Origin: a virus
DNA: 64,000 nt
IMG/VR virus record: IMGVR_UViG_3300048856_000029
Span: 24,846-88,845 of that record
Direction: 5' to 3' (one strand)
How positions within the stretch are numbered: the first letter of the stretch is position 1; each line of letters begins with the position of its first letter. Both the position numbers and the translations under genes were made by a program. The notes under the pieces were generated by a model that made no database searches, was not told where the DNA came from, and saw only the letters and a program-made list of their open reading frames with translations. This document shows positions 1 through 64,000 of this stretch, piece after piece.

Positions 1-98
1 TGCGTGACGACCCGTTGATCGAGCAGATCGCCGCGATCTTCAACATCACCTCCGAGCAGATCGACGAAGCCTGGCGTTACGCAGAATCTCTTGGATAG
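1..98 (+). CDS. 3' end of an upstream gene, possibly a tail-fibre assembly/chaperone-type protein (partial)
   Basis: Frame from base 3 reads RDDPLIEQIAAIFNITSEQIDEAWRYAESLG*, resembling C-termini of phage tail-associated proteins. Confidence 0.45.
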   Translation, partial: RDDPLIEQIAAIFNITSEQIDEAWRYAESLG

Positions 99-103
99 AG
101 TGA

Positions 104-123
104 TCAGTCAGTGTTTACTTATC
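104..123 (-). promoter_or_regulatory. Repeated palindromic operator copy
   Basis: TCAGTCAGTGTTTACTTATC upstream of phoH. Confidence 0.75.
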
Positions 124-172
124 GACATGCTTTCGCGTAAACTGGTGGCATTCGCATACATCGGAGTTCACC

Positions 173-1015
173 ATGTCCAAGGCACGCACGTCCCGGTCCA
201 CTAACAGACAGGAGCGCCGCGGCGCCTCTGTGAAGCCGAACAAACACGCCAACCTGATCCTGAAGGCCATTGAGGAAACTCAGCGGAAGGAGTCCGTCAA
301 GCCGCGCGTCGAGCCCGTTCGTCCGCTCACTGACGGCCAGCGCGCCTATGATGCCGCCTTCAAGTCCTCGGACATCGTCTTTGGTATCGGCTGCGCCGGC
401 ACGGGCAAGACCTGGTTTGCTGTCCAGCGCGCGGTGGAAGCCTATAAGGACGGCCTGGTCAGCAAGATCTATGTCACCCGTCCGAACGTCGACGTGGAGC
501 GTGGCTTCGGCTTCCTGCCCGGCGAGCTGGACGAGAAGTATGCGCCATATCTGGTGCCGCTCGAGGAGGCGTTCGTTGAGGCATTCGGATCCACGCATTA
601 CGAGCTGCTGGTCAAGAACAAGGTGATCGAGCCGGTGCCGCTGGCCTTCATGCGCGGCCGTACCCTCAAGAACGCCTGGGTGATCGCCGACGAAATGCAG
701 AACGCCACGAAGGCCGAGTTCCTGATGTTTCTCACCCGTATCGGCGAGGGCAGCAAATACATCATCAACGGCGACCCGGCCCAGGTCGATCGCGGCATTC
801 GCTCCGGTCTGATGGACGCTGTGGGCAGGGTAGGGCGGCTGGCCGAAGCAAAGGTTATCCGCTTCACGGAGGAAGACGTCGTTCGCCATGACCTCGTGCA
901 GAAAATCGTAAATCTTTATGCAGAGCCGACACGTCCTGACTATTCAGTAGCTGACGACGATGAAAATCGCGCAGGACTGGAAAGAGTGTTGAATGTCGCA
1001 GGCAGCAGAAATTGA
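173..1015 (+). CDS. phoH: PhoH-like ATPase
   Basis: Walker A GCAGTGKT, TRPNV, GFLPG, FMRGRTL, DEMQN and GDPAQ PhoH motifs. Confidence 0.95.
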   Translation: MSKARTSRSTNRQERRGASVKPNKHANLILKAIEETQRKESVKPRVEPVRPLTDGQRAYDAAFKSSDIVFGIGCAGTGKTWFAVQRAVEAYKDGLVSKIYVTRPNVDVERGFGFLPGELDEKYAPYLVPLEEAFVEAFGSTHYELLVKNKVIEPVPLAFMRGRTLKNAWVIADEMQNATKAEFLMFLTRIGEGSKYIINGDPAQVDRGIRSGLMDAVGRVGRLAEAKVIRFTEEDVVRHDLVQKIVNLYAEPTRPDYSVADDDENRAGLERVLNVAGSRN

Positions 1016-1703
1016 ACGTGTAGACCCGCTTGAGGGCGATATCATCGCCTTCAAGCACATTGACAAGAATCTCCTGAAGCTGGAGCCGGAGCTGTTCCGG
1101 ACCAAGTGGTTTGATTATCGCATGATCACGCCGCTCCAGGCGACTGAGCTTTATGTCGAGGCCTTCGCGGAGATCTATCGTTCCTATTTCGCGGTCGAGA
1201 TCGACCGGCGCAATGCGCAGCACGTTCGCATCCCGAACTTCCCGACCGTGATCGCTGGCGTCGAGGCCGGCGATCGCAAGCGCAAGACCTTCTTTGCTGG
1301 TTGCTGGCGCGGCCGGCAGGTCGCTGATGCGCTCGGAATGCCCTACAAGGAGTTCATTCATACGGTGATGGGCTATCGGCTTCGCTTCTGGAGCCAGAAC
1401 CATCTGCCGCGCCCGCATCAGCTCTACAACATGGCCGATGTCGAGCGGACGCAGGAGCGCTGGCAGGAGATGCAGGCCGGTCGTCTCTATCTCGCCGAGC
1501 ATCCAGCCTACATGCTGGAGAACTATGCCGGCATCCAGCACCAGGACGACTATCACGAATGGCTGTTCGCCCAGGCCTATCTGCGGTCCAACCCGTTCGA
1601 AGCGATGGCGACCTTCGTCAATGACAACATTCTGCCGCTCTCCAAGGTGGAAGCACGGGTCGATGAAGACCTGATCGACCGCGTTCATCGTCATCTCCAA
1701 TAG
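993..1703 (+). CDS. Conserved phage hypothetical protein upstream of the helicase
   Basis: 236-aa ORF overlapping phoH, host-like codon usage, in operon. Confidence 0.75.
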   Translation: MSQAAEIERVDPLEGDIIAFKHIDKNLLKLEPELFRTKWFDYRMITPLQATELYVEAFAEIYRSYFAVEIDRRNAQHVRIPNFPTVIAGVEAGDRKRKTFFAGCWRGRQVADALGMPYKEFIHTVMGYRLRFWSQNHLPRPHQLYNMADVERTQERWQEMQAGRLYLAEHPAYMLENYAGIQHQDDYHEWLFAQAYLRSNPFEAMATFVNDNILPLSKVEARVDEDLIDRVHRHLQ

Positions 1704-1730
1704 CACTCCGCTCATTTCTTGCTATTTAGT

Positions 1731-1750
1731 GATAAGTCAATACTGAATGA
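1731..1750 (+). promoter_or_regulatory. Repeated operator copy just downstream of a TATTTA -10-like box
   Basis: GATAAGTCAATACTGAATGA. Confidence 0.8.
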
Positions 1751-3126
1751 CTGAAGGAGTATCGATGTCATCGCAGGAAGCAGATGAAACTGCACACGAA
1801 AGCGGAGACGCAGGGCAGGCGCAGTGGGAATTTGATGAGGGCTTTCAGAAGAAGATCGCCTCGCTGTTCCTGCGCGACTCCCGGTTCGCGAACCAGACCA
1901 AAGATCTGATCCAGGGGGAGTATTTCGCCAACACCGCGCATGGCATGCTGGTCGACCTAGTGAAAGACCATGTCGCTGTTCACAAGGCCGTGCCGGACCC
2001 GCGCATCCTTACGCAGCTCGTGAAAGACGCCAAGGCAGCGAAACGTGTCCGCGAGGACATGATTCCCGACATCAAGAAGATGATCGTGGACTCGATGAAG
2101 GCCGATCTTTCGAACGCCAGCTATGTCGTCGGAAAGGTCACTGACTTCGCCAAGCACCAGGCTATGGAGCAGGCGATAATCAAGAGCGTCGAGCTTTTGC
2201 AGCGCGGCGATTTCAAGGGCATCGAGAAGCTGCAGAAAGCAGCGCTTGCGGTTGGCGCCGACTCCGACGACGAGGGTGACTACCACTACTTCCGCGAGAT
2301 CGACAATCGCACACAGCTCCGCGAGGACTGGAAGGCCGGCAAGATCATCAAGCGCGGCATCTCGACGGGCTATTCCGAGATCGACGCGCACCTCTATCAC
2401 AACGGCTGGGGTCGGCGCGAACTGTCGCTGATGATGGGCGCTGCGAAGGCCGGCAAGTCCCTTTCGCTCGGGGAGTTCACCAAGAACGCCTCGCTGCTTG
2501 GTTTTAACACCGCCTATCTGTCGTGCGAAGTCTCGAAGGACATCATCGCAGACCGTCTCGACGCGAACCTCGCCGACACGGCGATGCGTCTGCTGAAGGA
2601 CGATCCGCAGACGGTCAGGGCCAGGATCAAGGCGGCCGAGAAAGCTGCCGGCGAGTTGATCATCCGCGACTTCGCGTCTGGCACACTGAAGCCGTCGAAG
2701 GTCAAGCGCCTGCTCGAAAAATGGCGCGCAGAAGGCATCACCATCGATCTGCTGGCTATCGACTATGCCGACATCATGGCCGCGGAATATCGCTCCGACA
2801 ACACGATCGACAACCTGCGCTCGATCTACATCGATATCCGCGCAATCGCCTATGAAGAAGACCTGGCGCTGCTGTCTGCTACGCAGACGAACCGATCCGG
2901 CGCGGCTGCTCATACGGCCAAGATGACCGACGTCGCCGAAGACTTCAACAAGATCAGAACCGCTGACGTGGTCATCGGCATCAACGCTACCGATGCCGAA
3001 AAGCAGTCCGGCGAAGCGCGTCTGCATTGGGTCGCGTCGCGTAACTCGGAAGACGGCATGTCGCTGCGCATCCGACAGGACCGCGAGAAGCTCAAGTTCC
3101 TCACCAAAGTCCTCGGGAGGGTATGA
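1747..3126 (+). CDS. Replicative DNA helicase, DnaB/gp41-like (true start may be ATG 1765)
   Basis: STGYSEID, Walker A GAAKAGKS, SCEVS, IDYADIM, ATQTNR, SF4 helicase layout. Confidence 0.92.
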   Translation: MTEGVSMSSQEADETAHESGDAGQAQWEFDEGFQKKIASLFLRDSRFANQTKDLIQGEYFANTAHGMLVDLVKDHVAVHKAVPDPRILTQLVKDAKAAKRVREDMIPDIKKMIVDSMKADLSNASYVVGKVTDFAKHQAMEQAIIKSVELLQRGDFKGIEKLQKAALAVGADSDDEGDYHYFREIDNRTQLREDWKAGKIIKRGISTGYSEIDAHLYHNGWGRRELSLMMGAAKAGKSLSLGEFTKNASLLGFNTAYLSCEVSKDIIADRLDANLADTAMRLLKDDPQTVRARIKAAEKAAGELIIRDFASGTLKPSKVKRLLEKWRAEGITIDLLAIDYADIMAAEYRSDNTIDNLRSIYIDIRAIAYEEDLALLSATQTNRSGAAAHTAKMTDVAEDFNKIRTADVVIGINATDAEKQSGEARLHWVASRNSEDGMSLRIRQDREKLKFLTKVLGRV

Positions 3127-3127
3127 C

Positions 3128-4249
3128 GTGTCAGCCGAGATCTTCCAGGAGATCAAGGAGAACCTCGATCTGGAGTTCTTCTTCGACCGCGAGAGCCTCG
3201 CCTTCAAGATGGGGCGCGGCGCTTCAGGTATGCAGATCAACGCCAAGGACTGCCCCGAATGTGGTGACGGTCGCTGGCGCGTCTATCTCAATGCCGACTC
3301 CGGTCTTGGCAATTGCTTCGTCTGCAACGCACCCTTCAACAAGCTCACCTTCATCAAGAAGACCTATGGGCACGAGAGCTGGAAGGATACGATCAAAGTC
3401 TGTCAGGAGGTCATGCGTGACCAGGGCTGGCGTCCGAAGCGCATCGCAACCGTCGCGGTCGATCCCGGCGAGGTGAGACTGCCACATTCGATCGAGCTGC
3501 CCACGCCTGAAGGTGAGAACCTGCAGTATCTCGAAACGCGCGGCGTCACTGGCGAATATGCCCAGTATTTCCGCTTTCGCTGGTGCGAGTTCGGATTCTG
3601 GCAGTTCACCGACGACGATGGCACCAAGAAGATCCAGAAGTTCGACAATCGGGTGATCATCCCGGTCTACGACCTCGACGGCACGTTGAAGACCTTCCAG
3701 GGGCGCGACCTGGCGCCGCCCTTGACCAAGGTGCAGAAGGAGCTCGGTTTCTTCGAGCGACAGAAATACCTCTTCCCGAAGGGTTTGCCTGGCACCGGCC
3801 GCTATCTCTACAACGGCCAGAACGTCATCAGGACGGATGAGATCGCGATGGGTGAGGGGGCTTTCGACGTTGCGGCCATCAAGATCGCCTTCGACGAGGA
3901 CGTCAACCTGCGCCGCGTCGTGCCCGTCGGCTCATTCGGCAAGCACCTGTCCTACGGATCACCGACCGGTGACGATCAGATAGGCCGGCTGCTGATCCTC
4001 AAGCGACAGGGCGTCAAGAAGCTGACGATCATGTGGGATGGCGAGGAGAAGGCATTGATCGCTGCCCTCGACGCAGCCAAGCGCGCGACATCGATCGGGC
4101 TCAAGGCCTACATTGCGCTGCTCCCGCCTGGCAAAGACCCGAACGAGGTGCCGGGCGAAGTCGTGCGCGACGCCTACTACAAGGCGACCCTCTGGACGCC
4201 GGCGATCGACGTTAAATGGAGATTGCGCAATCCCTACGCGGTGAAGTGA
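3128..4249 (+). CDS. DNA primase (Zn finger + Toprim)
   Basis: GTG at 3128 just after the helicase stop; CPEC...CFVC zinc finger, NRVIIPVYD, GEGAFD, MWDGE and KDPNE Toprim motifs. Confidence 0.9.
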   Translation: MSAEIFQEIKENLDLEFFFDRESLAFKMGRGASGMQINAKDCPECGDGRWRVYLNADSGLGNCFVCNAPFNKLTFIKKTYGHESWKDTIKVCQEVMRDQGWRPKRIATVAVDPGEVRLPHSIELPTPEGENLQYLETRGVTGEYAQYFRFRWCEFGFWQFTDDDGTKKIQKFDNRVIIPVYDLDGTLKTFQGRDLAPPLTKVQKELGFFERQKYLFPKGLPGTGRYLYNGQNVIRTDEIAMGEGAFDVAAIKIAFDEDVNLRRVVPVGSFGKHLSYGSPTGDDQIGRLLILKRQGVKKLTIMWDGEEKALIAALDAAKRATSIGLKAYIALLPPGKDPNEVPGEVVRDAYYKATLWTPAIDVKWRLRNPYAVK

Positions 4250-4265
4250 AGCGTAGAAGAGGTAT

Positions 4266-4284
4266 TCAGTCAGTATTGACTATC
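4266..4284 (-). promoter_or_regulatory. Repeated operator copy
   Basis: TCAGTCAGTATTGACTATC. Confidence 0.75.
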
Positions 4285-4340
4285 ACCCCAAAGCAGAAAC
4301 AGCTATCAAAGCAACAGAGAGAAAACAGAAAGCGAAAACA

Positions 4341-4886
4341 ATGAGTTATCCGATTGACTTTGCGCAGGTGCGCTTGGATTTCAAGGGCGGCAACTCCGAC
4401 AAATTTTACTATCTCACCATGCTGGCGAACAAGGACGGCAAGGCGATTGTCATTCGTCGTTTCGGCCGCAACAAGGCAGGCGCCTTCGGTGAAATGAAGA
4501 TCGACACCTTCGAGAGCCAGATCAAGGCCGAGAAGGAGTTCGAGAAGCTCTATGACGAGAAGACCCGCAAGGGCTACTCAGTCACGGGCTCACCTCAGAA
4601 TATAGCGGCTGGAGATCAGGCCAGTCTGCGCATAGCCGTCGGCCCGGCTGTCTGGAGCAAGTTGCCGCCATCGGCGATCCAACACCTCGATCTCCGCATC
4701 CCGACCGACGGGCGCAAGGAATTGGGTGACACCCGCTTTGACGAAAACGGCAAATTCGTCGGCGAACCAAAGCCGAAGACCTTTTCGGCCGAGGAGATCG
4801 CCGAAGCACGCCGGCTCGAGCAGGAAGAGGCGCAGCGCGAAGCTGAAAAGGCCTATGCCGGGAACTCGCTCTATGGCCGCTTCTGA
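4341..4886 (+). CDS. WGR-domain protein with C-terminal YGRF tail
   Basis: SDKFY...RRFGR...AEKEFEKLYDEKTRKGY WGR pattern; ends YAGNSLYGRF*. Confidence 0.8.
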   Translation: MSYPIDFAQVRLDFKGGNSDKFYYLTMLANKDGKAIVIRRFGRNKAGAFGEMKIDTFESQIKAEKEFEKLYDEKTRKGYSVTGSPQNIAAGDQASLRIAVGPAVWSKLPPSAIQHLDLRIPTDGRKELGDTRFDENGKFVGEPKPKTFSAEEIAEARRLEQEEAQREAEKAYAGNSLYGRF

Positions 4887-5145
4887 CCTTCTCGGCGGCC
4901 TGTATCTGCGTGTTCACGAATGGCCGCGCGCTGATTTCAAGGATCTGCAGCAGGCGCTGATCACCGAGCTGGTGATGCGGGAAGACCTCGAGGATCTGAT
5001 TGGCGAGTTCACCGATCCTCACGACAGGACCGAGGCTCGCATCCGTGTATCGATCAGGCGCGCTCAACGACAACAGCACCGAAACGAGGTCGAGCGACAA
5101 AAGTCCGCCGATCCGAAATACGGCAAACTCTACGGGAGATTTTGA
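4873..5145 (+). CDS. Hypothetical protein with C-terminal YGRF tail
   Basis: ATG at 4873 overlaps the upstream gene end; ends DPKYGKLYGRF*; TGATG-coupled to the next gene. Confidence 0.65.
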   Translation: MAASDLLGGLYLRVHEWPRADFKDLQQALITELVMREDLEDLIGEFTDPHDRTEARIRVSIRRAQRQQHRNEVERQKSADPKYGKLYGRF

Positions 5146-5771
5146 TGGCCCTCTATCTCAGCCTATCGATGAAGAACCAGTTCCAATTCGTATGCCCCAT
5201 CTTCAACGCCAAGACCAAGATGGCCGCTTGCGTCATGCTCCGCGACCGCGTCTGGGCGGGATTCCGACCCGAGAAGCGCAAGGCGTGCCAGGTTGCGATG
5301 GACTGCTCCATGTGCCCGGTCGTCGCGATGGTCAAGAACATGGGCATGATCAATGGCGAGCTCACGTCCGATGATTACGGCTCACTTGAACCGAAGGTCG
5401 GCCGGCTGCACGCCGATATCCTCGAGCGGATCAAGAACATCATTCCCATTCCGTCGATCTTGAAGAAGGCGGATATCACGGCCGAGGAACGTCAGCTTTT
5501 GCTGACCACTCGCGGCCGGATCGAGGATCAGCTCAGGACTGCGCCTGGCCGTAACGGCAAGGCAACCGCCTACATCGCGCCGCAGAAGATCACGTCCTCA
5601 TTCACCTCCTTGCAATCGGCTTCGAAACGCGGCCGCAGGGACGAGGATCAGATCGACCAGACGGTCGAGACGCCGACCAGGCGCACCAAACCGACCCCCA
5701 CCAACAACATGATCAACGAGGCTGCGAGAACCGGCGATATGAGCGCCGCAATCAACGCCGCAGCAGCATAG
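5145..5771 (+). CDS. Cys-rich hypothetical protein with GDMSAAIN tail motif
   Basis: CPIF, CVM, CQVAMDCSMCP; ends EAARTGDMSAAINAAAA. Confidence 0.75.
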   Translation: MALYLSLSMKNQFQFVCPIFNAKTKMAACVMLRDRVWAGFRPEKRKACQVAMDCSMCPVVAMVKNMGMINGELTSDDYGSLEPKVGRLHADILERIKNIIPIPSILKKADITAEERQLLLTTRGRIEDQLRTAPGRNGKATAYIAPQKITSSFTSLQSASKRGRRDEDQIDQTVETPTRRTKPTPTNNMINEAARTGDMSAAINAAAA

Positions 5772-5779
5772 GAGAAGAC

Positions 5780-7315
5780 ATGAACGCTGCCGAAGCATTG
5801 GAGCGAATTAACGAAATCGCTAACGCAGGAGGTCGCAACGAAAAGCAAACGCTGCTCGCCGGCTTGCTGCAGGACGATCTCGGTCAATTCATCATCAAGT
5901 GGACCTACGATCCGTTCATCACCTACGGCGTTAAGGTCAAGAAGCTGCCGACCTATGCGCAGGAAGGGCCGGTCGAATTTACTGACAAGGTGGTCGAGCG
6001 CGTCCTGACGCAGCTTTCCACCCGCGAGCTGTCCGGTAACGCCGCGAAGGATGAAATCGAGATGTTGTTTGGCGGGCTGGACAATGCCGGCCGCGATCTG
6101 CTGTTTCGCATTCTGAGCAAGGATCTGAAGGCAGGTATCGCCAATTCGACGATCGAAGCCGTCATGCCGGGTTTCCTGCCGACCTTCGGCGTCATGCGCG
6201 CCCATCCTTACGAGGAAAAGCGGGTTATGCAGTTTCCGGTCCCGGTCGAGCCGAAGCTCGACGGAATGCGCTGCACCTTTATTGCGAAAGACGGGAAGGG
6301 GGCTTTCTTCACTCGCTCCGGCAAGGCGATTGAAAGCCTGCAATACCTGGCGAAGCCCTTGCTCGACGCCGCGTCGTTGATCGAGGCGCACGCAGCATCT
6401 GCCGAAGTCGACGACCACTATCGCAACCTCGCCAACTATCTGTTCGGCAGGGATGAAATGCCTGCCTTTGTGCTCGATACGGAGTCGATGAACGGGTTGT
6501 TTGCAAATTCCGGTGCCCTGCGCCGTAAGGGCGAGGAAGCCCGCGACGCCGAGCTGCACGCCTTCGACATTCTGCCCTATGATGGCTTTTTCGGCAGTGC
6601 CTCCTTCCTGGTGCCGTGGGAACAGCGCCGTGCTTTGCTTGAAACCTTCGTTAGCCAGGTCCGCGAGTTCACCCGGGCGCCGGTCTATGCGACCGAGATC
6701 TATGAGGCGAACTCGCACGAGGAGATCGAGGCCCTTTACGAGCGCATGATCAACCGAACGCTCGCCAACTATCTCGCCCGCGGGGACCAGGAGCGCGAGA
6801 AGGAGCTGGAGAAGATCACGGTGGACGACGCGACCGGCGAGCTGAAGTGCCTCGAGGGCGCGATGGTCAAAACCTATGACGGCGCCTACGAGAAGAAGAA
6901 ATCCTACACCTGGCTGAAGATCAAACCCGAGGACACAATCGACCTTTTCATCGTCGGCTTCTTCAACGGTGAGGAGAATAGCGAGAACGAAAACCGCATG
7001 GGCGGCGCGATCGTTGATCATAAAGGCGTCAACGTGCGCGTAGGCGGTGGCTGGAAAAGCAAGGAGCGCGAAGAACTCTGGGAAGACTGGTGCCACGACG
7101 CCAATATTCTGGGCATCGATCCGCATGTCGGCTTCAAACCTGGCTGGTCGACCTCGTTCGAACAGATCCAGCGTCACGCTCATCGCTTCAAGTTCCTCGG
7201 CCGCATGACCGAGTTGGAGTTCAACGAGGTTACGCCTGACGGCTCGCTGCGCCACCCGCGCCAGAAGCGCTTCCGCGATGACAAGGCCGGCGAGGTATTG
7301 CGGGAAGCCGCGTAA
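5780..7315 (+). CDS. ATP-dependent DNA ligase (T4 gp30-like)
   Basis: Motif I EPKLDGMRC, TRSGK, EGAMVK, WLKIKP, SLRHPR. Confidence 0.93.
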   Translation: MNAAEALERINEIANAGGRNEKQTLLAGLLQDDLGQFIIKWTYDPFITYGVKVKKLPTYAQEGPVEFTDKVVERVLTQLSTRELSGNAAKDEIEMLFGGLDNAGRDLLFRILSKDLKAGIANSTIEAVMPGFLPTFGVMRAHPYEEKRVMQFPVPVEPKLDGMRCTFIAKDGKGAFFTRSGKAIESLQYLAKPLLDAASLIEAHAASAEVDDHYRNLANYLFGRDEMPAFVLDTESMNGLFANSGALRRKGEEARDAELHAFDILPYDGFFGSASFLVPWEQRRALLETFVSQVREFTRAPVYATEIYEANSHEEIEALYERMINRTLANYLARGDQEREKELEKITVDDATGELKCLEGAMVKTYDGAYEKKKSYTWLKIKPEDTIDLFIVGFFNGEENSENENRMGGAIVDHKGVNVRVGGGWKSKEREELWEDWCHDANILGIDPHVGFKPGWSTSFEQIQRHAHRFKFLGRMTELEFNEVTPDGSLRHPRQKRFRDDKAGEVLREAA

Positions 7316-7391
7316 GTTTTCCGACGCACGCCGACTCCAGCTTACTATTATATAGCTGACGACATTGTCGTTTTGTCTCTCTCTCAACTAA

Positions 7392-7419
7392 GGGCGATCC
7401 TCACGGATCGCCCATTTTT
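7392..7419 (+). terminator. Rho-independent terminator after the ligase operon
   Basis: GGGCGATCC-tcac-GGATCGCCC followed by ATTTTT. Confidence 0.8.
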
Positions 7420-7504
7420 ATTACTCCGATTTAGGTAGATTTAGGGCTATTGCTGCAACCCAAGGTCGGGCGCATCATCTTCCTTTATGCCAAGGGAGGA
7501 CGCC

Positions 7505-8014
7505 ATGGGTATCGCTGTTTCGCGAGCAGGCATCGCCGTGCTCATAAGTTTGCTGGCTCAGCCAGCGTCGGCCGATTTTTGGAAAGACATCAATCCGCTC
7601 AGACCTATAACGCCGAACTGGGGACCACTCATCCCCAGGCCTAAGACTCCGGGCGAGGTTCTTCCTCCATGTTGGGGGAGCCCGCAGACCTGTCGCCCTG
7701 ACCACCCTTCGATGAGAGGAGATCAGCCTCGGTATCAACCGTATCAACAGCCGGTCGTTCGTACTTCAGCGAACGCGGTGTGTGTTTGTCTCGAGCGCGA
7801 TGGGCGCTTGGTCGCATGGTTCAACTATCGCCCCTCTGGATATGGCTCGGCGCCAAGACTCCATGTCTCGGCGCAAGGGTGCGATGGGTTCATTCAATGC
7901 AATTACCAATACTACACCAGGTTTAACTCAAGCATCCGAACGATCGGGTGGAGCTATCGTCAAAACACTCTCAACGGTCACACCATCTATCTGTTGACGG
8001 GACTTAAAGAGTAG
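7505..8014 (+). CDS. Putative exported accessory protein (moron)
   Basis: AGGGAGGA RBS, hydrophobic signal peptide ending PASA, Pro-rich then Cys-containing domain, lower GC. Confidence 0.6.
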   Translation: MGIAVSRAGIAVLISLLAQPASADFWKDINPLRPITPNWGPLIPRPKTPGEVLPPCWGSPQTCRPDHPSMRGDQPRYQPYQQPVVRTSANAVCVCLERDGRLVAWFNYRPSGYGSAPRLHVSAQGCDGFIQCNYQYYTRFNSSIRTIGWSYRQNTLNGHTIYLLTGLKE

Positions 8015-8021
8015 CGGGACC

Positions 8022-9131
8022 TCATCGACTTCGCCGCGCGATTTCATCAGTCAGATTGACCTTGCCTTCGCGGACAAGCCTGATCATCGCACGGTAATAT
8101 CCGCCCACATTCTTGATGGGATCCGCGCCAGGCGCCGGGGTTAGCTGCAGTTGCACCACATAGACGAGGACAGCCGCGGCCAGCAGCGGGCCAACCGCGC
8201 CGCGGGCCTCCTCCCAAGCCGACGGGCTGACGCCGAAGCCGCCCCGCATTCGCTCCACATTACCCACAAACTCCCGGTCGTTCCGCGCCGGTCCCACAAA
8301 CTCCATCGCATCCGGGCAGGATCTCGCCAAATCGCCGGCGTTCAAACCCGGGGCAGGCCGTTCCCGCCCCTCCATAACTCCTAAGCCGTTGTTACAAGAC
8401 TCATCAGGGGCATATTTGTTGTTGTCTTTGTGCCGGCAAGAATTGCCGCCACAGGCGGTATAATACAGTGCTTCGGCCTCTTCCCTGACTGCCTGCCACT
8501 CCTGTCGGAACGGATCGGCCAGTCCCGCGGTCGATCGCCGCGGTGTGACTCTGGCGAGCTCGATGGCGCGCTTCGTCAGTTCAGCAATATCTTGCTCGGG
8601 AAAATGCTCGGCGATAGCCCTGAGCGCTTCCTGGGCTGCCCTGCGATGAATCGTAAGCTCATCGAAGGCCAGCGATCGTTCGCGCTTCAAATCGTCCAGC
8701 GCCTGCTTGCGGGCGCGCAGCTCCTGGACCTGATTGAGAAGAGGGGAGAGGTCAAAGCCATAGGCCCGGATGATCTGCCCGTTTGCCGCTCTCTGCGCGA
8801 ACCTTTTGCCGTTCGGTGAATCCTTAGAGCAGACGACGCCCAAGGAAATCAGTTGACGAAGGCAGAAACGTAGAGTCCGGTCAGGAATTCCCGTGCTCTG
8901 CGAAAGGAATTCGTTCGAGGGCCAGACAAGGATTCGACCCTCGATCGGCTGATTTCCATAGACCCCAACAAGGTGATCAAGGATTTGTCGGCATTTGGAC
9001 GTCAAATTCAAGACCTCGCCGGCGAGCCGGGCAGCCTCGAATAGTTCTTTCTTTTCAGTGGTTAGCGGTTCGCTGTTATCCGGGACAATAGGATTCAGCG
9101 CACGCCAGCCGGTAGACTGCGCGTTCCTCAT
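8022..9131 (-). CDS. repC: RepC-type plasmid replication initiator (repABC/repC family)
   Basis: VWPSN, DSPNGKRF, AYGFDLSPLL N-terminal motifs and IKNVGGYYRAM C-terminal motif; ATG 9131 (alternative GTG 9170). Confidence 0.93.
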   Translation of the reverse strand: MRNAQSTGWRALNPIVPDNSEPLTTEKKELFEAARLAGEVLNLTSKCRQILDHLVGVYGNQPIEGRILVWPSNEFLSQSTGIPDRTLRFCLRQLISLGVVCSKDSPNGKRFAQRAANGQIIRAYGFDLSPLLNQVQELRARKQALDDLKRERSLAFDELTIHRRAAQEALRAIAEHFPEQDIAELTKRAIELARVTPRRSTAGLADPFRQEWQAVREEAEALYYTACGGNSCRHKDNNKYAPDESCNNGLGVMEGRERPAPGLNAGDLARSCPDAMEFVGPARNDREFVGNVERMRGGFGVSPSAWEEARGAVGPLLAAAVLVYVVQLQLTPAPGADPIKNVGGYYRAMIRLVREGKVNLTDEIARRSR

Positions 9132-9183
9132 GATTATTTCCTTATCACGAGGCAAAGCGATGCCGTTCACTTCCGAAGAAGTG

Positions 9184-9285
9184 TTGACAAATCACTGGTG
9201 ATTCGGGATAACCAAGGTGCGAAGATGGTTTAATCACCAGTCACTATTTAAAGGCCTCGGGACGCCAATCCTGGGGCCTTTTGCT
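9184..9285 (+). ncRNA. ctRNA (repC antisense RNA) with its promoter and terminator
   Basis: TTGACA at 9184, GATAAC 17 bp later, terminator stem AAAGGCCTCGGGA/TCCTGGGGCCTTT (9250-9281), antisense to the repC leader as in repABC plasmids. Confidence 0.75.
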
Positions 9286-9289
9286 TTGC

Positions 9290-9490
9290 CTACTTGTTTT
9301 CCTCCAAGAAGCGTTGGACTGCTGCCGCGATCACTTCGGAGCGATTGCGGTAGATGCCGGTCTTGACCACGGTGTCGAGCTGCTGCTTCAGATCCGCCTC
9401 AACCCAGATGTTGACTTGGCTCCTACCTTCAGCGGCCTTAGCCTGTCGGTAACGAATTGCTGGTGTGATGCGTTGGTTTTCGAGACCCAT
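9290..9490 (-). CDS. Ribbon-helix-helix (CopG/Arc-like) regulator
   Basis: QVNIWV...LKQQLD...YRNRSEVIAAAVQRFL; ATG 9490 (track start 9556). Confidence 0.75.
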   Translation of the reverse strand: MGLENQRITPAIRYRQAKAAEGRSQVNIWVEADLKQQLDTVVKTGIYRNRSEVIAAAVQRFLEENK

Positions 9491-9738
9491 TAGCGAAACC
9501 CTGGAACAAGTGACCTCGCTAGTGATGCCCGATTCGATCTGATTCTGGAAGGCCATGGTTAACGGACAACTTTTGCGTTAACCTTTCGTTCAATAATCGC
9601 ATAAGACGCATTATGGAACTAGATTGAATCCTTGAGATTTCCTTGGAAACTGGCGTCTTTGAATCCTTCAAAGTCCTGAAAAATAGGCATAATGATATCG
9701 CCCATAAGGAAATGCTGAAAAATTCAAGGACTCGAGCG

Positions 9739-9758
9739 TTAAGTAGGTATTGACTTAA
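9739..9758. promoter_or_regulatory. Repeated operator copy upstream of the XRE gene
   Basis: TTAAGTAGGTATTGACTTAA. Confidence 0.6.
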
Positions 9759-9891
9759 CGCCGTTCAATATGCCTATTTGGCCGCGTAGCGACCCAAGAA
9801 CTCCATGCTATTTTGCGCAGTATAAGAAATACAAAACAAACGCTGTCACGCAAATCACTGGGTTCAAGGAAGAAGGAAAGAGATTAAATCG

Positions 9892-10290
9892 ATGGTAACG
9901 AGCATTCACCCGTTCGCTGACAGCAAGGTGACAAAGTTTCTGCAGGAGCGCCTGGCGCAACTGGCTGATCGCAAGAGCGAGCGGCAGGTTGCAGCCGAAG
10001 CCGGCTTTAAGTCCCTCAATATCGTCAACATGATGAAAAAGGGTGACTCGAAGGTGCCGCTTGACCGCGTGGCTGGTTTGGCACGCGCCCTTGAAACCGA
10101 TCCGACGCATTTGTTCATCCTCGCGTTGGATCAGTATATGCCCTCGGACGCGCCCGAGATGTCGATTGCATCGACCATCCTCAGTAAGAATGAGAAGGCG
10201 ATCATCGACTACATACGCGAGGTCTCTGGTTCCTCCGATCCTGGTCTTAACGACCAGCGTAAGGAAGCCATCAAAAAGACCTTTGCCTGA
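9892..10290 (+). CDS. XRE/Cro-C1-type HTH regulator (candidate repressor)
   Basis: SERQVAAEAGFKSLNIVNMMKKGDSKVPLDRVAGLARAL HTH pattern. Confidence 0.8.
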   Translation: MVTSIHPFADSKVTKFLQERLAQLADRKSERQVAAEAGFKSLNIVNMMKKGDSKVPLDRVAGLARALETDPTHLFILALDQYMPSDAPEMSIASTILSKNEKAIIDYIREVSGSSDPGLNDQRKEAIKKTFA

Positions 10291-10314
10291 AAATCCTAAC
10301 TTTTAACCACTAAT

Positions 10315-10343
10315 AAAATGGCGGTGACGGGGCCGCCGTTTTT
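10315..10343 (+). terminator. Rho-independent terminator after the XRE gene
   Basis: AAAATGGCGGT-gacggg-GCCGCCGTTTTT. Confidence 0.65.
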
Positions 10344-10355
10344 CTTCTAAACGCT

Positions 10356-10375
10356 AGTCAGTCAATACTGACTGT
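10356..10375 (+). promoter_or_regulatory. Repeated operator copy
   Basis: AGTCAGTCAATACTGACTGT. Confidence 0.8.
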
Positions 10376-10401
10376 CCCGCACCAAAACAGGAAAGAATGG
10401 C

Positions 10402-10623
10402 ATGTCGCAGATCACCAAATCCCATCTCAACTCCTTTCAGACGATCGATTTCGACCTGGCACATGAAGAGGGTCAGAAGCTCGCGAACGTCGTCCGGTCA
10501 GAGGCAGATGGCGTAACCATTTACGCCGGCACCCATGCGCAACACGGCAATATCCATATCATCATCCCGCCGCTCGGTTGCGGAATCCTGCTCTTCCCGT
10601 TTGCTATCCGCGATTTTGAATGA
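10402..10623 (+). CDS. Small hypothetical protein
   Basis: 73-aa ORF with GGAAAG RBS, lying between two operators. Confidence 0.65.
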   Translation: MSQITKSHLNSFQTIDFDLAHEEGQKLANVVRSEADGVTIYAGTHAQHGNIHIIIPPLGCGILLFPFAIRDFE

Positions 10624-10630
10624 GATAAAT

Positions 10631-10650
10631 GATAAGTAAACACTGATTGA
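10631..10650 (+). promoter_or_regulatory. Repeated operator copy
   Basis: GATAAGTAAACACTGATTGA. Confidence 0.75.
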
Positions 10651-10662
10651 ACGGAGAGAATT

Positions 10663-13200
10663 GTGAATAACGAACTCGTCATCCTGCGCGAAGCGATCAA
10701 GAAGCTCATTCCGATGATCGCCGGTCGCGGCCTCAAGGTCACGCAGATCGGCACGCAGGCTTACGTGATGCCTAACCAGAAGACGGGAATGCCGGAGCGG
10801 GTGAATATCCCCAACATTCCGGATAACGCATCCGACGAGTTCATTCAGGCGATCCAGGGCTTCATCGATCACGAGGTCGCTCACGTCCTGAAAACCGACT
10901 TTCTCTTCAAGGCAGGCGAGAAGTCCCCTCGCCTGCACAATCTTCACAACATTATCGAAGACACCTGGATCGAGCGCGAAATGGGGAACGACTTCCCCGG
11001 ATCGAAGGGAAACATCGAACGACTTTCGCGCTACTATATCCAGAACGTCACTTCGAAGGCGATCGCGTCTGCGGCCGACGAAATGGAAGAATTCCACTAC
11101 CTCTTCGTCGTCTTGATGCGCGCGCTCGCCGGACACGTTCCTTTCCAGGAATACATGGACGACAACAACTTCTGGGAAAGACCGCTGGTCAAGGCATTCC
11201 TGCAGCGCTTCCCGGATGAAATGAAGAAGCGCCTGCCGCGCTGCGCCTCGACGGCCGAGGCATTCGAGATCGCGCTCGAATGCGAGAAGATCCTCTATCC
11301 CCCACCACCCCCTGCCCCGCCGCAGCCGCAACCACAGCAGAACGAGGAACAGTCGGAGGAGCAGAAAAGCTCCGACAAGGACGAGGACGACAGCGATAAC
11401 TCCGAGAGCGATGAGAAGGGCGGAGATCCTTCTGACAGCGACGAAGAACAGGACGGTGAAGGCGAGCAGTCCGAGTCCGGTGAAGGCGAGGATGACCAGG
11501 ATCACTCCGACGAAGAACAGGCCGGTGACGGTGAAGGCGACGGTGAGCGCGAGCACACCAAAGACAGCGATGACGCTTCAGGCGGAGAGGAAGGAGAAAA
11601 TGAAGAAGGCGACGAAGCCGAGGACGATGCTGACGCCCAGTCTGGCGGTGATGGCTCTGACGACGGCGATGAGCCGCAGAATGACGCCGGCGAGGAAGAC
11701 GAAAGCGGAAAGGGCGGCAAGTCCAAAAAAGACAAGTCCGATGCTGATGAAGACGCTGGCTCCGGTGACGCTGACCCATCTGAAGACGGCGACGAATCCG
11801 GCGAAGACGACGGCGCCGATCAGAATGCCGATGATCCGGCTGATCCCGCTGATGAAGGCGAGCCGGACGATGGTGCAGACGAGAAAGGCGGCTCTGACGC
11901 TGCTGGCGACGACGATCAAGGATCGGAAGAGGATAAGGCCGGTCAGGATCAGGGTGAAGGCGATGATGACGCCGAGGGCGAAGATGCCGACGGGGATTCT
12001 GATGGTAACGAGGGCGATCGCGATGGCGAGAGCGATGATGCCTCGGGTGATGACGCCGATGAGGAACAGGCCGGTAAGACGAACCTCGCGGTAGAGGTCG
12101 ACAACGACGACGGAAACTCCGGCTCGCCGGTCAAGGAAGACGAAGACGGCCTCGAACTGGCAGGTGTCGGCTATGACGGCACGAATCCTTTCCAGGAGAT
12201 GCGCGACGATGACCTGAAGAACAAGGATCTGTCGTCCTCGATCGCGATCATCATCCAGCGCCAGGCGATCCAGGCGCTGCACGGCGCCGACTACTCCGTC
12301 TACACGCGCGAGCTGGACGTCATTCAGCCGCTGCCCGTGCCCGCCGAGTTCAAGAACGACAAGGTGCAGGAGATGGAAGAGGAGACGCGGGCGATGACCG
12401 GCGTCATGCAGAAGGACATCGAGCGCATGATGGCCGCGCAGAGCCGCGTCTTCAATGTCGCGGGTCAGCGCTCCGGTCGCCTCAATGGGCCGAGCCTGCA
12501 CCGCCTGGTCGCCGGCGACGCGCGTGTGTTTGGTCGCCGCGAGGAGATCCGCGCAAAAGACACCGCGGTCATGCTCCTGAACGACTGCTCCGGCTCCATG
12601 CGTAACCGCAAGATCTCGACCGCTATGGCATCGTCCTACGCGCTGTCGTCGACCCTGGAGCGTGTCAACATTCCGCACGAGGTCATGGGCTTCACGACGG
12701 GCGGCCACTGGCACACTGGACCGATCACGTCGGCAAAGGCCGAGGAGCTCGCGCGTCAGGCGATGGAAGAAATGCGCAAGACCGGCGTTCGTTTCTCTCG
12801 CGTCTCGCCGATCTACATGCCGATCTTCAAGGAGTTCCACGAGCGCTTGAACTCCGAAGTGAAGCGCCGCTTCGCCTATATGCGCAACGTCCAGCCGAAT
12901 ATGGGCAACAATATCGACGGCGAGTCCCTGGAATATGCAGCGATGCGCCTCGCCAAGCGCAAGGAAAAGCGCAAGGTGATCATCGTTCTGTCTGACGGCT
13001 TCCCTGCCGGCGCCCATAACGACGACGAGCACCTGAAATACATGACCGAGCGCCTGACCAACATGGGCTTCGACCTCGTCGGCATCGGCATCGAGTCCGC
13101 AGCCGTCGAGCGCTTCTACGAAAACAATCTGGTCCTCAACTCGGTCGCCGAGTTGCCGGGTGCCGTGATGGGCAAACTTCGCTCCATCCTGTCGAAATAG
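10663..13200 (+). CDS. CobT-like vWA protein with N-terminal HExxH and a very long acidic linker
   Basis: FIDHEVAHV and NIIEDTWIE; D/E tract about 11340-12170; MIDAS NDCSGS, NIDGE, VLSDG, GIGI. Confidence 0.88.
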   Translation: MNNELVILREAIKKLIPMIAGRGLKVTQIGTQAYVMPNQKTGMPERVNIPNIPDNASDEFIQAIQGFIDHEVAHVLKTDFLFKAGEKSPRLHNLHNIIEDTWIEREMGNDFPGSKGNIERLSRYYIQNVTSKAIASAADEMEEFHYLFVVLMRALAGHVPFQEYMDDNNFWERPLVKAFLQRFPDEMKKRLPRCASTAEAFEIALECEKILYPPPPPAPPQPQPQQNEEQSEEQKSSDKDEDDSDNSESDEKGGDPSDSDEEQDGEGEQSESGEGEDDQDHSDEEQAGDGEGDGEREHTKDSDDASGGEEGENEEGDEAEDDADAQSGGDGSDDGDEPQNDAGEEDESGKGGKSKKDKSDADEDAGSGDADPSEDGDESGEDDGADQNADDPADPADEGEPDDGADEKGGSDAAGDDDQGSEEDKAGQDQGEGDDDAEGEDADGDSDGNEGDRDGESDDASGDDADEEQAGKTNLAVEVDNDDGNSGSPVKEDEDGLELAGVGYDGTNPFQEMRDDDLKNKDLSSSIAIIIQRQAIQALHGADYSVYTRELDVIQPLPVPAEFKNDKVQEMEEETRAMTGVMQKDIERMMAAQSRVFNVAGQRSGRLNGPSLHRLVAGDARVFGRREEIRAKDTAVMLLNDCSGSMRNRKISTAMASSYALSSTLERVNIPHEVMGFTTGGHWHTGPITSAKAEELARQAMEEMRKTGVRFSRVSPIYMPIFKEFHERLNSEVKRRFAYMRNVQPNMGNNIDGESLEYAAMRLAKRKEKRKVIIVLSDGFPAGAHNDDEHLKYMTERLTNMGFDLVGIGIESAAVERFYENNLVLNSVAELPGAVMGKLRSILSK

Positions 13201-13211
13201 GCGAAGCGAGT

Positions 13212-13231
13212 GATAAGTCATTATTGACTTG
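13212..13231 (+). promoter_or_regulatory. Repeated operator copy
   Basis: GATAAGTCATTATTGACTTG. Confidence 0.75.
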
Positions 13232-13245
13232 TAACCCTGCTGCGT

Positions 13246-13265
13246 ATTAAGTAAATACTGATTGA
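13246..13265 (+). promoter_or_regulatory. Repeated operator copy overlapping a TATTAA box
   Basis: ATTAAGTAAATACTGATTGA. Confidence 0.75.
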
Positions 13266-13309
13266 TCGCAAGGACAGAACAAGCGACAATCACAATCACG
13301 GAGAGACAA

Positions 13310-14581
13310 GTGAACGAGACAAGCGTTGAGCAAACCGCCGTCGCCGAAGAAGACGGCATGATCATCTGCAAAATCGACGGTGGGAAGTGCCACTCGATCA
13401 GGCTCTACCTCAAGGAAAATCATCCCGACTGGACGATGGAGCGCTACAAGGAAACCTATCCTGGCGCACCGATCCTGTCGGCTCACGGCCGCGACATGGC
13501 GCTGAAGGCGAAAGAGCGCAAGGAACAGGCTGAGAAGATGCGCAGCGGCGTGTCGACCGGCGCGGTGCACGCCTTCGCCTTCAAAGACGGCTACATGCAC
13601 GAGATCTTCGACCTCGGCGCCAATCCGGCCGCTATGTCGTCGACCGGCAACCCGATCGCAATCAAGGTTCTGCAGGACTGCCACGATGAGGCGCGCGCCT
13701 ATCTCGCTCCTGTTGATCCCGACTACGTCTTCAACATCGACCTGATCAAAAAGGTCTGCCTGGGCTTCGAGCTCGGCATGAACGTCTATCTCTGGGGTTA
13801 TCACGGCACCGGCAAGACGACCGTCCTTGAACAGTGCGCTGCCCGCACCGGCCGCGCCTTCCTTCGCGTCCAGCACACCGGCAATACCGAAGAGGCGCAC
13901 ATTCTCGGCCAGTATGTCGTCAAGACCGACATGGTCGAGGCGCAGGAAATCGGCCCCGACGGCAAGATCCATGCGGTCCTGAAGCCGCAGACCGTCACCG
14001 AGTTCCAGTATGGGCCGCTGGCGATGGCGATGAAATACGGCATGATCTACTGCGCCGACGAATACGACTTCGCCATGCCGAGCGTGATCGCGCTCTATCA
14101 GCCAGTCCTCGAAGGCAAGCCCTTGGTCATCAAGGATGCGCCCATTCATCAGCGCGTCATTCATCCGCATCCCGACTTCCGTTTCGTTGCGACCGGGAAC
14201 ACCAACGGCGTCGGCGACGAAACGGGCCTCTATCAAGGCACGATGATCCAGAACGCCGCGTCCTATTCGCGTTTCCACATCACCGAGGAAGTCAAATACA
14301 TGCCGGCCGAGCAGGAAGTCATGGTGCTGCGCTCCAAGACCGGCTTGGTCAAGAAAGATGCCGAGAAGTTCGTCAAGATCGCCAACGCGATCCGCGAGGA
14401 GTTCGCCAAGGGCTCGCTGTCGATGACGATCTCGCCGCGCGAGCTGATCACCGCAGCCAAGCTGTCGATCGTCTTCGCAAACAATCCCCAGATCGGCTTC
14501 AAGCTCGCTTTCGTCAACCGCTGCTCCCGCGTCGATCAAAAGGCGTGCTCGGACCTGATGCAGAGGCACTTCGGCTCATGA
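13310..14581 (+). CDS. CobS-like MoxR AAA+ ATPase
   Basis: WGYHGTGKT, ADEYD, LYQPVLEG, HPDFRFVATGNT, ISPREL; GTG 13310 after GGAGAG. Confidence 0.9.
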   Translation: MNETSVEQTAVAEEDGMIICKIDGGKCHSIRLYLKENHPDWTMERYKETYPGAPILSAHGRDMALKAKERKEQAEKMRSGVSTGAVHAFAFKDGYMHEIFDLGANPAAMSSTGNPIAIKVLQDCHDEARAYLAPVDPDYVFNIDLIKKVCLGFELGMNVYLWGYHGTGKTTVLEQCAARTGRAFLRVQHTGNTEEAHILGQYVVKTDMVEAQEIGPDGKIHAVLKPQTVTEFQYGPLAMAMKYGMIYCADEYDFAMPSVIALYQPVLEGKPLVIKDAPIHQRVIHPHPDFRFVATGNTNGVGDETGLYQGTMIQNAASYSRFHITEEVKYMPAEQEVMVLRSKTGLVKKDAEKFVKIANAIREEFAKGSLSMTISPRELITAAKLSIVFANNPQIGFKLAFVNRCSRVDQKACSDLMQRHFGS

Positions 14582-15204
14582 TCAGCGAGAAGGACTATGA
14601 GACCCTGGTGAAGCGCTTCTCCGGCGCTTTCTATAGGAAGATGCTCCGTTCCGGCGTGACCGCGTTCACGCTCGAGGACATTCAGCAGGAACACTGGCTC
14701 GGTTTCTGCCGCGCCAGGAACAGCTACAGCGCAGAGACCGGCGTGCCCTTCCAGGCCTATCTGATCAAGGGGCTGGAGCAGTTGCAGTCGGAGATGCGAC
14801 GCAAGGTGTCGAAGCGCTTCCATGAGCGAAATCACTTGTCGCTCGACGCGCCGATTGGGGATGAGGACAGCAAAATGCAGCTCCATGAAACGCTTGCCGG
14901 CGATGAAGAGGAACTCGGCTCATCCCTCGATCGCGACCAGCAGATCGAGCGCCTTTGCGCAAATTTGTCGGACCGGGCGCGGACCTACGTCCAGCTTATT
15001 TACCGGCAGCCGGCTGAACTGCTTGAGCAGACCAAGGCTATCCGAGCCCGCGCCGAACACGCCAGTAACATCGGTATCGCTCACTTTGCTCCGAGCGGTG
15101 TCTCCTCCTCCCTCGTCTTCAAACTGATGGGCGCGCCTCGCCAAGAGCGCACCCGCATCAATGCCGAGATCGAAAAAGCTCTCGGTCAACTCGCTAGAGG
15201 CTGA
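14578..15204 (+). CDS. Sigma-70-like factor (regions 2-3 recognisable)
   Basis: EDIQQEHWLGFCRARNSYSAETGVPFQAY resembles region 2; SLDAPIGDED resembles region 3.2. Confidence 0.65.
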   Translation: MISEKDYETLVKRFSGAFYRKMLRSGVTAFTLEDIQQEHWLGFCRARNSYSAETGVPFQAYLIKGLEQLQSEMRRKVSKRFHERNHLSLDAPIGDEDSKMQLHETLAGDEEELGSSLDRDQQIERLCANLSDRARTYVQLIYRQPAELLEQTKAIRARAEHASNIGIAHFAPSGVSSSLVFKLMGAPRQERTRINAEIEKALGQLARG

Positions 15205-15205
15205 C

Positions 15206-15721
15206 ATGACTACCATCCCGGACTTCTCACCTGGCTGCTTCGGCTCCGCGCTTGCATTCGATGAAGCTGCTCCGGTGTGTTCCGTGTGTGCGTTCGCTGC
15301 TCAGTGCAAGCCGATCCACGAACTCAACCTGAAGACTATGCGCGAGCGGCTCGGCATTCCGGCGCCGAAGATCACGCAACGTGCAAAGCGCGACACTGCC
15401 GACCAGCAGGGCATGACCGTGCCGGTGAAGACGCAGGCTCTGATCGAGAAGATCGAACGCGCCGGCATCCGCGTCACCGAAAGCTTCGCCAGCGGTCTTA
15501 ACCCCTTCACGGACATGGGCTCGAACTTCCTCAAGATCGTCGGCCACATGCTGCTCAAATCCCCGCGCCCGCTTGCGCGCAACGACTTCGCGATGGCCTT
15601 CCAGATGAAGCTCAACTGGTCGCAGGGCACGGCTGACAGCCACGCGCGCATGGCAATGCAGGCGCTTCAATACATCGGTGCGGTCGACGAGATCGACGGC
15701 ACAGTCACACTGAGGAGATAA
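15206..15721 (+). CDS. Hypothetical protein with N-terminal Cys cluster
   Basis: GCFG...CSVC...C putative Zn site; in operon before dnaE. Confidence 0.75.
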   Translation: MTTIPDFSPGCFGSALAFDEAAPVCSVCAFAAQCKPIHELNLKTMRERLGIPAPKITQRAKRDTADQQGMTVPVKTQALIEKIERAGIRVTESFASGLNPFTDMGSNFLKIVGHMLLKSPRPLARNDFAMAFQMKLNWSQGTADSHARMAMQALQYIGAVDEIDGTVTLRR

Positions 15722-15723
15722 TC

Positions 15724-18700
15724 TTGCACGCCATTCTCGCAGCACGAACCGACTTCTCGCTTGGCGAAAGTATCCTGACCGCTGAAAAGCTGGTCGATAT
15801 CGCCAAGGACACCGGTGCGAAGGCAATCGGCATCACCGACACAATGGCGATCACCGGTATGATCGACTTCACCAACCGCGCCAAGAAAGCCGGCGTGAAG
15901 CCCGTCATCGGCGTCAGGCTTCGGCTGTCGGAAGATCCGACCTGGCGTCCGGCGAAGGGCCAGAAGAAAAAGAACATGCCGCCCGAGCACTTCCTGTCCG
16001 CTTACGTGCTGACCGAACCGGGCATGAGGGCTGTCTATCGTCTGCTGACCAAGGGCAATTCTGCTGACCGCTTCTACTATACGGCGAAGCTCTCATATCA
16101 GGATCTCTACGACGAGCTCGACAGGATCGGCGAAGGCCACCTCGCCTTCCACCTTGGCGACACCCATGGCGTCATCATTCGCCCCGACATCGCCGATATC
16201 GTGCATGAGCTGGTCAGCCGTGTGGGCAAGAATTACATCTTTGCGCCGCTGATCGCGATGAACACGCCCTATTTCGGCGCCATCAACGCCCGCTCGCTCA
16301 CGCTGATCAAGGATCACGGCCTCGAGCCGCTGGTGATCCGGCCCGCCTACTACGAGCAGGACCAGGCCGACGCGCACGAGATCCTGACCGCGATCGCCGC
16401 GAACAACAAGGTGACGGACGGCTGGCACAAATCGACCTTCAACCGCGACTTCCACGTCATGAAGTCGGGCGATCTGGTCGAGGAATGCAAGCAGGCTGTC
16501 AATCATCTGACTCTGCGCGGTTTGAGCGGCGTCGGCCCGATTTTCAAGACCGGACTCATGAACACCGATCGCCTCGTCGATATGGTGACATACACCTGGG
16601 AAAAGCAGCCCGTCTCCCTGCCTGTCATGGCTGCGGACGAGTTCGCCAAGGTAGTCGAGGAATGCAAGAAGGGCTGGGCCGAGCGCTTCAGCCAGGAAGT
16701 CTTCGGACACAAGCCGACCAAGCAGGAGCTCATCGAGGTTTATAAACCGCGCCTCTCCTACGAGCTTGAAGTCCTCAAGAAGCTCTCATTCTCCGGCTAC
16801 TTCCTGCTCGTGCAGGACGTCGTCCAGTTCTCCAAGAACGCCGGCATCCTCGTCGGTCCTGGTCGTGGTTCCGTGGGCGGCTCCCTCGTCGCGTATCTGA
16901 TGGGCATCACCGACTGCGACCCGCTGCGGTTCGGGCTGCTGTTCGAACGCTTCATCAACCCTGAACGTATCGACTTGCCTGACGCCGACTTGGACTTCAT
17001 GTCCGAGCGCCGGCACGAGGTCGTCGATTACCTGGTGCAGAAATACGGCGACAAGCGCGTAGCCGGCGTGTCGAATTTCGGGCGCCTTGCTGCCGCATCA
17101 TCGATCCGAGACGTCGCGAAGGCCTTCCAGATCCCCGAGAAGGACTATGCGGTCTCGAAATTCGTGCCGAAGAAACATGGCGCGAATGTGCCGCTGCCAG
17201 AATGCGCCGAGCAGGTCTCGGAGATCCAGGAGTTCGCCGAGAAGTGGCCGGCGCACTGGGATATCATGACGCGCCTTGAAGGGACGATCCGCAACCTGTC
17301 GCAACACGCAGCCGGCATCGTCGTCGCCGGCGTCGATATCGAGGAAAGGGCCGTTGTCGAGCGGCGCAAGGGTGACAGCGCCGTTGTCTGTTGGGACAAG
17401 CGCATCGTCGAGGACCAGGGCCTGGTCAAGATGGATATCTTGGGCCTCAACACGCTCGACCTGATCGCGCTGGTGCTGAACTATATCCGCGAGCGGCACG
17501 GCAAGCGGATCAACCTGATGAAAATCCCGCTCGATGACGAGCCGACGCTTAAGAACTTCGCCGACGGACTGACGGTTGGCGTCTTCCAGTTCGAAAGTCC
17601 TGGAATGCGCAAGCTGCTGCGCGAGCTCGGCAAGGACGGCTGCATTAGCTTCGACGATATCACTGCGGCGACAGCGCTCTACCGACCTGGCCCGATGGAG
17701 TCAGGCATGATGGACAGCTATTACCTGCGCAAGCAGGGACTGGAGTCGGTCGACTATGATCATCCGCTGATGGAAGACGTGCTGCGCGAGACATATGGCG
17801 TCATCGTCTACCAGGAGCAGGTCATGAAGATCTCCCAGGTGATCGCCGGCTATTCCGGTGCCGACGCCGATAAGCTGCGCAAGATCATGGGTAAGAAATT
17901 GCCCGAGGAGATGAAGAAGGAGCGCGGCAAGTTCGTTGACGGCTGCGTCGCGACGATCCGCTGTGAAGCGGACTGGGCAGGCGCTCTGTTCGACAAGATC
18001 GAAGGATTCGCTGGCTACGGTTTCAACAAGTCGCACTCGGTCGAATACACGCTGATCTCCTGGGAGTCGATGTGGCTAAAGACCCACTATCCGGTCGAAT
18101 TCTTTGCCGCGGCGCTCACGCTGCTCGATGAGGATCGTCTGCCAACGCTGCTGCGCGATATGAAGCGCTTCGGCATCGACATCAACATGCCGGATATCAA
18201 TCTGTCGTCCGATCGCTTCGAGATCCTGACCGACGTCCGGCTGTCGATCCCGTTCCAGCGCATCAAGGGTATCTCGACCAATACCGCGGCCGCGATCCTC
18301 GAGGCGCGCAAGGGTGGTGAGTTCAAGAACAAGAAAGACTTCCTCGATCGCGTCAACAAGTCCAAGTGCAACAAGCGACACCAGGAAGTCCTCGACCTCG
18401 TCGGCGCCTTCTCGCGCATCGAGCCTGGGCAGCCTGGTCCGAACGATCCGGGTCGCATCAGGGATCAGCTTGAGCTCCTGCCTGGGCTGATCACCGCGAA
18501 CGTCCCGGTGCAGCGCGACCTCGACAACACCAAGGAGGCAAAGCACGCCATTGCCGACATCGTCGCTGAGTATCGCGAGGAGCTGTCCGAGGATGGTCTC
18601 ATGGTGCAGCCGCTATTCGGCAAGAAGGCGCGCTTCATGATCATCACGGACGCGCCCAACAATCCGGAGGAGCAGGAAGGCATGATGTCCTATGGCAAGA

Positions 18701-19077
18701 TGTCTGCGCCTGTGATCGACGCGCTTGCCGCCCACGAATTCGGCCGCGACGATGTCTACTGGACTGCGATGCTGAAACGTCCGAAGGCCGGCAAACAGCC
18801 CTCCCCTGACGAGATCCGCATGTATTGGCCCTATCTCGAGAAGGAAATTCAAGCTCTGCAGCCGCCTGTCATCGTGCTGCTCGGTTCCTCGGTCCTGCGC
18901 AAGTTCCTGCCCGACTTCAAGGGCAAGGCGTCGGATGAAGCCGGCAAGGTGGTCTATTCGAAGGAGCTGGATGCAAACCTCGTCGTCGGCTTCAATCCCG
19001 GCGAGCTCTACTACGCGCCCGAAAAGATGGAGCAGCTCGAGGCTGTCTTCGCGTCGGTCGTGGATCTGATCGACTAA
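15724..19077 (+). CDS. dnaE: DNA polymerase III alpha subunit with C-terminal UDG-family-4-like domain
   Basis: PHP N-terminus, GPGRGSVGGSL, ERIDLPDADLDF, KMDILGL, GYGFNKSHS; C-terminal VYWTAMLKRP...EIQALQPPVIVLLG. Confidence 0.95.
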   Translation: MHAILAARTDFSLGESILTAEKLVDIAKDTGAKAIGITDTMAITGMIDFTNRAKKAGVKPVIGVRLRLSEDPTWRPAKGQKKKNMPPEHFLSAYVLTEPGMRAVYRLLTKGNSADRFYYTAKLSYQDLYDELDRIGEGHLAFHLGDTHGVIIRPDIADIVHELVSRVGKNYIFAPLIAMNTPYFGAINARSLTLIKDHGLEPLVIRPAYYEQDQADAHEILTAIAANNKVTDGWHKSTFNRDFHVMKSGDLVEECKQAVNHLTLRGLSGVGPIFKTGLMNTDRLVDMVTYTWEKQPVSLPVMAADEFAKVVEECKKGWAERFSQEVFGHKPTKQELIEVYKPRLSYELEVLKKLSFSGYFLLVQDVVQFSKNAGILVGPGRGSVGGSLVAYLMGITDCDPLRFGLLFERFINPERIDLPDADLDFMSERRHEVVDYLVQKYGDKRVAGVSNFGRLAAASSIRDVAKAFQIPEKDYAVSKFVPKKHGANVPLPECAEQVSEIQEFAEKWPAHWDIMTRLEGTIRNLSQHAAGIVVAGVDIEERAVVERRKGDSAVVCWDKRIVEDQGLVKMDILGLNTLDLIALVLNYIRERHGKRINLMKIPLDDEPTLKNFADGLTVGVFQFESPGMRKLLRELGKDGCISFDDITAATALYRPGPMESGMMDSYYLRKQGLESVDYDHPLMEDVLRETYGVIVYQEQVMKISQVIAGYSGADADKLRKIMGKKLPEEMKKERGKFVDGCVATIRCEADWAGALFDKIEGFAGYGFNKSHSVEYTLISWESMWLKTHYPVEFFAAALTLLDEDRLPTLLRDMKRFGIDINMPDINLSSDRFEILTDVRLSIPFQRIKGISTNTAAAILEARKGGEFKNKKDFLDRVNKSKCNKRHQEVLDLVGAFSRIEPGQPGPNDPGRIRDQLELLPGLITANVPVQRDLDNTKEAKHAIADIVAEYREELSEDGLMVQPLFGKKARFMIITDAPNNPEEQEGMMSYGKMSAPVIDALAAHEFGRDDVYWTAMLKRPKAGKQPSPDEIRMYWPYLEKEIQALQPPVIVLLGSSVLRKFLPDFKGKASDEAGKVVYSKELDANLVVGFNPGELYYAPEKMEQLEAVFASVVDLID

Positions 19078-19093
19078 CGCTGAAAGGAAAATC

Positions 19094-19627
19094 ATGTCCG
19101 ATAAGCCCAAGAAGACCGTGAAGGTCACGAACTACATCGACACCACGCGGCTGAAGGCGGATCTCGCCTACACGCCGGTCAATCTCTCCGACGCCATGAT
19201 GACCCAGGCGAGCCTGTTTGCCCATTATGGCGAGCTGGCCGCGAAGGCATCCCGGCAGGTGGACAATCTCAAGCTGGTGCTCGAAAACACCGAGGCGGCC
19301 GTCTATCGCGTCATCCGCGATGAAGTGACCGACAGGGGCGAGAAGGTCACGGAAGGCCTGCTCGACAAACTGGTGACCCGTCATGAACGGGTGATCAACA
19401 CCAAGAAGGCACTCAACGAGGCCAAGCAGATCGAGGCGGTTGCCAAGACAGCCGTCGAAGCCTTCCGGCACCGGCGCGACATGCTCGTGCAGCAGGGTCT
19501 GATCATGCGCGAGGAACTGAAGGGTGAGGTTGCGATCGGCGCCCGGAATGTCCGCGAGCAGGAGGTCGAGGATCTCAAGGAGCGGTATCTGCAACGGGCG
19601 CAAAATCGCCAGAGCGAAGCTGCTTAA
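19094..19627 (+). CDS. Coiled-coil protein, possibly a UvsY-like recombination mediator
   Basis: Helical with AVEAFRHRRDML; lies between dnaE and the SSB gene; family call tentative. Confidence 0.55.
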   Translation: MSDKPKKTVKVTNYIDTTRLKADLAYTPVNLSDAMMTQASLFAHYGELAAKASRQVDNLKLVLENTEAAVYRVIRDEVTDRGEKVTEGLLDKLVTRHERVINTKKALNEAKQIEAVAKTAVEAFRHRRDMLVQQGLIMREELKGEVAIGARNVREQEVEDLKERYLQRAQNRQSEAA

Positions 19628-19662
19628 TCCTGTCGCACCCGTCAATTTTTGCGCTATTAAGT

Positions 19663-19682
19663 GATAAGTAAATACTGACTGC
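19663..19682 (+). promoter_or_regulatory. Repeated operator copy after a GCTATTAA box
   Basis: GATAAGTAAATACTGACTGC. Confidence 0.8.
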
Positions 19683-19699
19683 TCAGCAAAGGAGACACC

Positions 19700-19942
19700 A
19701 TGAAGCAGATAATCGAAAGTATCCGCGAGTTCTTCGGTCTCGAAGACACCGTCGAGAAGATCGAAAAGCCGATCACCTCGATCGTGTCCAAACTCGGCGC
19801 CTTGGAAGACAAGCACGTCCAGCGCGCACGCCTCGCTCGCGAGGAAGCGGAACGCCGCCTGAAGGCCGCTGAAGCTGCCGAAGCCGCAGCCATCCGCGCC
19901 GCAAAGGCTCGCTCGAAATACGAAGTCGCGTTCGCCGAATAA
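19700..19942 (+). CDS. Small coiled-coil hypothetical protein
   Basis: AAAGGAG RBS, 80 aa. Confidence 0.7.
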   Translation: MKQIIESIREFFGLEDTVEKIEKPITSIVSKLGALEDKHVQRARLAREEAERRLKAAEAAEAAAIRAAKARSKYEVAFAE

Positions 19943-19984
19943 CAGCGATTTTTCCAGTGCATTCCCTCTCGTGATCGTCTATTA

Positions 19985-20018
19985 TTCGATTAGCGATTTA
20001 GCGAAATCGCTAATCGAA
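19985..20018. repeat. Perfect 15-bp inverted repeat in the SSB leader
   Basis: TTCGATTAGCGATTT-agcg-AAATCGCTAATCGAA. Confidence 0.85.
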
Positions 20019-20069
20019 AAGCAGCAAAGCACGAAGCATCAACGCCAAAGCAGAAAAGGAAAAGCAGCA

Positions 20070-21020
20070 ATGGCCCTCTCTCCCGTCCTCCAGAAACTTG
20101 TCTCGCAGGCAGCGAACAAATATTCGCGCAGCTCCGGCTCGCGCATCAAGCCGAAGGAAGGCATCAACCGCTACCGCATCCTGGTTCCCGACGTAAACGC
20201 TCAGTTCTGGGCCGACCTCGGCGTCCACTGGATCAAGACCGAACTCTCCGACGGCGCCAAGCCGATCGCAGTTGTCGGTTGCTCTGACGTCGTCTACGGC
20301 ACGCCCTGCGCCATCGACACCGCTATCGACCAGGCCATCGGCTCCGCGATCGATGAAGATTCCAAGAAGCTGTACGAAAGCTGGCGCGCCCGCAAGTCGG
20401 TCCTCGTCAACGTTCTCGACCGCTCCAAGGGCTCGAGCGATCCGGACGCAGTTCAGATCCTGGAACTCACCCCGACCACGTTCGGCGCCATCATGGGCAT
20501 CGTCCAGCAGTTCGCCGAGGAAGGCGAAGATGTTCTCGACGCCAAGACCGGCATGGACATCGCGATCACCCGTTCCGGCAAGGGCCTCAACACCGAGTAT
20601 ACGGTGAACGTCGCTCCCGGTCAGTCGAAGCCGGTCACGAAGGCTCACCTCGAAGCCTGCCACAACCTCGTCGATCATATCGCGAAGGAATTCTTCAAGG
20701 GCGACGAGAACAAGGCACTCAGCGTCATCAGCCAGACCGCACAGATCAACGTGCCGCGTCTCGCTTCCAAGACGCCGACTGCCGCTCTGACCTCGAAGGC
20801 AGCTTCGGTGCCGGCAGACGACGCTGACGACGCAGCGGCCGATCTCGCCCAGGATCTCGAGGAAGAAGCCGTCGAGCAGGCTCCGGTCAAGGCCGCGGCC
20901 AAGACCACGACTGCCGCCCGCAAGCCGGCCCCGGCTCCCGAGCCGGAGGAAGACGATGCAGCCGCTTCGTCCGATGACGACGATCTGGCTGACGTCCTCA
21001 AGGATCTCGACGACCTGTAA
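20070..21020 (+). CDS. Single-stranded DNA-binding protein, T4 gp32-like
   Basis: RYRILVP, CAI, DIAITRSGKGLNTEYTV; acidic tail DDDDLADVLKDLDDL. Confidence 0.8.
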   Translation: MALSPVLQKLVSQAANKYSRSSGSRIKPKEGINRYRILVPDVNAQFWADLGVHWIKTELSDGAKPIAVVGCSDVVYGTPCAIDTAIDQAIGSAIDEDSKKLYESWRARKSVLVNVLDRSKGSSDPDAVQILELTPTTFGAIMGIVQQFAEEGEDVLDAKTGMDIAITRSGKGLNTEYTVNVAPGQSKPVTKAHLEACHNLVDHIAKEFFKGDENKALSVISQTAQINVPRLASKTPTAALTSKAASVPADDADDAAADLAQDLEEEAVEQAPVKAAAKTTTAARKPAPAPEPEEDDAAASSDDDDLADVLKDLDDL

Positions 21021-21184
21021 GAAAACCGTCGGCGTTCGTCGCGCCGACCGGCAGCCGGATTTGAGTCCGGCCGATATGCGAGACGGTTTTGATCCTTTCC
21101 CGTCTCGCCCTGATCGGAGCCCTGGCTCTCTTCCTCGTTCAAACAGGGCTCCGATCCCCTCCCCGAGCATGAAGGAATACCCCA

Positions 21185-22144
21185 ATGGACCGCTATCTGT
21201 TGATCGATGGCAGCAACATCACCCATGCTGCGAACGGAGCGAAGCCTCTCAAAGTGGGCGACACGCAGGTTCAGGCAATCTTTGGTTTTCTGCGCACGAT
21301 GCGCAAGATCTGCGCCACCTACCCGAACGTCACGCCGGTCGTGCTGTGGGACGGAGCTTCTTGGCGTAATATCGAATACCCGGACTACAAGGCCAACCGC
21401 GAGAAGAAGGACACCAAGTCCGACCAGGTCCAGCAGGAAGCGCGCAAGCAGGCTCGCAAGCAGATGCCGGCGATCAAGAAAGGTCTGTCGCTGCTCGGCG
21501 TGGCCCAGGTGCGTGCCGCAAACATGGAAGCTGATGATCTCGCCGCTATTCTCGGCGATCGCTATCTCGGCAAGGGCGGCAAGGTCATTCTCGTCTCGGG
21601 CGACAAGGACTGGGTCCAGCTCGTCAAGCCGAACATGATGTGGTTCGACCCGATCGTTGATCGCAAGATCCGCACTGCAGAGGACGTCAAGGAAGCGCTT
21701 GGCTACAAGGTCGCTGACTTCAAGCAGTTCCTCGAGCTCAAGGCCATCATGGGCGACATGGGCGACAATATCTCCGGTGTCGGTGGCATCGGTGAGAAGG
21801 GCGCACAGGAGTTCCTCGAGACCTATGGCAGCGTCTCCAACTTCTCGAACATGATCCTGGATAAGAGCCTCGATCCAAAGACCCTGCCGAAGAAGATCCG
21901 CGACTTCGCTGAAAGCGAGGACAAGCAGATCATCTTCCAGCGCAACCTCAAGCTCATGGATCTGCGGACGACGGCTCGTCCCGCGCCACTCAACCTCACT
22001 GTCGACAAGGGCGAGCCCGACACCGACCGTTTCGAGACGTTCTGCAACCGGCTGATGTTCCGCTCGATCACCAAGGATCTGCGGACCTGGCTGAGCGTCT
22101 TCCCCGCCTTCTATCATCTTCAAGAGGAGCTTGCTGCCGCATGA
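21185..22144 (+). CDS. 5'-3' exonuclease / RNase H (FEN family)
   Basis: LLIDGSN, EADD, SGDKDWVQL, GDMGDNISGVGGIGEKGA. Confidence 0.93.
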   Translation: MDRYLLIDGSNITHAANGAKPLKVGDTQVQAIFGFLRTMRKICATYPNVTPVVLWDGASWRNIEYPDYKANREKKDTKSDQVQQEARKQARKQMPAIKKGLSLLGVAQVRAANMEADDLAAILGDRYLGKGGKVILVSGDKDWVQLVKPNMMWFDPIVDRKIRTAEDVKEALGYKVADFKQFLELKAIMGDMGDNISGVGGIGEKGAQEFLETYGSVSNFSNMILDKSLDPKTLPKKIRDFAESEDKQIIFQRNLKLMDLRTTARPAPLNLTVDKGEPDTDRFETFCNRLMFRSITKDLRTWLSVFPAFYHLQEELAAA

Positions 22145-22338
22145 GTGCAGTCGCCATCACGCTTATCATCTGGCTCTATTTCTGCGGCCTGATCGCCACC
22201 GTCTACGTCATGGGGCAGCCGGATTGCCGCGGATATCGCAACCTGACCAGAGCTATCGCAATCCTTGTCTGGCCCGGCTTTTGGGTTGTCGTCTTCGTGC
22301 TCGGCGCGTTCGATGCAATGAGGACGCGCAATGTCTGA
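22141..22338 (+). CDS. Small membrane protein
   Basis: Two hydrophobic segments; ATGA overlaps at both ends. Confidence 0.65.
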   Translation: MSAVAITLIIWLYFCGLIATVYVMGQPDCRGYRNLTRAIAILVWPGFWVVVFVLGAFDAMRTRNV

Positions 22339-22861
22339 AGCCCGGAAAGCCCTCGAAGCCGCAATCGGCAAGATCGGCAAGGCCTACGGCGATCTGCTGA
22401 AGGTGGCCGAAAAGCACGGTGACGATATCGCCAAGGAAGACTACGAGAAGGCCCGCTACTACCTCGACCAGACCATCAAGAAGCTCTGGGACAAGGTCGA
22501 CGTGGTGCGCGACGTGGCAAAGGCGACGTCCGGCGAGTTTTCACTCGACAGTGTCGAAATGCCGGAAATGGTAGAGATGAAGTGGCTCGACAATGCCGGA
22601 GCAATGAGAACGTTCAAGGTGCCGGCCGACAGCGGGCTGGTGAAGCCGGACTGGGGCGGCCCGACCGGTGAGCCGCAGCAGACGCCTTCCGTTGATGGCC
22701 CGCTCGCAGTGAGCGACGGCAAGGTGCTCGCCAAGCAGATCGGCGGCCGGCTGACCAAGGCCGCTAAAGCTGCCCTCGCGCAATCAGTCAAAACTGAATT
22801 ACCCGAATCCTCATCGTCTGACGGCGATGGCGACGACGGTGTGGATTTTATCGACGACTAA
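22331..22861 (+). CDS. Hypothetical protein
   Basis: Coupled ORF with acidic tail DDGVDFIDD. Confidence 0.7.
   Translation: MSEARKALEAAIGKIGKAYGDLLKVAEKHGDDIAKEDYEKARYYLDQTIKKLWDKVDVVRDVAKATSGEFSLDSVEMPEMVEMKWLDNAGAMRTFKVPADSGLVKPDWGGPTGEPQQTPSVDGPLAVSDGKVLAKQIGGRLTKAAKAALAQSVKTELPESSSSDGDGDDGVDFIDD
22782..22801 (+). promoter_or_regulatory. Operator copy embedded in CDS upstream of recA
   Basis: AATCAGTCAAAACTGAATTA. Confidence 0.6.
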
Positions 22862-22871
22862 GGAGAAAGAA

Positions 22872-23990
22872 ATGGCTTCTGCAGCAAGTATCGCATCACT
22901 TTTGGAGGATGCGCTCGGTGGCAGTGACGAGCAGTCGACCGTCACCCACTATCTCGACACCGGTTATCCGCCCTTGAACCACGCTCTGACGCATCGTTGG
23001 GACGGTGGCCTGCCGGTCAAGCGCATCGTGGAGATCTACGGGCCTGAATCCTCTGGCAAGACGGCTCTCGCGACGATGGCAATGGCCGACGCGCAGCGCC
23101 AGGGCGGTTTCGCCGGCTTTAGCGATCATGAACGGTCCTTCGACGAGCCCCAGGGCATCAACCTCGGCCTGTCGACCGATCCGAACAAGTGGCTCTACAA
23201 GAAGCCGCGCACCTTCGAGGAGTCGCTCTCCATCTGCGTCAAGACGGCGACGATCCTGCGCCACAATAACCTCATTCCAGCCGACGCGCCGATCGCCTGG
23301 GTCTTCGACTCCCTCGCCTTCATGGTGCCAAACTCGGCGCTGTTCGAAATGAAGGGTGGCAAGGTCGTCAAGGAGAAGGATACGTCCGATCGCTCCATGC
23401 ACGACAACACCGCGCTCGCTCGTGCGACCTCGGCTCACTTCCCGGCTTTCGCGCAGCACTGCGAAGACCTCAATATCTGCGCGATCTTCCTCAACCAGAT
23501 CCGCATGAACATCGGCGTCACCTACGGCAACCCGGAAACCACACCGGGCGGCAAGACCCCGAAATATGTCTTCTCGCAGCGTATCGCGCTTGGCTCGTCC
23601 AAGATAACCAAGGGCGAAGGCGCCAATGCCGTCGTGCTCGGCGCTCAGATCACGGCCAAGGTGGTCAAGAACAAGGTCTCGCGGCCGTTCGAGACGGCCA
23701 AGTGGCGCTTCGAGTTCCAGGATAACGGTCAGGGTCACTTCGCCGTCGCTCGATCCCTCATCGAGTTCCTCGCCGAAGAGGGCATCTTGAAGAAGGCCGG
23801 CGCCTATATCCAGTGGACTGACGGCAAGAAGTATTTCGCCGTGCAGCTCGCCAAGAAGATCGAGGACGAAGGTCTCATGGACGAGTTGAAGGCGCTGCTG
23901 CCGGATGCCGAGGCCTACGAGGCTCCGGTTGATGTCTCGGATGACGCTGCTGGCACTGGCACCAGCGAAGACGCCGCGGAAGCGGCCTGA
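22872..23990 (+). CDS. recA: RecA/UvsX-like recombinase
   Basis: EIYGPESSGKT, VFDSLA, FLNQIRMNIG, TPGG, KVVKNKVSRPF. Confidence 0.93.
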   Translation: MASAASIASLLEDALGGSDEQSTVTHYLDTGYPPLNHALTHRWDGGLPVKRIVEIYGPESSGKTALATMAMADAQRQGGFAGFSDHERSFDEPQGINLGLSTDPNKWLYKKPRTFEESLSICVKTATILRHNNLIPADAPIAWVFDSLAFMVPNSALFEMKGGKVVKEKDTSDRSMHDNTALARATSAHFPAFAQHCEDLNICAIFLNQIRMNIGVTYGNPETTPGGKTPKYVFSQRIALGSSKITKGEGANAVVLGAQITAKVVKNKVSRPFETAKWRFEFQDNGQGHFAVARSLIEFLAEEGILKKAGAYIQWTDGKKYFAVQLAKKIEDEGLMDELKALLPDAEAYEAPVDVSDDAAGTGTSEDAAEAA

Positions 23991-24001
23991 TCGGAGCGTC
24001 C

Positions 24002-24238
24002 ATGATCGCATATGAAGTCGTCCTGTCGCGCACCGTGACCGTCACCTCGAGGGTGAAGGTCGAGGTTGAGGCGGGCGGCAAGATAGATGCAGGGGCGAAA
24101 GCACTCGCCCTTGCTGAAGAAGGGAAAGTCACCTGGTCAGAGACGCTTGGTGAGGCTCCGCTGCAAGGCGAGATCAAAATCGAGACCGTCATTCCGGTGG
24201 TCGATCTGGATTTCGCCGATGAAGAAATCGAACCCTGA
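24002..24238 (+). CDS. Small hypothetical protein
   Basis: GGAG RBS, TGATG-coupled to the next gene. Confidence 0.6.
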   Translation: MIAYEVVLSRTVTVTSRVKVEVEAGGKIDAGAKALALAEEGKVTWSETLGEAPLQGEIKIETVIPVVDLDFADEEIEP

Positions 24239-24813
24239 TGTTTCGCACCGCGTCGTTTGCGTCTATTTTTCAGAACGAAGCAGATAACAACGACGCGGCG
24301 CAGTTCATGAAGGTCATATCCATCTGGCAGCCCTATGCGACTCTGGTCGTCGAGGGCTTTAAATTTTTCGAGACACGCACCTGGGCGCCGCCCAAGTCGG
24401 TCATCGGACAGCGAATTGGCATCGCTTCGACAAAGAACGTCGTTCCAGCGCAGCGAGCCGAGTTCAACAGCGAGAACTTCCAGTTTTTCTACGAGGATCT
24501 TGGTCTACCAGCGCTCGAGGAATTGCCGATGGGCTATCTACTCGGCACGGTGCTCCTCGACAGCTACGAGGTGATCACGGACGACTTTCTGGATGATATC
24601 ACCGCTGAGGAGCAGGCTTATGGTTGGTATAAGCTGGGTGGTTACGCCTGGCGCTTGAAGAAGCCTGAAAAGCTCGCTCATCCGATCCCGATCCGCGGCG
24701 CACAGGGTCTCTACGAGTGGAAGGGATTCGACAATGGCGCGCAAGCCGAAGGTCAAAACAACGGAGATCAAGCGCGGTCGCAGGATCGTCGGTCGCATCT
24801 ATCACTTTGCTAA
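24238..24813 (+). CDS. ASCH-domain protein (start may be 24307)
   Basis: SIWQPYATLVVEGFKFFETRTW...PIRGAQGLYEW. Confidence 0.85.
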   Translation: MFRTASFASIFQNEADNNDAAQFMKVISIWQPYATLVVEGFKFFETRTWAPPKSVIGQRIGIASTKNVVPAQRAEFNSENFQFFYEDLGLPALEELPMGYLLGTVLLDSYEVITDDFLDDITAEEQAYGWYKLGGYAWRLKKPEKLAHPIPIRGAQGLYEWKGFDNGAQAEGQNNGDQARSQDRRSHLSLC

Positions 24814-25135
24814 CCGCGACGTCTTTCTCGCCAACAAGAAGCTGGACAACCTGATCCGGTTTGGCGAGAAATGCGGCTCGGATGCGGTCCGCAAGGAAGT
24901 CGCAGCCTGGGCGTTGGACGAGGAAACGCTGACTGAGCTCCGGCTCAAGGGCCTCAAATGGGTCGGCGTTCAGGTCCGCAACAATGGCGATATCTACGTC
25001 ACCCACATCTCCAACTACCTGGATTACGAGAAGACGCGCCCACCGGCAGTCGTCAACTCCTCTGTGCAGCGGCGATATCTGCCGCTAAAGTATTTTACTC
25101 ACCTTCCGGGGCGCATGAAGGTTCCGCGCCGCTAA
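24734..25135 (+). CDS. Hypothetical protein
   Basis: 133-aa basic ORF with host-like codon usage. Confidence 0.65.
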   Translation: MARKPKVKTTEIKRGRRIVGRIYHFANRDVFLANKKLDNLIRFGEKCGSDAVRKEVAAWALDEETLTELRLKGLKWVGVQVRNNGDIYVTHISNYLDYEKTRPPAVVNSSVQRRYLPLKYFTHLPGRMKVPRR

Positions 25136-25210
25136 AAGCGTTGTAATTATTTCTTCCCAATTCCGGAATTCTGGATATCCCTAGTGATGTCCAACGAAAG
25201 GTGAGTCTCA

Positions 25211-25393
25211 ATGACCGACAAGAAGCCAACATACATAGTTGCGGAGCACTTTATCCGTACTCCCGCCCTCAATCCGGAACGCCTCGAGAAAAGCTTCATG
25301 CGAACTCCAACGGTGCAACCTGCTGCGAGCACAGCGCCTGCGCAATCCTCGACCGCAACTCCCGCCTCGCCCGCTGCGGAAAAGAAGCCATGA
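25211..25393 (+). CDS. Small peptide ORF with F[IM]RTP repeats
   Basis: FIRTP and FMRTPTVQPAAS; ATGA overlap with the next ORF. Confidence 0.5.
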   Translation: MTDKKPTYIVAEHFIRTPALNPERLEKSFMRTPTVQPAASTAPAQSSTATPASPAAEKKP

Positions 25394-25578
25394 AGATACC
25401 GAAACTCCCGAACCTGCCGGGCGCACCCAATTTGAGCATCCCGATCCCGACGTCGACTTTGGGTAAGGAAGAGGGCGGCTTTATACGCACGCCTATCGTT
25501 CGACCCGCCGCAAGTCAGAGCGATAGCACCAAAAAGTCTGAAGCCCCGAAGCCCGACAGCGGGTCGAAAAAGAAATGA
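25390..25578 (+). CDS. Small peptide ORF, paralogue-like of the upstream peptide
   Basis: FIRTPIVRPAAS; ATGA overlaps at both ends. Confidence 0.5.
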   Translation: MKIPKLPNLPGAPNLSIPIPTSTLGKEEGGFIRTPIVRPAASQSDSTKKSEAPKPDSGSKKK

Positions 25579-26183
25579 AGGAGTGGCTTGATCGGATCCG
25601 CACCTCGGTTGAAACCTTCTGGGGTGTGGATCAAAGCATTCCTCTTTATGGCCCGGATACCACTTGGCTCGATATTCTCGGCGCGGTCAGCTCCGTGTCT
25701 GCTTTTGTCGCGTTGATCTTCGCCGGCATTAGTGTGCTTCAAAATACCAAAAGCCGTAACCTCTCGACCATCGTAGAGTTCACCGCGCAGCTCGCACAAG
25801 AACGACGCTTGGGTTTTGAGGCAAAGGTTTTCGGCGACATGTCCGATTCTCAAATCCACGCCTATCAAATGGCGCATCTGGTGGAATCAGCAGCCTTCAT
25901 CATCAATAGAAACATGATCACAGGCCAAGCGAAGGCGTTCCTATTGGACTGGTTGGCGGTAGAAGTTCCGCATATGGAACAACAGAAAGTCTATCAGGAT
26001 TTGTTTTCATCCACGATAGAGGGCGAAATGGCTGAGTTCTTCCGGCTCCGCAAGAATCTCGCACGGCAGCATGCAAAGCGGGAGCGAGAACTTCTTCAGT
26101 TGCGCCACTGGGACAAACTCGAAAGAGACGATCTCCGAGAACGCGCTGCAGCCCTCCAAAAGAGTTTATCCAGTCAGTATTGA
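25575..26183 (+). CDS. Single-pass membrane protein (accessory cassette)
   Basis: TM segment ILGAVSSVSAFVALIFAGISVL; atypical codon usage. Confidence 0.7.
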   Translation: MKEWLDRIRTSVETFWGVDQSIPLYGPDTTWLDILGAVSSVSAFVALIFAGISVLQNTKSRNLSTIVEFTAQLAQERRLGFEAKVFGDMSDSQIHAYQMAHLVESAAFIINRNMITGQAKAFLLDWLAVEVPHMEQQKVYQDLFSSTIEGEMAEFFRLRKNLARQHAKRERELLQLRHWDKLERDDLRERAAALQKSLSSQY

Positions 26184-26187
26184 CTTG
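26170..26187 (-). promoter_or_regulatory. Repeated operator copy
   Basis: CCAGTCAGTATTGACTTG. Confidence 0.7.
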
Positions 26188-26215
26188 CAGCCCTACACAG
26201 TTCTGTCTATTAAGT

Positions 26216-26235
26216 AGTCAGTAAGAACTGACTGA
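26216..26235 (+). promoter_or_regulatory. Operator copy downstream of a TTGCAG-N18-TATTAA promoter
   Basis: AGTCAGTAAGAACTGACTGA. Confidence 0.7.
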
Positions 26236-26637
26236 ATGGAGAGATGTGTGAAAGAGAAGATGAAAATTCTGGACGACGGCACGGAGATTCCGCAGCGGGT
26301 CTTTGGTCAGCTTTTCGGAGGCGGACAGGCCAAAGCCCGCAAAGTCGTGCGTAGGCTCAAGGTGCGCGACCAGGTCATCGGTTTCACGATCGAGGATATG
26401 AGCCCGTTGAGCGACCTGATCGAAGGCACGTTTCAGGAAAATGAGCGCCTGATGAGCGAGGTTGAAACGCTCCGGGCTCGTATCCAGGAGCTTGAGCGAA
26501 TGCAGGTCGGCGCCTTCGGTCTACCGGTTCGTCGAAAGCGCGGCCGTCCGCGCAAGCATCCCCTCCCCGCGCCCCAGGCAACCTCCAAACCGCGCGTTCG
26601 CGTCAAGGCCTACTCCAACACGGTTTCTGCAGCATGA
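26236..26637 (+). CDS. Hypothetical protein with AT-hook-like motif
   Basis: Coiled coil then RRKRGRPRKHP. Confidence 0.65.
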   Translation: MERCVKEKMKILDDGTEIPQRVFGQLFGGGQAKARKVVRRLKVRDQVIGFTIEDMSPLSDLIEGTFQENERLMSEVETLRARIQELERMQVGAFGLPVRRKRGRPRKHPLPAPQATSKPRVRVKAYSNTVSAA

Positions 26638-27728
26638 GCTATGTCCTCGTCTCCGATATCCACGCTCACAAGTGGAGCCTCTTCTCTCGCCAGACACCGA
26701 GCGGCGTCAACGGCCGGCTGCAGATCATCCTCAATGAACTGAAGCGCGCCGCAGGCTACGCTGTTAGCCAGGGCGCTCGAACGATGGTGATCGCTGGCGA
26801 TATCATGCACGTCCGGGGTTCGATCGATCCGCACGTCCTCAACCCTCTGGAGCAGGCGTTCCAGGAGATCATGGACATGGGCATCGACATATACGCGATC
26901 CCTGGCAATCACGACCTGGCTGACAAGGAAACGACCGAGCTCGGCAATGCCATCAAGACCTTCGGCAAGCTGCGCGGCAACGGCGGTCGAGACTTCAATG
27001 TCTATGACAGACCGACGGCTGTGTCGCCGTATGGGTGCGATCACCCTATCATATTCGTTCCGTGGTTCTCGAAGACCGAGGATCTACTCCGGCATGTCGG
27101 AGAGTTGGCAAAGTTCAACCCGTCGAGCGCGGATTTGATCATCCACGCCGGCATTGATGGAGTGCTGCCGAACATGCCTGGTCACGGCCTGACGCCGGAA
27201 GTCCTGGCAGACTTCGGCTTCCGCAACGTCTTCGCCGGTCACTACCATAATCACAAGGGTTTCCCCGGCAATGTCTGGTCGATCGGCGCGACCACGCACC
27301 AGACCTGGGGCGATGTCGGCACTAAGGCCGGCTTTCTGTATGTCGATGACGACGGCAAGGTCACGTATCAGGCGAGCCGGGCGCCGCGTTTCGTCGATGT
27401 TACAGGGCTCGACGAGGACGACATGCAGCTCGCGGCCGATGGCAACTATGTCCGCTTCACCGGCAAGGACATGCTGCCAACCGAGATCGCCGAACTGCGC
27501 AAGTTCTTCGAGGACGCCGGTGCGCTTGGCACCTCTATCATCGCCACGCCGAAACTCGCCGCATCCCGCAGAGCCGGCACGACCAAGTCTGCGCTGACGC
27601 TCGATCAGTCCGTCGCGACCTATGTCGATGAACACAAGGATCTACCGGCGCAGATCGACAAGGAGCGTCTCAAGGCCGATTGCGCCGAGATCCTGCAGGC
27701 TGCTCGCGCCGTCAATGAAGACGCCTAA
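26634..27728 (+). CDS. SbcD/Mre11/gp47-like nuclease
   Basis: SDIH, AGDIMH, PGNHD, GHYH metallophosphoesterase motifs. Confidence 0.92.
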   Translation: MSYVLVSDIHAHKWSLFSRQTPSGVNGRLQIILNELKRAAGYAVSQGARTMVIAGDIMHVRGSIDPHVLNPLEQAFQEIMDMGIDIYAIPGNHDLADKETTELGNAIKTFGKLRGNGGRDFNVYDRPTAVSPYGCDHPIIFVPWFSKTEDLLRHVGELAKFNPSSADLIIHAGIDGVLPNMPGHGLTPEVLADFGFRNVFAGHYHNHKGFPGNVWSIGATTHQTWGDVGTKAGFLYVDDDGKVTYQASRAPRFVDVTGLDEDDMQLAADGNYVRFTGKDMLPTEIAELRKFFEDAGALGTSIIATPKLAASRRAGTTKSALTLDQSVATYVDEHKDLPAQIDKERLKADCAEILQAARAVNEDA

Positions 27729-27781
27729 AGCATCCCTCTCTTACACAAGCTATTGTAAATAAACGACAATCGGAGAGAGCT

Positions 27782-28132
27782 ATGCAGCTTTACAAGATCG
27801 AATACGACCAGCTCACCCTGGTCAGCGTCTTTGACGAAAAGGGCACGAAGATCGGCAACAAGGAGGAGCGTATCCGCCTGTCGATGAACGACCTGCCGCT
27901 CCAGACGGCGCAGATGTATCGCGACAAGATGAAGGGCTTGAACTTCGTCATGACGGCGCAGGCGCTGTCGCGCGACGAGCCGCGCACCCGCAAGCAGAAG
28001 AAGATCTACGAGCGCGAGGCGAGAACCGCTGCGCCGAAGACGGTCACTCCGCAGAAATCGCGCGAGGAGCAGCTCAAGGAAGCAGCTCAGTCCGGCGACA
28101 TGGCCGCGGCAATCAACATGAGGAGCAAGTAA
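27782..28132 (+). CDS. Hypothetical protein with GDMAAAIN tail motif
   Basis: Ends KEAAQSGDMAAAINMRSK; GGAGAG RBS. Confidence 0.75.
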   Translation: MQLYKIEYDQLTLVSVFDEKGTKIGNKEERIRLSMNDLPLQTAQMYRDKMKGLNFVMTAQALSRDEPRTRKQKKIYEREARTAAPKTVTPQKSREEQLKEAAQSGDMAAAINMRSK

Positions 28133-28135
28133 GCC

Positions 28136-30082
28136 GTGAAGTTCACCAAACTGACAATTGAGAATTTTCTGGCGATCAGCAACGGCGAGATTGGTCTCTC
28201 CGATCGCGGGCTGGTTCTCATCCAGGGCGTCAATAACGACGACACCTCGGCCGCCTCGAACGGCGCCGGTAAATCCTCCCTCGCCGACGCGCTCTGCTGG
28301 TGCCTCTATGGCGTCACGGCTCGCGGCGTATCCGGTGATGCGGTTATCAACGAGGTCGCCGCCAAGGGCACGAAGGTCGAGGTCGTCATCAATGACGGCG
28401 TGGATATCTATACGATCGCCAGGCACCGCAAGCACAAGACGGGCAAGAACAACCTTACCGTCACCCATCTGCCGCCCACGCTTGGCGCAACGCCCAAGGA
28501 TCTCACCAAGGGCACGGACAAGCTGACGCAGGAGATCGTCGACAAGGTGATCGGCGCGTCCTACGACGTCTTCAAGTCGGCCGTCTATGCCGGTCAGGAG
28601 CAGATGCCGGACCTGCCGGCGATGACCGACAAGCAGTTGAAGATGCTGATCGAGGAAGCATCCGGCGTCACCTTGCTCGAGGAGGCTTATAACCAGGCCC
28701 GCGAGCGGCTGAACACCAGGAAGGCGACCCACGAGCAGTTCCAGTCGTCGCTGACCCGCGCCGGCGAGCGCCACGCGCAGCTTGTTGCGGATCTTGCACG
28801 CGCTCAGGCCAATCAGGCCGATTGGGAGGCAAAGCGCACCGCCCGGATCGGCCAGCTCGTCGCCAGCGCCAAGAATGACATCGCCCAGGTGAAGGCGATC
28901 ACCACGGCAATTGCTGCCCTGACAGACCCCGCCGAGCTGGAGAAGCAGATTGCCGAGGTCGATCAGAAGATCGCCGACGTCGACCACGAGAACACGGAGC
29001 TTGCCGAGCACAACACCCTCGTCGCCAGGGCGTCGGCGCAGCTCGCCTCACTGACGCGGGAAACCGCGGCTGCGCTTAACCGCGTCAGGACTGCCAAGGC
29101 TGAAGTCGAGGCGGTGCAGCACAGGATCGGCTGCGCCTGTGGTGAATGCGGCCGCGAAATCACAGCCGATGAAGTCGCTGCGACCGAGGCGGCCGCAAAG
29201 CGCAAGCTGAAACAGACGGTCAGCGAATACAACGACATCAAACGACAGTCGGAAAGCGCGCAGAAAGAGCTAGAGAAGCTCACAGACGAGCGGGACGCAT
29301 TCAAAGCGTCAATGACTGATCTAACTGCAACGGTCGCGCTGCGAAGCGATCTGCAGCGATCCCTGAACGAAATTCGCAGCAAGGAGGCAGAGAAGAAACG
29401 CTTCCACGACAGCGCCACGCGAAACGGCGAGGATGCCAAGCGCGTCAAAGCCGAGGTCAATCCATTCGACGCCGAGATCACCCGGTTCGGCGGATTGATC
29501 GACAAGCAGTTGCAGGAGATCCGCGACGCCGAGGAATGCGTGAAAAAGTCAGAGGTGGACCTAGTCCACGCCGACGCGGCCGTCAAGGTATTCGGACCTG
29601 CCGGCGTGCGTGCCTTCCTGCTCGACGAGGTGACGCCGCTCCTCAACGATCGCACGGCGCACTATCTGACGACGCTCTCCGACGGCAATATCAGCGCGAC
29701 CTGGTCGACGCTCGTGCCAAACGCCAAGGGCGAGCTGAAGGAGAAGTTCTCGATCGAGGTCAAGAACGAGAAAGGCTCGCAGAGCTTCGCCGGCCTGTCA
29801 GGCGGTGAGAAGCGCAAGGTCCGTGTCGCCTGTGCGCTGGCATTGCAGGATCTGGTCGCAACCCGCGCCACCAAGCCGATTGACCTCTTCATCGGCGACG
29901 AGATCGACCACGCGCTTGATGAACCTGGTCTGGAACGCCTGACGCAGATCCTCGAAGAGAAGGCGAGCGAGCGCGGCTCTGTATTCGTCATCAGCCATTC
30001 CGATCTGTCGGACTGGATCAGTCAGATCGTCACGGTCAAGAAGACGGGCAAGCAGTCGGTGATCGAGGAAACGACAGTCTGA
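28136..30082 (+). CDS. SbcC/Rad50/gp46-like ATPase
   Basis: SNGAGKSS, coiled coil with CGEC zinc hook, LSGGEKRK, GDEIDHALD. Confidence 0.93.
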   Translation: MKFTKLTIENFLAISNGEIGLSDRGLVLIQGVNNDDTSAASNGAGKSSLADALCWCLYGVTARGVSGDAVINEVAAKGTKVEVVINDGVDIYTIARHRKHKTGKNNLTVTHLPPTLGATPKDLTKGTDKLTQEIVDKVIGASYDVFKSAVYAGQEQMPDLPAMTDKQLKMLIEEASGVTLLEEAYNQARERLNTRKATHEQFQSSLTRAGERHAQLVADLARAQANQADWEAKRTARIGQLVASAKNDIAQVKAITTAIAALTDPAELEKQIAEVDQKIADVDHENTELAEHNTLVARASAQLASLTRETAAALNRVRTAKAEVEAVQHRIGCACGECGREITADEVAATEAAAKRKLKQTVSEYNDIKRQSESAQKELEKLTDERDAFKASMTDLTATVALRSDLQRSLNEIRSKEAEKKRFHDSATRNGEDAKRVKAEVNPFDAEITRFGGLIDKQLQEIRDAEECVKKSEVDLVHADAAVKVFGPAGVRAFLLDEVTPLLNDRTAHYLTTLSDGNISATWSTLVPNAKGELKEKFSIEVKNEKGSQSFAGLSGGEKRKVRVACALALQDLVATRATKPIDLFIGDEIDHALDEPGLERLTQILEEKASERGSVFVISHSDLSDWISQIVTVKKTGKQSVIEETTV

Positions 30083-30118
30083 TTTCCATGTCGTTCCGCG
30101 ACTTTCGCGCTATCTTCT

Positions 30119-30138
30119 GATAAGTAAAAACTGATTGA
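30119..30138 (+). promoter_or_regulatory. Repeated operator copy
   Basis: GATAAGTAAAAACTGATTGA. Confidence 0.75.
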
Positions 30139-30155
30139 TAAGGTGGGAAAATCCA

Positions 30156-30644
30156 ATGGCTAAGGCGCCGAAGGACAAATTCGATGAAGCTCGCCGGGCG
30201 ATGAAGGAGCGGATTGCCGCTCGTATGCTCGCCGAGATCAAGAAGCTCGATCTGGTGATGTCGCCGGAAGGGCTTCACACCCTGCCCCACAAGACGAAGG
30301 AGCGGGGTTATCGCCAGCTCGCCGTCGAGATGGGACAGGAGTTCATGCTCTCCAACATCTATGTTGGCGCGCGTGGGCAGCTCATCCTCTGCTTCACGCC
30401 GGTCGATGCGCAGGACTACGAGCATGTCGAGGTCGACGAGAAGAAGATCGACGAGGTCTTCCCGCTGCTCGGGCCGGCATACGGCACCGCGATCAAATGC
30501 GTGGACGAGGATTTCAAGCTGTTGATCCTCGCGACCGAACAGTTGCTGCTGGCCGAGGACGAGGTCGCCGCAAAAGCTGAGGTCGAAGCCAAGCAGGCTG
30601 CGGACGTCGAATACACGGCTAATCCCTTGTTCGGCAGGTTCTGA
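30156..30644 (+). CDS. Hypothetical protein with C-terminal FGRF tail
   Basis: Ends YTANPLFGRF*. Confidence 0.75.
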   Translation: MAKAPKDKFDEARRAMKERIAARMLAEIKKLDLVMSPEGLHTLPHKTKERGYRQLAVEMGQEFMLSNIYVGARGQLILCFTPVDAQDYEHVEVDEKKIDEVFPLLGPAYGTAIKCVDEDFKLLILATEQLLLAEDEVAAKAEVEAKQAADVEYTANPLFGRF

Positions 30645-30646
30645 TC

Positions 30647-31084
30647 ATGGCGATGCTGACCGAGGCAATGATGCGGGAGGCCATGAACCAGATGAAGGAC
30701 GATCTCCCTCCCCTGGGAATCTCTTTCGACGTGGTCAAGCGGCAGACGATCCCGTTCATCGACTACCCGTCGGACATCTTCACGGCGACCGCGCAGAAGA
30801 ACATGACCGCGACCGAAGTCGAGCAGGCGAATGCCCTGCGTGAGACGGTTTGGGCCAAGGCGATGAAAGAGCGTCGCGAAGGCAATCCGGATGATCAAAG
30901 CCTGTCACGCCTCGCCTTTGATCTGCGAGAGCTCCAGCGTGAGTTCAAGCGGGCGGCCGACGTAGTCAAGAGACTCGCCGACACCGTGCTCGACCAGGAC
31001 AAGCGGCTGAAGGCCCAAAAGGAAAAGATCGAGGAGCTGGAAGAGCGCCTCGACGCACACAACCCCAATTACGGAAGGTTCTGA
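30647..31084 (+). CDS. Coiled-coil hypothetical protein with C-terminal YGRF tail
   Basis: Ends DAHNPNYGRF*. Confidence 0.75.
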   Translation: MAMLTEAMMREAMNQMKDDLPPLGISFDVVKRQTIPFIDYPSDIFTATAQKNMTATEVEQANALRETVWAKAMKERREGNPDDQSLSRLAFDLRELQREFKRAADVVKRLADTVLDQDKRLKAQKEKIEELEERLDAHNPNYGRF

Positions 31085-31085
31085 A

Positions 31086-31667
31086 ATGGCAATTATCAAA
31101 GTGGCTGGGCTCGACGGCTCTCTGCGCAACTTCGGCATCTCCAAGATGCTATTCGACACCGACAGCTATGCCCTGTCCGTCGATGACCTGATCCTCATCG
31201 AGACGGAAAAGACCAAGTCCAAGCAGGTCCGGGCGTCGTCCGATAGCTTCGAAAGCGCGCGGGCTCTGGCTGAAGGCGCGCAGAAGGCTCTCGCGGATTG
31301 TCATGTCTGCTTCGCTGAAATCCCCTTCGGCGGAAAGAGCTATGCCGCAGTCCTCGGCTTTGGCATCGTCATCGGCACCTATGCCGGCATCTCGCTCAAG
31401 GTTCCGCTGATCGAAGTGGCGCCGGCCGAGACGAAGAAATCGACCGTCGGCACCCGCACCGCCTCGAAAGAGGAGATGATCGATTGGGCCTTCAACGAGT
31501 ATCCGGCCGCTCCCTGGCTGACCGTCAAGCGCGGTGGCAAGCTCGTGCCGACGCAGAAGAACGAACACCTGGCTGACGGCTGTGCGGTCGTCCACGCCGG
31601 CATCAAGACACCCGCCTTCCGTCAGGTGGCTGCGATCCTCGCGGCGAGCCAGGCTAAGGCAGCATAA
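31086..31667 (+). CDS. RuvC-like Holliday junction resolvase
   Basis: VAGLDGSLRNFG, FAEIP, KEEMIDWA, NEHLADG acidic catalytic pattern. Confidence 0.85.
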   Translation: MAIIKVAGLDGSLRNFGISKMLFDTDSYALSVDDLILIETEKTKSKQVRASSDSFESARALAEGAQKALADCHVCFAEIPFGGKSYAAVLGFGIVIGTYAGISLKVPLIEVAPAETKKSTVGTRTASKEEMIDWAFNEYPAAPWLTVKRGGKLVPTQKNEHLADGCAVVHAGIKTPAFRQVAAILAASQAKAA

Positions 31668-31688
31668 TTCTAAAAATCAAGTCTATAT

Positions 31689-31710
31689 GATAAGTCATTA
31701 CTGACTTATC
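31689..31710. promoter_or_regulatory. Fully palindromic operator copy upstream of the RNR gene
   Basis: GATAAGTCA-ttac-TGACTTATC. Confidence 0.85.
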
Positions 31711-31742
31711 ATTAGCACCCTTTCGCATACAGGAGCCAACAC

Positions 31743-34031
31743 ATGAACATGCACACGCCTGCTCGGGATTACTTTCCGGGCATGGGTCAGGCTGTCGCCG
31801 ACCGAACCATCAACCGCAAGATCACCGATCCTGACGGCACCACCCGCGTCGAGACTTGGGCCGAAGTTGCCCACCGCGTAGCGCTCGGTAACTCGCTGCT
31901 CGATCCTCGCGGCGCAAACGCTGCACAGAGCGAATACATCACGCTGAACCACCATCTGCGCCAGGCCTCGCTGCTCATGTCCGGCCGGCACCTGCAGCAT
32001 GGTGACGAGACGCAGCCGGAGCGTAACCAGGAAGTCTTCACAAACTGCTCAACGGCCGCGGCCACCTTCCTGCTGTTCTATCTGCTCCTCAACGGCTCCG
32101 GTGTCGGCCGTGCCTACGACGATGCGATGATCAAGGCCGACTACAACGAGATGCCGATCGTCGTGCCGGTGATCGATTGGAGCCACAAGGATGTTCAGCG
32201 CGGCATCATCTCTGGCTACAAGACGCGCCGCGACGCCGAGCACCTCTATGCCGGCCGCAAGATAACCATCTTCGAAGTGCCAGACAGCCGCGAAGGTTGG
32301 GCAAAGGCCGTCGAAATCATCGAGCGCATGGCGTTTCAGGGTCGTCGTGACGAGGTGCTGATCCTCGACTTCACCGGCGTTCGCGAAAACGGCGCACCCA
32401 TCAAGGGAATGCAGAACCGCCCGGCTTCTGGCCCTGGGCCGCTGATGTCCGCGATCGCCAATATCGCCCTGCTGCGCGACGCCGGCATGGAGCCCTGGCG
32501 CGCTGCCATGTATGCCGACCACTATGCCGCTGAATGCGTGCTCGTCGGTGGCGCTCGGCGTGCTGCCCGCATGGCGACCAAGCACTGGAAGGACAAGTCG
32601 ATCTTCGGCTTCATCCAGTTGAAGCGCGGTGGCTTCCTCTGGTCGTCCAACAACTCCGTCACCATCGACGATGAGTTCCGCGCCGCTTGCCGCAAGGTCG
32701 CCAACCAACTCGGCGGTGGAGACTTCGAAAACTCCGTGCCGCGCCTGGTCTTCCTGCGCGCCATCAATGCCATCACGGAGACCGAGGCGCACGCCTGGAA
32801 GGTTCTGGTTGAGCTTGCCAAAGCTGCCTATTTCGATGGCACCGGCGAGCCTGGCATCATCAATCAGGACAAGCTGACACAGCGCGACGAAGGCATCGAG
32901 TCCTATGTCGATGGCCTCTATGCAGAGTCCAGCCGCTTCAAGGTCGATCCGGAGACGGTGCCGCTGATGGCTGCCCTCGCCCGCGTGGTCATGGGCGTCA
33001 AATACACCATGATCACCAACCCTTGCGGCGAAATCTGCCTGCTGATGCTTGGCGCCTACTGCGTCATAGCAGACGTGGTGCCGTTCCATGCCCAGGACGA
33101 CGACGATGCCGAAAGCGCCTTCCGTGCCGCTGTCCGGGCGCTGATGCGCACGAACACCATGGACTGCCTCTATCGCCGCGAGGTCAATCGCACCAACCGG
33201 ATCGGCGTCGGCATCACCGGCTTCCATGAATGGGCTTACAGCCGTTTCAAGTTCACCTGGCACGATATCGTCAATGAGACGAAGTCGAAGGAAATGTGGA
33301 TGACGCTGTCGCGCTTCAAGCGGGCCATCGTCGACGAGGCTGAGAAGTTCGCAAAGCTGCTCGGCGTCGTTGTTCCTCACACGAACACGACCTTCAAGCC
33401 TGCCGGCACGACCTCGAAGCTGTTTGGTCTTACCGAAGGCGCTCACCTGCCCTCGATGCGCGAGTTCATTCGTTGGGTGCAGTTCCGCAACGACGATCCG
33501 CTCGTGGCTGACTATGAGGCTATGGGCTATCCGGTGAAGCGCCTGAAGACCTACGAAGGAACGACGATCGTCGGCTTCCCGACCAAGCCGAAGATCTGCG
33601 AGTTGGACGGTGGCGAATGGGTTGTGACCGCTGCCGAGGCGACGCCCGAGGAGCAGTATGAGTTCCTGCGCCTGCTTGAGAAGTATTGGATCCACGGCGT
33701 CGATGAAAACGGCGAGTCCCTTGCCGAAGAAACCGGCAACCAGGTCAGCTATACGCTCAAGTATGATCCGAAGAAGGTCGACTTCGAGTCCTTCCTGAAC
33801 ACGCTGATCGACGGCCAGTTCTCGATCCGCTGCTGCTCGGTGATGCCGCAGACCGACACGTCGGCCTACGAGTATCAGCCGGAACAGCCGGTGACGAAGG
33901 CGCAGTTCGAAATGATTGCCTCAGCGATCTCCAACGACAACGTGAAGGAAGACATCGGCTTCGAACACGTTGACTGCGGTGCCGGCGCCTGCCCGATCGA
34001 CTTCTCGGAAGACCAGAAGGAGGCGGCGTGA
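31743..34031 (+). CDS. nrdJ: Class II (adenosylcobalamin-dependent) ribonucleotide reductase
   Basis: TNPCGEI, FKPAGTTSKL, C-terminal CGAGAC; no small-subunit gene nearby. Confidence 0.88.
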   Translation: MNMHTPARDYFPGMGQAVADRTINRKITDPDGTTRVETWAEVAHRVALGNSLLDPRGANAAQSEYITLNHHLRQASLLMSGRHLQHGDETQPERNQEVFTNCSTAAATFLLFYLLLNGSGVGRAYDDAMIKADYNEMPIVVPVIDWSHKDVQRGIISGYKTRRDAEHLYAGRKITIFEVPDSREGWAKAVEIIERMAFQGRRDEVLILDFTGVRENGAPIKGMQNRPASGPGPLMSAIANIALLRDAGMEPWRAAMYADHYAAECVLVGGARRAARMATKHWKDKSIFGFIQLKRGGFLWSSNNSVTIDDEFRAACRKVANQLGGGDFENSVPRLVFLRAINAITETEAHAWKVLVELAKAAYFDGTGEPGIINQDKLTQRDEGIESYVDGLYAESSRFKVDPETVPLMAALARVVMGVKYTMITNPCGEICLLMLGAYCVIADVVPFHAQDDDDAESAFRAAVRALMRTNTMDCLYRREVNRTNRIGVGITGFHEWAYSRFKFTWHDIVNETKSKEMWMTLSRFKRAIVDEAEKFAKLLGVVVPHTNTTFKPAGTTSKLFGLTEGAHLPSMREFIRWVQFRNDDPLVADYEAMGYPVKRLKTYEGTTIVGFPTKPKICELDGGEWVVTAAEATPEEQYEFLRLLEKYWIHGVDENGESLAEETGNQVSYTLKYDPKKVDFESFLNTLIDGQFSIRCCSVMPQTDTSAYEYQPEQPVTKAQFEMIASAISNDNVKEDIGFEHVDCGAGACPIDFSEDQKEAA

Positions 34032-34249
34032 TGGGCTGGCGGATCGTCAGCCGACCTAACTGCATCTGGTGCCGTCGGGCCAAGGCTCACCTGGCTGTCC
34101 GCGGCATTGAGTTCGAGGAGCAACTGCTTGCCACGCGGCGGGAGCAGCTCGACTTCAAGGACTGGTCCGGCGAGGACACCTTTCCGCAGATCTGGGACGG
34201 CACGACACACGTCGGCGGGTTCGACAAGCTGAAGGAATATCTCCTCTAG
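34031..34249 (+). CDS. Glutaredoxin (NrdH-like)
   Basis: CIWC active site, TFPQIW...VGGF. Confidence 0.9.
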   Translation: MGWRIVSRPNCIWCRRAKAHLAVRGIEFEEQLLATRREQLDFKDWSGEDTFPQIWDGTTHVGGFDKLKEYLL

Positions 34250-34264
34250 CTGAGATATCGGGGT

Positions 34265-34286
34265 TAGGGCTGCGAACGCAGCCCTA
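34265..34286. terminator. Hairpin between convergent genes (probable bidirectional terminator)
   Basis: TAGGGCTGCG-aa-CGCAGCCCTA followed by TTCTCTTT. Confidence 0.65.
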
Positions 34287-34844
34287 TTCTCTTTGCATTA
34301 ATTGGGAAAGCTTTTCAAATGGAAGAGTCGCAACCTTCGTGATGAGTGCAACCGCGATCATTATATGAAGGCGAATGCCGATCCATCCCGCGTGACGCGG
34401 CCGATCCAGAGAGAGAGCCTCGTTATACTCATCCCTTGCATCAAGTATCATCTGCTCCACCACCCGCTCGAAAACCTTCTTCGGAAGGATAAATCGGAGT
34501 GCGCCGGAAACCACATGACCAGGAGCTTTGTAGAGACGAGGTTTCGCGATTTTCCTCGTGTTTGCTACCGTTGCAATATGCGGAAATGGAGTAAAAATTT
34601 TTAAAGTGCCGTTCTTCTGAGACTCTTCCAAGTGTTCCACAACAGCGCGGTAACGCTCCGAAGCGGTCGCGAAATGCTTGGTTTGTATGTACACGGTTTC
34701 CGAAAAATCGAGGGTCAACTGCGTGAAGTCCGGTTTCTCAGCCCTCTGCCGCACCGTGCTGCTAATCCGCATACTGCCAGACGTGTACAAAACATCGTCC
34801 TTGAAGCATTTGATTATCGGAAGCGGCTTTTGATCGTCACTCAT
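34284..34844 (-). CDS. Hypothetical protein with C-terminal hydrophobic segment, coupled to the PadR gene
   Basis: Low-GC ORF overlapping the PadR stop by 4 nt. Confidence 0.65.
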   Translation of the reverse strand: MSDDQKPLPIIKCFKDDVLYTSGSMRISSTVRQRAEKPDFTQLTLDFSETVYIQTKHFATASERYRAVVEHLEESQKNGTLKIFTPFPHIATVANTRKIAKPRLYKAPGHVVSGALRFILPKKVFERVVEQMILDARDEYNEALSLDRPRHAGWIGIRLHIMIAVALITKVATLPFEKLSQLMQRE

Positions 34845-35143
34845 GCCATTGCTCCCGAATAATCACTCATGACATTCCTTGCAGCGAGAGTGGCGCGGTA
34901 GGCCCGCTGACCTTCGCCCGTAATGAAGTATCGGCGCCTTGCCATACCAGATTGGCCGGGAACCTGCTCGGCTTCAGAACGAAGCCACTTCTTATCCTCC
35001 ATACGAGACAGGTGGACATAGATCGTCGCTTTTTTTAACTGTGATGAAGCCTTCACCATTTCAAGACCGTACATTCCCTGCTTGCCTACAAGCAGATTGA
35101 GCACCTCAAACTGAATGTCAGACACGTTGATGTTGAAGCTCAT
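34841..35143 (-). CDS. PadR-family winged-helix regulator
   Basis: MYGLEMVK...TIYVHLSRMEDKKWL...RRRYFITGEG. Confidence 0.85.
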   Translation of the reverse strand: MSFNINVSDIQFEVLNLLVGKQGMYGLEMVKASSQLKKATIYVHLSRMEDKKWLRSEAEQVPGQSGMARRRYFITGEGQRAYRATLAARNVMSDYSGAMA

Positions 35144-35239
35144 AATACGCACCGTCGTAGTTTGGACACGAGTGACTCTTGCACCCTGTAAGAGTGAGTC
35201 TTACACCTAGTTAGATACGTCCGCAACTCAAAATTCCTG

Positions 35240-35283
35240 TTGCAGCCCATGTGAGCTTCGTCTATTAAGTAAATACTGACTGA
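35240..35283 (+). promoter_or_regulatory. Promoter TTGCAG-N17-TATTAA with overlapping operator
   Basis: TTGCAG 35240, TATTAA 35263, operator ATTAAGTAAATACTGACTGA 35264-35283. Confidence 0.75.
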
Positions 35284-35370
35284 TAGCGAGTAGTCATCGG
35301 TTCAATTAGATACGACGAGGTGCGAATGAAGCTCTGAGCAATAGGTGGCCGTTCGAACGGTATTGACTAA

Positions 35371-35479
35371 CCAAGACGTGCCGGGAGCGTCAGAAAACAA
35401 GCCCGGCGCTTATGTGAGGCGCTGCGGTCTTGGAGATAAGTGAGGTCTCCTTCGATCGATAGGCCAGCGCCTCTCATAA
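35371..35479 (+). ncRNA. Candidate structured RNA with possible pseudoknot
   Basis: 35371-77 pairs 35427-33; 35380-85 pairs 35402-07; 35411-24 pairs 35465-78 (one mismatch); no credible ORF. Confidence 0.4.
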
Positions 35480-35481
35480 AC

Positions 35482-35568
35482 GATCTGGTAGCGAAGTGGT
35501 TGAACGCGCAGGACTGCAAATCCTGTTCCGTAAGGGCGTCGCTGGTTCGAATCCAGCCCAGATCTCCA
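35482..35568 (+). tRNA. tRNA-Cys(GCA), 87 nt, long variable arm, encoded CCA
   Basis: Acceptor GATCTGG/CCAGATC, U73, anticodon arm CAGGA-CTGCAAA-TCCTG, T arm GCTGG-TTCGAAT-CCAGC, 15-nt variable region. Confidence 0.92.
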
Positions 35569-35570
35569 TT

Positions 35571-35650
35571 CAGCGGCAGCTTCTCCCCTGGGCTGTCCGT
35601 CTCCGACCAGGAGGTTCTCTCCTCCTCCCAAGCGCCTCCTGGTCGGCCCA
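35571..35650 (+). ncRNA. Cuckoo/ar14-like two-hairpin sRNA candidate
   Basis: Hairpin with TTCTCCCCT loop, then 12-bp stem CCGACCAGGAGG/CCTCCTGGTCGG with a CTCCTCCTCCC loop. Confidence 0.55.
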
Positions 35651-35675
35651 CTTTCAACAATGAGGACAAAGACAA

Positions 35676-35951
35676 ATGGGTCAGGTTCTTCCATTCCCCA
35701 CGCGCGAACGAGCGCAACCGGCGCCACAGCAGCCGACGAAGATCACCGAAGCCGAATGCCGGCTGCTCGACAAGATCAAGCTGGTGACGGATCACTCGCT
35801 CGACGTGGTCAATTCCGGCCAGGCGCTCATGCGCGACTTCCTCGCCGGCAAGAAGATGGTCGGCGCCAAGTTCGAATACCTTGGCAAGAATTATCAGGTG
35901 CTGGTTTCGCTGGAAGAGCAGACCGATGCTCCACCGCCCCGTTACGCCTGA
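35676..35951 (+). CDS. Hypothetical protein
   Basis: 91 aa, host-like codons. Confidence 0.65.
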   Translation: MGQVLPFPTRERAQPAPQQPTKITEAECRLLDKIKLVTDHSLDVVNSGQALMRDFLAGKKMVGAKFEYLGKNYQVLVSLEEQTDAPPPRYA

Positions 35952-36117
35952 TCCCGACATCGAGCTGCGGCGCAAGATCGCCGCGCTCCGCGAACAAGAA
36001 ACTTCCCACTACATCGCCGGCAACCGCATCGAAGCCCATGAGGCCGCGATCGACGCCGCGCGTCTAACAAAGGAGCTGAGACGTTGCACAACGGAAACCC
36101 TTTTGAGCGGCGGGTGA
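35926..36117 (+). CDS. Small hypothetical protein
   Basis: ATG 35926, overlapping neighbours. Confidence 0.45.
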   Translation: MLHRPVTPDPDIELRRKIAALREQETSHYIAGNRIEAHEAAIDAARLTKELRRCTTETLLSGG

Positions 36118-36293
36118 CTGACAAGGAGCCGCGAAACGAAAACAAGTTGAAGGCTGTGGCCGGCCTTCTGCAGAGCCTCTCCTACCGGGAGATGCAGAAG
36201 TTCGTCCGTATGATGACGAATGGCTCCAATGCCGACGACTTCGCCACCCGGCTCCTCGACGTTACCGACCAAATCCTCAACGAAAAGGAGTAA
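36084..36293 (+). CDS. Small hypothetical protein
   Basis: AAAGGAG RBS, TTG start. Confidence 0.55.
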   Translation: MHNGNPFERRVTDKEPRNENKLKAVAGLLQSLSYREMQKFVRMMTNGSNADDFATRLLDVTDQILNEKE

Positions 36294-36296
36294 CCA

Positions 36297-37253
36297 GTGT
36301 CGAAAGACCAGATGTTCGCCAAGGTCGTGCTTGCATCCAAGCCAACCAACGGCGCGCCACCCATCATCACAATGCACTGGCACTACCCTCGCCCCATTCA
36401 CGGCGAGGTCATGACGCATCGCGTCTTCAGCCGGAACGCTAGATCCTCGCGCGCCGTGCCTGTCGCGACGATGCTGAAGGAGATCCGTGAGGCTCCGTTC
36501 GTTCCGTGGCACTGGGGAAAGAACCAGAAGGGGATGCAGGCCGGCGAAGAGTGCAAAGGGCTCGTTGATATGAGCGGCACCCTGTTTGCTGGCATCGGCA
36601 ATCCGCTCGTGCGCGAAAGCGCCTGGAAGCTGGCCGCAGAGTCCGCCGCTGGTATGGCCGAAGCCTTCTCCGACGCCGGCTACCATAAGCAGATCGCCAA
36701 CCGTCTGATTGAGCCGTTCTCCTGGATCGACACGCTGATCACCTCGACGTCCTGGGCGAACTTCCTGCATCTGCGCGATCACAAGGACGCTGAGCCGCAC
36801 TTCCAGGATCTCGCCGCGATGGTTCGGGAGGCGATCGACAGTGCAGAGTTCGAACCTCTCCGCCCCGGACAGTGGCATCTCCCGTATGTCCCGCATTGGG
36901 AGCGCGCAGATATCGTTAAGGCAATTACCGGCAAAAAATGGGACGAAGATTGGGATCAACGTGACTACCTGGCGATGGCGAAGATCTCCGTCGCCCGTTG
37001 CGCCCGCATCTCCTACAAGCCTTTCGACGGAGACGGCTCCATTGAGAAGGAGCTGGAGCGCTATGAGACGCTCGTCGGCTCGTCACCGCTGCACGCCTCA
37101 CCGGCCGAGCACCAGGCCACACCTGATTGGACTGAGGTCGATTATCACGGTGAGCCGCTGTGGGCCAACCAGAACCTGTCCGGCAATCTCGGCCCCGGCT
37201 GGATCCAGTATCGCAAGACACTGCCCGGCGAATACATCGCCGACGCGGCATGA
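36297..37253 (+). CDS. thyX: Flavin-dependent thymidylate synthase (ThyX/Thy1 phage type)
   Basis: THRVFSRNARSSRAVP, HKQIANRLIEPF, NFLHLR, HASPAEHQA. Confidence 0.88.
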   Translation: MSKDQMFAKVVLASKPTNGAPPIITMHWHYPRPIHGEVMTHRVFSRNARSSRAVPVATMLKEIREAPFVPWHWGKNQKGMQAGEECKGLVDMSGTLFAGIGNPLVRESAWKLAAESAAGMAEAFSDAGYHKQIANRLIEPFSWIDTLITSTSWANFLHLRDHKDAEPHFQDLAAMVREAIDSAEFEPLRPGQWHLPYVPHWERADIVKAITGKKWDEDWDQRDYLAMAKISVARCARISYKPFDGDGSIEKELERYETLVGSSPLHASPAEHQATPDWTEVDYHGEPLWANQNLSGNLGPGWIQYRKTLPGEYIADAA

Positions 37254-37271
37254 TCAGTCAAAACTGAAAGG
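37252..37271 (+). promoter_or_regulatory. Repeated operator copy
   Basis: GATCAGTCAAAACTGAAAGG. Confidence 0.6.
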
Positions 37272-37278
37272 ATAGGAA

Positions 37279-37686
37279 ATGCTGAAAATCATCGGCTATA
37301 GCTTCGGCGGTTTCGCCCTGCTTGCCGCCCTCTCCCTCGCCTCGGGTGCCTTCACCTATATCACCGCGCCCTTCTTCGGCCGTGTCGAGGCTGAGCGCCA
37401 GATAGAGTCCGGCGCATCCCGCACCGCGCTTTACAACGAGTTCTTCGACCTATGCGCCGGTGTGCAGGCGATCGAAGGCCAGATCGACGCACAGATTGAC
37501 GTGAAAAATCCGAACGCACCGATCAACATCGCCGGCTTGCAGTCGCGCCGTTCTCAGGTGATCGCGCAATACAACGCGAACGCCACCAAGAGCTACACGG
37601 CCGCCCGCTTCCTCGACGCCAAGCTGCCCTATCAGCTCGTGGCTGGCACCTATACCGGCGCAAACAAGACCGTCTGCGCTCAATAA
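37279..37686 (+). CDS. Membrane-anchored/exported protein
   Basis: N-terminal hydrophobic helix. Confidence 0.75.
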   Translation: MLKIIGYSFGGFALLAALSLASGAFTYITAPFFGRVEAERQIESGASRTALYNEFFDLCAGVQAIEGQIDAQIDVKNPNAPINIAGLQSRRSQVIAQYNANATKSYTAARFLDAKLPYQLVAGTYTGANKTVCAQ

Positions 37687-37710
37687 TCCTCAATCCAACA
37701 GGAGAATAAA

Positions 37711-38286
37711 TTGAAATTCCTCACCCGCATTGCACTTTTTGCCGCCCTCGCCTTCTCGGCAGTCGGGCTATCTGCCTGTGAGCCGACCCAGGCCGGGACC
37801 GCACGCCAGGCTGCCGCTCGTGCCGAGGAGAGCAACCGCGCCGCCCAGGACAACGTCATGGCGACCGCGACGGCGAAAATTCCCGTGCCTGTCACCAAGA
37901 ACTTTCTGGCACGCAAGAATCTCGCCGAATACATGAAGCGCATGGATGATCCAGCCAAGACCTGGTACGTCTATATCCTCGCCGACAGCGGCGCCAAGCT
38001 CGGCTATTACGTCGCCTCGACTTACCCGCAGTCCTCTTGCTCCTTCATGACGCCGCCCGAGCAGGTCAAGGAAATCAGCGTTGCCGGCGAGGGTGCCAAT
38101 CCAATCGCAATTACGTCCGCACCGTCGCTGATGGGTGTGTATTACAAAGGCGGTGGATGCGAGAACACCTTCTTCTTCGACGCCAATTCGAACGCTCTGA
38201 TCATTCTAACCGGCGTGAAGACCTGGGCCTCCGACGTCCCGCTGAACGTTGACGCCCCTCTCATCACGGTTGCGAAGTCCCAATAG
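37711..38286 (+). CDS. Lipoprotein
   Basis: Signal peptide with lipobox LSAC. Confidence 0.8.
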   Translation: MKFLTRIALFAALAFSAVGLSACEPTQAGTARQAAARAEESNRAAQDNVMATATAKIPVPVTKNFLARKNLAEYMKRMDDPAKTWYVYILADSGAKLGYYVASTYPQSSCSFMTPPEQVKEISVAGEGANPIAITSAPSLMGVYYKGGGCENTFFFDANSNALIILTGVKTWASDVPLNVDAPLITVAKSQ

Positions 38287-38313
38287 CAGCCCGCGACGTT
38301 TCTGCTATTAAAT

Positions 38314-38333
38314 GATAAGTCATTATTGACTAG
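38314..38333 (+). promoter_or_regulatory. Operator copy after a GCTATTAA box
   Basis: GATAAGTCATTATTGACTAG. Confidence 0.8.
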
Positions 38334-38359
38334 ATAAGCGCAAGCAGATAGGCAGGAAT

Positions 38360-38575
38360 ATGAACGAAACGATCTCCTACCAGCTCAGTGAGCACCGGGA
38401 AGATACCATCGCAAACCGCTTCGGCGCCGGCTGGTATTTCACATTCGATACAGAACGCGAGCCGACCTATGTCGGCCCGTTCGACACACAGGCTCTCGCT
38501 GATGAGGCTGCCAAAGCCGAGATCCAGCAGGCCATGACCGATTTCGTAGCTGAAGCCCTCGGCTTCGCAGCATAA
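38360..38575 (+). CDS. Small hypothetical protein
   Basis: 71 aa, CAGGAA RBS. Confidence 0.7.
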   Translation: MNETISYQLSEHREDTIANRFGAGWYFTFDTEREPTYVGPFDTQALADEAAKAEIQQAMTDFVAEALGFAA

Positions 38576-38587
38576 AGGAGAATTTCA

Positions 38588-39058
38588 ATGGGTGGCATCA
38601 TCCGAGACGAGGTCAAGGTTGCAGTGAAGGTGCTGAAGGAAGGCGCACGTTTGCCGACCTACGGCACTGATCAGGCAGCCGGCGCAGACCTCTACGCCTA
38701 TGTCGAAGGCGACGCGATCAAGCTCGACGTTGGCGAGCGCAAGCTCATCCCGTGCGAGATCGCCATCGAACTACCGGAAGGCTACGAGGCGCAGGTTCGG
38801 CCGCGCTCGGGCCTGGCGCTCAAGCAGGGCATCACCGTCCTCAACGCCCCTGGTACGATCGACAGCGACTATCGCGGCCCGATCGGCGTCGTCCTCTACA
38901 ACGCCGGCCAGAAGCCCTTCTACATCAACCACCATGACCGCATCGCTCAGATGGTCGTGGCGCCGGTCTCGCTGGCGCTCTTCTCGATCACCGAGGATGA
39001 GCTTTCCGAAACCGAGCGTGGTGAGGGCGGCTATGGCTCGACCGGAGTCGCCGGCTGA
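38588..39058 (+). CDS. dut: Trimeric dUTPase
   Basis: AGADL, RPRSGLA, GTIDSDYRG, RIAQ, RGEGGYGSTG. Confidence 0.96.
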   Translation: MGGIIRDEVKVAVKVLKEGARLPTYGTDQAAGADLYAYVEGDAIKLDVGERKLIPCEIAIELPEGYEAQVRPRSGLALKQGITVLNAPGTIDSDYRGPIGVVLYNAGQKPFYINHHDRIAQMVVAPVSLALFSITEDELSETERGEGGYGSTGVAG

Positions 39059-39684
39059 TGCTCTATGCCTGCATTGGCGCTCACCGCTCCGGCAAGACGA
39101 CCACGGCTCAGAAGGTCGCGGAACAGCTTGGCATCGAGTTCGTCGATGCCTCGTTCAACGTGGCCCGCGAATTCGGCTATGATCCGGTCGGCTTTCTGCC
39201 CCTCGCCGACCGTCTGCTGATGCAGATGAAGGTGATGGAGCATCATCTGAAGGTCATCGAGGCGGCGCAGCGGCCGGCAATCACCGATCGCACGCCCCTC
39301 GACTTCTTCGCCTATACGCTTGCGGAATACGGCATTCTCTCGCACGTGGCAGCCAATGACGCGGAGCTGCTCGCGACCGTGAAGCGTTTCAGCGAAGTCT
39401 GCATCCAGATGACGGTCATGCACTACGACATGGTCTTCCTCTTGGAGACCCTGCCGGTCTATGTCGTGGACAACACCAAAGCCACGCCCGCGGAGAATCC
39501 CGCGTTCCAGCTCCATATCGACTCGCTCATTCATGGCGCGCTGTCCAAGGCACACAGCTCCGACCTCAACTATGCGGTCGTGCCGGTAATGGAACAGCAG
39601 AAACGGGTCGATTTCATCTGCGACCAGATCGTCGAGCGGATGAACGACATCGAGGAGCTGCGGAAAGTCGCAGGAATGCACTGA
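39058..39684 (+). CDS. P-loop nucleotide kinase-like (AAA_28/NadR-type)
   Basis: GAHRSGKTT, TDRTPLD. Confidence 0.75.
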   Translation: MLYACIGAHRSGKTTTAQKVAEQLGIEFVDASFNVAREFGYDPVGFLPLADRLLMQMKVMEHHLKVIEAAQRPAITDRTPLDFFAYTLAEYGILSHVAANDAELLATVKRFSEVCIQMTVMHYDMVFLLETLPVYVVDNTKATPAENPAFQLHIDSLIHGALSKAHSSDLNYAVVPVMEQQKRVDFICDQIVERMNDIEELRKVAGMH

Positions 39685-39698
39685 CCATCAAACTCTGC

Positions 39699-39746
39699 CA
39701 CGCGCATCCCTGCGATGCGCGTGCTATTAAGTAAGTATTGAATGAC
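39699..39746 (+). promoter_or_regulatory. 10-bp hairpin, TATTAA box and operator copy upstream of rIIA
   Basis: CACGCGCATC/GATGCGCGTG then TTAAGTAAGTATTGAATGAC. Confidence 0.6.
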
Positions 39747-39781
39747 AAGTGAAAAACGCTTGCGTTGAGAAGGAGAGATAA

Positions 39782-42172
39782 ATGCAGGTTTCACAGTTGG
39801 TCGAGCTCGATACCCACGCCGTTATCGGCGGTGGCAAGGCGCGCTCATTCTCGATGTCGGACTCGGCTGAGTTCTTCACCGTCCTGTCCGATACCCTTTA
39901 CCGCGACAAGAAGCGCGCAGTCGTCCGCGAAGTCATCTGCAATGGCTGGGACGCGCATATCATGAATGATTGCACGGACACCTACCTCGAGGTGACGCTG
40001 ACCGAGGACGAGATCATCTTCAAGGATTTCGGGCCAGGCATCGCCGACGAAAAGATCGTGCCTATCTACTGCGTCTATGGCGCGTCGACCAAGGTCCGCG
40101 ACGCGAACCAGACAGGCGGCTTTGGCCTCGGGTCCAAGTCACCCTTTGCCTATTCCGACCATTTCACCGTCACGAGCTGCTTTGAAGGCATGAAGCGGGT
40201 TTACGCGATCAGCCGAGGCGGCACTGAAACGGAAGGTCGGCCTGAGATCCGCGAGATGGTCAGCGTGCCGACGACCGAGACCGGCATCACCGTGACGATC
40301 CCGCTGCGCGACAAGAGCGACCTGCCGGAGTTCCAGCAGAACATCTTCTCCGTCGCCTATCAGGGTGGCATGAAGGTGAAGCTCAACGGCAGGCAGCTCG
40401 CAACGCTGAACTACGAGCCTGCGCGTAAGCAGGGCTTCTGTGCCATCGAGAACGTGCGCGCTGAACTGCGCGAGTCATATGCCTATCTGCTTTACGGCAC
40501 CGTTCTCTATCCAATCACCACAACGGATGCCAGAATCTCCGAGGCGGCCTTGAGGGCCGGTAATCTCGTCGGCAACGGCTACAGACTTGTGCTGATCGCG
40601 CCGCCCAACTCGGTCGGCATCACGCCCAGCCGCGAGTCCCTTTCCTATTCCGAGTTAACGACGCAGACCATCCTTCGCCTCCTGAAACGTGCGACGAAGT
40701 CGCTCGAGGCGAGCATCCCGAGCGCCGGCAAGAAGATCATCACTCGCCTCGCGGCAACGATGGAGCTCGACAAGGCCGGCGACGGCACGATGCAGAACAT
40801 GTCCATGCGCCAGGCTCACCAGATGCCGCAGACCCTGGTCACGCCGGAGCAGATCGCGGCATACACTATCCGGTGCGATTTCGATCGCATCCCGCGTGCC
40901 ACGCGCCGCAAGTGGATCTACGACGGTCTGGCGAAGAAGTATCCGCACATGCGCGCAACGCTTCGCAAGGCTCGTGGCGCGGGCGTGGACTTCTCCGTGA
41001 TGACGAGACAACACGCTCACACCCGGTTCGTCCGGCTGGCCGTCAAAACCGGCCTGCTCAATGGCGCGTTGATCTACGACGACAACCACAGCTACCACGG
41101 CACGTCCCGGCTCGACAGCATCCGCAGGGAGTTGGGTGACGGTGCCATCGGAAAGAACATCTACGTGGCGCCGAACCGTCGCGAGCTGACGTCGATGATC
41201 GTCGGCAGCAAGAGCGACCCAACCTCACGCAGCCGCAATCTCTATCTTGGCCTGGTCGTTGGACAGAAGCCGTCGCGCGATCTGCTGGACCGGCTGCGCA
41301 CGGAAGCGAAGACTTTTGGTTTCACCCTTGACGAATACGACTGGGAGTTCGTGAAGCCGAAGGTGGTTCGAAAGCAGAAGGCGAGCGAGAAGTTCCATGC
41401 CTTCGTCGACTACCGCGACAAAGATAAGACGATGGTCGAGCCGAGCCTCGAGGCGCCTAAGTTCTTCATGCGCGGCTACACTTACGATGGCGAGCTGCGC
41501 CTGGGTATCGATGATCACGGCGCTCGCCATATCCTCGCCGAGATGTATCCCGAGCTCGCCGTCATTACGACGAAGGAGCAGGAGCAGAAGCTTCGCGCGG
41601 CCGGCGTTGTGCATGTGATCGAGGACGTTGAGAAGCGTCTGGCAAAGATGGTCAAGTGCCGTGAGGTGCAATACGGGCTGATGGTGCAGGACCGGAATTT
41701 CTGCAACAAGACCGGGCTCACCTACTACTACGAAAGCTACAAGCTTTGTGAAACGGCACTCGCACTCGCCCGGCTGCACATGGACATTGCCCGGCTGATC
41801 TTCCCGGATCGCGCAAAGCCGGGCGAGAAGTGGAAGGAAGCCAGGCAGCTTGTTCGCGTTATGCGAACCTTCCCGCACAGCAGCCAGAACTATGCCGACA
41901 GCAAGGAAGCACCCGCATCCGTCCTGTCGAAGCTCGAAAATGCGGCTCGTGAGACGTTCAAGGATATGATCGTCACCAAGAACGATGCGGCGAAGCGGCT
42001 CGGCTATCTGTCGGTGCTGATCGGATCCGAATGGATCACCGATCGCAGCAGCCTCGACGAGCCGGCCCGTGACAAACTTATCGGCGTAATCCGCTATCTG
42101 CAGCGCTTTGCCGATAAGTCAAAACTGACTGTCAAGCACACCAACACCATCGCCCAGAAGGAGGCAGCATGA
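39782..42172 (+). CDS. rIIA-like protein (GHKL ATPase)
   Basis: LSDTLYRDKKRAVVREVICNGWDAH, DFGPG, STK, GGFGLGSKSPFAYSD. Confidence 0.88.
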   Translation: MQVSQLVELDTHAVIGGGKARSFSMSDSAEFFTVLSDTLYRDKKRAVVREVICNGWDAHIMNDCTDTYLEVTLTEDEIIFKDFGPGIADEKIVPIYCVYGASTKVRDANQTGGFGLGSKSPFAYSDHFTVTSCFEGMKRVYAISRGGTETEGRPEIREMVSVPTTETGITVTIPLRDKSDLPEFQQNIFSVAYQGGMKVKLNGRQLATLNYEPARKQGFCAIENVRAELRESYAYLLYGTVLYPITTTDARISEAALRAGNLVGNGYRLVLIAPPNSVGITPSRESLSYSELTTQTILRLLKRATKSLEASIPSAGKKIITRLAATMELDKAGDGTMQNMSMRQAHQMPQTLVTPEQIAAYTIRCDFDRIPRATRRKWIYDGLAKKYPHMRATLRKARGAGVDFSVMTRQHAHTRFVRLAVKTGLLNGALIYDDNHSYHGTSRLDSIRRELGDGAIGKNIYVAPNRRELTSMIVGSKSDPTSRSRNLYLGLVVGQKPSRDLLDRLRTEAKTFGFTLDEYDWEFVKPKVVRKQKASEKFHAFVDYRDKDKTMVEPSLEAPKFFMRGYTYDGELRLGIDDHGARHILAEMYPELAVITTKEQEQKLRAAGVVHVIEDVEKRLAKMVKCREVQYGLMVQDRNFCNKTGLTYYYESYKLCETALALARLHMDIARLIFPDRAKPGEKWKEARQLVRVMRTFPHSSQNYADSKEAPASVLSKLENAARETFKDMIVTKNDAAKRLGYLSVLIGSEWITDRSSLDEPARDKLIGVIRYLQRFADKSKLTVKHTNTIAQKEAA
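42113..42132 (+). promoter_or_regulatory. Operator copy embedded in the rIIA 3' end
   Basis: GATAAGTCAAAACTGACTGT. Confidence 0.7.
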
Positions 42173-43734
42173 GCACGAATATTGTCGTCATTGTCGGCGC
42201 AATCGCCGGTGCCAAGGGGATCACCCTTTACCACAAGGATGGCCGCGAAACGAACCTGGCACTTGAAAGCTGGCGCACGAAGCAGATCATGGACAAGGTA
42301 ACGCCCTTCATTGCGCGACGCGAACCTGTCGAGATTGATCTCGACACCTATGACGTCCACGCTCACATCGAGCGTAAGTCGGGCGGCCTGATCCGGTTCG
42401 TGCGCGAGAAGATCGCGTCCGTCAGAACCTGGTTCAAGCCGACTGCCGGCGACGATGCCTCTAAGGAGGTGATGGCGTTTCAGCAGACCGAGCCGGTCGA
42501 GGGACACGTCTATGGCGTCCCTGCCGCTGCTCCCGACCAGGAAACCGTCGTTGCTGTCATCGGTGACAGGAAGGTGCCGGGTGTCGAGGCGCTCGAAAAG
42601 CACATGGAGCACGCGCTCGCTACCGGCAACACCGAGGGCGTCGAGAACTTCATGAAGCGCTGCGCTGCCGTCATCGACACGCGCGGGCACTCGATCCAGG
42701 AACTGCTCAACTTCATGCGCAAGGGCGACCTGCCGATCGCTAAGGACGGCTCGATCATCGCCTATAAGGTGCTGCAAACAGCGACGATCGACGGGAAGCA
42801 GGTGATTGTCGACTGCGCCTCCAGGAAGGTCATCCAGCGCGTCGGCTCGCGCGTCGTCATGGATGAGAAGCTGGTTGATCCGAGCCGAAGAACCCAGTGC
42901 TCGTCCGGACTGCATATCGCGCGGCGCGGCTATCTCGGCCACTTCGGCGGCGACGTGATTATGATGGTCAAGATCGCTCCCGAAGACGTCATCGCCGTCC
43001 CGGTCGGAGAGCCCGATAAGATGCGCGTCGCCGCCTATCATGTCGTCGGTCAGATCCCCAACAACGTTCACGCGCTGCTGCGCTCCAATAAGCCGATGAC
43101 GGGCGACGACGCTGCCAGCCGATTGCTTGCCGACGTGATCGCCGGCAACCATGTCGGTGTGCTCGAAGAGGTTCGCATCACTGGACCTTACGGCGCCGGG
43201 CTGAAGATCACGCCGCTTGTCGAGCAGTCGCCGGCAATCAAGGAAGGCATCAGTGGCACGGCCAAGGCCCTTGATGATGAACAGAAGCCTGCTGTTACGG
43301 CCAAGGAACTGCGTGAAGCGGTGCGGGCGGTCGCTGCAGACGCTCCAGCACCTGAAGCCGAGATCACACGTAACCACGTTCAGATGATCAATGGCGAGCT
43401 GCATGTCGACGGCGAGAAGATGGAAACTGAGACAGCGCAGGAACGGCGCAACCGCTTGAAGCGCGAGACGCGTGCCGCGAAGAAGCCGAGTCCGCAGGTG
43501 CAGGAAGCAGCAAAGACCGGCGATCTCTCCGCTGCGATCACCCAGGCGGTTATGCCAAAGGCGGCGCCGGCTGATCAGTCAAAATTGACTGGAAAGCCCA
43601 ATGAGAAGCATGAGCGGGCGCTCGCTCTGCACAAGGAAGGAAAGTCGAACCGCGCGATCGAGGCCGAGCTCCACATCTGCCGCAAGACCCTGAAGAAGCT
43701 TTTCGACAAGCACGGCCTGAAGCCCAACGGCTGA
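42169..43734 (+). CDS. rIIB-like protein with C-terminal HTH-like extension
   Basis: LPIAKDGSIIAYK, VDPSRRTQCSSGLH, KIAPEDVIAVP, KMRV; C-terminal SNRAIEAELHICRKTL. Confidence 0.85.
   Translation: MSTNIVVIVGAIAGAKGITLYHKDGRETNLALESWRTKQIMDKVTPFIARREPVEIDLDTYDVHAHIERKSGGLIRFVREKIASVRTWFKPTAGDDASKEVMAFQQTEPVEGHVYGVPAAAPDQETVVAVIGDRKVPGVEALEKHMEHALATGNTEGVENFMKRCAAVIDTRGHSIQELLNFMRKGDLPIAKDGSIIAYKVLQTATIDGKQVIVDCASRKVIQRVGSRVVMDEKLVDPSRRTQCSSGLHIARRGYLGHFGGDVIMMVKIAPEDVIAVPVGEPDKMRVAAYHVVGQIPNNVHALLRSNKPMTGDDAASRLLADVIAGNHVGVLEEVRITGPYGAGLKITPLVEQSPAIKEGISGTAKALDDEQKPAVTAKELREAVRAVAADAPAPEAEITRNHVQMINGELHVDGEKMETETAQERRNRLKRETRAAKKPSPQVQEAAKTGDLSAAITQAVMPKAAPADQSKLTGKPNEKHERALALHKEGKSNRAIEAELHICRKTLKKLFDKHGLKPNG
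43573..43592 (+). promoter_or_regulatory. Operator copy embedded in the rIIB 3' end
   Basis: GATCAGTCAAAATTGACTGG. Confidence 0.7.
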
Positions 43735-43798
43735 TCCCAGGCGCGATCCCAACAGGTGCCGGCGCTCCGTCGGCACCAGCCAACAAGAGGAAAAGGAA

Positions 43799-43909
43799 AT
43801 GACCATCGAAACCGCAAAGGCTCGCATGAGCCGCAATCGCAAGCTCGCGCTGATCTTCATCGCGTGGGCGATCGTCTTCTACGTCGCAGGAGGTCTGCTC
43901 AATGGCTAA
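43799..43909 (+). CDS. 36-aa membrane peptide (not in ORF track)
   Basis: MTIETAKARMSRNRKLALIFIAWAIVFYVAGGLLNG*; AGGAAAAGGA RBS; overlaps the next start. Confidence 0.6.
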   Translation: MTIETAKARMSRNRKLALIFIAWAIVFYVAGGLLNG

Positions 43910-44603
43910 TCGGCAGGAAATCCGCAACGACGCCGGCGAGTTGGTCGGTATCCGCTCCACCAATCTCGGCATCGTCGAAGCCCGGCGCGGCAAATACATG
44001 CACACGTCGAACGGCAAGAAATACTGGCCGATGGATCCGCGCCCCGAGGAAGTGCATATCGAGGTGGTCGCGCATCACCTGGCAACCCGCTGCCGCTACA
44101 ATGGCGCCGTCCAGCATCCGATCTTCCGCTCCAGGATCTTCTATTCCGTGGCTGAGCATTCGGTCCTGGTTTCGCGATACATCGAGGAAGTGCTGCGCAA
44201 GCCGGAATACGCGCTTGAAGGTCTGCTGCACGACGGCTCCGAGGCCTATAACGGCGATCTCATTCGGCCACTCAAGTATGATCCGATTTTCCGGGAGCCC
44301 TTCAAGGTGGTCGAGGAGCTGAACGAGGCTGCCGGCGCGTCCCGCTTCGCCCTGGTCTATCCTTATCCGCAGGAGGTGAAGATCGCCGACGAGGCCGTCA
44401 CCAATGCCGAAATCGCCCAGATCGTGCCGAAAGATCCGAACGAGGACTTCACGACCGGCAAGCTCCACGACGACAGCCGAATGGCGCCTTACGAGATCGT
44501 CATGCTCGATCCGTTCGCGGCCAAGGAGCAATTCCTGATGCGGTTCGAGGAGCTGATGCGCAAGCGGGACCGCTTTAATCCTGTCGCATCCCACGCTGCT
44601 TGA
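43902..44603 (+). CDS. HD-domain 5'-deoxynucleotidase-like (YfbR-type)
   Basis: CRYNGA, FYSVAEHSVLV, LLHDGSEAYNGD, KIADE. Confidence 0.85.
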   Translation: MANRQEIRNDAGELVGIRSTNLGIVEARRGKYMHTSNGKKYWPMDPRPEEVHIEVVAHHLATRCRYNGAVQHPIFRSRIFYSVAEHSVLVSRYIEEVLRKPEYALEGLLHDGSEAYNGDLIRPLKYDPIFREPFKVVEELNEAAGASRFALVYPYPQEVKIADEAVTNAEIAQIVPKDPNEDFTTGKLHDDSRMAPYEIVMLDPFAAKEQFLMRFEELMRKRDRFNPVASHAA

Positions 44604-44610
44604 CGCTATT

Positions 44611-44630
44611 AATCAGTCAATACTGATTGC
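44611..44630 (+). promoter_or_regulatory. Operator copy overlapping a TATTAA box
   Basis: AATCAGTCAATACTGATTGC. Confidence 0.8.
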
Positions 44631-44647
44631 ATGATAAGGAAAGACAC

Positions 44648-44995
44648 ATGCAGGAGCCTCATATCAAAGTTGCACCGTCCTGGCCGGTGACGATCCATAT
44701 CGCTGGTGATCCCTTCAAGGCTCGCGTCGCCTGCGCGAGCTTCTGCGACAAGGTAGGTCTCTGCGTCACCGTTAGCGATACCGACTATGTTTACAGCTTC
44801 GGCTCAGAGGTCGGCGTTCGCGTCGGCCTCATCAACTACCCTCGCTTCCCGAAGACGCCCGCCGAGATCGAGGAGACGGCCTACAAACTCGCGCTCCTTC
44901 TTCGCGATCAGCTCGACCAGCAGAGTTTCACGATCGAGACGCCAGACCAGACAACGTGGTTCTCCTGGCGCGATCAGGACACCAAGGCCGCCTGA
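44648..44995 (+). CDS. Conserved phage hypothetical protein
   Basis: GLINYPRFP motif; TAAGGA RBS. Confidence 0.75.
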   Translation: MQEPHIKVAPSWPVTIHIAGDPFKARVACASFCDKVGLCVTVSDTDYVYSFGSEVGVRVGLINYPRFPKTPAEIEETAYKLALLLRDQLDQQSFTIETPDQTTWFSWRDQDTKAA

Positions 44996-45255
44996 TGTCT
45001 CTCCCGTCCACCGACGAGTGGCCGACACACCGCGAGGAACTGTCCCGCAAATTGACGGAGACGACCGCTCGCTACGTGTCAGCCCATGCTGAAGGCAAGA
45101 TCAGCGACAAGGAGCTCTATCGCGTGGTGAGCGCGCTCTGGGACACTTGCTCCGGCCTTGTCGAAGGCCCTCCCCTGCGTCTGCTGGAAGAAATCCACAA
45201 GGAGCTTCGGAAGACCATGCTCGAGAAGCGAAAGGCACGTCTCAATGGCCGCTAA
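44995..45255 (+). CDS. Hypothetical protein
   Basis: TGATG-coupled, 86 aa. Confidence 0.65.
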   Translation: MSLPSTDEWPTHREELSRKLTETTARYVSAHAEGKISDKELYRVVSALWDTCSGLVEGPPLRLLEEIHKELRKTMLEKRKARLNGR

Positions 45256-45820
45256 GTTCGACAAGGACGCCTGGATCAAGAAGGCGATCGCCCTTGGCTA
45301 CCTGGTGCCGCGCGAAGACGGCACCGTCTACCGGCGTAAGCACATCTCGGCCGACGGTCGGACCATGAGCAAGGAGCTGGTGCCGATCAAGACGAGGGTC
45401 CACAGGAAGACGGGTCGGGTCTTTTTCGACCTGACCTTCCTCGGCATCAAGAAGTCGGTCCTGCTCAACCGAGTGATCGCGCTCGCCTTCCTGCCCAACC
45501 CGCTCAATCTGCCGCAGGTGAACCACATCGACGGTGACAAGAAGCACAACTACCTGCGCCAGCCGACAGCCGAGCTGCGCGCGAAGTGGGGCGAGTTTCA
45601 GCTTGAATGGTCGACGGGTCAGGACAACGAGCGTCACGCCCATCGCACCGGCCTGAAAACAGGCCGTGGCTCGCAAAATTCCAATGCTAAGCTGACGCCC
45701 GAAGACGTGTTGGAGATCCGCGCATCCCAGGAGTCGGACAGTGCCATTGCAGAGCGCAAAGGTGTCAGTCGCTCAACTGTAGTCAATATCAGGAAGAAAA
45801 AGACATGGACGCATCTCTGA
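45245..45820 (+). CDS. HNH homing-endonuclease-like protein with C-terminal HTH
   Basis: RVIALAFLPNP...VNHIDGDKKHN...LEW...N; AKLTPEDVLEIR...IAERKGVSRSTV. Confidence 0.85.
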   Translation: MAAKFDKDAWIKKAIALGYLVPREDGTVYRRKHISADGRTMSKELVPIKTRVHRKTGRVFFDLTFLGIKKSVLLNRVIALAFLPNPLNLPQVNHIDGDKKHNYLRQPTAELRAKWGEFQLEWSTGQDNERHAHRTGLKTGRGSQNSNAKLTPEDVLEIRASQESDSAIAERKGVSRSTVVNIRKKKTWTHL

Positions 45821-46305
45821 GCAACGCCGTCTTCTCTGACTGCGGTCTCTATCGCTATCGCCTCGACCGCATCGTCGCCGAGCTCGGCATCACGATTGCC
45901 TATTTCGGGGTCAATGGGTCAAGGGCCGGCGTCGTCGATGAGGATCAGACGACGAAGAAGTGGCGCCAGTTCACCATCCAGAACGGTGGGAGGCGCTATA
46001 TCGCCGGCAACCCGTTCGGCAAGACCGCGACCGACGTCAAGGAACTCGCCACCTGGGAAGATCCCGTTGGTCCGGATAATGACCGGCATCTGACAAACAT
46101 CATCGCTGAAGCGGATCTGCTCGTGCCCTGCTGCGGCAGCCGGCTAAAGCTTCCTCCTCGCCTGCGGCCGCACCTGGATGCGCTCTATGACCGTCTGTTC
46201 GCCTCGGGCAAGCCGGTGAAAATCTTCGGGCTGACTCAGTCGGGCGATCCACAGCATCCGCTCATGCTGCCCTACTCCACCAAGCTGGTTGACTGGGTGC
46301 GCTAA
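45805..46305 (+). CDS. DUF1643-family protein
   Basis: AVFSDCGLYRYRLDR, GVN.S.A...DQT, HPLMLPY. Confidence 0.8.
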   Translation: MDASLSNAVFSDCGLYRYRLDRIVAELGITIAYFGVNGSRAGVVDEDQTTKKWRQFTIQNGGRRYIAGNPFGKTATDVKELATWEDPVGPDNDRHLTNIIAEADLLVPCCGSRLKLPPRLRPHLDALYDRLFASGKPVKIFGLTQSGDPQHPLMLPYSTKLVDWVR

Positions 46306-46613
46306 TGGCATGGGGTGCGCGCAAGGAAGAAGACGGCTCCTGGCGCCTCTGCGAGCGGCGTGGTCGCTCGATCCTGCACGTCAGCCGTAAGCTGCGGCCA
46401 CCGATCGAGATCCGCTTCCCAGGGCGCGCTATGGCCGAGGACTGCGCCCACAAACTCAACGAGCTTTACTGGCCGGCCTATCACAAGGTCCGTTCCAAAG
46501 ACGAAACAGCGCCGGTGCCGTGCGCCTGGGAGATGCTCGACATCATCCTCGAGCACAAGGGCATTACCCCGGCCGACATGGTAATCATCAAGGAGAAATG
46601 GTCGAATGATTGA
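46305..46613 (+). CDS. Hypothetical protein
   Basis: TAATG-coupled, 102 aa. Confidence 0.65.
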   Translation: MAWGARKEEDGSWRLCERRGRSILHVSRKLRPPIEIRFPGRAMAEDCAHKLNELYWPAYHKVRSKDETAPVPCAWEMLDIILEHKGITPADMVIIKEKWSND

Positions 46614-47175
46614 AGCAGGCTTCGACACTGAAACGACCGGCCTCGAGGTCGGCGATCACCGCATCATCGAAATCTATATAGGTCTGTGGCGCGATGGCGT
46701 GCTGCTGCGCAAGTTCCATACCTTCATCGATCCGAGGCGGTCGATCACGGCCGAAGCCCAGGCGGTCCACAAGATCACTGCCGCGGATCTCGTCGGCAAG
46801 CCGGAATGGAAAGAGGTCGCGCCGACCATCCAGGCCTATCTCGCCAAGGCTGACCGGCATGTGGCTCATAACGCGCCGTTCGATATCGGCTTCCTGGAAT
46901 ACGAGTTGAAGCGGGTCGGGCTGCAGTTCCCCAAGCGCCCTGTCATCGACACCGGCACGTTCGTATGGGCAACGCCTGACGGCAAGAAGCCGACGCTCCA
47001 GGAGCTCTGCTTTGCATGTGGTGTCGACTACGCCGTCACCTCGTCTATGGGCACAGGCGCACACGCCGCGGATTACGACGTGGACGTCATGATGCAGAGC
47101 CTGGCTGCCGCACGTCGCTTCGGCTTCGTCGCTGAACCGGAGCAGGCACATGAGCAAATCCAACAGGCAGCGTGA
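46606..47175 (+). CDS. DEDDh 3'-5' exonuclease (DnaQ/epsilon-like)
   Basis: FDTETTG, AHNAPFDIGFL, HAADYD. Confidence 0.92.
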   Translation: MIEAGFDTETTGLEVGDHRIIEIYIGLWRDGVLLRKFHTFIDPRRSITAEAQAVHKITAADLVGKPEWKEVAPTIQAYLAKADRHVAHNAPFDIGFLEYELKRVGLQFPKRPVIDTGTFVWATPDGKKPTLQELCFACGVDYAVTSSMGTGAHAADYDVDVMMQSLAAARRFGFVAEPEQAHEQIQQAA

Positions 47176-47263
47176 GTATCCTGCCGCTTTCCTGAAATCG
47201 GTGCAGTACAAAGATAATGCGAAAGAAAACAGCGACTTGATCGCACTCACACAGGAGACAGAA

Positions 47264-48088
47264 ATGACCAAGCAGATCGTCACCACCGCACAACAGACCA
47301 ATATCCAGGCTATCGAAGACATGCTCGACGACCTGGAACTGGACTCGCTCGAAGCCGGCGCCGATGCCGACCTCGTCGAACAGGACGTCGTCGAACTGGA
47401 AGACGGCAGCGCCGACGGTGACACCGTCATCGAAGGCGAGATCATCGAGCCGGCCAATGTCAGCGACGAGGAGCTGGAAGCTTCCGTCGACATCGAGGAA
47501 CTGGATATCGAGCTTGAGCGCAACGAGACCTACTCGGCGCAGGAAAGCGAAACCGAGACCACCGACGACGCCGGCAAGGCGATCAAGGCGGCCAAGGACA
47601 GTTCCGAGAAGCCGGCGAAGACTGCCAGCGCCGCATCCCGCGCGCCCGCAGGACCGCGCACGCCGCGCGATCTGTCCGCGCTCGAGGCACAGCACTTCGT
47701 TCTTGAAGGCGACGCCGCGACGATGAGTGCCGGCGACCTCGACAAGAACAAGGCGGCCGTCCTCGCATCGATGCCGACGCAGAAGAAGATCGCCGAGAAG
47801 TTCGAAAACCTGCTGATCGCCATTGCCGTCAACAAGCAGCCGTCGGTCTACGTCAAGCAGGCATTCAAGCTGCTCGAGGAGAAGAAGACGATCACCAGCG
47901 CCGATATCGTCGGTATGTTCAAAGGCTCCTACTCCCAGGGCACGGCACAGAGCCAGGCCGGCCAGATCATGACGCTGTTCTCGACGGTCAAGATCGCCGA
48001 TCGCGCCAAGAACACCTTGACGCTCAACGACAACTCGGTCGTTGCCGCAAAGCTGCGCGCGATCTACGCGGCCGGTGCCGCAGCTTAA
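47264..48088 (+). CDS. Hypothetical protein with acidic N-terminus
   Basis: CAGGAG RBS before ATG 47264; D/E-rich then globular C-terminal domain. Confidence 0.75.
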   Translation: MTKQIVTTAQQTNIQAIEDMLDDLELDSLEAGADADLVEQDVVELEDGSADGDTVIEGEIIEPANVSDEELEASVDIEELDIELERNETYSAQESETETTDDAGKAIKAAKDSSEKPAKTASAASRAPAGPRTPRDLSALEAQHFVLEGDAATMSAGDLDKNKAAVLASMPTQKKIAEKFENLLIAIAVNKQPSVYVKQAFKLLEEKKTITSADIVGMFKGSYSQGTAQSQAGQIMTLFSTVKIADRAKNTLTLNDNSVVAAKLRAIYAAGAAA

Positions 48089-48103
48089 CGCTGCGGCCTC
48101 GCC

Positions 48104-48123
48104 GATCAGTCAGTATTGAATAT
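48104..48123 (-). promoter_or_regulatory. Repeated operator copy
   Basis: GATCAGTCAGTATTGAATAT. Confidence 0.65.
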
Positions 48124-48164
48124 CCAACCGCGCGTCCCTTGGGCGCAGAAAGGTTTGTGCGACA

Positions 48165-48617
48165 ATGCCTCAGACACTTTACGGCCGCACCTGGCCGGCA
48201 GCCGGCGACGAGCTCGTCTTCCTCGATCAGAACGGTCGCGACTCGGAACGCGAGGAGGCCCGCAAGCACTTCACCAAGGACCAGATCCTAAAGGTGAGGA
48301 ATATCGAGACTGGCGACTGGTCGAACTCCATCGAATTCGAGGAGGTGCCGGGCAAGCGATTCAACGGCGTCATGTTTGAACTGTTGGGCGATGACGTGCT
48401 GCCTGAAGAGGAGCCGGACATGCCAATCGCGCTTCAGGTCACTGCTCAGCAGCGCGACATGATCCTCGCGGCGCTGCGGCTCTGGACCGAGGTCGTCAAC
48501 GACGGTGCCGAATACATCACGCCGGGGCTGCTGGATATCGCCACGAATGGCGGAAAGCACGCCCTGATGGACGTCAACGAGATCGACAACCTCTGCGAAG
48601 CGCTGAACCGGGAGTAA
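48165..48617 (+). CDS. Hypothetical protein
   Basis: 150 aa, host-like codons. Confidence 0.7.
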   Translation: MPQTLYGRTWPAAGDELVFLDQNGRDSEREEARKHFTKDQILKVRNIETGDWSNSIEFEEVPGKRFNGVMFELLGDDVLPEEEPDMPIALQVTAQQRDMILAALRLWTEVVNDGAEYITPGLLDIATNGGKHALMDVNEIDNLCEALNRE

Positions 48618-48621
48618 GGCC

Positions 48622-49026
48622 ATGTGGATCCATTTCACCGATGAAGAAGCGCGTCTGATTGCGGATGCGATGCGCGGGCTTTCCTCAGACAAGCCGGGAG
48701 ACCCGACTGTCTACGACCCGATCCACGATAAGATCATGCAGGCGATCGCCAACTTCGATCCGGCCGATCCCTACCGTGCCGCGGCGCAGGAAGACGCTGA
48801 CGATGAATTGGAGGTGGATGACGACGCTGCCGTCTCGCCGGGTGAAGATCCCGGCGCCTGGGTTCAAGCATGGATCTGGATCACCGACGAGGAGGCAGGC
48901 CGCTTCACCTGCGAAGAATGCTCCGGCGTCTTCACCCTGGATCGCCGTCACTGCTCGATCGAGGGCATTTGCGACGAGTGCGCCCAGAAGGACGACGAGG
49001 AAGATGGATCAGGCGCTCTATCCTAA
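48622..49026 (+). CDS. Hypothetical protein with C-terminal CxxC...CxxC
   Basis: CEEC and CDEC. Confidence 0.7.
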   Translation: MWIHFTDEEARLIADAMRGLSSDKPGDPTVYDPIHDKIMQAIANFDPADPYRAAAQEDADDELEVDDDAAVSPGEDPGAWVQAWIWITDEEAGRFTCEECSGVFTLDRRHCSIEGICDECAQKDDEEDGSGALS

Positions 49027-49043
49027 AAACCATATCACTGGTT

Positions 49044-49066
49044 GATGATAAGGCTCCCTTATCATC
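49044..49066. repeat. 10-bp inverted repeat (terminator or operator-related)
   Basis: GATGATAAGG-ctc-CCTTATCATC. Confidence 0.55.
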
Positions 49067-49168
49067 GGCCCTGTCATAAAAACTTCGTGTAGAGTCCATC
49101 AGGCGCCAGCCGGAAGCCGAAGTAACTTGTGCAATTATTACTTAGATTAAACTAAGGAGTTGCGCACA

Positions 49169-49444
49169 ATGGGACTTGTATACGATGAGAGCGGCAAAGG
49201 CGACTTCGCAAGCGTTCGCATCGATCAGATGGACGGAACCAAAAACTTCCTGAAGCACTACGGAAACAAGCTCTATCTGTCCTTCCTGGCGAAGAACGGA
49301 ACGCAACAGGAGAGGTGGCAAGCGGAGAAGGAGTTGAAGATCGCGGAACGTAAGATGGCGTTTTGGGAAAAACATCCTAGATATGAGCCCCTCACCGCGC
49401 GACAAGGTATGGAGAGGCTCAATAAAGAGTGGAGAGGCGCTTAG
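49169..49444 (+). CDS. Small hypothetical protein (low-GC insert)
   Basis: TAAGGAG RBS. Confidence 0.65.
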   Translation: MGLVYDESGKGDFASVRIDQMDGTKNFLKHYGNKLYLSFLAKNGTQQERWQAEKELKIAERKMAFWEKHPRYEPLTARQGMERLNKEWRGA

Positions 49445-49464
49445 GCCTCTCCCATTCTAGCGGT

Positions 49465-49671
49465 TCAAGCGGCTGCGGTTGTGTCCTCTGGATATAGATC
49501 TGCGCCGAAAAAGTGGGCTTCTCGAGCCATATAGCTGATGTCCGTGGATGCTTGTTCGGTCAACAGCTCTAGGTCGAAAGCCAGCCCTCGCTCCTCAAAG
49601 AAACCCGCCACCGCTTGTTTAATGTGGGTGGACAGGTCAGTCACACTTGCCTCGAAGACTCGCCGGTTCAT
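49465..49671 (-). CDS. Small hypothetical protein, possibly LexA-regulated
   Basis: 68-aa ORF; LexA box 74 bp upstream. Confidence 0.55.
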   Translation of the reverse strand: MNRRVFEASVTDLSTHIKQAVAGFFEERGLAFDLELLTEQASTDISYMAREAHFFGADLYPEDTTAAA

Positions 49672-49744
49672 TCCGCTCTTACCTTTCTACATGGGGAATA
49701 GGACTTCATTCCTATCGTCCTTGCGACGGCAAGGCAAGCGGTTT

Positions 49745-49759
49745 GTTCACGCTTCGTTC
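49745..49759. promoter_or_regulatory. Alphaproteobacterial LexA (SOS) box
   Basis: GTTC-acgcttc-GTTC in an AT-rich divergent intergenic region. Confidence 0.6.
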
Positions 49760-49873
49760 CTGGAACTGGTCCCTCGCTACTTAACAAGTTCCTAATGTGA
49801 TCGCAAGTTATTTTCGCGTGACCTAAAGCATCCCGATGTATATTCGTCTATTATAGTTTTAGCATTCGACATC

Positions 49874-50239
49874 ATGCGAATGATGATTACACATACAGGA
49901 AAGGAGCCCATTTCGGTGGAACATTCAGATAACACTCATCTTCAGGCTGTTAAGGAAACAGCTCGGACCCTTTCGATCAGCAAAGGAGACTGTGGCATTT
50001 TAATTCAGCAGGATGGGAAAATCCGTCTCTTCCAGCACGAGATGCCGATCGAACAGCTCCGCAAGCCGATCGAGCTGATGAGCCCGCAGGAGCGCGCAAT
50101 GCTGGAAAACGGTAGACTTCTCTCGGTGCTGGCGGTCGTTGCCAGTTCGCCTGAACTGCAGGAGACGATCGCAAACGCAACCCTCGCCGATGACCCTGGG
50201 CGGGCTGTCACAGCGGGGAACAGCAATGCCAAGCACTAA
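49874..50239 (+). CDS. Hypothetical protein
   Basis: 121 aa; exact start uncertain. Confidence 0.55.
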   Translation: MRMMITHTGKEPISVEHSDNTHLQAVKETARTLSISKGDCGILIQQDGKIRLFQHEMPIEQLRKPIELMSPQERAMLENGRLLSVLAVVASSPELQETIANATLADDPGRAVTAGNSNAKH

Positions 50240-50633
50240 CAAGGTCGCGAAGGCGATCGAGGCGTTGGACATGGAGATGCGCACGCCGGAGCGCATCTTC
50301 GCGGCCATCCGGCAGGTGATCGAGAAGCATCCGGCCAGCATTGGCGAGATCTTCCCGGATCACGAGATCGTCCGGCGCAAGATGACCACGGCCGAGCGGG
50401 TCAAGAACGCCGCAAAAAGCGCAGCTCTGCGCACCAAGAAGGACGCCGGCCAGCGCGCGGAGCTCGTTAAGCCGATCATCCAGAAGGTGCTGGACGACAA
50501 TCCGCAGGCCTCGCTGGCCCAGATTAAGAATGCGCTCGACAAGAGCGGCATCAAGCCGGCCCGGGCCGCGCACTGGAATCGCTCCTCGATCAACAAGCTG
50601 ATGAAACGGGAAGGTTTGATTACTCGTGACTAA
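50226..50633 (+). CDS. Stand-alone serine-recombinase-type DNA-binding domain protein
   Basis: SLAQIKNALDKSGIKPARAAHWNRSSINKLM; no catalytic domain. Confidence 0.6.
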   Translation: MPSTNKVAKAIEALDMEMRTPERIFAAIRQVIEKHPASIGEIFPDHEIVRRKMTTAERVKNAAKSAALRTKKDAGQRAELVKPIIQKVLDDNPQASLAQIKNALDKSGIKPARAAHWNRSSINKLMKREGLITRD

Positions 50634-50865
50634 GGTAAGCCGGAAACGGCTCGAATACGCATGTCAGGCATTCCTGAACCAGATGGCTCGGGCATACGCC
50701 GCGGCGCATCCCGACGAGGCGTCGCCCATAAAGACGATCACCGATTACTCGCCCGAGCAGCGGTCGATATTGATGAAGGCGATTGGCGCCGCGATCAAAT
50801 CGACTTTGCCAGAGGCTGACCAGGCATTTGCAGACTGGCATTCACGTCAAATGAATGATCAGTAA
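50626..50865 (+). CDS. Small hypothetical protein
   Basis: GTG start overlapping the upstream stop. Confidence 0.6.
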   Translation: MTKVSRKRLEYACQAFLNQMARAYAAAHPDEASPIKTITDYSPEQRSILMKAIGAAIKSTLPEADQAFADWHSRQMNDQ

Positions 50866-50913
50866 ATACTGATTGACTGACATTCGAATCGGCGATAAGT
50901 GAACACTGAACAG
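50857..50913 (+). promoter_or_regulatory. Two tandem operator copies
   Basis: GATCAGTAAATACTGATTGA (50857) and GATAAGTGAACACTGAACAG (50894). Confidence 0.7.
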
Positions 50914-51375
50914 GAGAGAGCAATGCCTTTAGACCCAGATATACTGCGGTGCGCAATTGTCACCGCACCCTTCCGCGCGGGCAAATCCATTGCGCTGGCT
51001 GAATACGCCAAGCTGATGAGCGAAATGACCAAGGTGGTCGTGCCTGATCCTCGTGCGCGCGGCACGACGATGGGCACCATGATCGTCATGGACGAGTTCT
51101 ACCGCCCTCCTCCTTATCGCGTCGATTTTGCGCTTGTGGCGCAATTCAAGGACCACCGCTTCCCTGGCTGCACCGTGACCGTTCGGGAAGAGGATCTTGA
51201 GAGGCACGATCCACGCAACCGCAATCCACGCGCCGGCCGACAGAAGTGCTGGATCGTCTCGGGTGGCGGGACCGAGGACAAGACGCTCTACAATCTCAAC
51301 CAGGCAAAATTCATCGCTAAAACCCTGCACAAGCGCCTGGTCTCCGCTGCACTATCCTCCCGTTTTCCTTCGTAG
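50899..51375 (+). CDS. Hypothetical protein (start may be ATG 50923)
   Basis: CAGGAGAG RBS before MPLDP. Confidence 0.5.
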   Translation: MNTEQERAMPLDPDILRCAIVTAPFRAGKSIALAEYAKLMSEMTKVVVPDPRARGTTMGTMIVMDEFYRPPPYRVDFALVAQFKDHRFPGCTVTVREEDLERHDPRNRNPRAGRQKCWIVSGGGTEDKTLYNLNQAKFIAKTLHKRLVSAALSSRFPS

Positions 51376-51382
51376 CTCATGC

Positions 51383-51402
51383 GATAAGTAATTATTGATT
51401 GA
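51383..51402 (+). promoter_or_regulatory. Operator copy upstream of the kinase gene
   Basis: GATAAGTAATTATTGATTGA. Confidence 0.75.
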
Positions 51403-51420
51403 TCACGACAGGAGAGAGAC

Positions 51421-51978
51421 ATGAGCCGTCGACAAATCAATTTCGCCCGCGCTGCCGCAAGCCTCGCTCTTTATCGAGGCTATGATCGCCGCTCGACTGT
51501 GCGCCAACTGACCGATGCCGGCTGGCAGATACTCGGTCGAGGCGGTTTTGCGACGGTGCTGACGCATCCTGATTGCGAGAGCCTGGTCATTAAGGTGTCG
51601 GCGAAAGTTTCGAACCGCTTCACCCACTGCACCGATGCCTTTCCCCGCTATGCCCGCTGGCTGCTGGAAAACAAGATCCGCTCCAAGTTTGCGCCGCGCA
51701 TTCATTTCGTGCGCGCCAAGGGCGACGATCGTGTTGCCATCGTGGTCATGGAGCGCTGCTTCAGGCTGAGGGATTCGACCTTCGCCTGGAAGGCGGAAGA
51801 GACAGGAGACGCTCTCTCGCATGGGCGTGAGCCGCACAAGTCTGCCGAACTGACCGGTTGGCCGCGCCGCTTCATTGATCGGCTTGGCTTCCTTGGCACC
51901 TACGACCTGCATTCCAAGAACATCATGCAGCGCGTCGATGGCACGCCTGTCTTCACCGATCCCCTCATCGACTACTAA
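51421..51978 (+). CDS. T7 gp0.7-like Ser/Thr protein kinase
   Basis: LGRGGFATV Gly loop, VIKV, DLHSKNIM catalytic loop, VFTDP. Confidence 0.8.
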   Translation: MSRRQINFARAAASLALYRGYDRRSTVRQLTDAGWQILGRGGFATVLTHPDCESLVIKVSAKVSNRFTHCTDAFPRYARWLLENKIRSKFAPRIHFVRAKGDDRVAIVVMERCFRLRDSTFAWKAEETGDALSHGREPHKSAELTGWPRRFIDRLGFLGTYDLHSKNIMQRVDGTPVFTDPLIDY

Positions 51979-51988
51979 GGAGAGAGCT

Positions 51989-52534
51989 TTGAGCCACTAT
52001 TCGCTGCTCGGCATGAGCATGATCCAGAACGCCCAGGTCTTTGCGACCGCGGCGCATGGCGCGATCGATCAACGCCGTAAATACACCGGCGAGCCCTATA
52101 TCACCCATCCGGCTGCCGTTGCCGCGATCGTGGGCTGCGTCCGAGGCCACACCTGGCAGATGATCTGCGCTGCTTGGCTGCATGACGTGGTGGAAGACAC
52201 CAAGGTCGAGCTGCCGGTGATCGCGCAGATCTTCGGCGAGGACGTCGGTCGCATGGTCGAGGCGCTGACCAATGTGCCGCTATCTGCCGGTAATCGCGCG
52301 ACGCGGATGGTGCTAAATCTGGAGAAGCTCTCCAGAGCGTCCGCAGAGGTTCACACGATCAAGATCGCGGATCTGCTCCACAACACCAAGTCGATCGTGG
52401 AGCACGATCCGAAGTTCGCGCCGGTCTATCTCCGCGAGAAGATCGCCGCGCTCAACGTTCTGCGCCGCGGCGATCCGGTTCTCTGGTCGATGGCCTGGCG
52501 GCAATGCGCCACGCATCTGAGGATGATCGCATGA
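51989..52534 (+). CDS. RelA/SpoT-type HD hydrolase (small alarmone hydrolase/Mesh1-like)
   Basis: AAHG..QRRK.TGEPYITHP..VA, LHDVVEDT, KIADLLHN; TTG 51989 after AAGGAGAG. Confidence 0.85.
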   Translation: MSHYSLLGMSMIQNAQVFATAAHGAIDQRRKYTGEPYITHPAAVAAIVGCVRGHTWQMICAAWLHDVVEDTKVELPVIAQIFGEDVGRMVEALTNVPLSAGNRATRMVLNLEKLSRASAEVHTIKIADLLHNTKSIVEHDPKFAPVYLREKIAALNVLRRGDPVLWSMAWRQCATHLRMIA

Positions 52535-52919
52535 ACAAGCGGGAATACTATCTCACCAAGCTGGTCGAGGAATGCCTCGAGGTCGCACAGCGGGCAACCA
52601 AAGCGATGTGCTTGGCCTGGACGAGATCCAGCCGGGGCAGCCGTTCACCAATCTCCAGCGGCTGAACCAGGAATACAACGATCTCCTCGGCACGCTCGAG
52701 ATGATGGCAGAAGATGCCGACATCGAGCTTTACCGCGATGTCAGCCTGATCATCCGCAAACGCGAGAAGCTCAAGAAGTTCATGGCTTACTCGCGCGAGC
52801 AGGGCTGCCTCTCCGACGAGCCTCCATCACACGTTTCGCGTCTAGACGGCCGGCTCCTTGTGACAAGAAGCGACACGCGGTGCATGGACGAAGTCATCCC
52901 GCAACCTGAGAGACAGTGA
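52531..52919 (+). pseudogene. MazG-like nucleotide pyrophosphohydrolase, split by a 1-nt deletion near 52612
   Basis: MNKREYYLTKLVEECLEVAQRATKAMC in one frame; GLDEIQPGQPFTNLQRLNQEYNDL continues in another; restoring TTT gives CFGLDE. Confidence 0.7.
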
Positions 52920-52932
52920 AAGGACAAAGCCA

Positions 52933-53876
52933 ATGCTGAAAGTGCTTGAGTTCGCCCTCGCGGGCCACATTAACAGCCACGTCGATAGCGCTCTCGCTTC
53001 TACCCGTGAGTTCTGGCGGAGGAAGCTCGGCTTTCCAGAGGATGTCGTGACCGATCCGCGCCCGATCGCTGAGATCGCCGCATCACTTACTGCCACGCCC
53101 GCACCCCAATCGAATTTGCGGGGTGTCCAACCATCGAAGTTTGTCTATTCGTCGGTGATGCCGAAGTTCAAGAACGACGACACCGATGAGGTGGACCACC
53201 TTGAATGTTGGGTCCATACCATGCTGATAGCTCAGGATCAGGCTGAACTTTACCGGCAAGCTACCGCACTAGCAGAAGCTGCGACGGCTTTGACCAGCCC
53301 ATCGCCCGAAACTAATGTGGAGGGTGACTTCCTCAAGCCATCCACTACTGCAAGAGGCTTCGGGCTTCTGACGTTCACCGACAGGAGCGGGACCGAATGC
53401 ACCTTGCAAGAAAGCAGTCTCGCCACTGAGGCCGCGATCTGGTTTGGCGCGGCGAAACTCGAAGTCAAACGGTTTCCCGGCAACTACACCGGATGGCATG
53501 ACGTAGACTTTGCCGCTCTCTTGCCGGGACAGGACATCGTAGGCAATGAGCGGATGCACCTCACGCAGGATCACGTTCGTCGTTTGCTACCGGCTTTACA
53601 GCACTTCGCAGAGACCGGCGAGCTTCCGACCGACCCATCACCCCAACCGAATATGGTGTCGGAAGACTGCCTAGACTCAGAAGACCACCGTGACCGGAAA
53701 ATCGCCAGCGTCGTCCCGCCAGACAACGGAACGCCACACGAAGTCCTATTGGCTGTTCTCGAATGCGCGAAGTCATGGGCTCCGGAAGCCGGATCATTGG
53801 TAATGTTCGAGCGAGTGACATCGCTAGAGCCATCGAGGCCGTTACCCAACCGCAGACCAGGGAGGATTGCGGTTGA
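52933..53876 (+). CDS. Multi-domain phage hypothetical protein with an apparent 1-nt deletion near 53790
   Basis: RGFGLLTFTDRSGTECTLQESSLATE domain; shifted frame gives EARIIGNVRASDIARAIEAV and a TGATG junction at 53874-78. Confidence 0.55.
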
Positions 53877-54700
53877 TGCCGAACGTTGAATTCCATCTCG
53901 CGCAACTTCGGCACGCCTTTACGCAGCTCAACGCCGACACCGTCATCAATCAGAAGGATTTCGCCAAGGGCCTCCTGGCGCCGGCGATCACCCACTTCGA
54001 GAACGAGGAAAGTCTGTGGCGCTTCTGGAACGAGAAGGCTCAGACCCTCGCCGAAGAGAATATGCGCCTGCGCCTGACGCTCGGCTTCGTCGCGACCTGG
54101 GCCTGGCGCGAAGATCCGCCGAACGCAAACAACCGACTCACCGACGACGTGCGACTGTCGGCGATCAAATATCACCCAATCGTCAAGGACACTTGGGAGA
54201 CGGATAAGGCCAAGGCGGCAGATCCCGATCTACAGACCGCGTTCGATACCCTCACCTCCTGGCTTCTCAACAACACGGAGCAGGTTTTCGAAGAGGAACC
54301 GGAGATTGATGCAGCCCGAACCGCAATCGCAGAAAGGATGGTGAAAATGACCGATATCTTTGTATTTGGCTCCAACCTTGCGGGCCGACACGGCGCCGGA
54401 GCCGCGCTCTACGCCGCGAAGAATCGCGGCGCGATCTACGGTCAGGGCATCGGCTTGCAGGGCACGTCCTATGGCATCCCGACCAAAGATCGTCAGATCG
54501 AAACTCTGCCGCTCTCCGAAATCCGGCGCCACGTCAACGACTTCATCGTGTTCGCCAAGAGCCGGCCGGACCTGACCTTCGACATCACGCCGATCGGCTG
54601 CGGTCTCGCCGGCTACAAGCGGGCGCAGATCAAGCCGATGTTCGAAGGAATGCCGGCCAACTGCCGCTTCAACAAGACCTGGGAGGATCCTGATCTATGA
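53876..54700 (+). CDS. Hypothetical protein fused in frame to an A1S_2505-type (macro-like) phage domain
   Basis: From 54347: IFVFGSNLAGRHGAGAA...YGIPT...TPIGCGLAGY. Confidence 0.75.
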   Translation: MPNVEFHLAQLRHAFTQLNADTVINQKDFAKGLLAPAITHFENEESLWRFWNEKAQTLAEENMRLRLTLGFVATWAWREDPPNANNRLTDDVRLSAIKYHPIVKDTWETDKAKAADPDLQTAFDTLTSWLLNNTEQVFEEEPEIDAARTAIAERMVKMTDIFVFGSNLAGRHGAGAALYAAKNRGAIYGQGIGLQGTSYGIPTKDRQIETLPLSEIRRHVNDFIVFAKSRPDLTFDITPIGCGLAGYKRAQIKPMFEGMPANCRFNKTWEDPDL

Positions 54701-54978
54701 CCAAGAAAATATCACCGTCGGAAATCGAGTTCGACATCAAGAAGGGCAAGTCGGCCTGGGATCACAAAACGCCGGTCGTCTCCATCCTGATCGCCACGAA
54801 GGACGAAGACCACGATGACTCCGACAACCTCGGCCGTCACAACGTCTCCGACCTGCCCAAGATCATCGGCACTGAGCATTCGGAATGCTCCTTCGAGGTC
54901 CGCGACGGCGACCTTGACGACATCAAGGCGCAGATGATCGCGGCCGGCTTCACCTACAAGAAAATGAGGAATTGGTAA
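54697..54978 (+). CDS. Small hypothetical protein
   Basis: ATGA overlap upstream, TAATG downstream. Confidence 0.65.
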   Translation: MTKKISPSEIEFDIKKGKSAWDHKTPVVSILIATKDEDHDDSDNLGRHNVSDLPKIIGTEHSECSFEVRDGDLDDIKAQMIAAGFTYKKMRNW

Positions 54979-56428
54979 TGAGCAATATCTCGGGCAAGAC
55001 GCTCGTAGCGTGGGGCTTGCAGCCAGGCGCATGGTTCAAGGAAGCGCTCCCGCTCGCGCGCCAGCTCCGCGAGGACGGCAAGACGGACAAGGAGATCATC
55101 CAGGCGCTGTTCCCGATGCAGGCAACCAAGGCTGTCGAGGAAGGCGTGCCGCTGCGCACCAACAACATTCCGTTCGGCCAGTTCATCGAGCCGGAAGGGG
55201 AAGACGAGAAGGCCAACGTCGCCTCGGTTCTCGCTCACATGGATGCGCTGATGCGCGTCCCGACGATCGAGCGCGGCGCAGTCATGCCGGACGCTTGCCC
55301 GTCAGGCTCGGCAATGGGCACGATCCCGGTCGGTGGTGTCGTCGCCGCGAAGAACGCGATCCACCCGGGCTTCCATTCCGCGGATATCTGCTGCTCGATG
55401 GCGATCTCCGTCTTCAAGCGCGACGTGCCAGTCGACTACGTCCTGGATATCGCGATGAAGGCCACGCATTTCGGCGTCGGCAAACGAACGGCATCGGAAG
55501 CGCGCCAGCAGAAGGAGCTGGTGCAGTTGGTGAATGTCTTTGAGCAGAACCCCTTCCTCAAGGGTCTCGAGGACTATGCCATCCATCACTTCATGACCCA
55601 GGGCGACGGCAACCACTTCTTCTATGTCGGCGAATTGGAATCGACCGGGCAGTTGGCGATCGTCACGCATCATGGCTCTCGCGGACTGGGCGGCCAGCTC
55701 TACAAGCGCGGCAAGGCAGCGGCTGAACGCCATACCCGAATTGTCGCCGGCCGGGTGCCGTTGCACAACGCCTGGATCGAGGCCGACACCCAGGTCGGTC
55801 AGGATTACTGGCAGGCACTGCAGGCGATCCGCCTGTGGACGAAGATGAACCATTTCGCCATTCACAACCTGGTCGCCAAGCGCCTCGGCAATCAGATCAT
55901 CGGGCAGTTCTGGAACGAACATAACTTCGTCTTCCGGCGCTCCGACGGCCTTTTCTACCACGCCAAGGGCGCCACGCCGAATTTCAAGGGCTTCTCGAAG
56001 GACGACCAGGGCCTCACCCTGATCCCGATGAACATGAGCCAGCCGATCCTCATCACGGAGCATGTCAACAACGAGGATGCTCTGGGTTTCGCACCGCACG
56101 GCGCCGGCCGCAATCTCTCTCTCGCACCGGACACATCAAGCGCCTGATGGAAGAATTCGGCGATACGCGCGGTCTGGGGCCGAACGCTATCAAGGCGATC
56201 ATGGAGCGCGAAACCAAGGGGCTCGACGTCCGGTTCTACACCGGCGATCCGGACGTGTCGGAGCTGCCGAGCGCCTACAAGAATTCAGCCCAGGTTCAGG
56301 CACAGATCGAGAAGTTCGGGCTCGCCAAGATCTCCGATCGCGTTCTACCGCGCGGGTCGATCATGGCCGGCGAAATGAAGTGGCACAAGGGCAAGAAGCC
56401 CAAGGCTGACGCCGCTCAGACAGCCTGA
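54978..56428 (+). pseudogene. rtcB: RtcB-family RNA ligase interrupted by a 2-nt (TC) insertion near 56114-56123
   Basis: MPDAC, SADICCSM, GDGNHFF, HHGSRG, NEHN, HGAGRNLS; C-terminal SELPSAYK lies in the +2 frame (56147-56428). Confidence 0.85.
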
Positions 56429-56495
56429 ATCCGATCACCGACATGGGGAGCCGCATCCCGCGGCTCCCTCGCCTATCGAAGAGGAAGGAGGCATC

Positions 56496-56837
56496 GTGAC
56501 TGACGACGAGAAGAAGGCGCGCATCCGAGAACTGAATGACGAGTTGCGGCGAAAAGGTCATGCGCGCAACGGCAGAATGATTGCAGTCGGCGCACTAGCC
56601 CAAGACCATTATGTGAAAGGCCTAGCCGCCGCCGTCGCGGCCGGCCTCTTCACCGACTTTAACGAGGAAAATGATCCTCACGGCGAGCACGACTGCGCCA
56701 CGTTCATGTTCAACGGCGAGCGGTTCATGTTCAAGATCGACTATTTCGCCTTGGATGAAGAGACGCTCTCCGAGCACCCCGAGGATCCAAACATCACCAT
56801 CCGCATCATGAGCGTCATGTATGCCGAGGACTACTGA
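56496..56837 (+). CDS. DUF3768-family protein
   Basis: IRELNDELRR, DFNEENDPHGEHD, FKIDYF, MSVMYAEDY. Confidence 0.85.
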   Translation: MTDDEKKARIRELNDELRRKGHARNGRMIAVGALAQDHYVKGLAAAVAAGLFTDFNEENDPHGEHDCATFMFNGERFMFKIDYFALDEETLSEHPEDPNITIRIMSVMYAEDY

Positions 56838-57136
56838 TGCACGAGGCGCTGATCGAGTCATTCGTCGATAAGGTCAATCGATATTTCGTGGGGTTGACCG
56901 AGATCACGCAGGACGTCTGGAACGAGGACGAAAAGCCGACCTATCGCATTCAGGTCACTGCCCTCGCGGACGGCGTCAATGAGCACGACATCACCTGCAA
57001 AGGCGAACGCCGGGCGCGCCAGATCTTCAAAAAGTTCTGTCGAGAATACGGAATGACGGTCGAAAGCGACGATGGCGAGGCCGTGCCGGAGCCGAGGGCC
57101 GACTATACCGATAACCCGCTCTATGGTCGCTTCTGA
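56837..57136 (+). CDS. Hypothetical protein with C-terminal YGRF tail
   Basis: Ends YTDNPLYGRF*. Confidence 0.75.
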   Translation: MHEALIESFVDKVNRYFVGLTEITQDVWNEDEKPTYRIQVTALADGVNEHDITCKGERRARQIFKKFCREYGMTVESDDGEAVPEPRADYTDNPLYGRF

Positions 57137-57199
57137 TCCCAGTAGGAGCCCTTGTGCGCTCATGCGACACTGAGAGCATAGTGAATTGCAGAGGAATGA

Positions 57200-57460
57200 A
57201 TGAGCAAGAGACTGAGGATTCCGCAGGAGATCATCGACGTGCTTGAGGAGGTAGGCGACTACTCCTTCGAGGAAGGGACCAAGCACACCAAGATCCTGCT
57301 TTGCGGCCGGCAGGTCGGAATCCTACCGAACGGCAAGGGGCGTGACGGCCAGAACCGCGGCCGGCAGCACAAGAATACGGTCGCCGGGATCAAAAGAAAG
57401 ATCCGGGAGATCAAGGAAGCGGCTATGCAAACTGGCGCCGCAATGATAAGTCAATACTGA
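57200..57460 (+). CDS. Small basic protein, HicA-like fold possible
   Basis: EEGTKHTKILL pattern; no HicB adjacent. Confidence 0.45.
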   Translation: MSKRLRIPQEIIDVLEEVGDYSFEEGTKHTKILLCGRQVGILPNGKGRDGQNRGRQHKNTVAGIKRKIREIKEAAMQTGAAMISQY

Positions 57461-57464
57461 CTGC
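57445..57464 (+). promoter_or_regulatory. Near-consensus operator copy
   Basis: GATAAGTCAATACTGACTGC. Confidence 0.85.
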
Positions 57465-57476
57465 GAGGAGCAACCA

Positions 57477-57890
57477 ATGAACGTTTCCGTCCAGCACATG
57501 AACTTTCCCGCCCTGCTCTACCGGGTTGGCAACACCAAGACCAACCTCGGCTGCTGGTATGACGACGAAGGGCGCTCGACCGGCATCATTCACACTTTGA
57601 GCGATGGCCCGGCCAAGGTGCTGCCGATGGGCTGGCACCCGATCTTCAGCTCCGATTATCGGCGTTGGATCAGTGCGACCGATCGGCTCGCCGACATCGC
57701 CAGGTGGTTCAGCCGGAGGGACATGACCGAACTTCTGGAACGCGGCTACGCGCTCGAGGAGATCGCTGTCAGCAGCTACCGGCGCTTCCAGTTTGCAACC
57801 TACGGGCACGCCGTCTTCTGCGCCGAGGAGGTCATCTCCCGGAAGATGATCGAGCCCTGGCTGCCGTATGAGATGAGGAAGGCCGCCTGA
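57477..57890 (+). CDS. Hypothetical protein
   Basis: GAGGAG RBS. Confidence 0.7.
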   Translation: MNVSVQHMNFPALLYRVGNTKTNLGCWYDDEGRSTGIIHTLSDGPAKVLPMGWHPIFSSDYRRWISATDRLADIARWFSRRDMTELLERGYALEEIAVSSYRRFQFATYGHAVFCAEEVISRKMIEPWLPYEMRKAA

Positions 57891-58240
57891 TGTCCGCGGA
57901 GATCAAGACCCGCATCAAATGGCACACCGGTCACAGGACCGGTCGGGGCTTTGCCTATAGCTGGCGCATGGGCGACCGGCGCATTGAGGGCAAGCTCCGC
58001 GACAACGCGCTGGTGATCAAGGATTTGCTGCTGAGCGGCGATCCGGAGCACTTCATCGCCTCGCTGCGGAGCATCATCGAATACGGCAGGGTCGGCGAGC
58101 AGCGCATCGACTGGATCTACGTCGAGCAGATCAATTTCCGGGTCGCAAACCGCCTGGTTGCCGAGCTGCAGTTCCGTGTCGAGCCAGGCATCACCGTTGA
58201 TTGCTGGCGCCAAGCCGACGGCCTGGAGCTGCCGCTATGA
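57890..58240 (+). CDS. Hypothetical protein
   Basis: TGATG-coupled. Confidence 0.65.
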   Translation: MSAEIKTRIKWHTGHRTGRGFAYSWRMGDRRIEGKLRDNALVIKDLLLSGDPEHFIASLRSIIEYGRVGEQRIDWIYVEQINFRVANRLVAELQFRVEPGITVDCWRQADGLELPL

Positions 58241-58563
58241 GCCCGCTTCAATACGATACAAGCCGATGGACCCTGCTCTCGAGGAGCGGCAGATGGGCTC
58301 TGCTCACGTCGAAGACCCAGACCGATCAAGCCATGCTTGCGGAATACGCCGATGGCGAATGGGAATTAAATGAAACTGGAGACTTCGAAGCCATGCGGTC
58401 GAAGTTTACCCGCGTCACCGGTCAGGAACACGATAGCTATGGCACCATGACGATCGAAGGCTCAGACCATGAGCCGGTCAGGGTCCAGGTCATCATCTCC
58501 GATCCCATACAGCACAAGCCGGCCGATCCCTACGCAGACAATCCGCTATTCGGGCGGTTCTGA
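58237..58563 (+). CDS. Hypothetical protein with C-terminal FGRF tail
   Basis: Ends YADNPLFGRF*. Confidence 0.7.
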   Translation: MSPLQYDTSRWTLLSRSGRWALLTSKTQTDQAMLAEYADGEWELNETGDFEAMRSKFTRVTGQEHDSYGTMTIEGSDHEPVRVQVIISDPIQHKPADPYADNPLFGRF

Positions 58564-58877
58564 TGAAGCGAGGCGAAGGAAGACGCACCTGGCGCGAGCT
58601 TTATCCGGCCGAAGAATGGTCGACCGTCGAAGGCTTCACCGTCCACGGCATCAAATATGTCCTCTTCCGGCAGCGGGTCAGGTCGCCCAATCCACCGGCC
58701 GCTGTCCTATCGTTCGACGGCCAGCACGGCATGTTGCTCTGGGAGGTCGTCAACGAGGGCAACCTCATCGACGTGACCAACGCCTTCATGCAGCAGAAGC
58801 GCATCCTGACAGCCTCAACCTCATCGCCAAGAGAGCCGCGGGACTACCACGACCACCCTGATTTCGGCAGGTTCTAA
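58563..58877 (+). CDS. Hypothetical protein with C-terminal FGRF tail
   Basis: Ends YHDHPDFGRF*. Confidence 0.7.
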   Translation: MKRGEGRRTWRELYPAEEWSTVEGFTVHGIKYVLFRQRVRSPNPPAAVLSFDGQHGMLLWEVVNEGNLIDVTNAFMQQKRILTASTSSPREPRDYHDHPDFGRF

Positions 58878-58972
58878 CTATGTATTTTGGAAATGAAAAC
58901 AGGCTGTTAGCGCCTGCCGTAACCCTATCTGCGTCGCTCTATCATGCTCATATTCAACAAACGGAGCGCGAC

Positions 58973-59263
58973 ATGAAACGCACACTCACCAACCTGCTCA
59001 AGCACTGCGCGGCTCAGGGCTACACCTTCGTCTGCTACTACGACGACGCCGACGAGCCTGACTACAAGGGCACGAGCCAGCGCGAAGCCAAGGAAGCGCT
59101 CGAAGCCTGCGACGTGATGAACCTCATCATCCTGACGCCGGAAGGCAAACGTTGGGGATGGGTCTTCATCGTTAACGAGCCCGGACAAGATCCCGAAGAA
59201 CAGATGGCTGACTATACAGTCAATGACCCGGTCAACACCTGGATGGAAGGAGAAACCGCATGA
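58973..59263 (+). CDS. Hypothetical protein
   Basis: CGGAG RBS before ATG 58973. Confidence 0.7.
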   Translation: MKRTLTNLLKHCAAQGYTFVCYYDDADEPDYKGTSQREAKEALEACDVMNLIILTPEGKRWGWVFIVNEPGQDPEEQMADYTVNDPVNTWMEGETA

Positions 59264-59508
59264 CCAAGGCGCGGCGCTACAAGGCTCCAAACGGAATAGA
59301 GATCTCCGGCACGTCCGAAATTCTGCCGGCAACTGCCTTGATTGACAGCATCAACGACGACGGCACGCCGAACTATGCCGGCGAAAGTAAGCTCTGGTGG
59401 GACGACCAGAAAACCAAGACGCGCGACGGCAAGATCCTTTTCGTCGACGAAAGCGGTGAGGAGTGGACCTTCGACCAACTCACGCCCATTCAGGAGGAAG
59501 GCGAATGA
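59260..59508 (+). CDS. Hypothetical protein
   Basis: ATGA-coupled. Confidence 0.7.
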   Translation: MTKARRYKAPNGIEISGTSEILPATALIDSINDDGTPNYAGESKLWWDDQKTKTRDGKILFVDESGEEWTFDQLTPIQEEGE

Positions 59509-59900
59509 GCAGCCTCGACAGCGCACGCAAACGGATGCGCCCAATCAGCAACATCCCGGCATCCCGATCCGGCATCTCGGATACCCAGAAGCTGATCCGC
59601 ATAGTTCACGCGGAGATGGGAATCATCGCCACGACGCCACCCCATGCCATGAAATATCCGAAGCACCAGGACAAGGAGAAAGGCTCGGTCTGGCGCGGGC
59701 TCTGCAACCGCACCGCTTGCGACGGCTTCCCGGCCCAGCACTATAACCTTGGCACCTATGGCTACTATTGCGCGCCGTGTGCCCACGCCATCAACCGCGG
59801 GCACCGACAGCAACCGCTTTGCATCGAGGTCGACCACAGTCTGTCGCTCGAGGAGATGGACCGTCTCTACCGCGACCATCACGCCGAGGTGTTCAAATGA
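59505..59900 (+). CDS. Hypothetical protein with Cys/His cluster
   Basis: GLCNRTAC...YYCAPCAHAIN. Confidence 0.7.
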   Translation: MSSLDSARKRMRPISNIPASRSGISDTQKLIRIVHAEMGIIATTPPHAMKYPKHQDKEKGSVWRGLCNRTACDGFPAQHYNLGTYGYYCAPCAHAINRGHRQQPLCIEVDHSLSLEEMDRLYRDHHAEVFK

Positions 59901-60259
59901 GCAGCGTTTCCCTCTCGTCAGCCGATATGCGGGAGATCGCCCGGCGCGCAAGTAGGTACGGGGACGTCAAGCGCGCTACAGACGAAGTCGTTCGCGAAAA
60001 GCAGACCAAACGACAGCAGGACGAGGCGCGCTACAACACGCATCGCATGACCGAGGACAAGCGCCGTATCCAGGCAAGGGACGCATGGCCCCTGCCTTGG
60101 CTGCCAGTAAAATCGCAGCCGTGGATCACGAACCTTGAAGGAGGCATGGCAACTGGTCGGATCGAGGCTAAGGATCTCCTCACGGTTCTCCAGGACGGCA
60201 GAGAGCCGGTAACGTTCGCCAGCCTCGACGACTTGGTTCAGTGGTGGAGCGTGGACTGA
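59897..60259 (+). CDS. Hypothetical protein
   Basis: ATGA-coupled; last gene of the + operon. Confidence 0.6.
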   Translation: MSSVSLSSADMREIARRASRYGDVKRATDEVVREKQTKRQQDEARYNTHRMTEDKRRIQARDAWPLPWLPVKSQPWITNLEGGMATGRIEAKDLLTVLQDGREPVTFASLDDLVQWWSVD

Positions 60260-60261
60260 CT

Positions 60262-60714
60262 TCAGTCTAGCACATGGATCATATCTTCGAGCCCGATATC
60301 GGTCCAGATTTTGATCAACTGCGCCTTTGTTTCTCTGACTCTCGCATTCGGCGGCTTGCTACGCTCCGCGAAATACAGCACCGAGCGCGCGTCTGGATGA
60401 TCCATCACTCCTGGCGTCGCATCATCACGGTCGATCACCGCTTTCGCATTTATAGCGAGTGCGCTCCCACCAGGTGCGGTAAGATTAGCGAATGCCAGAT
60501 CATCGAACATCTTGACGACATCGCCCATTTCGTCTGTCACATAGTATTTGGATCCCGCATAGACCATCGTTTTGCAGTCAGGATCTATTTTCAGGGCCTT
60601 GTGCATGCCCTCTAGAAGCTCACCAACGTAACAAACTGAATCTGGCGCGACTTTAACGTCGCCCCATCCGGGAGTTTTAGGGTAACTTTGGTCATCTCGG
60701 GACTCCGGTTGCAC
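60262..60714 (-). CDS. Hypothetical protein (low-GC accessory region)
   Basis: GGGAG RBS, GTG start. Confidence 0.6.
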   Translation of the reverse strand: MQPESRDDQSYPKTPGWGDVKVAPDSVCYVGELLEGMHKALKIDPDCKTMVYAGSKYYVTDEMGDVVKMFDDLAFANLTAPGGSALAINAKAVIDRDDATPGVMDHPDARSVLYFAERSKPPNARVRETKAQLIKIWTDIGLEDMIHVLD

Positions 60715-60806
60715 TCCCGCAATACTCTCTCATAAGTTAAAGGAATTACAAATACCATTTGGTGCAGCCGTTTCTTAGGCTTTTTACAGATCTGGGTATT
60801 GAAGCA

Positions 60807-61310
60807 CTAGACCTTCCCGTTGCGCTCAACAGCATATTTCCCCAGCGCACTAACAAGCTCAAGTTGCGCCGCGCGATATGGTTTGAATGCCTCAGACATT
60901 CCTTCGCCTATTGAGCCGGTTTCTCCATTGAGACGCTTTACACCAGCCTGGCTCATCCAGAGCAGGTAGCTGTCGGATGCCCTATCAAGAGCGTTAACCG
61001 GATCCAACAGAGACGGAAAGTATAGGGCTGCAATCGAGATTGTCGTGTAAATCGGAGGCGGCCCCAGGTCGATCTTTTCTCCAAACGCTATGACATTCCG
61101 CTTATTATCAAGCCAGTGGTCATGCGTGTAGATCGACGTAAACATGGCCTCAAATCGCTCGAGGCGCTTGGACCGCTCGGCGTTCCTCGCGGTGAGAAAG
61201 TTTGAGATGAATGGCCCAACAGCTCCACCTAATACAGCGAGAAGCCCACCCACGATCACCGGGAGCAAGATCGGCCAAAAACTAACTTCTCCGGCGTTCA
61301 TTCCGACCAC
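60807..61310 (-). CDS. Membrane-anchored hypothetical protein
   Basis: N-terminal TM FWPILLPVIVGGLLAVLGG. Confidence 0.65.
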   Translation of the reverse strand: MVGMNAGEVSFWPILLPVIVGGLLAVLGGAVGPFISNFLTARNAERSKRLERFEAMFTSIYTHDHWLDNKRNVIAFGEKIDLGPPPIYTTISIAALYFPSLLDPVNALDRASDSYLLWMSQAGVKRLNGETGSIGEGMSEAFKPYRAAQLELVSALGKYAVERNGKV

Positions 61311-61353
61311 CCCTCAATTAAAAGTGTATACGGGAGCGAGACGTGCTGACACA

Positions 61354-61635
61354 TCAAAGCGGCGATGAGCGAACCATGTGAAAATGCACGTGGTCATCCA
61401 TCCCCAGCAAGTAGTCGCCACCTTGGTTGCTCGAACTTGTCCGGACCCAAACCCAAGTTCTTCTGTCCTGCTCGGCGTAATAATATACTTCGGCAGCGAC
61501 GACATCGGTGATCGTTACCTTCTCCCCGCCCAATCGCATGGTGATAACCCCGCTTCCGCCAGGCGCATAGTGGGCAAGAAGTATTGGCCTCTTCACCGGC
61601 CCAGAAATTTCCTGTGCTCTTAATTCATCGGCCAT
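61354..61635 (-). CDS. Small hypothetical protein
   Basis: GAGGA RBS; diverges from repeat 1. Confidence 0.55.
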   Translation of the reverse strand: MADELRAQEISGPVKRPILLAHYAPGGSGVITMRLGGEKVTITDVVAAEVYYYAEQDRRTWVWVRTSSSNQGGDYLLGMDDHVHFHMVRSSPL

Positions 61636-61653
61636 CGCTTTTCCTCAATCTGT

Positions 61654-61734
61654 GATGATAGATATCAACCGATAGTCGCCTTTGACCTGGAAATTCGCAA
61701 CCAACAAAACAAGGACTTCCAAGGTAAAGATATG
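61654..61734 (+). repeat. 81-bp leader repeat, copy 1
   Basis: GATGATAGATATCAACCGATAGTCGCCTTTGACC...AAAGATATG. Confidence 0.8.
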
Positions 61735-61977
61735 ATCCTGGACGCTACACCCAAAGATGGAACACTGAAGTCCCTGGCATACTGGCTGTCTCAGCATGAC
61801 CTTCATCTCGGTATCAGTGTCGACGCTGCGAGGTTTGGACGCGATGACATCGTTGCAAAAGCTGATCTTCACACAGAAGAGGCGACGGAGAATCTGATTT
61901 CGAGCCTGCGATCGTTCTTACACCAGAACGGCATCTATCCATGGCCAACGCCAGATGAGGCGCCTAACAATCCGTGA
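61732..61977 (+). CDS. Small hypothetical protein
   Basis: Starts at the ATG ending repeat 1. Confidence 0.55.
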   Translation: MILDATPKDGTLKSLAYWLSQHDLHLGISVDAARFGRDDIVAKADLHTEEATENLISSLRSFLHQNGIYPWPTPDEAPNNP

Positions 61978-61980
61978 CTA

Positions 61981-62214
61981 CTACTGGGGCGGCCGACCAG
62001 CTCGACGGCGTGCCTCTTGAATCCGATAGCCGCGAAGCTCTCGGTTCTCGGCACGAGCCTGACGAATGTCAGCCTTTGCCTGCTTCTTGTCCTCGCTCGA
62101 TAAGATGTATTCGGCAAATCGGAAGATAGCGCCGATCAATTTGAACAGGCCAATGAGCAACGCAATCAGCACCCCACAGGCAACTTTAATCGCTCTCATC
62201 ATTGGGGCTGACAC
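61981..62214 (-). CDS. Small membrane-anchored basic protein
   Basis: TM then Arg-rich tail; GAGGTG RBS. Confidence 0.55.
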   Translation of the reverse strand: MSAPMMRAIKVACGVLIALLIGLFKLIGAIFRFAEYILSSEDKKQAKADIRQARAENRELRGYRIQEARRRAGRPPQ

Positions 62215-62224
62215 CTCGACGCAG

Positions 62225-62305
62225 GATGATAAATATCAACCGATAGTCACCTTTGACTCGTAAATTTGCAACCAGCAAAACAGGGAATTCTAAGCAAAAG
62301 AAATG
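62225..62305 (+). repeat. 81-bp leader repeat, copy 2
   Basis: GATGATAAATATCAACCGATAGTCACCTTTGACT...AAAGAAATG. Confidence 0.8.
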
Positions 62306-62539
62306 CAGTTCGTTGGCACGATCCTGTGGCTGCTCGCCCTCTTCGTCGGCAGCCTTTCCATAACCGCGTTCACAGAGGACCGAGACCTCAAATTGGGCAT
62401 CACCATCTTAGCCGTGGCAGCGGCCCTGGGCGTTATCGCTTGGCATTTTCCAACCTATGGCTGGTCGTCTGGATCGCATCGCGGGAGCAACTGCTACACC
62501 GACTGGGATGGGCGCTCCAACCCGACCGTATGTGACTGA
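62303..62539 (+). CDS. Small two-TM membrane protein
   Basis: Two hydrophobic helices then CYTDWDGRSNPTVCD. Confidence 0.6.
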   Translation: MQFVGTILWLLALFVGSLSITAFTEDRDLKLGITILAVAAALGVIAWHFPTYGWSSGSHRGSNCYTDWDGRSNPTVCD

Positions 62540-62623
62540 TCGCTCAGTGCCGTGCGGTTTATGGTTAACCAACCATTAAAACCGCACGCGTCGTCGTCAA
62601 ATGAAATGTCCGATAATGTTGCA

Positions 62624-63136
62624 TTATCGGACGTTTTGAAAGGGCGCGGTCAGAGCTTCTATCGACGCTCTCGCCCGACCCAGGCACGCCTCAAGTCCCT
62701 CAACCACACTCGCCTGCGGGCGTCGTTCGCCGAAGTCCAAAGCGGCATTGCTTCCGGGCGGCGTGATCACCGCATAGTGGTCATTCGGGCTGTAGATCGA
62801 GATCCGGTAGCCTTTAAACTGCTCGACATAACTGGGCACTGGCGCGATCTCCTCGTCTCGCCGACGCAGCATAGCATCCCAATACTCCTCGACAACTCTG
62901 GCTGCGTCAGACGCCGTGGGCATCCAACCATTGTTCGGCATGATCCAGGTGCGACACCCCGTCGGATACTGCCCGGCCCAGCGCCACTGCCCTGCCTTCA
63001 AGGTTTGATCGTCAAGGTAGATCCGGCCAATATTCACCTCGCCGTCGAAACCGACATAGTCTTCCGGCACGTTGCCGTGCCTGTCACGGTCGTCGGGCCA
63101 GGTGCGGGACCAGCGGTATTTCTTCTGCCACACCAT
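62624..63136 (-). CDS. Hypothetical protein of the rhizobial prophage-associated type
   Basis: YRWSRTW...DYVGFDGEVNIGRIY...WRWAG. Confidence 0.65.
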   Translation of the reverse strand: MVWQKKYRWSRTWPDDRDRHGNVPEDYVGFDGEVNIGRIYLDDQTLKAGQWRWAGQYPTGCRTWIMPNNGWMPTASDAARVVEEYWDAMLRRRDEEIAPVPSYVEQFKGYRISIYSPNDHYAVITPPGSNAALDFGERRPQASVVEGLEACLGRARASIEALTAPFQNVR

Positions 63137-63261
63137 CGAACGTTAGGGTTCTCTTAACTACGAATTGCTAATGTGATCACGGCAGCAATCTCCTCCCCTC
63201 GTATGCTGCTGTCGTTTTAGGAACTTGGCCCAGGCTCTCGCCCTGGGCCTTTTTCCTTTGG

Positions 63262-63546
63262 TCAGCGCGGAAGCTGGCCGAGGATCCATCCATTCCCGCT
63301 TTTGTTGCCGCACGCCAGGCATCGGAGCCGTGGCGCTAGCGAAAGAACCGGCGTCTCCTGGCCCCATTTCCGCGCCAACTCGTAGCGCAGCAGCCAGGCC
63401 TCACGCTCACATTTCGAGCAGTGCGCACCAAGGGCGTGCCACTCTGGAATGTCGGCAAATGTCACCCGTGGCTCCGTAAGCGGACCCAGATAGATGATCT
63501 CGTCACGGCCTGGTCGGCCGAGGGTTATGCCGCGGCGATGCCTCAT
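63262..63546 (-). CDS. Small Zn-ribbon protein, LexA-box preceded
   Basis: CSKC and CLAC; start placed at ATG 63546. Confidence 0.7.
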   Translation of the reverse strand: MRHRRGITLGRPGRDEIIYLGPLTEPRVTFADIPEWHALGAHCSKCEREAWLLRYELARKWGQETPVLSLAPRLRCLACGNKSGNGWILGQLPR

Positions 63547-63561
63547 GTTCTCTATTTGTTC
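63547..63561. promoter_or_regulatory. Alphaproteobacterial LexA (SOS) box abutting the start codon
   Basis: GTTC-tctattt-GTTC. Confidence 0.7.
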
Positions 63562-63735
63562 ACATGCTGCTATAGAGTCAATCCTCTTGGTGCCATTCGC
63601 GTTCCACGACGAAATATGCGATAGAGGTCGAGTCGAGAGCGAAGCAGCAGGCGTCGTGCCAGCCGACGTCAACTCACGGAGATGAGCATCGTGAGGTGAG
63701 GCAGCAGGCTCTGCTCTCGAACCGAGGAGGTGAGA

Positions 63736-63828
63736 ATGATGTGGCTAATACCCATCAGGATCACGCTGCGGATACAGAAAACCCGGACGAGCTGGTCAGT
63801 GACCGTCCGGGTTAATCTGTTATCCTAA
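63736..63828 (+). CDS. 30-aa small protein (not in ORF track)
   Basis: GAGGAGGT RBS; MMWLIPIRITLRIQKTRTSWSVTVRVNLLS*; strong hairpin downstream (63838-63869). Confidence 0.55.
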   Translation: MMWLIPIRITLRIQKTRTSWSVTVRVNLLS

Positions 63829-64000
63829 GCAGTAAACGAGGGTCAGGCGGTTCGCGCTGCCTGGCTCTCACTCCGGAAAGATACAGCGATCGACTCCGGA
63901 TTTCAAGGTCCGTCGCCTGCCTGCCGCATCCCTGAACGTCGCATTCATGGCCGTCGCCGCGATTCTTTTTCCATCGCCGGTGGCCACTACGAGCGATACC

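Follow-up and report, generated by a model that had tools for sequence, protein, structure and literature searches.

Which group of phage-plasmids does an uncultivated virus belong to when it carries a phage replication module around a rhizobial repC gene, and how could such an element persist in its host? The stretch analysed here (hereafter the window) covers 64 kb of a 115,723-bp single virus contig from a soil metagenome, which a preliminary description had taken for an alphaproteobacterial relative of the enterobacterial SSU5/pHCM2 phage-plasmids. We favour, with a probability of about 0.82, the reading that it belongs to a siphophage of the RHEph10/pLM21S1 group, which would not integrate but persist in lysogeny as a low-copy RepC plasmid, with the replicon as an exchangeable cassette.

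As far as the sequence tells, the window is the half of an uncultivated siphophage genome, complete at ~115.7 kb, that holds the replicon and the genes for replication and DNA metabolism. CheckV gave the contig a completeness of 99%, and both IMG/VR and CheckV handle it as a complete virus. Genes for terminase, portal, capsid, tape measure and tail proteins, which had been proposed as a check beyond the window, were found on the same contig and are homologous to those of SSU5 and RHEph10; the replicon consequently carries the full tailed-phage packaging and structural gene set by which Pfeifer & Rocha recognize phage-plasmids. Regarding the suggested check of circularity, the contig ends share an exact direct overlap of 126 bp, but the record is classed as linear by IMG/VR and the last 13 bases, which resemble an assembly fold-back, interrupt the end repeat. 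The linear label could point to an integrated prophage or a chromosomal island excised by assembly. This is, however, hardly credible in view of the overlapping ends, the absence of flanking host genes and the collinearity with RHEph10 around the contig junction. Moreover, neither a tyrosine (PF00589) nor a serine (PF00239) recombinase was found across the whole 115.7-kb record, which extends the earlier remark that no integrase was visible.

The gene set and order of the window were checked with Pfam and PHROGs, giving the following features outside the replicon itself:

173..1015, + strand: PhoH-like ATPase (Pfam PhoH, E=8e-65; 64% identity to RHEph10 gp030)
1747..3126, + strand: DnaB-like replicative helicase (Pfam DnaB_C, E=2e-12; 37% identity to SSU5_039, 79% to RHEph10)
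3128..4249, + strand: DNA primase (72.5% identity over 371 aa to the RHEph10 primase; Pfam DNAG_N weak)
4341-4886: WGR protein
5780..7315, + strand: ATP-dependent DNA ligase, left border of the replicon slot (Pfam DNA_ligase_A_M, E=6e-12; 29% identity to the SSU5 ligase, 64% to RHEph10)
9892..10290, + strand: putative HTH regulator, divergent from RHH-repC
10663..13200, + strand: CobT-like VWA protein, right border of the replicon slot (Pfam CobT_C, E=7e-36; homologue SSU5_049)
13262..14581, + strand: CobS/MoxR-like AAA+ ATPase (Pfam AAA_5, CbbQ_C; 35% identity to SSU5_050)
14578..15204, + strand: phage sigma factor (Pfam Sigma70_r2, 25.3 bits at a cut-off of 24; phrog_351, E=3e-8)
15724..19077, + strand: DnaE-type polymerase with C-terminal UDG domain (Pfam PHP, DNA_pol3_alpha, finger, HHH_6, UDG; 37% identity to the SSU5 polymerase over 1186 columns, 75% to RHEph10)
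19971..21020, + strand: gp32-like single-strand DNA-binding protein (Pfam gp32, E=8e-11)
21185..22144, + strand: 5'-3' exonuclease (Pfam 5_3_exonuc_N, 5_3_exonuc)
22827..23990, + strand: RecA-like recombinase (Pfam RecA, E=1e-38; 43% identity to SSU5_060)
26634-27728, + strand: SbcD (Pfam Metallophos; 33% identity to SSU5_073)
28136-30082, + strand: SbcC (Pfam AAA_23, SMC_N; 40% identity to SSU5_075)
31743..34031, + strand: class II (B12-dependent type) ribonucleotide reductase, RNR (Pfam RNR-II_ins_dom, E=5e-10; Ribonuc_red_lgC)
35482..35568, + strand: tRNA-Cys(GCA) (ARAGORN; Rfam tRNA, 63.7 bits)
36297..37253, + strand: ThyX-like thymidylate synthase (phrog_85, E=1e-78; Pfam Thy1, E=2e-4)
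38588-39058, + strand: dUTPase (Pfam)
39058-39684, + strand: AAA_28 kinase-like protein (Pfam)
39782-42172, + strand: rIIA (phrog_2979, E=4e-125; 39% identity to RHEph10 rIIA)
42169-43734, + strand: rIIB (phrog_2886, E=2e-116; 44% identity to RHEph10 rIIB)
46606..47175, + strand: RNase T/DnaQ-like 3'-5' exonuclease (Pfam RNase_T, E=3e-28; 38% identity to SSU5_086)
54972..56147, + strand: RtcB-like RNA ligase (Pfam RtcB, E=6e-17; 71% identity to RHEph10 gp146)

All genes named in the preliminary description are thus present and in the order given there, and only the call of an XRE regulator is weak. The respective gene (9892-10290) matches HTH_3 with E=0.023, which falls under the Pfam cut-off, and phrog_8 ("transcriptional regulator") with E=2.5e-4; its homologues in related plasmids carry an HTH regulator annotation, and the Magnetospirillum homologue reaches E=2e-4 with HTH_3. 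The sigma-factor gene, which matches the sigma factors of RHEph10, Shinella and Pararhizobium in position, was missing from the earlier list. The thymidylate synthase resembles ThyX and is not a ThyA, and the RNR belongs to class II, not to the class I NrdAB type. Shinella and R. bangladeshense plasmids encode one large RNR, to which that of the window is ~77% identical at the nucleotide level. A tRNA-Cys also occurs at the corresponding place in RHEph10. The longest ORF of the primase spans 2993-4249, with homology beginning at ~3128, and a small ORF lies between the SbcD and SbcC genes (26634..30082, + strand).

In gene content, RHEph10 (NC_034248) matched 95 of 150 ORFs, collinear end to end with its 115-kb genome, at a rough wGRR of 0.35. 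RHEph10, RHph_N1_15 / Y2_11 and Pararhizobium qamdonense p5 have the closest backbones (DnaE 76-78% identical) and a similar genome size (~115-117 kb). They share the RHH-RepC cassette between ligase and cobT as well as ParA/ParB, the sigma factor, the DnaE-UDG fusion, rIIA/rIIB and tRNA-Cys. Nevertheless, nucleotide identity between the RHEph10/RHph group and the window reaches only ~78%, and this over roughly one quarter of the 24-kb segment tested. The window encodes the class II RNR and the ThyX-like synthase, in contrast to the class I NrdAB, glutaredoxin and ThyA of RHEph10. The Pararhizobium plasmid combines the same backbone with a RepC that is only 38% identical. A second set of relatives, pLM21S1 (Sinorhizobium sp. 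LM21), B1VFA and V1VFA-S, shows the overall architecture of the element, likewise lacks an integrase and has the same RHH gene and antisense hairpin upstream of a RepC with 59-62% identity, but belongs to another backbone clade (DnaE 64-65%); unlike the window, pLM21S1 carries nadV-nadM and a class I RNR (PMC4447125). Since it shares most of its genes with RHEph10 in the same order, falls in a backbone clade with 100/99 support, has a RepC replicon between ligase and cobT and lacks an integrase, the element is by sequence comparison a member of the RHEph10/pLM21S1 group, a group of RepC-carrying phage-plasmids found in Hyphomicrobiales. As the contig stems from a soil metagenome, we infer a host within this order.

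The likeness to SSU5 that had been proposed is real but distant. The protein-sharing comparison matched 36 of 150 ORFs to SSU5 in the same order (E<1e-5), 16 of them among the 89 ORFs in the window, with 57.5% identity for terminase, 51% for portal and 50% for capsid. Matches of ~50% to the portal occur in 966 plasmid records, mainly of Klebsiella, Escherichia and Acinetobacter. The collinear siphophage backbone shared with the SSU5/pHCM2 supergroup comprises terminase, portal, capsid, tail, DnaB, ligase, CobT/CobS and DnaE, together with exonuclease, RecA, SbcCD, DEAD helicase and ParB-like genes. However, the rough wGRR to SSU5 of ~0.10, estimated by one-way tblastn with crude ORF calls, is below the 0.23-0.59 found between communities of the SSU5 supercommunity and near the 0.08 reported for the AB group when compared with the SSU5 supergroup (PMC7969092), so that membership in the supergroup proper (SSU5_pHCM2, pKpn, pSLy3, pMT1) was rejected. 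SSU5, whose hosts are Enterobacteria, has a class I NrdAB in place of the class II RNR and no RepC; its initiator SSU5_069 (record positions 59428-60492), of the type that corresponds to IncFIB typing (PMC7969092), sits in a different slot, flanked by the recombinase region and sbcD, and was unmatched by any ORF of the element. Judged from these comparisons, the RHEph10/pLM21S1 group is related to the enterobacterial SSU5/pHCM2 and Acinetobacter "AB" elements, distantly but with a conserved gene order; Pfeifer 2021 already ties RHEph10 to SSU5-related groups (PMC7969092). The kind has been known since 2014-2015, and the element adds a member to a known group: a RepC "plasmid-like prophage" was first described for pLM21S1 (Dziewit 2015; PMC4447125), B1VFA and V1VFA-S were published in 2025 (PMC12509600), and the lineage with its RepC replicon has been described (PMC4447125, PMC5537653, PMC12509600).

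The replicon itself lies between the ligase and cobT genes and comprises:

8022..9131, - strand: RepC replication initiator (Pfam RP-C, E=1e-37; RP-C_C, E=5e-12)
8370..8445, no strand: candidate oriV, an A+T-richer stretch inside repC (from GC content)
9219..9292, + strand: predicted counter-transcribed RNA (ctRNA) of ~70 nt, antisense to the repC leader (from comparative structure)
9290..9487, - strand: small ribbon-helix-helix (RHH) protein of ~66 aa (conserved small ORF upstream of repC)

Both domain matches bear out the rhizobial repC of the preliminary description. By homology, the initiator falls into the RepC family of Hyphomicrobiales plasmids, with 59-62% identity to the RepCs of RHEph10, RHph_N1_15, pLM21S1 and B1VFA; its start is probably the ATG at 9131, as the longest ORF extends to 9170 but the N-terminus aligns with the relatives from MRNAQS. 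The candidate origin has a GC content of 42-45% in two overlapping 60-nt windows (8370-8444) compared to 59% for the repC gene, and the p42d origin lies within or close to an A+T-rich part of its repC (PMC3155836). The RHH gene occupies the place that repB has in repABC operons. Its motif ...W...F(K/R)NRSE... is kept in 10 of 10 relatives having the cassette, its homologues are annotated as RHH in pLM21S1 and pRlX1, and its own Pfam RHH matches are weak and sub-threshold (E ~0.01-0.04). A repABC replicon was rejected, because this 66-aa RHH gene, and not repA and repB, precedes repC; a RepC with RP-C domains and no linked repAB corresponds to a repC-family replicon. Together with ParA (214 aa) and two ParB_N proteins, encoded outside the window and ~65 kb or more from repC, the element has both the plasmid initiator and the partition genes expected of a phage-plasmid.

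Upstream of repC, comparative structure supports the ctRNA that had been claimed from the sequence. Its hairpin (9250-9281) precedes UUUUGCUUUGCC. An alignment of 14 loci shows compensatory changes at 10 of the 14 hairpin pairs, and the pairing is strand-specific: the antisense strand has 33 G-U and 12 unpaired cells, compared to 6 and 39, respectively, on the sense strand. The U-run is also on the antisense side, the fold has a z of -3.3 and a candidate promoter (TTGACA-N17-GATAAC) lies at ~9184-9212. The repC leader could moreover form the long-range pairing GGCAAAGC/GCUUUGCC. A simple sigma-70 and terminator consensus scan flagged neither the proposed promoter nor the terminator, and the Rfam models ctRNA_p42d (RF00489) and S-element (RF00490) gave no match at E<=10 in the window at 7000-10800, nor at the loci of pLM21S1, N1_15 and the M. 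oryzae phage-plasmid, whereas the pTi control scored 44.9 and 41 bits. The predicted ctRNA nevertheless aligns where ctRNA_p42d matches this control, and an alignment with classical repABC plasmids places the leader and antisense region opposite their repB-repC intergenic region, column for column for pTi and Microvirga. In the repC-family (pRmeGR4a type, likened by description) and repABC inc-alpha (p42d, pTi) plasmids, RepC likewise has RP-C and RP-C_C domains, an antisense RNA gene with a GC hairpin and U-run at its end lies upstream of repC, and a conserved leader forms a stem-loop over the Shine-Dalgarno sequence (PMC10194956, PMC3155836). The repABC plasmids differ in having repA/repB where the element has the RHH gene, and the pTi RepC is only 25-32% identical. 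The comparative evidence for a ctRNA that Rfam misses is new.

During lytic growth, the gene content suggests that the phage would use its own DnaB, primase, DnaE-UDG, SSB, ligase, RecA and SbcCD, supply nucleotides via RNR, thymidylate synthase and dUTPase, and deploy its sigma factor and rIIA/rIIB. In lysogeny, since a recombinase is absent, it would not integrate but persist as a low-copy plasmid. Replication would start from RepC, which, as in other members of the family, would act in cis on an origin within the repC coding sequence; the ctRNA would pair with the repC leader, thereby limiting RepC synthesis and determining incompatibility, and the RHH protein probably represses the rhh-repC promoter, replacing the autoregulation by RepA/RepB in repABC operons. 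Segregation could rely on the small ParA and the ParB-domain proteins. Consistently, relatives are known either as circular plasmids of 109-119 kb, from Sinorhizobium, Shinella, Pararhizobium, Rhizobium and Methylobacterium isolates, or as virions, namely RHEph10, the RHph phages and B1VFA (PMC12509600).

These latter phages were all isolated as plaque formers (PMC12509600), the element's full replisome would have no need of RepC, and a clear CI-type repressor was not identified, the HTH match being weak. Hence, RepC, ParA and ParB could serve lytic or transient replication of a strictly virulent or carrier-state-only phage. We consider this unlikely, as close backbone relatives are circular plasmids in cultured isolates of five genera and the conserved ctRNA, RHH and partition genes, kept under selection, would make little sense in a purely lytic phage. 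Somewhat less likely still is a domesticated, RepC-replicated plasmid that no longer makes infective particles, as might be suspected from pLM21S1, which is not inducible with mitomycin C (PMC4447125, PMC5537653), and from an SSU5-like Klebsiella plasmid that is reportedly inactive as a phage (PMC8969562). None of the comparable structural and packaging genes is truncated, and they share 50-87% identity with their counterparts in the infective RHEph10; broken genes were not seen within the window, and the contig is, as outlined above, taken for a complete virus. The element, although a phage, therefore most likely also lives as a plasmid.

The RHH-ctRNA-RepC cassette sits at a constant position, with the ligase gene on one side and the HTH/cobT genes on the other. 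The backbone tree, (window,(Pararhizobium,(RHEph10,N1_15))) with support 100/99, conflicts with the RepC tree, where the window groups with RHEph10, N1_15, pLM21S1, B1VFA and solo RHH-repC cassettes of 257-318-kb Rhizobium plasmids, far from the Pararhizobium RepC. AU tests rejected congruence both ways (p=2.7e-6; p=1.5e-44, 2.5e-4 and 1.7e-5), with p-values that are optimistic since the groups were picked after the identities had been seen. This newly found conflict suggests that the cassette was swapped over evolutionary time among these phages and with large rhizobial plasmids. The acquisition of a host-adapted replicon, as postulated before, gains support from the RepCs of phage-plasmids, which group with those of ordinary plasmids from the same bacterial family, and from a further new observation: the same slot holds an RPA-type initiator and a tyrosine recombinase in Magnetospirillum relatives, and a tyrosine recombinase in Massilia relatives.

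The preliminary description had placed this DNA, by its gene set and order, among the SSU5-group phage-plasmids as an alphaproteobacterial lineage with an acquired replicon. This assignment is correct and already known in kind, the contig representing a new, fairly divergent member. Counting out of 150 proteins from crude ORF calls, 36 matched Salmonella phage SSU5 (E<1e-5) with their order kept around the genome, the identities being 57.5% for the terminase, 51% for the portal, 50% for the capsid, 40% for SbcC and 37% for DnaE; the two elements share many proteins. Rhizobium phage RHEph10 matched 95 of the 150, collinearly and including the contig junction, and a rough one-way wGRR amounted to 0.10 for SSU5 and 0.35 for RHEph10. 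At the DNA level, the best matches were RHEph10-like Rhizobium phages and circular 109–119-kb plasmids of Shinella, Pararhizobium, Methylobacterium, Rhizobium and Sinorhizobium, at about 77–79% identity, the aligned part making up no more than 28% of a 24-kb probe. The portal protein has matches of about 50% identity in 966 plasmid records, mainly from Klebsiella, Escherichia, Acinetobacter, Enterobacter, Yersinia and Salmonella, and also in phages of about 110 kb infecting Pseudomonas, Xanthomonas and Stenotrophomonas. Homologues of it are further found on contigs of about 113 kb from Ancylobacter, Magnetospirillum and Massilia, and on 25–71-kb contigs of Chelativorans, a Methylocystis MAG and Oxalobacter.

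The element pLM21S1, a plasmid-like prophage that carries a RepC replicon and lacks an integrase, was described earlier (Dziewit et al., 2015; PMC4447125, also PMC5537653); it has 83 genes in common with RHEph10, and the same authors presented the pair as archetypes for a new group. The phages B1VFA and V1VFA-S carry parA, parB and repC (Gunathilake et al., 2025; PMC12509600). RHEph10 was placed with the Acinetobacter AB community, and an evolutionary relationship was shown among AB, pCAV and the SSU5 supergroup, the AB group having a mean wGRR of 0.08 to that supergroup (Pfeifer et al., 2021; PMC7969092). That the SSU5-type architecture reaches soil Alphaproteobacteria is confirmed rather than new; the contig adds one complete genome of uncultivated origin that is fairly divergent.

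The record is a single sequence of 115,723 bp (the window covering its positions 24846–88845) and is rated 99% complete by CheckV. A sequencing-run search listed a soil metagenome (DNA) as the sole public run containing it, which is probably its source, and no RNA run among its holders. Contig bases 1–126 recur at 115585–115710; the repeat is exact and is interrupted only by the final 13 bases (G000:C1:115711-115723), which repeat, in reverse-complement orientation, a sequence lying 40 nt upstream, with the junction at a common TCGAC. This fold-back looks like an assembly tip and probably accounts for the "linear" class given in IMG/VR. Because of the exact end repeat and the tip-like last bases, the contig has the properties of a circular or terminally redundant assembly despite that label; phage B1VFA, for comparison, has repeats of 3.6 kb. 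No att-flanked chromosomal surroundings are present. Its G+C content is 58.9%, and nearly every gene lies on one strand.

Searches with Pfam and PHROGs recovered the genes named in the preliminary description, in the order that it had given.

Features of the window in order (protein blocks assigned with Pfam and PHROGs; coordinates and strand given for features discussed in the text)
First block: PhoH, DnaB-like helicase, primase, ATP-dependent ligase (5780-7315)
8022-9131, minus strand: RepC, opposite to the first block and after the ligase
9219-9292, plus strand: predicted ctRNA
9290-9487, minus strand: RHH-like ORF of about 66 aa
9892-10290: putative HTH regulator
After RepC: CobT-like VWA protein (10663-13200), then CobS/MoxR-like ATPase
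14578-15204: sigma factor
Next block: DnaE with fused UDG domain (15724-19077), gp32-like SSB, 5'-3' exonuclease, RecA, SbcD, SbcC
Last listed block: ribonucleotide reductase (31743-34031), thymidylate synthase (36297-37253), dUTPase, rIIA, rIIB

Some of these calls need qualification. The gene described as XRE gave only sub-threshold HTH matches, but its homologues on related plasmids are annotated as HTH regulators. The reductase is present and belongs to class II, not class I, and the thymidylate synthase is of the ThyX-like type, whereas RHEph10 encodes class I NrdAB, a glutaredoxin and ThyA, and pLM21S1 and B1VFA likewise class I NrdAB; a single large reductase is common to the window and the Shinella and R. 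bangladeshense plasmids. The sigma-factor gene was absent from the earlier list. By homology, the primase starts near 3128, downstream of the first start codon of its ORF, and two antisense ORF calls of the crude GC3-based caller (14536-15216 and 3403-3660) were overruled. The uracil-DNA-glycosylase-superfamily domain occupies residues 966–1101 at the C-terminus of the DnaE-type polymerase; RHEph10 has this fusion too, and the SSU5 polymerase aligns to it along the entire length. One tRNA-Cys copy lies in the window. Three adjoining genes at 51421-52919, encoding a protein similar to T7 gp0.7-like kinases (phrog_15752, E=9e-13), a hydrolase of the HD_4 (RelA/SpoT) type and a pyrophosphohydrolase resembling MazG (phrog_4856), may counter host stress responses or defence.

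Elsewhere on the same contig, terminase and capsid genes were indeed found, namely small and large terminase, portal, capsid, tape measure and tail genes, accompanied by a DEAD-box helicase, a small ParA, two ParB_N-domain proteins and a second ATP-dependent ligase (positions 1230-2264 of L021, a part of the record; genome 90075-91109; DNA_ligase_A_M E=9e-28, DNA_ligase_A_C E=9e-23), which is shorter than the 511-aa ligase of the window. The reported lack of a visible integrase extends to the whole record, in which no tyrosine (PF00589) or serine (PF00239) recombinase was detected by searches that gave matches in control genomes. Of the minus-strand ORFs at 60.8–63.7 kb and 34.3–35.2 kb, examined as repressor candidates, Pfam and PHROGs assigned just one as PadR-like (34841-35152) and one to an unnamed PHROG, and named no lysogeny repressor.

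RepC, with its RP-C and RP-C_C domains, is flanked by the ligase gene on one side and the HTH/cobT genes on the other, and it occupies the identical place in RHEph10, RHph_N1_15, B1VFA and pLM21S1 as well as in the Shinella, Pararhizobium, Methylobacterium, Ancylobacter and Chelativorans elements. In all cases examined, a small homologous RHH-like ORF (motif ...W...F(K/R)NRSE...) lies upstream of repC, separated from it by a conserved spacer of 130–200 nt that can be aligned to the region between repB and repC in pTi and in a Microvirga repABC plasmid. The strand opposite repC carries a TTGACA box, 17 nt and GATAAC, followed about 30 nt on by a GC-rich hairpin of 13–14 bp and then UUUUGCUUUGCC. 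Across 14 loci, 14 pairs of this hairpin are kept, 10 of them with compensatory double changes. Read on the antisense strand, the alignment contains 33 G-U and 12 unpaired cells, against 6 G-U and 39 unpaired on the sense strand, and the U-run likewise lies on the antisense side; because of this asymmetry, the helix is, on comparative evidence, conserved as part of a predicted antisense RNA, like the ctRNA of repABC and repC-family plasmids (PMC10194956).

In pTi, used as control, the Rfam model ctRNA_p42d matches the aligned place with 44.9 bits, and the S-element follows just downstream, whereas neither model matched in the window or its phage relatives. At gathering score, Rfam returned only the tRNA in the whole window, and at E<=10 no ctRNA or S-element between 7000 and 10800, where the four weak hits (suhB-like, P37 and two others) were dismissed as chance matches. 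A consensus promoter and terminator scan of 8900-10700 flagged neither the predicted ctRNA promoter nor its terminator. The putative ctRNA is equivalent to that of repABC plasmids in position and structure but lies outside the curated Rfam family. A useful result here is a replicon control region homologous to the repABC antisense-RNA control region and missed by Rfam models. In the predicted fold of the repC leader, a long-range pairing of GGCAAAGC with GCUUUGCC brackets the antisense target (z = -4.3), and small hairpins stand immediately ahead of the repC start. For p42d, the origin was located in or near an A+T-rich region of repC, with RepC acting in cis (PMC3155836); by analogy, the A+T-richer stretch at 8370-8445 inside repC is a candidate oriV.

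A further useful result is that the RepC cassette has a history different from that of the phage backbone. RepC of the window is 59–62% identical to its counterparts in RHEph10, N1_15, pLM21S1 and B1VFA and equally close to solo RHH-repC cassettes on 257–318-kb conjugative Rhizobium plasmids, but its identity to the RepCs of Pararhizobium, Shinella and Methylobacterium elements is only 36–40%. The backbone tree (SSB, exonuclease, RecA, SbcD and DnaE; 2,548 columns; outgroup SSU5) instead unites the window with Pararhizobium, RHEph10 and N1_15 (support 100/99), pLM21S1, B1VFA and Shinella forming the other clade. In AU tests, whose p-values are optimistic since the identity tables were known before the groups were defined, the backbone data rejected the RepC-style grouping (p=2.7e-6), and the RepC data rejected the backbone clade (p=1.5e-44), a Pararhizobium-RHEph10-N1_15 clade (p=2.5e-4) and the monophyly of phage RepCs versus those of large plasmids (p=1.7e-5). 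The incongruence is nevertheless a large effect, as illustrated by the Pararhizobium element, which is 78% identical to the window in DnaE and only 38% in RepC.

Methylobacterium phage-plasmid RepCs group with those of Methylobacteriaceae plasmids. Within M. oryzae H33R-06, the RepCs of a 116.8-kb element (L013) and a 457-kb plasmid (L012) are 81% identical, and the antisense hairpins of the two small-ORF/repC cassettes differ in upper stem and loop, a pattern suggestive of a recent transfer of the cassette, after which the incompatibility determinant diverged. Such patterns support a repeated exchange of the RepC cassette.

Relatives in other bacterial orders hold other maintenance genes between ligase and HTH/cobT, a third useful result. 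With the same phage backbone outside Hyphomicrobiales, the 112.8-kb contig of Magnetospirillum molischianum encodes an RPA-family initiator (PF10134, E=2e-74) and a tyrosine recombinase in this slot (L042:7415-9302), and the 113-kb contig of Massilia sp. a tyrosine recombinase (L043:8501-9565) with no recognisable initiator. In SSU5, by contrast, the ligase-cobT interval contains only small ORFs and a tRNA, the initiator being located elsewhere. Taken together, RepC groupings and slot contents support the earlier proposal of a host-adapted replicon. Beyond this, the interval could be a dedicated "lifestyle slot" of a widespread siphophage lineage of about 110 kb, in which whole maintenance cassettes are swapped, RHH-ctRNA-RepC cassettes of several incompatibility types in Hyphomicrobiales among them, and RepC cassettes would pass from phages to large conjugative plasmids of rhizobia and back, as exemplified by the M. 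oryzae pair; we put this reading at slightly less than even odds (about 0.45). If true, phages would be vehicles creating and spreading new plasmid incompatibility types in multipartite rhizobial genomes. Rhizobia harbor many repABC and repC replicons, whose compatibility shapes genome architecture, and a replicon-trading phage is therefore relevant to plasmid speciation and phage-plasmid conflict. In the accessible literature we found neither comparative support for the ctRNA, nor the incongruence between RepC and backbone, nor the alternative slot contents; all three points are incremental, extending the published rule that phage genes of phage-plasmids are conserved and plasmid genes variable (PMC7969092) and adding no new principle.

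Gene content, synteny, the lack of a recombinase, the conserved antisense structure and the cassette incongruence are thus directly shown by the sequence comparisons. As to its way of life, the element would be maintained as a plasmid during lysogeny in a host that is presumably Rhizobiaceae-like. RepC may act on an origin inside its own gene, the ctRNA could set copy control and incompatibility, the RHH protein would repress its own expression, and ParA/ParB may segregate the element.

A separate observation concerns the palindrome AGTCA-N4-TGACT (one mismatch allowed), of which the 115.7-kb genome contains 37 copies, 34 of them intergenic and mostly 8–94 nt upstream of plus-strand gene starts. 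The window holds 14, against 0.03 expected by chance, e.g., at 4268-4281, 10360-10373, 13216-13229, 26172-26185, 31693-31706, 38318-38331 and 57449-57462. The palindrome could serve a global repressor as operator or the phage sigma factor as promoter. It is frequent, too, in RHEph10, with 17 copies, and in a 16-kb stretch of the Methylobacterium pAMS5a element, with six, but rare in SSU5, with four.

What the first reader, a model, noticed from the sequence alone, without database searches (positions are those of the whole stretch)
104..57464. About 26-copy palindromic operator regulon covering nearly every operon
Seen in the sequence: T[AC]AGT[CA]A-N4-TGA[CT]T[GT]A-like sites at 104, 1731, 4266, 9739, 10356, 10631, 13212, 13246, 19663, 22782, 26170, 26216, 30119, 31689 (perfect GATAAGTCA-N4-TGACTTATC), 35264, 37252, 38314, 39727, 42113, 43573, 44611, 48104, 50857, 50894, 51383 and 57445. 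Most are intergenic and directly overlap or follow a (GC)TATTAA -10 box, with a T[TAC]GCA-like -35 about 16-18 bp upstream. It does not match the alpha LexA box. Established precedent: the P1 C1 repressor silences a phage-plasmid through many dispersed operators. Inference: one master repressor keeps the whole lytic replication programme off. The XRE protein at 9892-10290, with sites on both sides, is a candidate.
Basis: partly seen in the sequence, partly recalled or inferred. Interest (0 to 1): 0.8.

Follow-up and report, generated by a model that had tools for sequence, protein, structure and literature searches.

The report
Master-repressor operator regulon of phage-plasmid
A 22-bp palindrome repeated about 46 times between the genes of this 116-kb SSU5-like phage-plasmid is most likely the binding site of one phage-encoded dimeric repressor, and the same site-plus-repressor pair is found in every relative checked, from Rhizobium to Klebsiella, Salmonella pHCM2 and Acinetobacter.

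Summary
The complete 115.7-kb element has 46 sites, 43 of them intergenic. The motif is roughly 8000 times denser than in 61 bacterial genomes of a related order.

The arms show no compensatory pairing, and many sites do not fold as RNA. Some sites directly follow a -10 box. Others fill the 17-bp spacer of TTGNNN-17-TATNAT promoters ahead of structural genes. These are repressor-type operators on duplex DNA, not RNA hairpins.

The same palindrome family (27-51 copies) is in all seven fully scanned elements (the window's own and six relatives) from alpha-, beta- and gammaproteobacteria, upstream of orthologous genes.

The best candidate binder is the protein at 9892-10290:
- It has a Cro/CI-type HTH fold and is predicted to form a homodimer.
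- It occurs once in each of the seven elements scanned for it, at the same position next to cobT in those where the neighbourhood was examined.
- Its E. coli ortholog (Cyrano CYRAN_45) is transcribed in lysogens.
- One recognition-helix residue tracks the variable operator base in 21 of 21 elements, across three independent switches.

Binding itself is untested. I found no description of this regulon in the literature library searched. It is a new member of a known kind (P1 C1-like or L5-like multi-operator repressors).

The parts
102..123 (.). operator site, 4 nt after the upstream stop and 49 nt before the PhoH-like gene (173)
   Evidence: PWM 30.4; context; an orthologous site lies upstream of phoH in 5 of the 6 relatives, i.e. 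in 6 of the 7 elements counting this one
1731..1752 (+). operator directly after a -10 box (gcTATTTAgt), 12 nt before the DnaB-like gene
   Evidence: PWM 32.7
4264..4285 (.). operator between the primase gene and the WGR-domain gene; no obvious promoter
   Evidence: PWM 26.5
9738..9759 (.). operator in the divergent region between the RHH gene (-) and the XRE gene (+). Its right arm, TTGACT, could serve as the -35 of the XRE promoter (inference).
   Evidence: PWM 25.0; a leftward promoter-like site lies at 9721-9692; sequence
9892..10290 (+). candidate repressor P0001, 132 aa: Cro/CI-type HTH (about residues 16-78) plus a C-terminal dimerisation region
10320..10340 (+). terminator-like hairpin plus T-run that closes the repressor transcription unit
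10356..10377 (.). operator 24 nt before the conserved 73-aa gene (10402)
   Evidence: PWM 27.2
10631..10652 (+). operator directly after a -10-like box, 10 nt before cobT. The position is conserved in 6 of 7 elements.
   Evidence: PWM 29.6
13212..13233 (.). upstream member of a tandem operator pair (34 bp apart) ahead of cobS
   Evidence: PWM 30.0
13246..13267 (+). downstream member of the pair; the -10 (gcgtATTAAGT) overlaps its left arm
   Evidence: PWM 31.3
19663..19684 (+). operator after GCTATTAAGT, 15 nt before gene 19700
   Evidence: PWM 31.3
22782..22803 (.). operator inside the 3' end of ORF 22331-22861, 68 nt before the recA-like gene
   Evidence: PWM 29.2
26168..26189 (.). upstream member of a tandem pair (48 bp apart)
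   Evidence: PWM 22.5
26216..26237 (+). operator after tcTATTAAGT, 10 nt before gene 26248
   Evidence: PWM 25.7
30119..30140 (+). operator after gcTATCTTct, 15 nt before gene 30156
   Evidence: PWM 32.2. It does not fold as RNA (0 kcal/mol).
31689..31710 (+). perfect palindrome after gtcTATATg, 32 nt before the 762-aa gene
   Evidence: PWM 31.2. It is the only one of the six sites folded that gives a stable RNA hairpin (-12.4 kcal/mol).
35264..35285 (+). operator overlapping the -10 of the promoter that heads the leader and tRNA region
   Evidence: PWM 32.4; tRNA at 35482-35565
37252..37273 (.). promoterless operator that overlaps the upstream stop codon, 5 nt before gene 37279
   Evidence: PWM 24.8
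38314..38335 (+). operator after GCTATTAAAT, 24 nt before gene 38360
   Evidence: PWM 28.6
39726..39747 (+). operator overlapping the -10 (gtgctATTAAGT), 34 nt before the rIIA-like gene
   Evidence: PWM 29.7
42113..42134 (.). operator inside the 3' end of the rIIA-like ORF, 34 nt before the rIIB-like gene
   Evidence: PWM 30.9
43573..43594 (.). operator inside the 3' part of ORF 42169-43734
   Evidence: PWM 30.0
44611..44632 (+). operator after GCTATT, 15 nt before gene 44648
   Evidence: PWM 29.1
48104..48125 (.). promoterless operator 16 nt after a stop codon and 39 nt before gene 48165
   Evidence: PWM 27.3
50857..50878 (.). operator, upstream member of a pair (37 bp apart) before gene 50923
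   Evidence: PWM 31.7
50894..50915 (.). weak, doubtful site
   Evidence: PWM 17.2 on a matrix that included it; below threshold on the symmetric matrix
51383..51404 (.). operator 8 nt after a stop codon and 16 nt before gene 51421
   Evidence: PWM 31.2; no hairpin better than shuffles
57445..57466 (.). operator overlapping the end of ORF 57200-57460, 10 nt before gene 57477
   Evidence: PWM 29.6

Best explanation
The 22-bp palindromes are duplex-DNA operators for one element-encoded, dimeric helix-turn-helix repressor. The repressor is most likely the 132-aa XRE/Cro-CI-type protein at 9892-10290.

Each HTH of the dimer reads one half-site, T-[A/C]-A-G-T-[C/A]-A. The half-site centres lie 10 bp apart.

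About a third of the sites sit directly after a -10 box, across the expected transcription start. A few sit inside the 17-bp spacer of near-consensus sigma-70-type promoters ahead of structural genes. In both positions a bound protein would exclude RNA polymerase.

Other sites come in pairs 34-63 bp apart that bracket a promoter. Others lie in short promoterless gaps between genes, where a bound dimer could act as a roadblock to read-through.

The repressor gene is its own transcription unit. An operator lies in its promoter region and a terminator follows it, so it would be autoregulated.

In the plasmid-prophage state this one protein would keep early, replication, nucleotide-metabolism, lysis and structural operons silent. 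Genes without the site (replication initiator, partition, toxin-antitoxin, cargo) would stay on.

Shown: the sites, their placement, their conservation, the fold, the predicted dimer and the co-variation.

Inferred: binding, the direction of regulation, the roadblock function and autoregulation.
For: - Enrichment and placement.
- Element specificity: TMAGTMANNNNTGAYTKA gives 28 strand-hits in 0.116 Mb here, against 7 in 61 genomes totalling roughly 230 Mb by my own summing of the listed sizes.
- Not hairpin-selected: arm complementarity is never above the column-shuffle expectation and is below it at 3 positions here and in RHEph10. High-scoring sites 10631, 30119 and 51383 do not fold as RNA. 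No Rfam family matches.
- Repressor geometry: -10 boxes lie directly upstream of 11 window sites. The palindrome fills the spacer of TTGNNN-17-TATNAT promoters at genome positions 7534, 13929, 109031 and 112761. The same arrangement occurs in B1VFA, the Klebsiella plasmid and Cyrano.
- Conservation: 27-51 sites in each of the 7 fully scanned elements, i.e. this one and 6 relatives, and 26 in Cyrano. In each, 84-100% of sites are intergenic. Sites lie upstream of orthologous genes. At orthologous sites the core is 75-84% identical and the flanks 31-42%.
- The binder: Cro/CI HTH by profile (8bny immunity repressor, 434 Cro) and by fold (pLDDT 90.6; 434 Cro, P22 c2, lambda cI, C.AhdI).
- Homodimer model: ipSAE 0.57 against a best control of 0.01. 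In calibration this mark was reached by 20 of 30 known homodimers and 1 of 23 monomers. The interface is residues 94-132.
- One ortholog per element in all 7 elements (six by profile search; pLM21S1's by tblastn).
- The Cyrano ortholog CYRAN_45 is 10-fold above prophage background in LF82 lysogens (PMC9928086, Table 1). An operator directly follows its -10.
- Cyrano's strong sites precede genes that are absent from that lysogen-expressed list.
- The residue two before the invariant Asn of the recognition helix is Asn in 12 of 12 elements with AGTAA half-sites. It is S, Q, K, R, T or a gap in 9 of 9 elements with AGTCA half-sites. On the protein tree this takes 3 independent changes.
Against: - No binding, footprint, TSS or expression data exist for this element. 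No RNA runs were found.
- P0001 has no Pfam hit at E<=0.01 and only a weak PHROG match (2.5e-4).
- More than half of the sites have no recognisable promoter, so their role is conjecture.
- The helix/operator correlation rests on 21 related elements and a tree of short proteins with moderate support. For four enterobacterial plasmids the operator type was inferred from few exact hits plus likeness to Cyrano.
- Distant homologs outside this phage-plasmid group are not flanked by this palindrome, so the family does not have one fixed specificity.
- RHEph10 and B1VFA are deposited as phage isolates, so the sites could also serve timing during lytic growth.
Confidence: 0.65

Rival explanations
1. 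The palindromes are operators, but a different element-encoded protein binds them. One option is one of the two conserved ParB-like proteins acting as a KorB-like global silencer. Another is an unrecognised small protein.
For: Two ParB-like proteins are conserved in all relatives. An operator lies 28 nt before the first one. ParB/KorB proteins bind palindromes and can repress many promoters (established knowledge of RK2 KorB).
Against: - The Cyrano orthologs CYRAN_119 and CYRAN_120 are not among the genes expressed in the lysogen, whereas the XRE ortholog is.
- The ParB-like genes lie in the packaging operon, behind an operator.
- A separate small ParA plus 89-aa partner pair already looks like the partition system.
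- The operator variant tracks an XRE recognition-helix residue in 21 of 21 elements.
Confidence: 0.12
2. The sites belong to a lytic-cycle timing circuit rather than to lysogenic silencing. The same or another protein would use them during infection to shut off or switch between early and late transcription (Cro-like or controller-like).
For: RHEph10 and B1VFA are deposited as phage records with named hosts. The sites cover both early and late modules. The closest fold matches include restriction-modification controller (C) proteins.
Against: - Relatives reside as plasmids in many hosts.
- In LF82 the ortholog is expressed while most of the element is silent.
- The placement at and within promoters is repressive, and the sites precede silent genes.

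The two roles are not exclusive.
Confidence: 0.12
3. The repeats act as RNA or DNA hairpins: processing or stability elements, attenuators, or mobile REP-like palindromes.
For: The sites are palindromic, lie in transcribed intergenic gaps close to ribosome-binding sites, and the perfect copy folds at -12.4 kcal/mol.
Against: - There is no compensatory variation; the arms vary independently or are anti-correlated.
- Several top-scoring sites do not fold.
- In promoter-proximal sites the expected start lies inside the left arm, so the transcript would lack it.
- In spacer-embedded sites the palindrome is not transcribed from that promoter.
- What is conserved across classes is sequence, not structure.
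- No Rfam family matches.
Confidence: 0.04
4. The palindrome is a promoter element read by the element's own sigma-like factor (14578-15204).
For: A sigma-70 region-2 protein is encoded in the cobTS-polymerase operon.
Against: The sigma gene was not detected in B1VFA, Cupriavidus or the Klebsiella plasmid, which all carry the motif. Sigma factors do not read 22-bp dyads. The sites sit downstream of, or between, ordinary -35/-10 hexamers.
Confidence: 0.03

Closest known systems
Bacteriophage P1 C1 repressor and its dispersed operators
   Same: Both are phage-plasmids in which one repressor is thought to silence many scattered operons through numerous operators. Several of those operators overlap promoters. 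(My own knowledge of P1; the P1 genome paper could not be opened.)
   Different: P1 operators are asymmetric 17-bp sites, and C1 is a larger, unrelated protein (my own knowledge). Here the sites are 22-bp dyads, the candidate is a small Cro/CI-type HTH dimer, and there are about 46 sites.
Mycobacteriophage L5 (cluster A) repressor with operators and 'stoperators'
   Same: Both have more than twenty sites spread over the genome, in promoters and in short promoterless intergenic gaps (PMC9283540).
   Different: L5 sites are 13-bp, asymmetric, orientation-dependent, and bound by a monomer that uses two domains. Here the sites are palindromic and the protein is predicted to be a dimer. A block to elongation is only conjecture here.
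Lambdoid CI/Cro, 434 and P22 c2 repressors
   Same: They share the fold of the DNA-binding domain and dimer binding to 14-18-bp dyads with half-sites one helical turn apart. Operators overlap the promoters, and the divergent arrangement of the repressor gene is seen in the Klebsiella, Cupriavidus and Cyrano relatives.
   Different: Lambdoid phages have a handful of operators in one immunity region. Here the operator is repeated ahead of nearly every operon, late genes included. No S24 peptidase domain is present in P0001.
RK2/IncP KorA-KorB global regulon
   Same: A plasmid backbone is coordinated by palindromic operators repeated at many promoters (my own knowledge).
   Different: KorB is a ParB-family protein. 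The ParB-like proteins here are not favoured as the binder.
22-bp intergenic repeats of phage T1 and Citrobacter phage Stevie
   Same: Both have 16-20 intergenic 22-bp repeats of unknown role in a siphophage (PMC4319613).
   Different: The T1 and Stevie repeats are asymmetric and oriented with transcription. Their sequence is unrelated.

Membership tests
XRE / Cro-CI helix-turn-helix DNA-binding proteins (candidate binder P0001) | Five-helix Cro/CI-type HTH fold | tested here: met
   AlphaFold model with pLDDT 90.6. Foldseek probability 1.00 to C.BclI, C.AhdI, lambda cI, 434 Cro (rmsd 1.7 A over 63 residues) and P22 c2. A profile search hits 8bny immunity repressor at E 2.6e-4 and 434 Cro.
XRE / Cro-CI helix-turn-helix DNA-binding proteins (candidate binder P0001) | Match to Pfam HTH_3/HTH_XRE models above the curated threshold | tested here: not met
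   No Pfam family at E<=0.01. Only PHROG phrog_8 'transcriptional regulator' at 2.5e-4. Precomputed 'weak' HTH_3 hits exist on two homologs.
XRE / Cro-CI helix-turn-helix DNA-binding proteins (candidate binder P0001) | Sequence-specific binding to a dyad operator as a dimer | tested here: inconclusive
   The dimer is supported by a model only (0.57 against 0.01 for the best control; 20 of 30 known homodimers and 1 of 23 monomers reach the mark). Binding is inferred from the helix/operator co-variation (21 of 21 elements, 3 independent changes).
P1 C1-type multi-operator phage-plasmid immunity | Many dispersed operators for a single repressor, several overlapping promoters | tested here: met
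   46 sites. 11 window sites abut a -10 box, and 4 genome sites fill a -35/-10 spacer.
P1 C1-type multi-operator phage-plasmid immunity | C1-family repressor and asymmetric 17-bp operator | tested here: not met
   The operator is a 22-bp dyad. The candidate is a 132-aa Cro/CI-type protein. Homology to C1 itself was not searched directly.
L5-type stoperator system | Repressor sites in short promoterless intergenic gaps throughout the genome | tested here: met
   At least 12 single sites lie 0-16 nt after a stop codon and 5-55 nt before the next start, with no promoter-like hexamers.
L5-type stoperator system | Asymmetric site, orientation tied to transcription, monomeric two-domain repressor | tested here: not met
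   The sites are dyad-symmetric, with only mild left/right differences in degeneracy. A homodimer is predicted.
L5-type stoperator system | Bound repressor stops elongating RNA polymerase | not testable with these tools
   This needs in vivo or in vitro transcription assays.
KorB/ParB-type global silencer | ParB-family protein that is expressed in the carrier state and binds the repeated palindrome | tested here: inconclusive
   ParB-like genes are present. Their Cyrano orthologs are not in the published list of lysogen-expressed genes. No binding test was possible.
Structured RNA / REP-like hairpin repeat | Base pairing maintained by compensatory changes; stable fold at most copies | tested here: not met
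   Observed arm complementarity is at or below shuffle expectation in all 7 elements. 3 of the 6 sites folded are no better than shuffles.

The most novel reading that the evidence does not exclude
The whole SSU5/pHCM2/pMT1 super-group of phage-plasmids (alpha-, beta- and gammaproteobacteria, Acinetobacter included) shares one ancient master switch. This is a small dimeric Cro/CI-type repressor whose dyad operator keeps an invariant A-N-T-N-A core. Its immunity specificity has flipped at least three times between AGTCA and AGTAA through a single recognition-helix residue (non-Asn versus Asn). That would define heteroimmune groups that can be predicted from sequence.

In addition, the promoterless intergenic copies would act as elongation roadblocks. 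That would make this the first 'stoperator'-like system built on a symmetric site and a dimer.
Probability: 0.3. Interest if true: 0.7.

Novelty: new member of a known kind. Interest (0 to 1): 0.6.

Why it matters
SSU5-like phage-plasmids are common in Salmonella (pHCM2), Klebsiella, Enterobacter, E. coli, Yersinia (pMT1) and Acinetobacter. P0001 homologs occur in 368 PLSDB plasmids. A 2024 review of phage-plasmid regulation names no lysis-lysogeny regulator for this group (PMC11652158). A search for pHCM2 with repressor and operator returned nothing.

A conserved operator plus a named candidate repressor would:
- give a sequence-level handle for annotating their promoters and regulons;
- allow which elements are immune to one another to be predicted;
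- allow induction, curing or reporter experiments to be designed;
- allow cargo genes that escape repression to be told apart from the phage programme.

For this element it also explains the striking uniformity of its intergenic regions.

Tried and rejected
- **Host-chromosome frequency.** This could not be tested. I used 151 and 61 genomes of the order of one bacterial carrier of a homolog as background instead.
- **RNA evidence.** No RNA runs hold this sequence.
- **Wider sampling of related loci.** The search for related loci with protein alignments failed because no conserved stretch was found.
- **Blind test of the helix/operator rule on distant homologs.**
  - Only one contig (L055) belonged to the phage-plasmid group, and it obeyed the rule.
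  - Three short contigs with Asn-type proteins, and two others, lacked the palindrome altogether. They seem to be other elements with other operators.
  - This test is therefore inconclusive, and I replaced it with ten complete plasmids.
- **The 73-aa gene as a Cro analogue.** This gene lies after the repressor gene. It has no HTH signal, no family hits and only four close homologs, so I did not pursue it.
- **RHH protein (9290-9490) and sigma factor as binders.** Both are missing from several motif-bearing relatives.
- **Rfam.** Only a tRNA was found.
- **Left/right asymmetry of the site.** There is a mild bias: the upstream arm is better conserved in this genome. I could not give it a meaning.

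Full report
**What is there**

The core AGTCA-N4-TGACT with at most one mismatch occurs 19 times in the window, against 1.1 expected. The stricter 18-mer occurs 4 times against 0.01 expected. A matrix scan recovers 25 of them strongly; 50894 is weak.

The window is bases 24846-88845 of a single 115,723-bp virus record. The whole record has 46 sites, against 0.17 expected in Markov shuffles. 43 of the 46 are intergenic in a genome that is 86% coding (P about 2e-33). The median distance to the next start codon is 33 nt. 25 of the 37 gaps of 30-100 bp hold a site.

**What the element is**

Nucleotide matches and synteny place it with the following:
- Rhizobium phage RHEph10;
- the plasmid-prophage pLM21S1 of Sinorhizobium LM21;
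- 107-119-kb plasmids of Pararhizobium, Shinella, Methylobacterium and Cupriavidus;
- more distantly, the Klebsiella SSU5-like plasmids.

Shared genes include phoH, dnaB, primase, ligase, repC, cobT, cobS, a sigma-like gene, Pol III alpha, SSB, recA, sbcCD, RNR, rIIAB, parA, ParB-like genes, terminase, portal and tail genes.

pLM21S1 and RHEph10 were described as archetypes of a RepC-driven plasmid-like prophage group (PMC4447125). Neither that paper, nor PMC5537653, nor the other searches mention a repeated palindrome or operator.

**Element specificity**

The true host is unknown, because the record comes from a soil metagenome. As background I used genomes from the order of Pelagibacterium lacus, a bacterium that carries a homolog of the candidate repressor.
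- The pattern TMAGTMANNNNTGAYTKA gives 28 strand-hits in the 0.116-Mb element.
- It gives 7 strand-hits in 61 genomes, roughly 230 Mb by my own summing of the listed sizes.
- The sister pattern AAGTMANNNNTKACTT gives 50 hits in 151 genomes, roughly 590 Mb on the same basis, against 32 in B1VFA alone.

A host regulator with a chromosomal regulon is also unlikely.

**DNA operator or RNA hairpin**

Three lines of evidence favour duplex DNA read by a protein.
1. In all seven genomes the number of complementary arm pairs is never above what independent columns give. In this genome and RHEph10 it is below expectation at positions 4/19, 6/17 and 8/15. A weak half-site tends to be paired with a good one. 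That fits binding energy, not pairing.
2. Of six sites folded as RNA, only the perfect one (31689) gives a stable hairpin (-12.4 kcal/mol). Sites 10631, 30119 and 51383 score as high on the matrix but fold no better than shuffles. Rfam finds only a tRNA.
3. The promoter geometry is that of a repressor operator.
   - Eleven window sites directly follow a (GC)TATTAA-type -10 box, with a GCAyyC or TTGCA-like -35 upstream. The expected start therefore falls inside the left arm.
   - In B1VFA the same class is very uniform: GCGCTATAA followed by the palindrome.
   - In a second class the palindrome is itself the 17-bp spacer of near-consensus promoters. An example is TTGATG-17-TATTAT at genome 112761, with others at 7534, 13929 and 109031. 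All four lie ahead of structural or portal genes.
   - The second class recurs in B1VFA (TTGCAA-17-TACAAT, TTGATA-17-TATTAT), in the Klebsiella plasmid, and in E. coli phage Cyrano (TTGAAA-17-TATGAT).

A protein bound between optimally spaced -35 and -10 hexamers, or across +1, blocks RNA polymerase (established principle).

Six pairs of sites lie 34-63 bp apart and bracket a promoter. At least a dozen single sites lie in promoterless gaps. What those do is not shown. A roadblock role, as in L5, is a conjecture.

**Conservation**

A de novo palindrome count and an iterated matrix find the same family in every relative sequenced through.

| Element | Copies | Form of the site |
|---|---|---|
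| RHEph10 | 39 | as in the window |
| pLM21S1 | 40 | TAAGTAAG-NN-CTTACTTA |
| B1VFA | 39 | TAAGTAAG-NN-CTTACTTA |
| Methylobacterium oryzae plasmid | 51 | TAAGTCAGCGCTGACTTA |
| Cupriavidus metallidurans plasmid | 40 | TCAGTCAG..CTGACTGA |
| Klebsiella oxytoca pCAV1752-111 | 27 | ATAAGTAA-N4-TTACTTAT |
| E. coli phage Cyrano | 26 | as in the Klebsiella plasmid |

A5, T7 and A9 of the half-site are nearly invariant. The 4-bp centre drifts with host G+C content. In each element 84-100% of the sites are intergenic.

Sites precede orthologous genes at similar distances. Ahead of cobT the distances are 10, 10, 18, 18, 10 and 8 nt. The same holds for portal, phoH, cobS, and the helicase/ParB-like divergent region. 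At orthologous sites the core is 75-84% identical and the flanks only 31-42%.

**Who binds**

The binder must be present wherever the motif is. Among proteins conserved in all elements, the only one with a classical sequence-specific HTH, apart from the ParB-like pair and the small terminase, is the 132-aa product of 9892-10290 (P0001).
- **Family signals.** It has no Pfam hit. It has a weak PHROG 'transcriptional regulator' match. A profile of 75 homologs hits an immunity repressor (8bny), 434 Cro/repressor, C.AhdI and P22 c2.
- **Fold.** A confident model (pLDDT 90.6) superposes on 434 Cro, P22 c2, lambda cI, DdrO and controller proteins.
- **Dimer.** A homodimer is supported by modelling: ipSAE 0.57 against a best control of 0.01. 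In the tool's calibration this mark was reached by 20 of 30 known homodimers and 1 of 23 monomers. The contacts are in residues 94-132, which leaves the HTH domains free.
- **Copy number and position.** Each of the seven elements has exactly one ortholog (six by profile search, pLM21S1's by tblastn). Where the neighbourhood was examined it lies next to the small gene and cobT, and in the RepC-type elements between the replication initiator and cobT.
- **Local architecture.** In the Klebsiella, Cupriavidus and Cyrano elements the gene is divergent from that operon, with 3-4 operators in the gap. Here it has an operator in its divergent promoter region and a terminator after it.

Independent published data fit. 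[quoted passage not shown] Its authors treat it as the master repressor (PMC9928086, Table 1). A short dyad (GGTAAGCACTTACC) directly follows the -10 of its promoter.

Cyrano's 24 strong sites precede structural, lysis, replication and nucleotide-metabolism genes that are not on that list. The expressed units are CYRAN_26/27, 28-30, 43, 50/51, 99, 102 and 109. None of these has a site directly upstream. The ParB-like CYRAN_119 and 120 are not on the list.

**The strongest link between protein and site**

Elements differ at half-site position 8: AGTCA or AGTAA. In the motif G-[FYWI]-x1-x2-x3-N at the start of the recognition helix, x2 differs with it.
- **x2 is Asn in all 12 elements with AGTAA-type sites.** These are pLM21S1, B1VFA, the R. 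beringeri plasmid, contig L045, Shinella (68% A), the Klebsiella plasmid, Cyrano, a Salmonella plasmid, pHCM2, pMT1, an E. coli plasmid and Acinetobacter CP107594.
- **x2 is Ser, Gln, Lys, Arg, Thr or a gap in all 9 elements with AGTCA-type sites.** These are this element, RHEph10, Pararhizobium, L046, L055, two Methylobacterium plasmids, Cupriavidus and Acinetobacter CP131951.

On a FastTree of the 21 proteins the AGTAA type falls in three separate clades. That requires three changes, each accompanied by Asn.

Caveats:
- The proteins are short and branch support is moderate.
- One alignment gap (Acinetobacter CP107594) needs a judgement.
- For four enterobacterial plasmids the operator type rests on few exact hits plus likeness to Cyrano.

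**Rivals**

- **A ParB-like/KorB-like binder** remains possible, but expression and co-variation disfavour it.
- **A role in lytic timering** rather than lysogeny, or in addition to it, is not excluded.
- **RNA hairpins** are contradicted by the tests above.
- **Sigma-factor promoters** are contradicted too: the sigma gene is missing in several motif-bearing relatives.

**Comparison with known systems**

Functionally this resembles P1 C1, a phage-plasmid repressor with many dispersed operators. It also resembles the L5 repressor, whose sites lie both in promoters and in promoterless gaps (PMC9283540). The DNA-binding module and the dyad geometry are those of lambdoid CI/Cro proteins.

It is not a member of the C1 or L5 families. 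The operator is symmetric, and the protein is a small predicted dimer of a different family. I therefore class it as a new member of a known kind.

What is new is that an entire, medically and ecologically widespread phage-plasmid super-group appears to share this operator and repressor. Homologs occur in 368 PLSDB plasmids, and the specificity switch can be read from sequence.

**Limits**

Everything about binding, the direction of regulation, autoregulation and roadblocking is inference. Gene calls are my own crude codon-model calls. Promoter assignments are consensus matches.

Noticed in passing
window 35264-35565: The operator-bearing promoter at 35264 heads an ORF-free leader of about 200 nt and a tRNA (Rfam RF00005, 35482-35565, 63.7 bits). 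The tRNA would therefore be under the same repressor.
   Followed up: partly
window 10402-10623: A conserved 73-aa gene occupies the 'cro position' directly after the repressor gene, or first in the divergent operon in the Klebsiella, Cupriavidus and Cyrano relatives. It has no HTH signal and a hydrophobic, invariant C-terminus (PPLGCGILLFPFAIRD). Function unknown.
   Followed up: partly
window 14578-15204: A sigma-70 region-2 protein is encoded between cobS and Pol III alpha. It was detected in RHEph10, pLM21S1 and Methylobacterium but not in B1VFA, Cupriavidus or the Klebsiella plasmid. No promoter motif could be assigned to it.
   Followed up: partly
G000:C1 7534, 13929, 109031, 112761 (outside the window; loci L040, L043): Structural and portal genes are preceded by near-consensus TTGNNN-17-TATNAT promoters whose spacer is the palindrome. 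Late genes may therefore run on host sigma-70 once the repressor is gone.
   Followed up: partly
L056:2537-2990: In a Rhizobiaceae metagenome contig that carries a distant homolog of the repressor, a stretch called as an ORF holds at least 7 copies of CCCCGCACACGCGGGG at a 61-bp period. This looks like a CRISPR array rather than a gene.
   Followed up: no
L052:229-250: A distant homolog (P0005) has a 7-N4-7 dyad (ACTCGTA-CCGT-TACGAGT) in its divergent upstream region. The geometry matches the operator here, but the sequence differs.
   Followed up: no
W09 (Shinella zoogloeoides plasmid NZ_CP132310): Its 22 exact sites mix AGTAA and AGTCA half-sites (about 68% to 32%) although its repressor has the Asn. 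It may be an intermediate or relaxed specificity.
   Followed up: partly
window 62245-62258: An exact AGTCA-N4-TGACT core lacks the conserved flanks. It lies in the minus-strand, low-G+C region at the right end of the window and is probably chance.
   Followed up: no
NC_014022 (Yersinia pestis pMT1), locus L065: pMT1 keeps an intact ortholog of the repressor, nearly identical to that of pHCM2. It has only 3 exact core sites, which may reflect decay of the phage regulon in this plasmid.
   Followed up: no

Follow-up and report, generated by a model that had tools for sequence, protein, structure and literature searches.

Terminal peptides organise the clients of bacterial hubs such as SSB, the sliding clamps and the AAA+ proteases, but few motifs of this kind are known in bacteria. 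Among the parallels are the beta-clamp binding motifs (QL[SD]LF, QLxLxL) and the PIP-box of PCNA clients. These are short peptides, often placed at the very C-terminus behind a flexible linker, which bring many unrelated DNA-handling clients, transposition proteins included, to one groove on one hub, and which tolerate a few trailing residues and tandem copies; on DnaN, the beta-clamp motif is received by a hydrophobic pocket that domains II and III form between them. Similarly, gp43, gp33 and gp55 of phage T4 have a common terminal peptide, for which a single ring is the reader. The SSB tip (D-D-D-I-P-F) and the acidic tails of T7 gp2.5 and gp4 combine a disordered linker with a Phe as last residue, which is inserted into a hydrophobic pocket. 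Bacterial PDZ and tail-specific protease readers are periplasmic. The C-terminal degrons of Lon, namely Caulobacter LarA and E. coli Sul20, are served by a pocket for a terminal aromatic residue with its free carboxylate: the conserved N-domain pocket of Caulobacter Lon (Arg29) binds both groups of LarA, leaves an amidated peptide unbound and is reported to read specifically only the last residue (PMC11882793), and the tail of LarA, five residues long, works as a degron that can be moved to other proteins (PMC10665427).

The window analysed here is a stretch of 64,000 nucleotides (bases 24846-88845) of the 115,723-bp genome of a Rhizobium-type phage, IMGVR_UViG_3300048856_000029. Seven of its ORFs, all on the plus strand and situated at three loci, end in variants of one decapeptide, and the endings that the sequence-only reading of this DNA had quoted are all exact. 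At the first locus, 3' of the primase gene, a WGR-domain protein of 181 aa (4341..4886; Pfam WGR match, E 3e-13) carries the tail YAGNSLYGRF after a charged linker. It is followed by a 90-aa protein with no assigned function (4873..5145; tail PKYGKLYGRF), whose likely start at 4873 places its ATG within the Tyr-Gly codons of the WGR tail and which has no match in Pfam, PHROG or NCBIfam. The second locus lies 3' of a Rad50-like exonuclease gene and encodes a 162-aa protein, here called Family A (30156..30644, with 30156 the likely start; tail YTANPLFGRF), and a coiled-coil-like protein of 145 aa (30647..31084; tail DAHNPNYGRF) that gave only weak family matches of the coiled-coil type. The AlphaFold model of Family A (pLDDT 84.7) consists of a helix, a small SH3-like barrel and a long helix; its tip is predicted to be disordered, with pLDDT below 50 at residues 160-162, and no structural relatives were recognised in Foldseek and Atlas searches. 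The barrel is weakly SH3-like, and DNA binding by it is a guess. The third locus holds a 99-aa protein (56837..57136; tail YTDNPLYGRF) with no family match in Pfam or PHROG, a 108-aa protein (58237..58563, likely start 58237; tail YADNPLFGRF) and a 104-aa protein (58563..58877; tail YHDHPDFGRF), the start of which overlaps the stop of the 108-aa gene and for which Foldseek and Atlas searches gave no informative relatives. Searches of NCBIfam and PADLOC returned no family that would name the carriers. The genes surrounding them belong to replication and nucleotide metabolism, not to the structural set.

The seven shared endings are real and lie far above chance. Among six-frame ORFs of at least 50 residues from the whole 115,723-bp genome, [YF]GRF occurs in these seven only and is terminal in all of them, while the number of such endings expected from amino-acid composition is 0.002 for the ~170 genes and 0.013 for 1,284 ORFs. 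The codons of the tails vary synonymously, as had been claimed: Gly is encoded by GGA, GGC, GGG or GGT, Arg by AGG, AGA, CGC, CGG or CGT, the stop is TGA, TAA or TAG, and the Phe codons vary likewise.

The tail is also present in six related Rhizobium-type phage genomes of 115-120 kb, which have 4-9 tailed proteins each and bring the number to 48 over all seven genomes. All 48 tailed ORFs are on the coding strand, and no tail-like ORFs were found on the other strand. Over the seven genomes [YF]GRF has 33 terminal and 4 internal occurrences, against 3.5 internal ones expected by chance. The carriers found in 7/7 genomes are the WGR protein and a 165-residue protein encoded 3' of the Rad50-like gene, the position of Family A. 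The WGR orthologues (7/7 genomes) and 6 database homologues all end NPxFG[RML]F, and Family A has the tail in 7/7 genomes and in 3 database homologues; in one genome, G002, it has in addition an internal tandem copy of the motif. Homologues of the 90-aa protein ending NYGRF or NFGRF occur in G004 and, reached through it, in G005 and in phage RHEph10 (gp035). The tail is kept in the homologues of the 108-aa protein (RHEph10 gp127, G005) and of the 104-aa protein (RHEph10 gp126, G005, G004), and the 145-aa and 99-aa proteins have no homologues in the six other genomes. All seven genomes have, together with the tag, a large common core that includes CobT, CobS and RepC, and the group is probably one of phage-plasmids.

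These tails define the consensus Y-x-x-[N/H]-P-x-[F/Y]-G-x-F-COOH, in which R, M, L or A is accepted at -2. In the position logo of the 48 phage tails, -7 is N/H, -6 is P, -4 is F/Y, -3 is G and -1 is F, and there is no Gln; six positions are constrained over ten residues, and the last residue is Phe in 47/48. GRF is not invariant; the constraint is rather [FYW]-G-x-F, with orthologues that end FGMF, FGLF or FGAF. The residue at -2 follows a loose preference per genome, being mostly A in G002 and mostly M in G003. The proposal of a peptide-level constraint on a tag transferable between unrelated proteins is borne out, and orthologues retain the tail even where the phages share no more than 30-50% identity. 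The bodies that carry it, a WGR domain, an SH3-like barrel, a coiled coil and a resolvase, are unrelated. Selection acts at the level of the peptide, and the motif has been transferred between unrelated protein bodies. Synonymous codons, a variable linker, a disordered tip and rare internal copies are the marks of a short linear docking motif. Literature searches with the tail strings and on the topic found no description of the motif, in agreement with the sequence-only reading, which knew of none.

That reading had called the tail a phage system, and here it was too narrow. The same tail ends a clade of serine recombinases of ~250 residues from defence islands of Rhizobiales and Rhodobacterales, as well as other mobile-element proteins of these two orders. 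It is present in 61/68 members of the recombinase clade, with Phe last in all 61, whereas the nearest paralogues (223 aa) end after the HTH domain without any extension. In 65 aligned long-form members the linker columns hold 1.1-1.8 bits and the tail columns Y, P, F/Y, G and F hold 3.0-4.3 bits. Five recombinases keep the motif and add one extra G or S (GRFG, GRFS). The islands concerned are of BREX, DarTG and restriction types with no phage genes nearby, and the genes of the recombinases show no coupling to a gene downstream.

When IMG/VR and 185,579 species genomes were scanned with the pattern, in-frame matches in convincing genes were confined almost entirely to Rhizobiales, Rhodobacterales and their phages; the rest were out of frame or fell in ORFs that are short or doubtful. 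The low-GC matches and L010 from the IMG/VR scan, and most non-alphaproteobacterial matches from the genome scans, were treated as chance because they are out of frame or in very short ORFs. A few other non-alphaproteobacterial endings, in Halothiobacillaceae (L095), Komeilibacteria (L108) and Stenotrophomonas (L146), may be either genuine or chance. Besides the recombinases, almost no native proteins with the ending were found in three host genomes scanned for P-x-[FY]-G-x-F-stop and [FY]-G-x-F-TGA, so that no host client set points to a hub; one Cereibacter ORF ending EDPFGAF is out of register.

When the motif is compared with the known tail families, it does not show the full set of defining features of any of them. 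The precedents named earlier, that is the SSB tip, HbYX/GQYL and PDZ ligands, do not match in the residues that define them. The tails have no acidic run followed by I-P-F-COOH but R, M, A or L, usually Arg, at -2; moreover, in SSB one tail serves many readers, whereas the present carriers are many and their reader is probably one. The same penultimate residues depart from HbYX, GQYL and HslU endings, and no 20S/HslV-type peptidase (PF00227) was matched in the genome. PDZ ligands have Ser/Thr or a hydrophobic residue at P-2, where the tail has its invariant Gly. Additionally, the identified carriers (WGR, resolvase) are presumably cytoplasmic because they are DNA-handling proteins. The XB-tail likeness of SspB is absent too, since SspB-alpha of Sinorhizobium, Cereibacter and Nitratireductor ends VVSLDxFRK(K). 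Clamp motifs resemble the tail in their arrangement, and the polar-x-x-aromatic-x-x-aromatic spacing of the tail is like that of the PIP-box. However, the beta-clamp pattern (Gln at 1, hydrophobic at 2, Leu/Phe at 4-5 or at 4 and 6) does not appear in the logo of the 48 tails, in which the first position is not Gln, Pro takes the usual place of Leu, and Gly is invariant. The tail motif is absent from host clamp clients, host DinB C-termini show nothing comparable, and no phage-encoded clamp (PF02767) was matched in the genome. The T4 tails offer the parallel of unrelated phage proteins with a common terminal peptide, but their sequences appear to be unrelated to the present one, and the tag described here also occurs outside phages. 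Lon degrons agree in the terminal aromatic or hydrophobic residue (47/48 phage tails, 61 tailed recombinases). Lon also requires the free carboxylate; the motif is almost always terminal, but five recombinases have G or S added and G002 has an internal copy. The LarA degron comprises five hydrophobic residues ending in His, of which the last alone is read specifically, whereas six of the ten positions of the tail are constrained and forms longer by one residue persist.

With a probability of about 55%, we consider the tail to be a portable short linear docking motif that is most likely bound by one conserved cellular protein. Standing at the end of a flexible linker, the tail would be used by mobile elements of Rhizobiales and Rhodobacterales, that is by the 115-120 kb phages, other prophage-like elements and the small serine recombinases of defence islands. 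The N-P-x-aromatic-G segment would probably form a turn that presents the aromatics at -10, -4 and -1 to a groove of, most likely, a single conserved cellular protein, and binding would tether unrelated, mostly DNA-handling proteins to this hub. We infer that the tail is read by a protein and that the reader is host-encoded. The occurrence of the tail on chromosomal-island recombinases, and not only in phages, points to a host rather than a phage reader, and since the tailed recombinases lie in islands without phage genes nearby, a host reader is the simplest explanation. As to its identity, we would give roughly a quarter of the weight to recruitment by a hub on the DNA, for example the beta sliding clamp; hand-over to a protease or adaptor would receive about a fifth, and another host protein the rest. 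A complex prediction for Sinorhizobium DnaN and the Lon N-domain (1-210) with a 30-residue tail (27-row alignment) gave 0.00 and favours neither outcome. The chances are about even that this is an undescribed, lineage-wide tag of alphaproteobacterial mobile elements, through which phages, phage-plasmids and island recombinases attach proteins of unrelated kinds to a single conserved hub of the host; if true, a new system of hub and clients would stand beside the SSB tip and the clamp-binding motif.

The motif is strongly constrained, sits on dozens of unrelated, functionally unassigned proteins, and connects phage replication-region proteins with defence-island recombinases in agriculturally important rhizobia. 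The identity of the reader would give a first functional handle on the hypothetical carriers and could expose a host vulnerability or control point exploited by mobile elements. A practical gain would be a minimal ten-residue tag to tether or destabilise alphaproteobacterial proteins.

One might argue that the tail is a C-terminal degron, or a dock for a protease or its adaptor, that keeps mobile-element proteins short-lived, and the candidates would be the Lon N-domain pocket, ClpXP through an alphaproteobacterial adaptor (RcdA, CpdR), or FtsH. Recombinases and phage regulators are classic substrates of Lon or ClpXP, the almost constant terminal Phe and the near absence of internal copies are what such a signal would give, and LarA, with its pocket for terminal aromatic and carboxylate and its transferable tail, sets an alphaproteobacterial precedent. 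However, conservation of six positions over ten residues exceeds what a pocket reading the last residue only would impose, the GRFG and GRFS recombinases and the internal copy in G002 do not fit a strict reading of the carboxylate, and the ClpX-binding tail of host SspB-alpha (VVSLDxFRK) is unlike the motif. We consider a degradation signal unlikely.

A docking motif could alternatively be read by a protein of the mobile elements themselves, for instance CobS/CobT (a MoxR AAA+ protein with a vWA partner), RepC or an uncharacterised core protein, with the island recombinases relying on a homologue of this reader or on one supplied by a helper. WGR domains are known to occur next to MoxR-vWA systems, tag and core occur together in 7/7 phage genomes, and the loose preference at -2 per genome could also suit an element-encoded reader. 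Against this, the recombinase islands are without the phage core genes, and the only proteins that islands and phages have in common are an XRE-type HTH protein, seen in one island, and a small secreted protein with a signal peptide, neither of which is plausible as a reader. Furthermore, no peptide-binding domain was recognised by Pfam among 20 conserved unknown proteins from the window ORFs and related loci. We regard an element-encoded reader as improbable.

Very improbable, in our judgement, is a small nucleic-acid-binding hook that would give DNA-handling proteins extra affinity for DNA or RNA, and in which an aromatic-Gly-basic-aromatic turn would act like the beta-hairpin tip of the ribosomal protein uS17. 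The identifiable carriers, the WGR protein and the serine recombinases, do bind DNA, and uS17 (YxKHPLYGKF; E 0.6-1.6) was the sole look-alike when the tail profile was compared with PDB sequences. However, this match is not significant, with ~0.15 such matches expected by chance on a rough estimate, and a hook leaves the strict terminal position and the replacement of the basic residue by M, A or L without a reason. Mimicry of uS17 as such was rejected because the corresponding sequence in uS17 from the actual hosts is RFxHP[IL]L[QK]K, without YG[KR]F. Hardly credible, finally, is a sorting signal for capsid loading or type IV secretion, or a nascent peptide acting at translation termination: type IV secretion uses C-terminal signals, these taxa are rich in such systems and several tailed genes overlap or adjoin the next gene, but it is not obvious why chromosomal recombinases should be packaged or exported, the Arg-rich pattern typical of VirB/D4 signals is missing from the tail, no downstream gene is coupled to those of the recombinases, and the tailed phage genes do not lie among structural ones.

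Apart from the decapeptide, the phage has a second kind of ending: its own SSB, its DnaE and a 176-aa protein have acidic C-termini of a separate type, D-[LF]-[IL]-D.

Each of the seven open reading frames in the window ends exactly as the sequence-only reading had quoted, stopping directly after [YF]GRF, and their likely starts lie at 4341, 4873, 30156, 30647, 56837, 58237 and 58563. Among six-frame ORFs of at least 50 residues across the whole virus genome, [YF]GRF was found in these seven only and always as the last four residues, compared with 0.002 such endings expected by composition among about 170 genes. The last codons of the tails differ synonymously; therefore the constraint acts on the peptide, as had been proposed. 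The tailed genes include three adjacent or overlapping pairs, and the start ATG of the second gene falls within the Tyr-Gly codons of the first tail.

The virus record has a total length of 115,723 bp (the window spans its bases 24846-88845) and shows only patchy nucleotide identity, 79-82%, to the Rhizobium phages RHEph10, RHph_N1_10 and their relatives. Despite this, its gene order is syntenic with RHEph10 for a set that includes DnaB, primase, the WGR protein, ATP-dependent ligase, RepC, CobT/CobS, a sigma factor, a DnaE-type polymerase, SSB, RecA, Mre11/Rad50-like proteins, ribonucleotide reductase, rIIA/B and ParAB. We compared seven genomes: this one, RHEph10 and five more complete relatives of 115-120 kb (G001-G005). 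The six relatives carry 4-9 ORFs each with the ending [FYW]-G-x-[FYW], which brings the total to 48 tailed ORFs, all of them (48/48) on the coding strand. A first-order Markov simulation of the genome predicts 0.9 endings of this loose pattern per genome, whereas 7 were observed. The logo of the 48 tails reads Y(-10) x x [N/H](-7) P(-6) x [F/Y](-4) G(-3) x F(-1): the glycine is invariant, 47 of the 48 tails end in Phe, and position -2 holds R in 36, M in 5, A in 4 and another residue in 3.

Two carriers are tailed in all seven genomes, namely the WGR protein and family A, a family of about 165 residues encoded after the Rad50-like gene (30156-30644, plus strand). Their full-length database homologues are also tailed in 9 of 9 cases (six WGR proteins, three of family A), the tail being kept although the bodies are only 30-50% identical. 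The other carriers are lineage-specific, and in this genome at least one family no longer has the tail, which has been lost: the ORF at 50899-51375 ends in SSRFPS, while its homologue, RHEph10 gp140, is tailed. The full N/H-P-x-aromatic-G motif has no internal copy in the seven genomes except for a tandem in the family A protein of G002 (L035:4376-4870, ANPIFGAF-LIPNFGAF). The shorter [YF]GRF occurs 33 times terminally and 4 times internally, with 3.5 internal occurrences expected by chance. Family A is modelled by AlphaFold (pLDDT 84.7) as one helix, a small SH3-like barrel and a long helix, with confidence dropping across the final residues to below 50 at the tip; no known structural relatives of the model were found.

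Degenerate DNA patterns for the tail were scanned over IMG/VR and over one genome each of 185,579 species. In IMG/VR the matches fell in this phage group, in fragments of it and in a small number of related prophage contigs, after rejection of locus L010 and five low-GC matches, which were out of frame. In the species genomes, in-frame endings in convincing genes were almost confined to Rhizobiales (Sinorhizobium, Mesorhizobium, Nitratireductor, Phyllobacterium, Ancylobacter) and Rhodobacterales (Cereibacter, Loktanella, other Rhodobacteraceae), with a few doubtful candidate endings from other phyla (L095, L108, L146). Three tailed ORFs lie inside 4.6 kb of one Loktanella contig, and in Cereibacter a distance of 3 kb separates two tailed recombinases.

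Small serine recombinases account for six of the species-genome matches: four give a clean full-length Resolvase match (PF00239), L114 was recognized by its conserved catalytic-serine motif and L145 is a recombinase fragment bearing the tail. A homology search with the Sinorhizobium recombinase revealed a clade of about 250 residues in Rhizobium, Sinorhizobium, Neorhizobium, Mesorhizobium, Pleomorphomonas and Ancylobacter, in which the motif forms the C-terminal end of 61 of 68 members, five more having one G or S after it. The next-nearest paralogues (about 223 residues) end directly after the DNA-binding domain, without linker or tail. Across 65 aligned members, the linker columns vary (1.1-1.8 bits), in contrast to the conserved positions of the tail (3.0-4.3 bits). 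The tailed recombinases lie in defence islands without phage genes, next to BREX (BrxL, PglZ), DarT-NADAR, restriction and GmrSD genes (L136:8001-8750, L138:8001-8762, L055:4897-5646), and may mobilise or invert portions of these islands. The tag first seen in the window is real, but the earlier idea of a phage tail-tag system holds only in part, as the tag is not confined to phages.

Being terminal, predicted to be disordered, sequence-specific and attached to unrelated bodies after a variable linker, the tail has the hallmarks of a short linear docking motif. Shared terminal tags with one reader are an established principle, with precedents in the SSB tip, in the motifs that bind sliding clamps, in the tails of T4 and T7 and in degrons. 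For this particular motif, six tail strings had zero occurrences among about 8.4 million full texts, and topical literature searches likewise gave no description. No peptide-binding domains were found in the conserved unknown phage proteins. Given that no element-encoded partner is shared in the islands and that the motif hardly differs between two bacterial orders, the simplest reading, we infer, is that the putative reader is a host protein that evolves slowly. Native proteins with the tail ending were nearly absent from the three host genomes scanned, so no host client set indicates the hub. Those carriers whose function can be recognised work on DNA, the WGR domain as a sensor of DNA breaks and the resolvases as recombinases; for this reason we lean towards a DNA-associated hub, with the beta clamp as archetype. 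The clamp is known to have transposition proteins among its clients, and the phage has a DnaE polymerase and no clamp gene that we could find in its genome. However, the tail lacks the Gln and Leu pattern that defines the known clamp-binding motif.

The main alternative is that the tail is read by a protease. In Caulobacter, a conserved pocket in the N-domain of Lon recognises a terminal aromatic residue together with its carboxylate, and C-terminal degrons of this type are transferable (PMC11882793, PMC10665427). Contrary to such a route, the footprint of the tail spans ten residues, and recombinase variants with one extra residue after the motif are conserved. The ClpX-binding tail of the hosts' SspB is unlike the motif. 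A weak resemblance of the tail profile (A2) to the uS17 hairpin was seen against PDB (chains 1rip_A, 28nt_q), the hairpin tip of many bacteria, Y-x-K-H-P-L-Y-G-K-F, being almost the tail consensus; it is gone in the uS17 of the alphaproteobacterial hosts themselves (R-F-x-H-P-[IL]-L-[QK]-K) and is probably a convergent turn.

Two kinds of protein are common to islands and phages, the first an HTH regulator and the second secreted. The former is a conserved 132-aa protein (9892-10290) placed between RepC and CobT, possibly a phage operator-binding regulator; its XRE-type HTH homologue (38-49% identical, L114:5772-6212) adjoins the two tailed Cereibacter recombinases. The latter is a small signal-peptide family found in the recombinase islands (L136:6622-6924, L055:6795-7064) and in several of these phages (RHEph10 93086-93379; 89124-89468 of the present genome, outside the window, hmmsearch E 2e-15). 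Upstream of two tailed recombinases lie a DUF3102-like gene and another whose product has the N-terminal motif M-A-L-[ST]-N-A-E-[KR]-Q.

Whole contigs of phage size (114-119 kb) that belong to this group are present within assemblies of cultured Phyllobacterium (P. myrsinacearum, L073/L093, 118,187 bp), Ancylobacter (A. rudongensis, L115, 114,107 bp), Pararhizobium qamdonense and Rhizobium bangladeshense (P0128, P0130). Such contigs and the presence of RepC and ParAB are in keeping with a plasmid-prophage lifestyle.

The phage also has a second kind of C-terminal tail, which is acidic and resembles the replisome-coupling tails of T4 and T7: DnaE (15724-19077) ends in VFASVVDLID, with VF-x-SV-x-[DN][LM]L-x conserved in 7/7 phages, SSB (19971-21020) in DVLKDLDDL and a 176-aa protein (22331-22861) in GVDFIDD. 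Another ending, G-D-M-[SA]-A-A-I-N, is common to two conserved, otherwise unrelated proteins, at 5142-5771 (...TGDMSAAINAAAA) and 27782-28132 (...SGDMAAAINMRSK).
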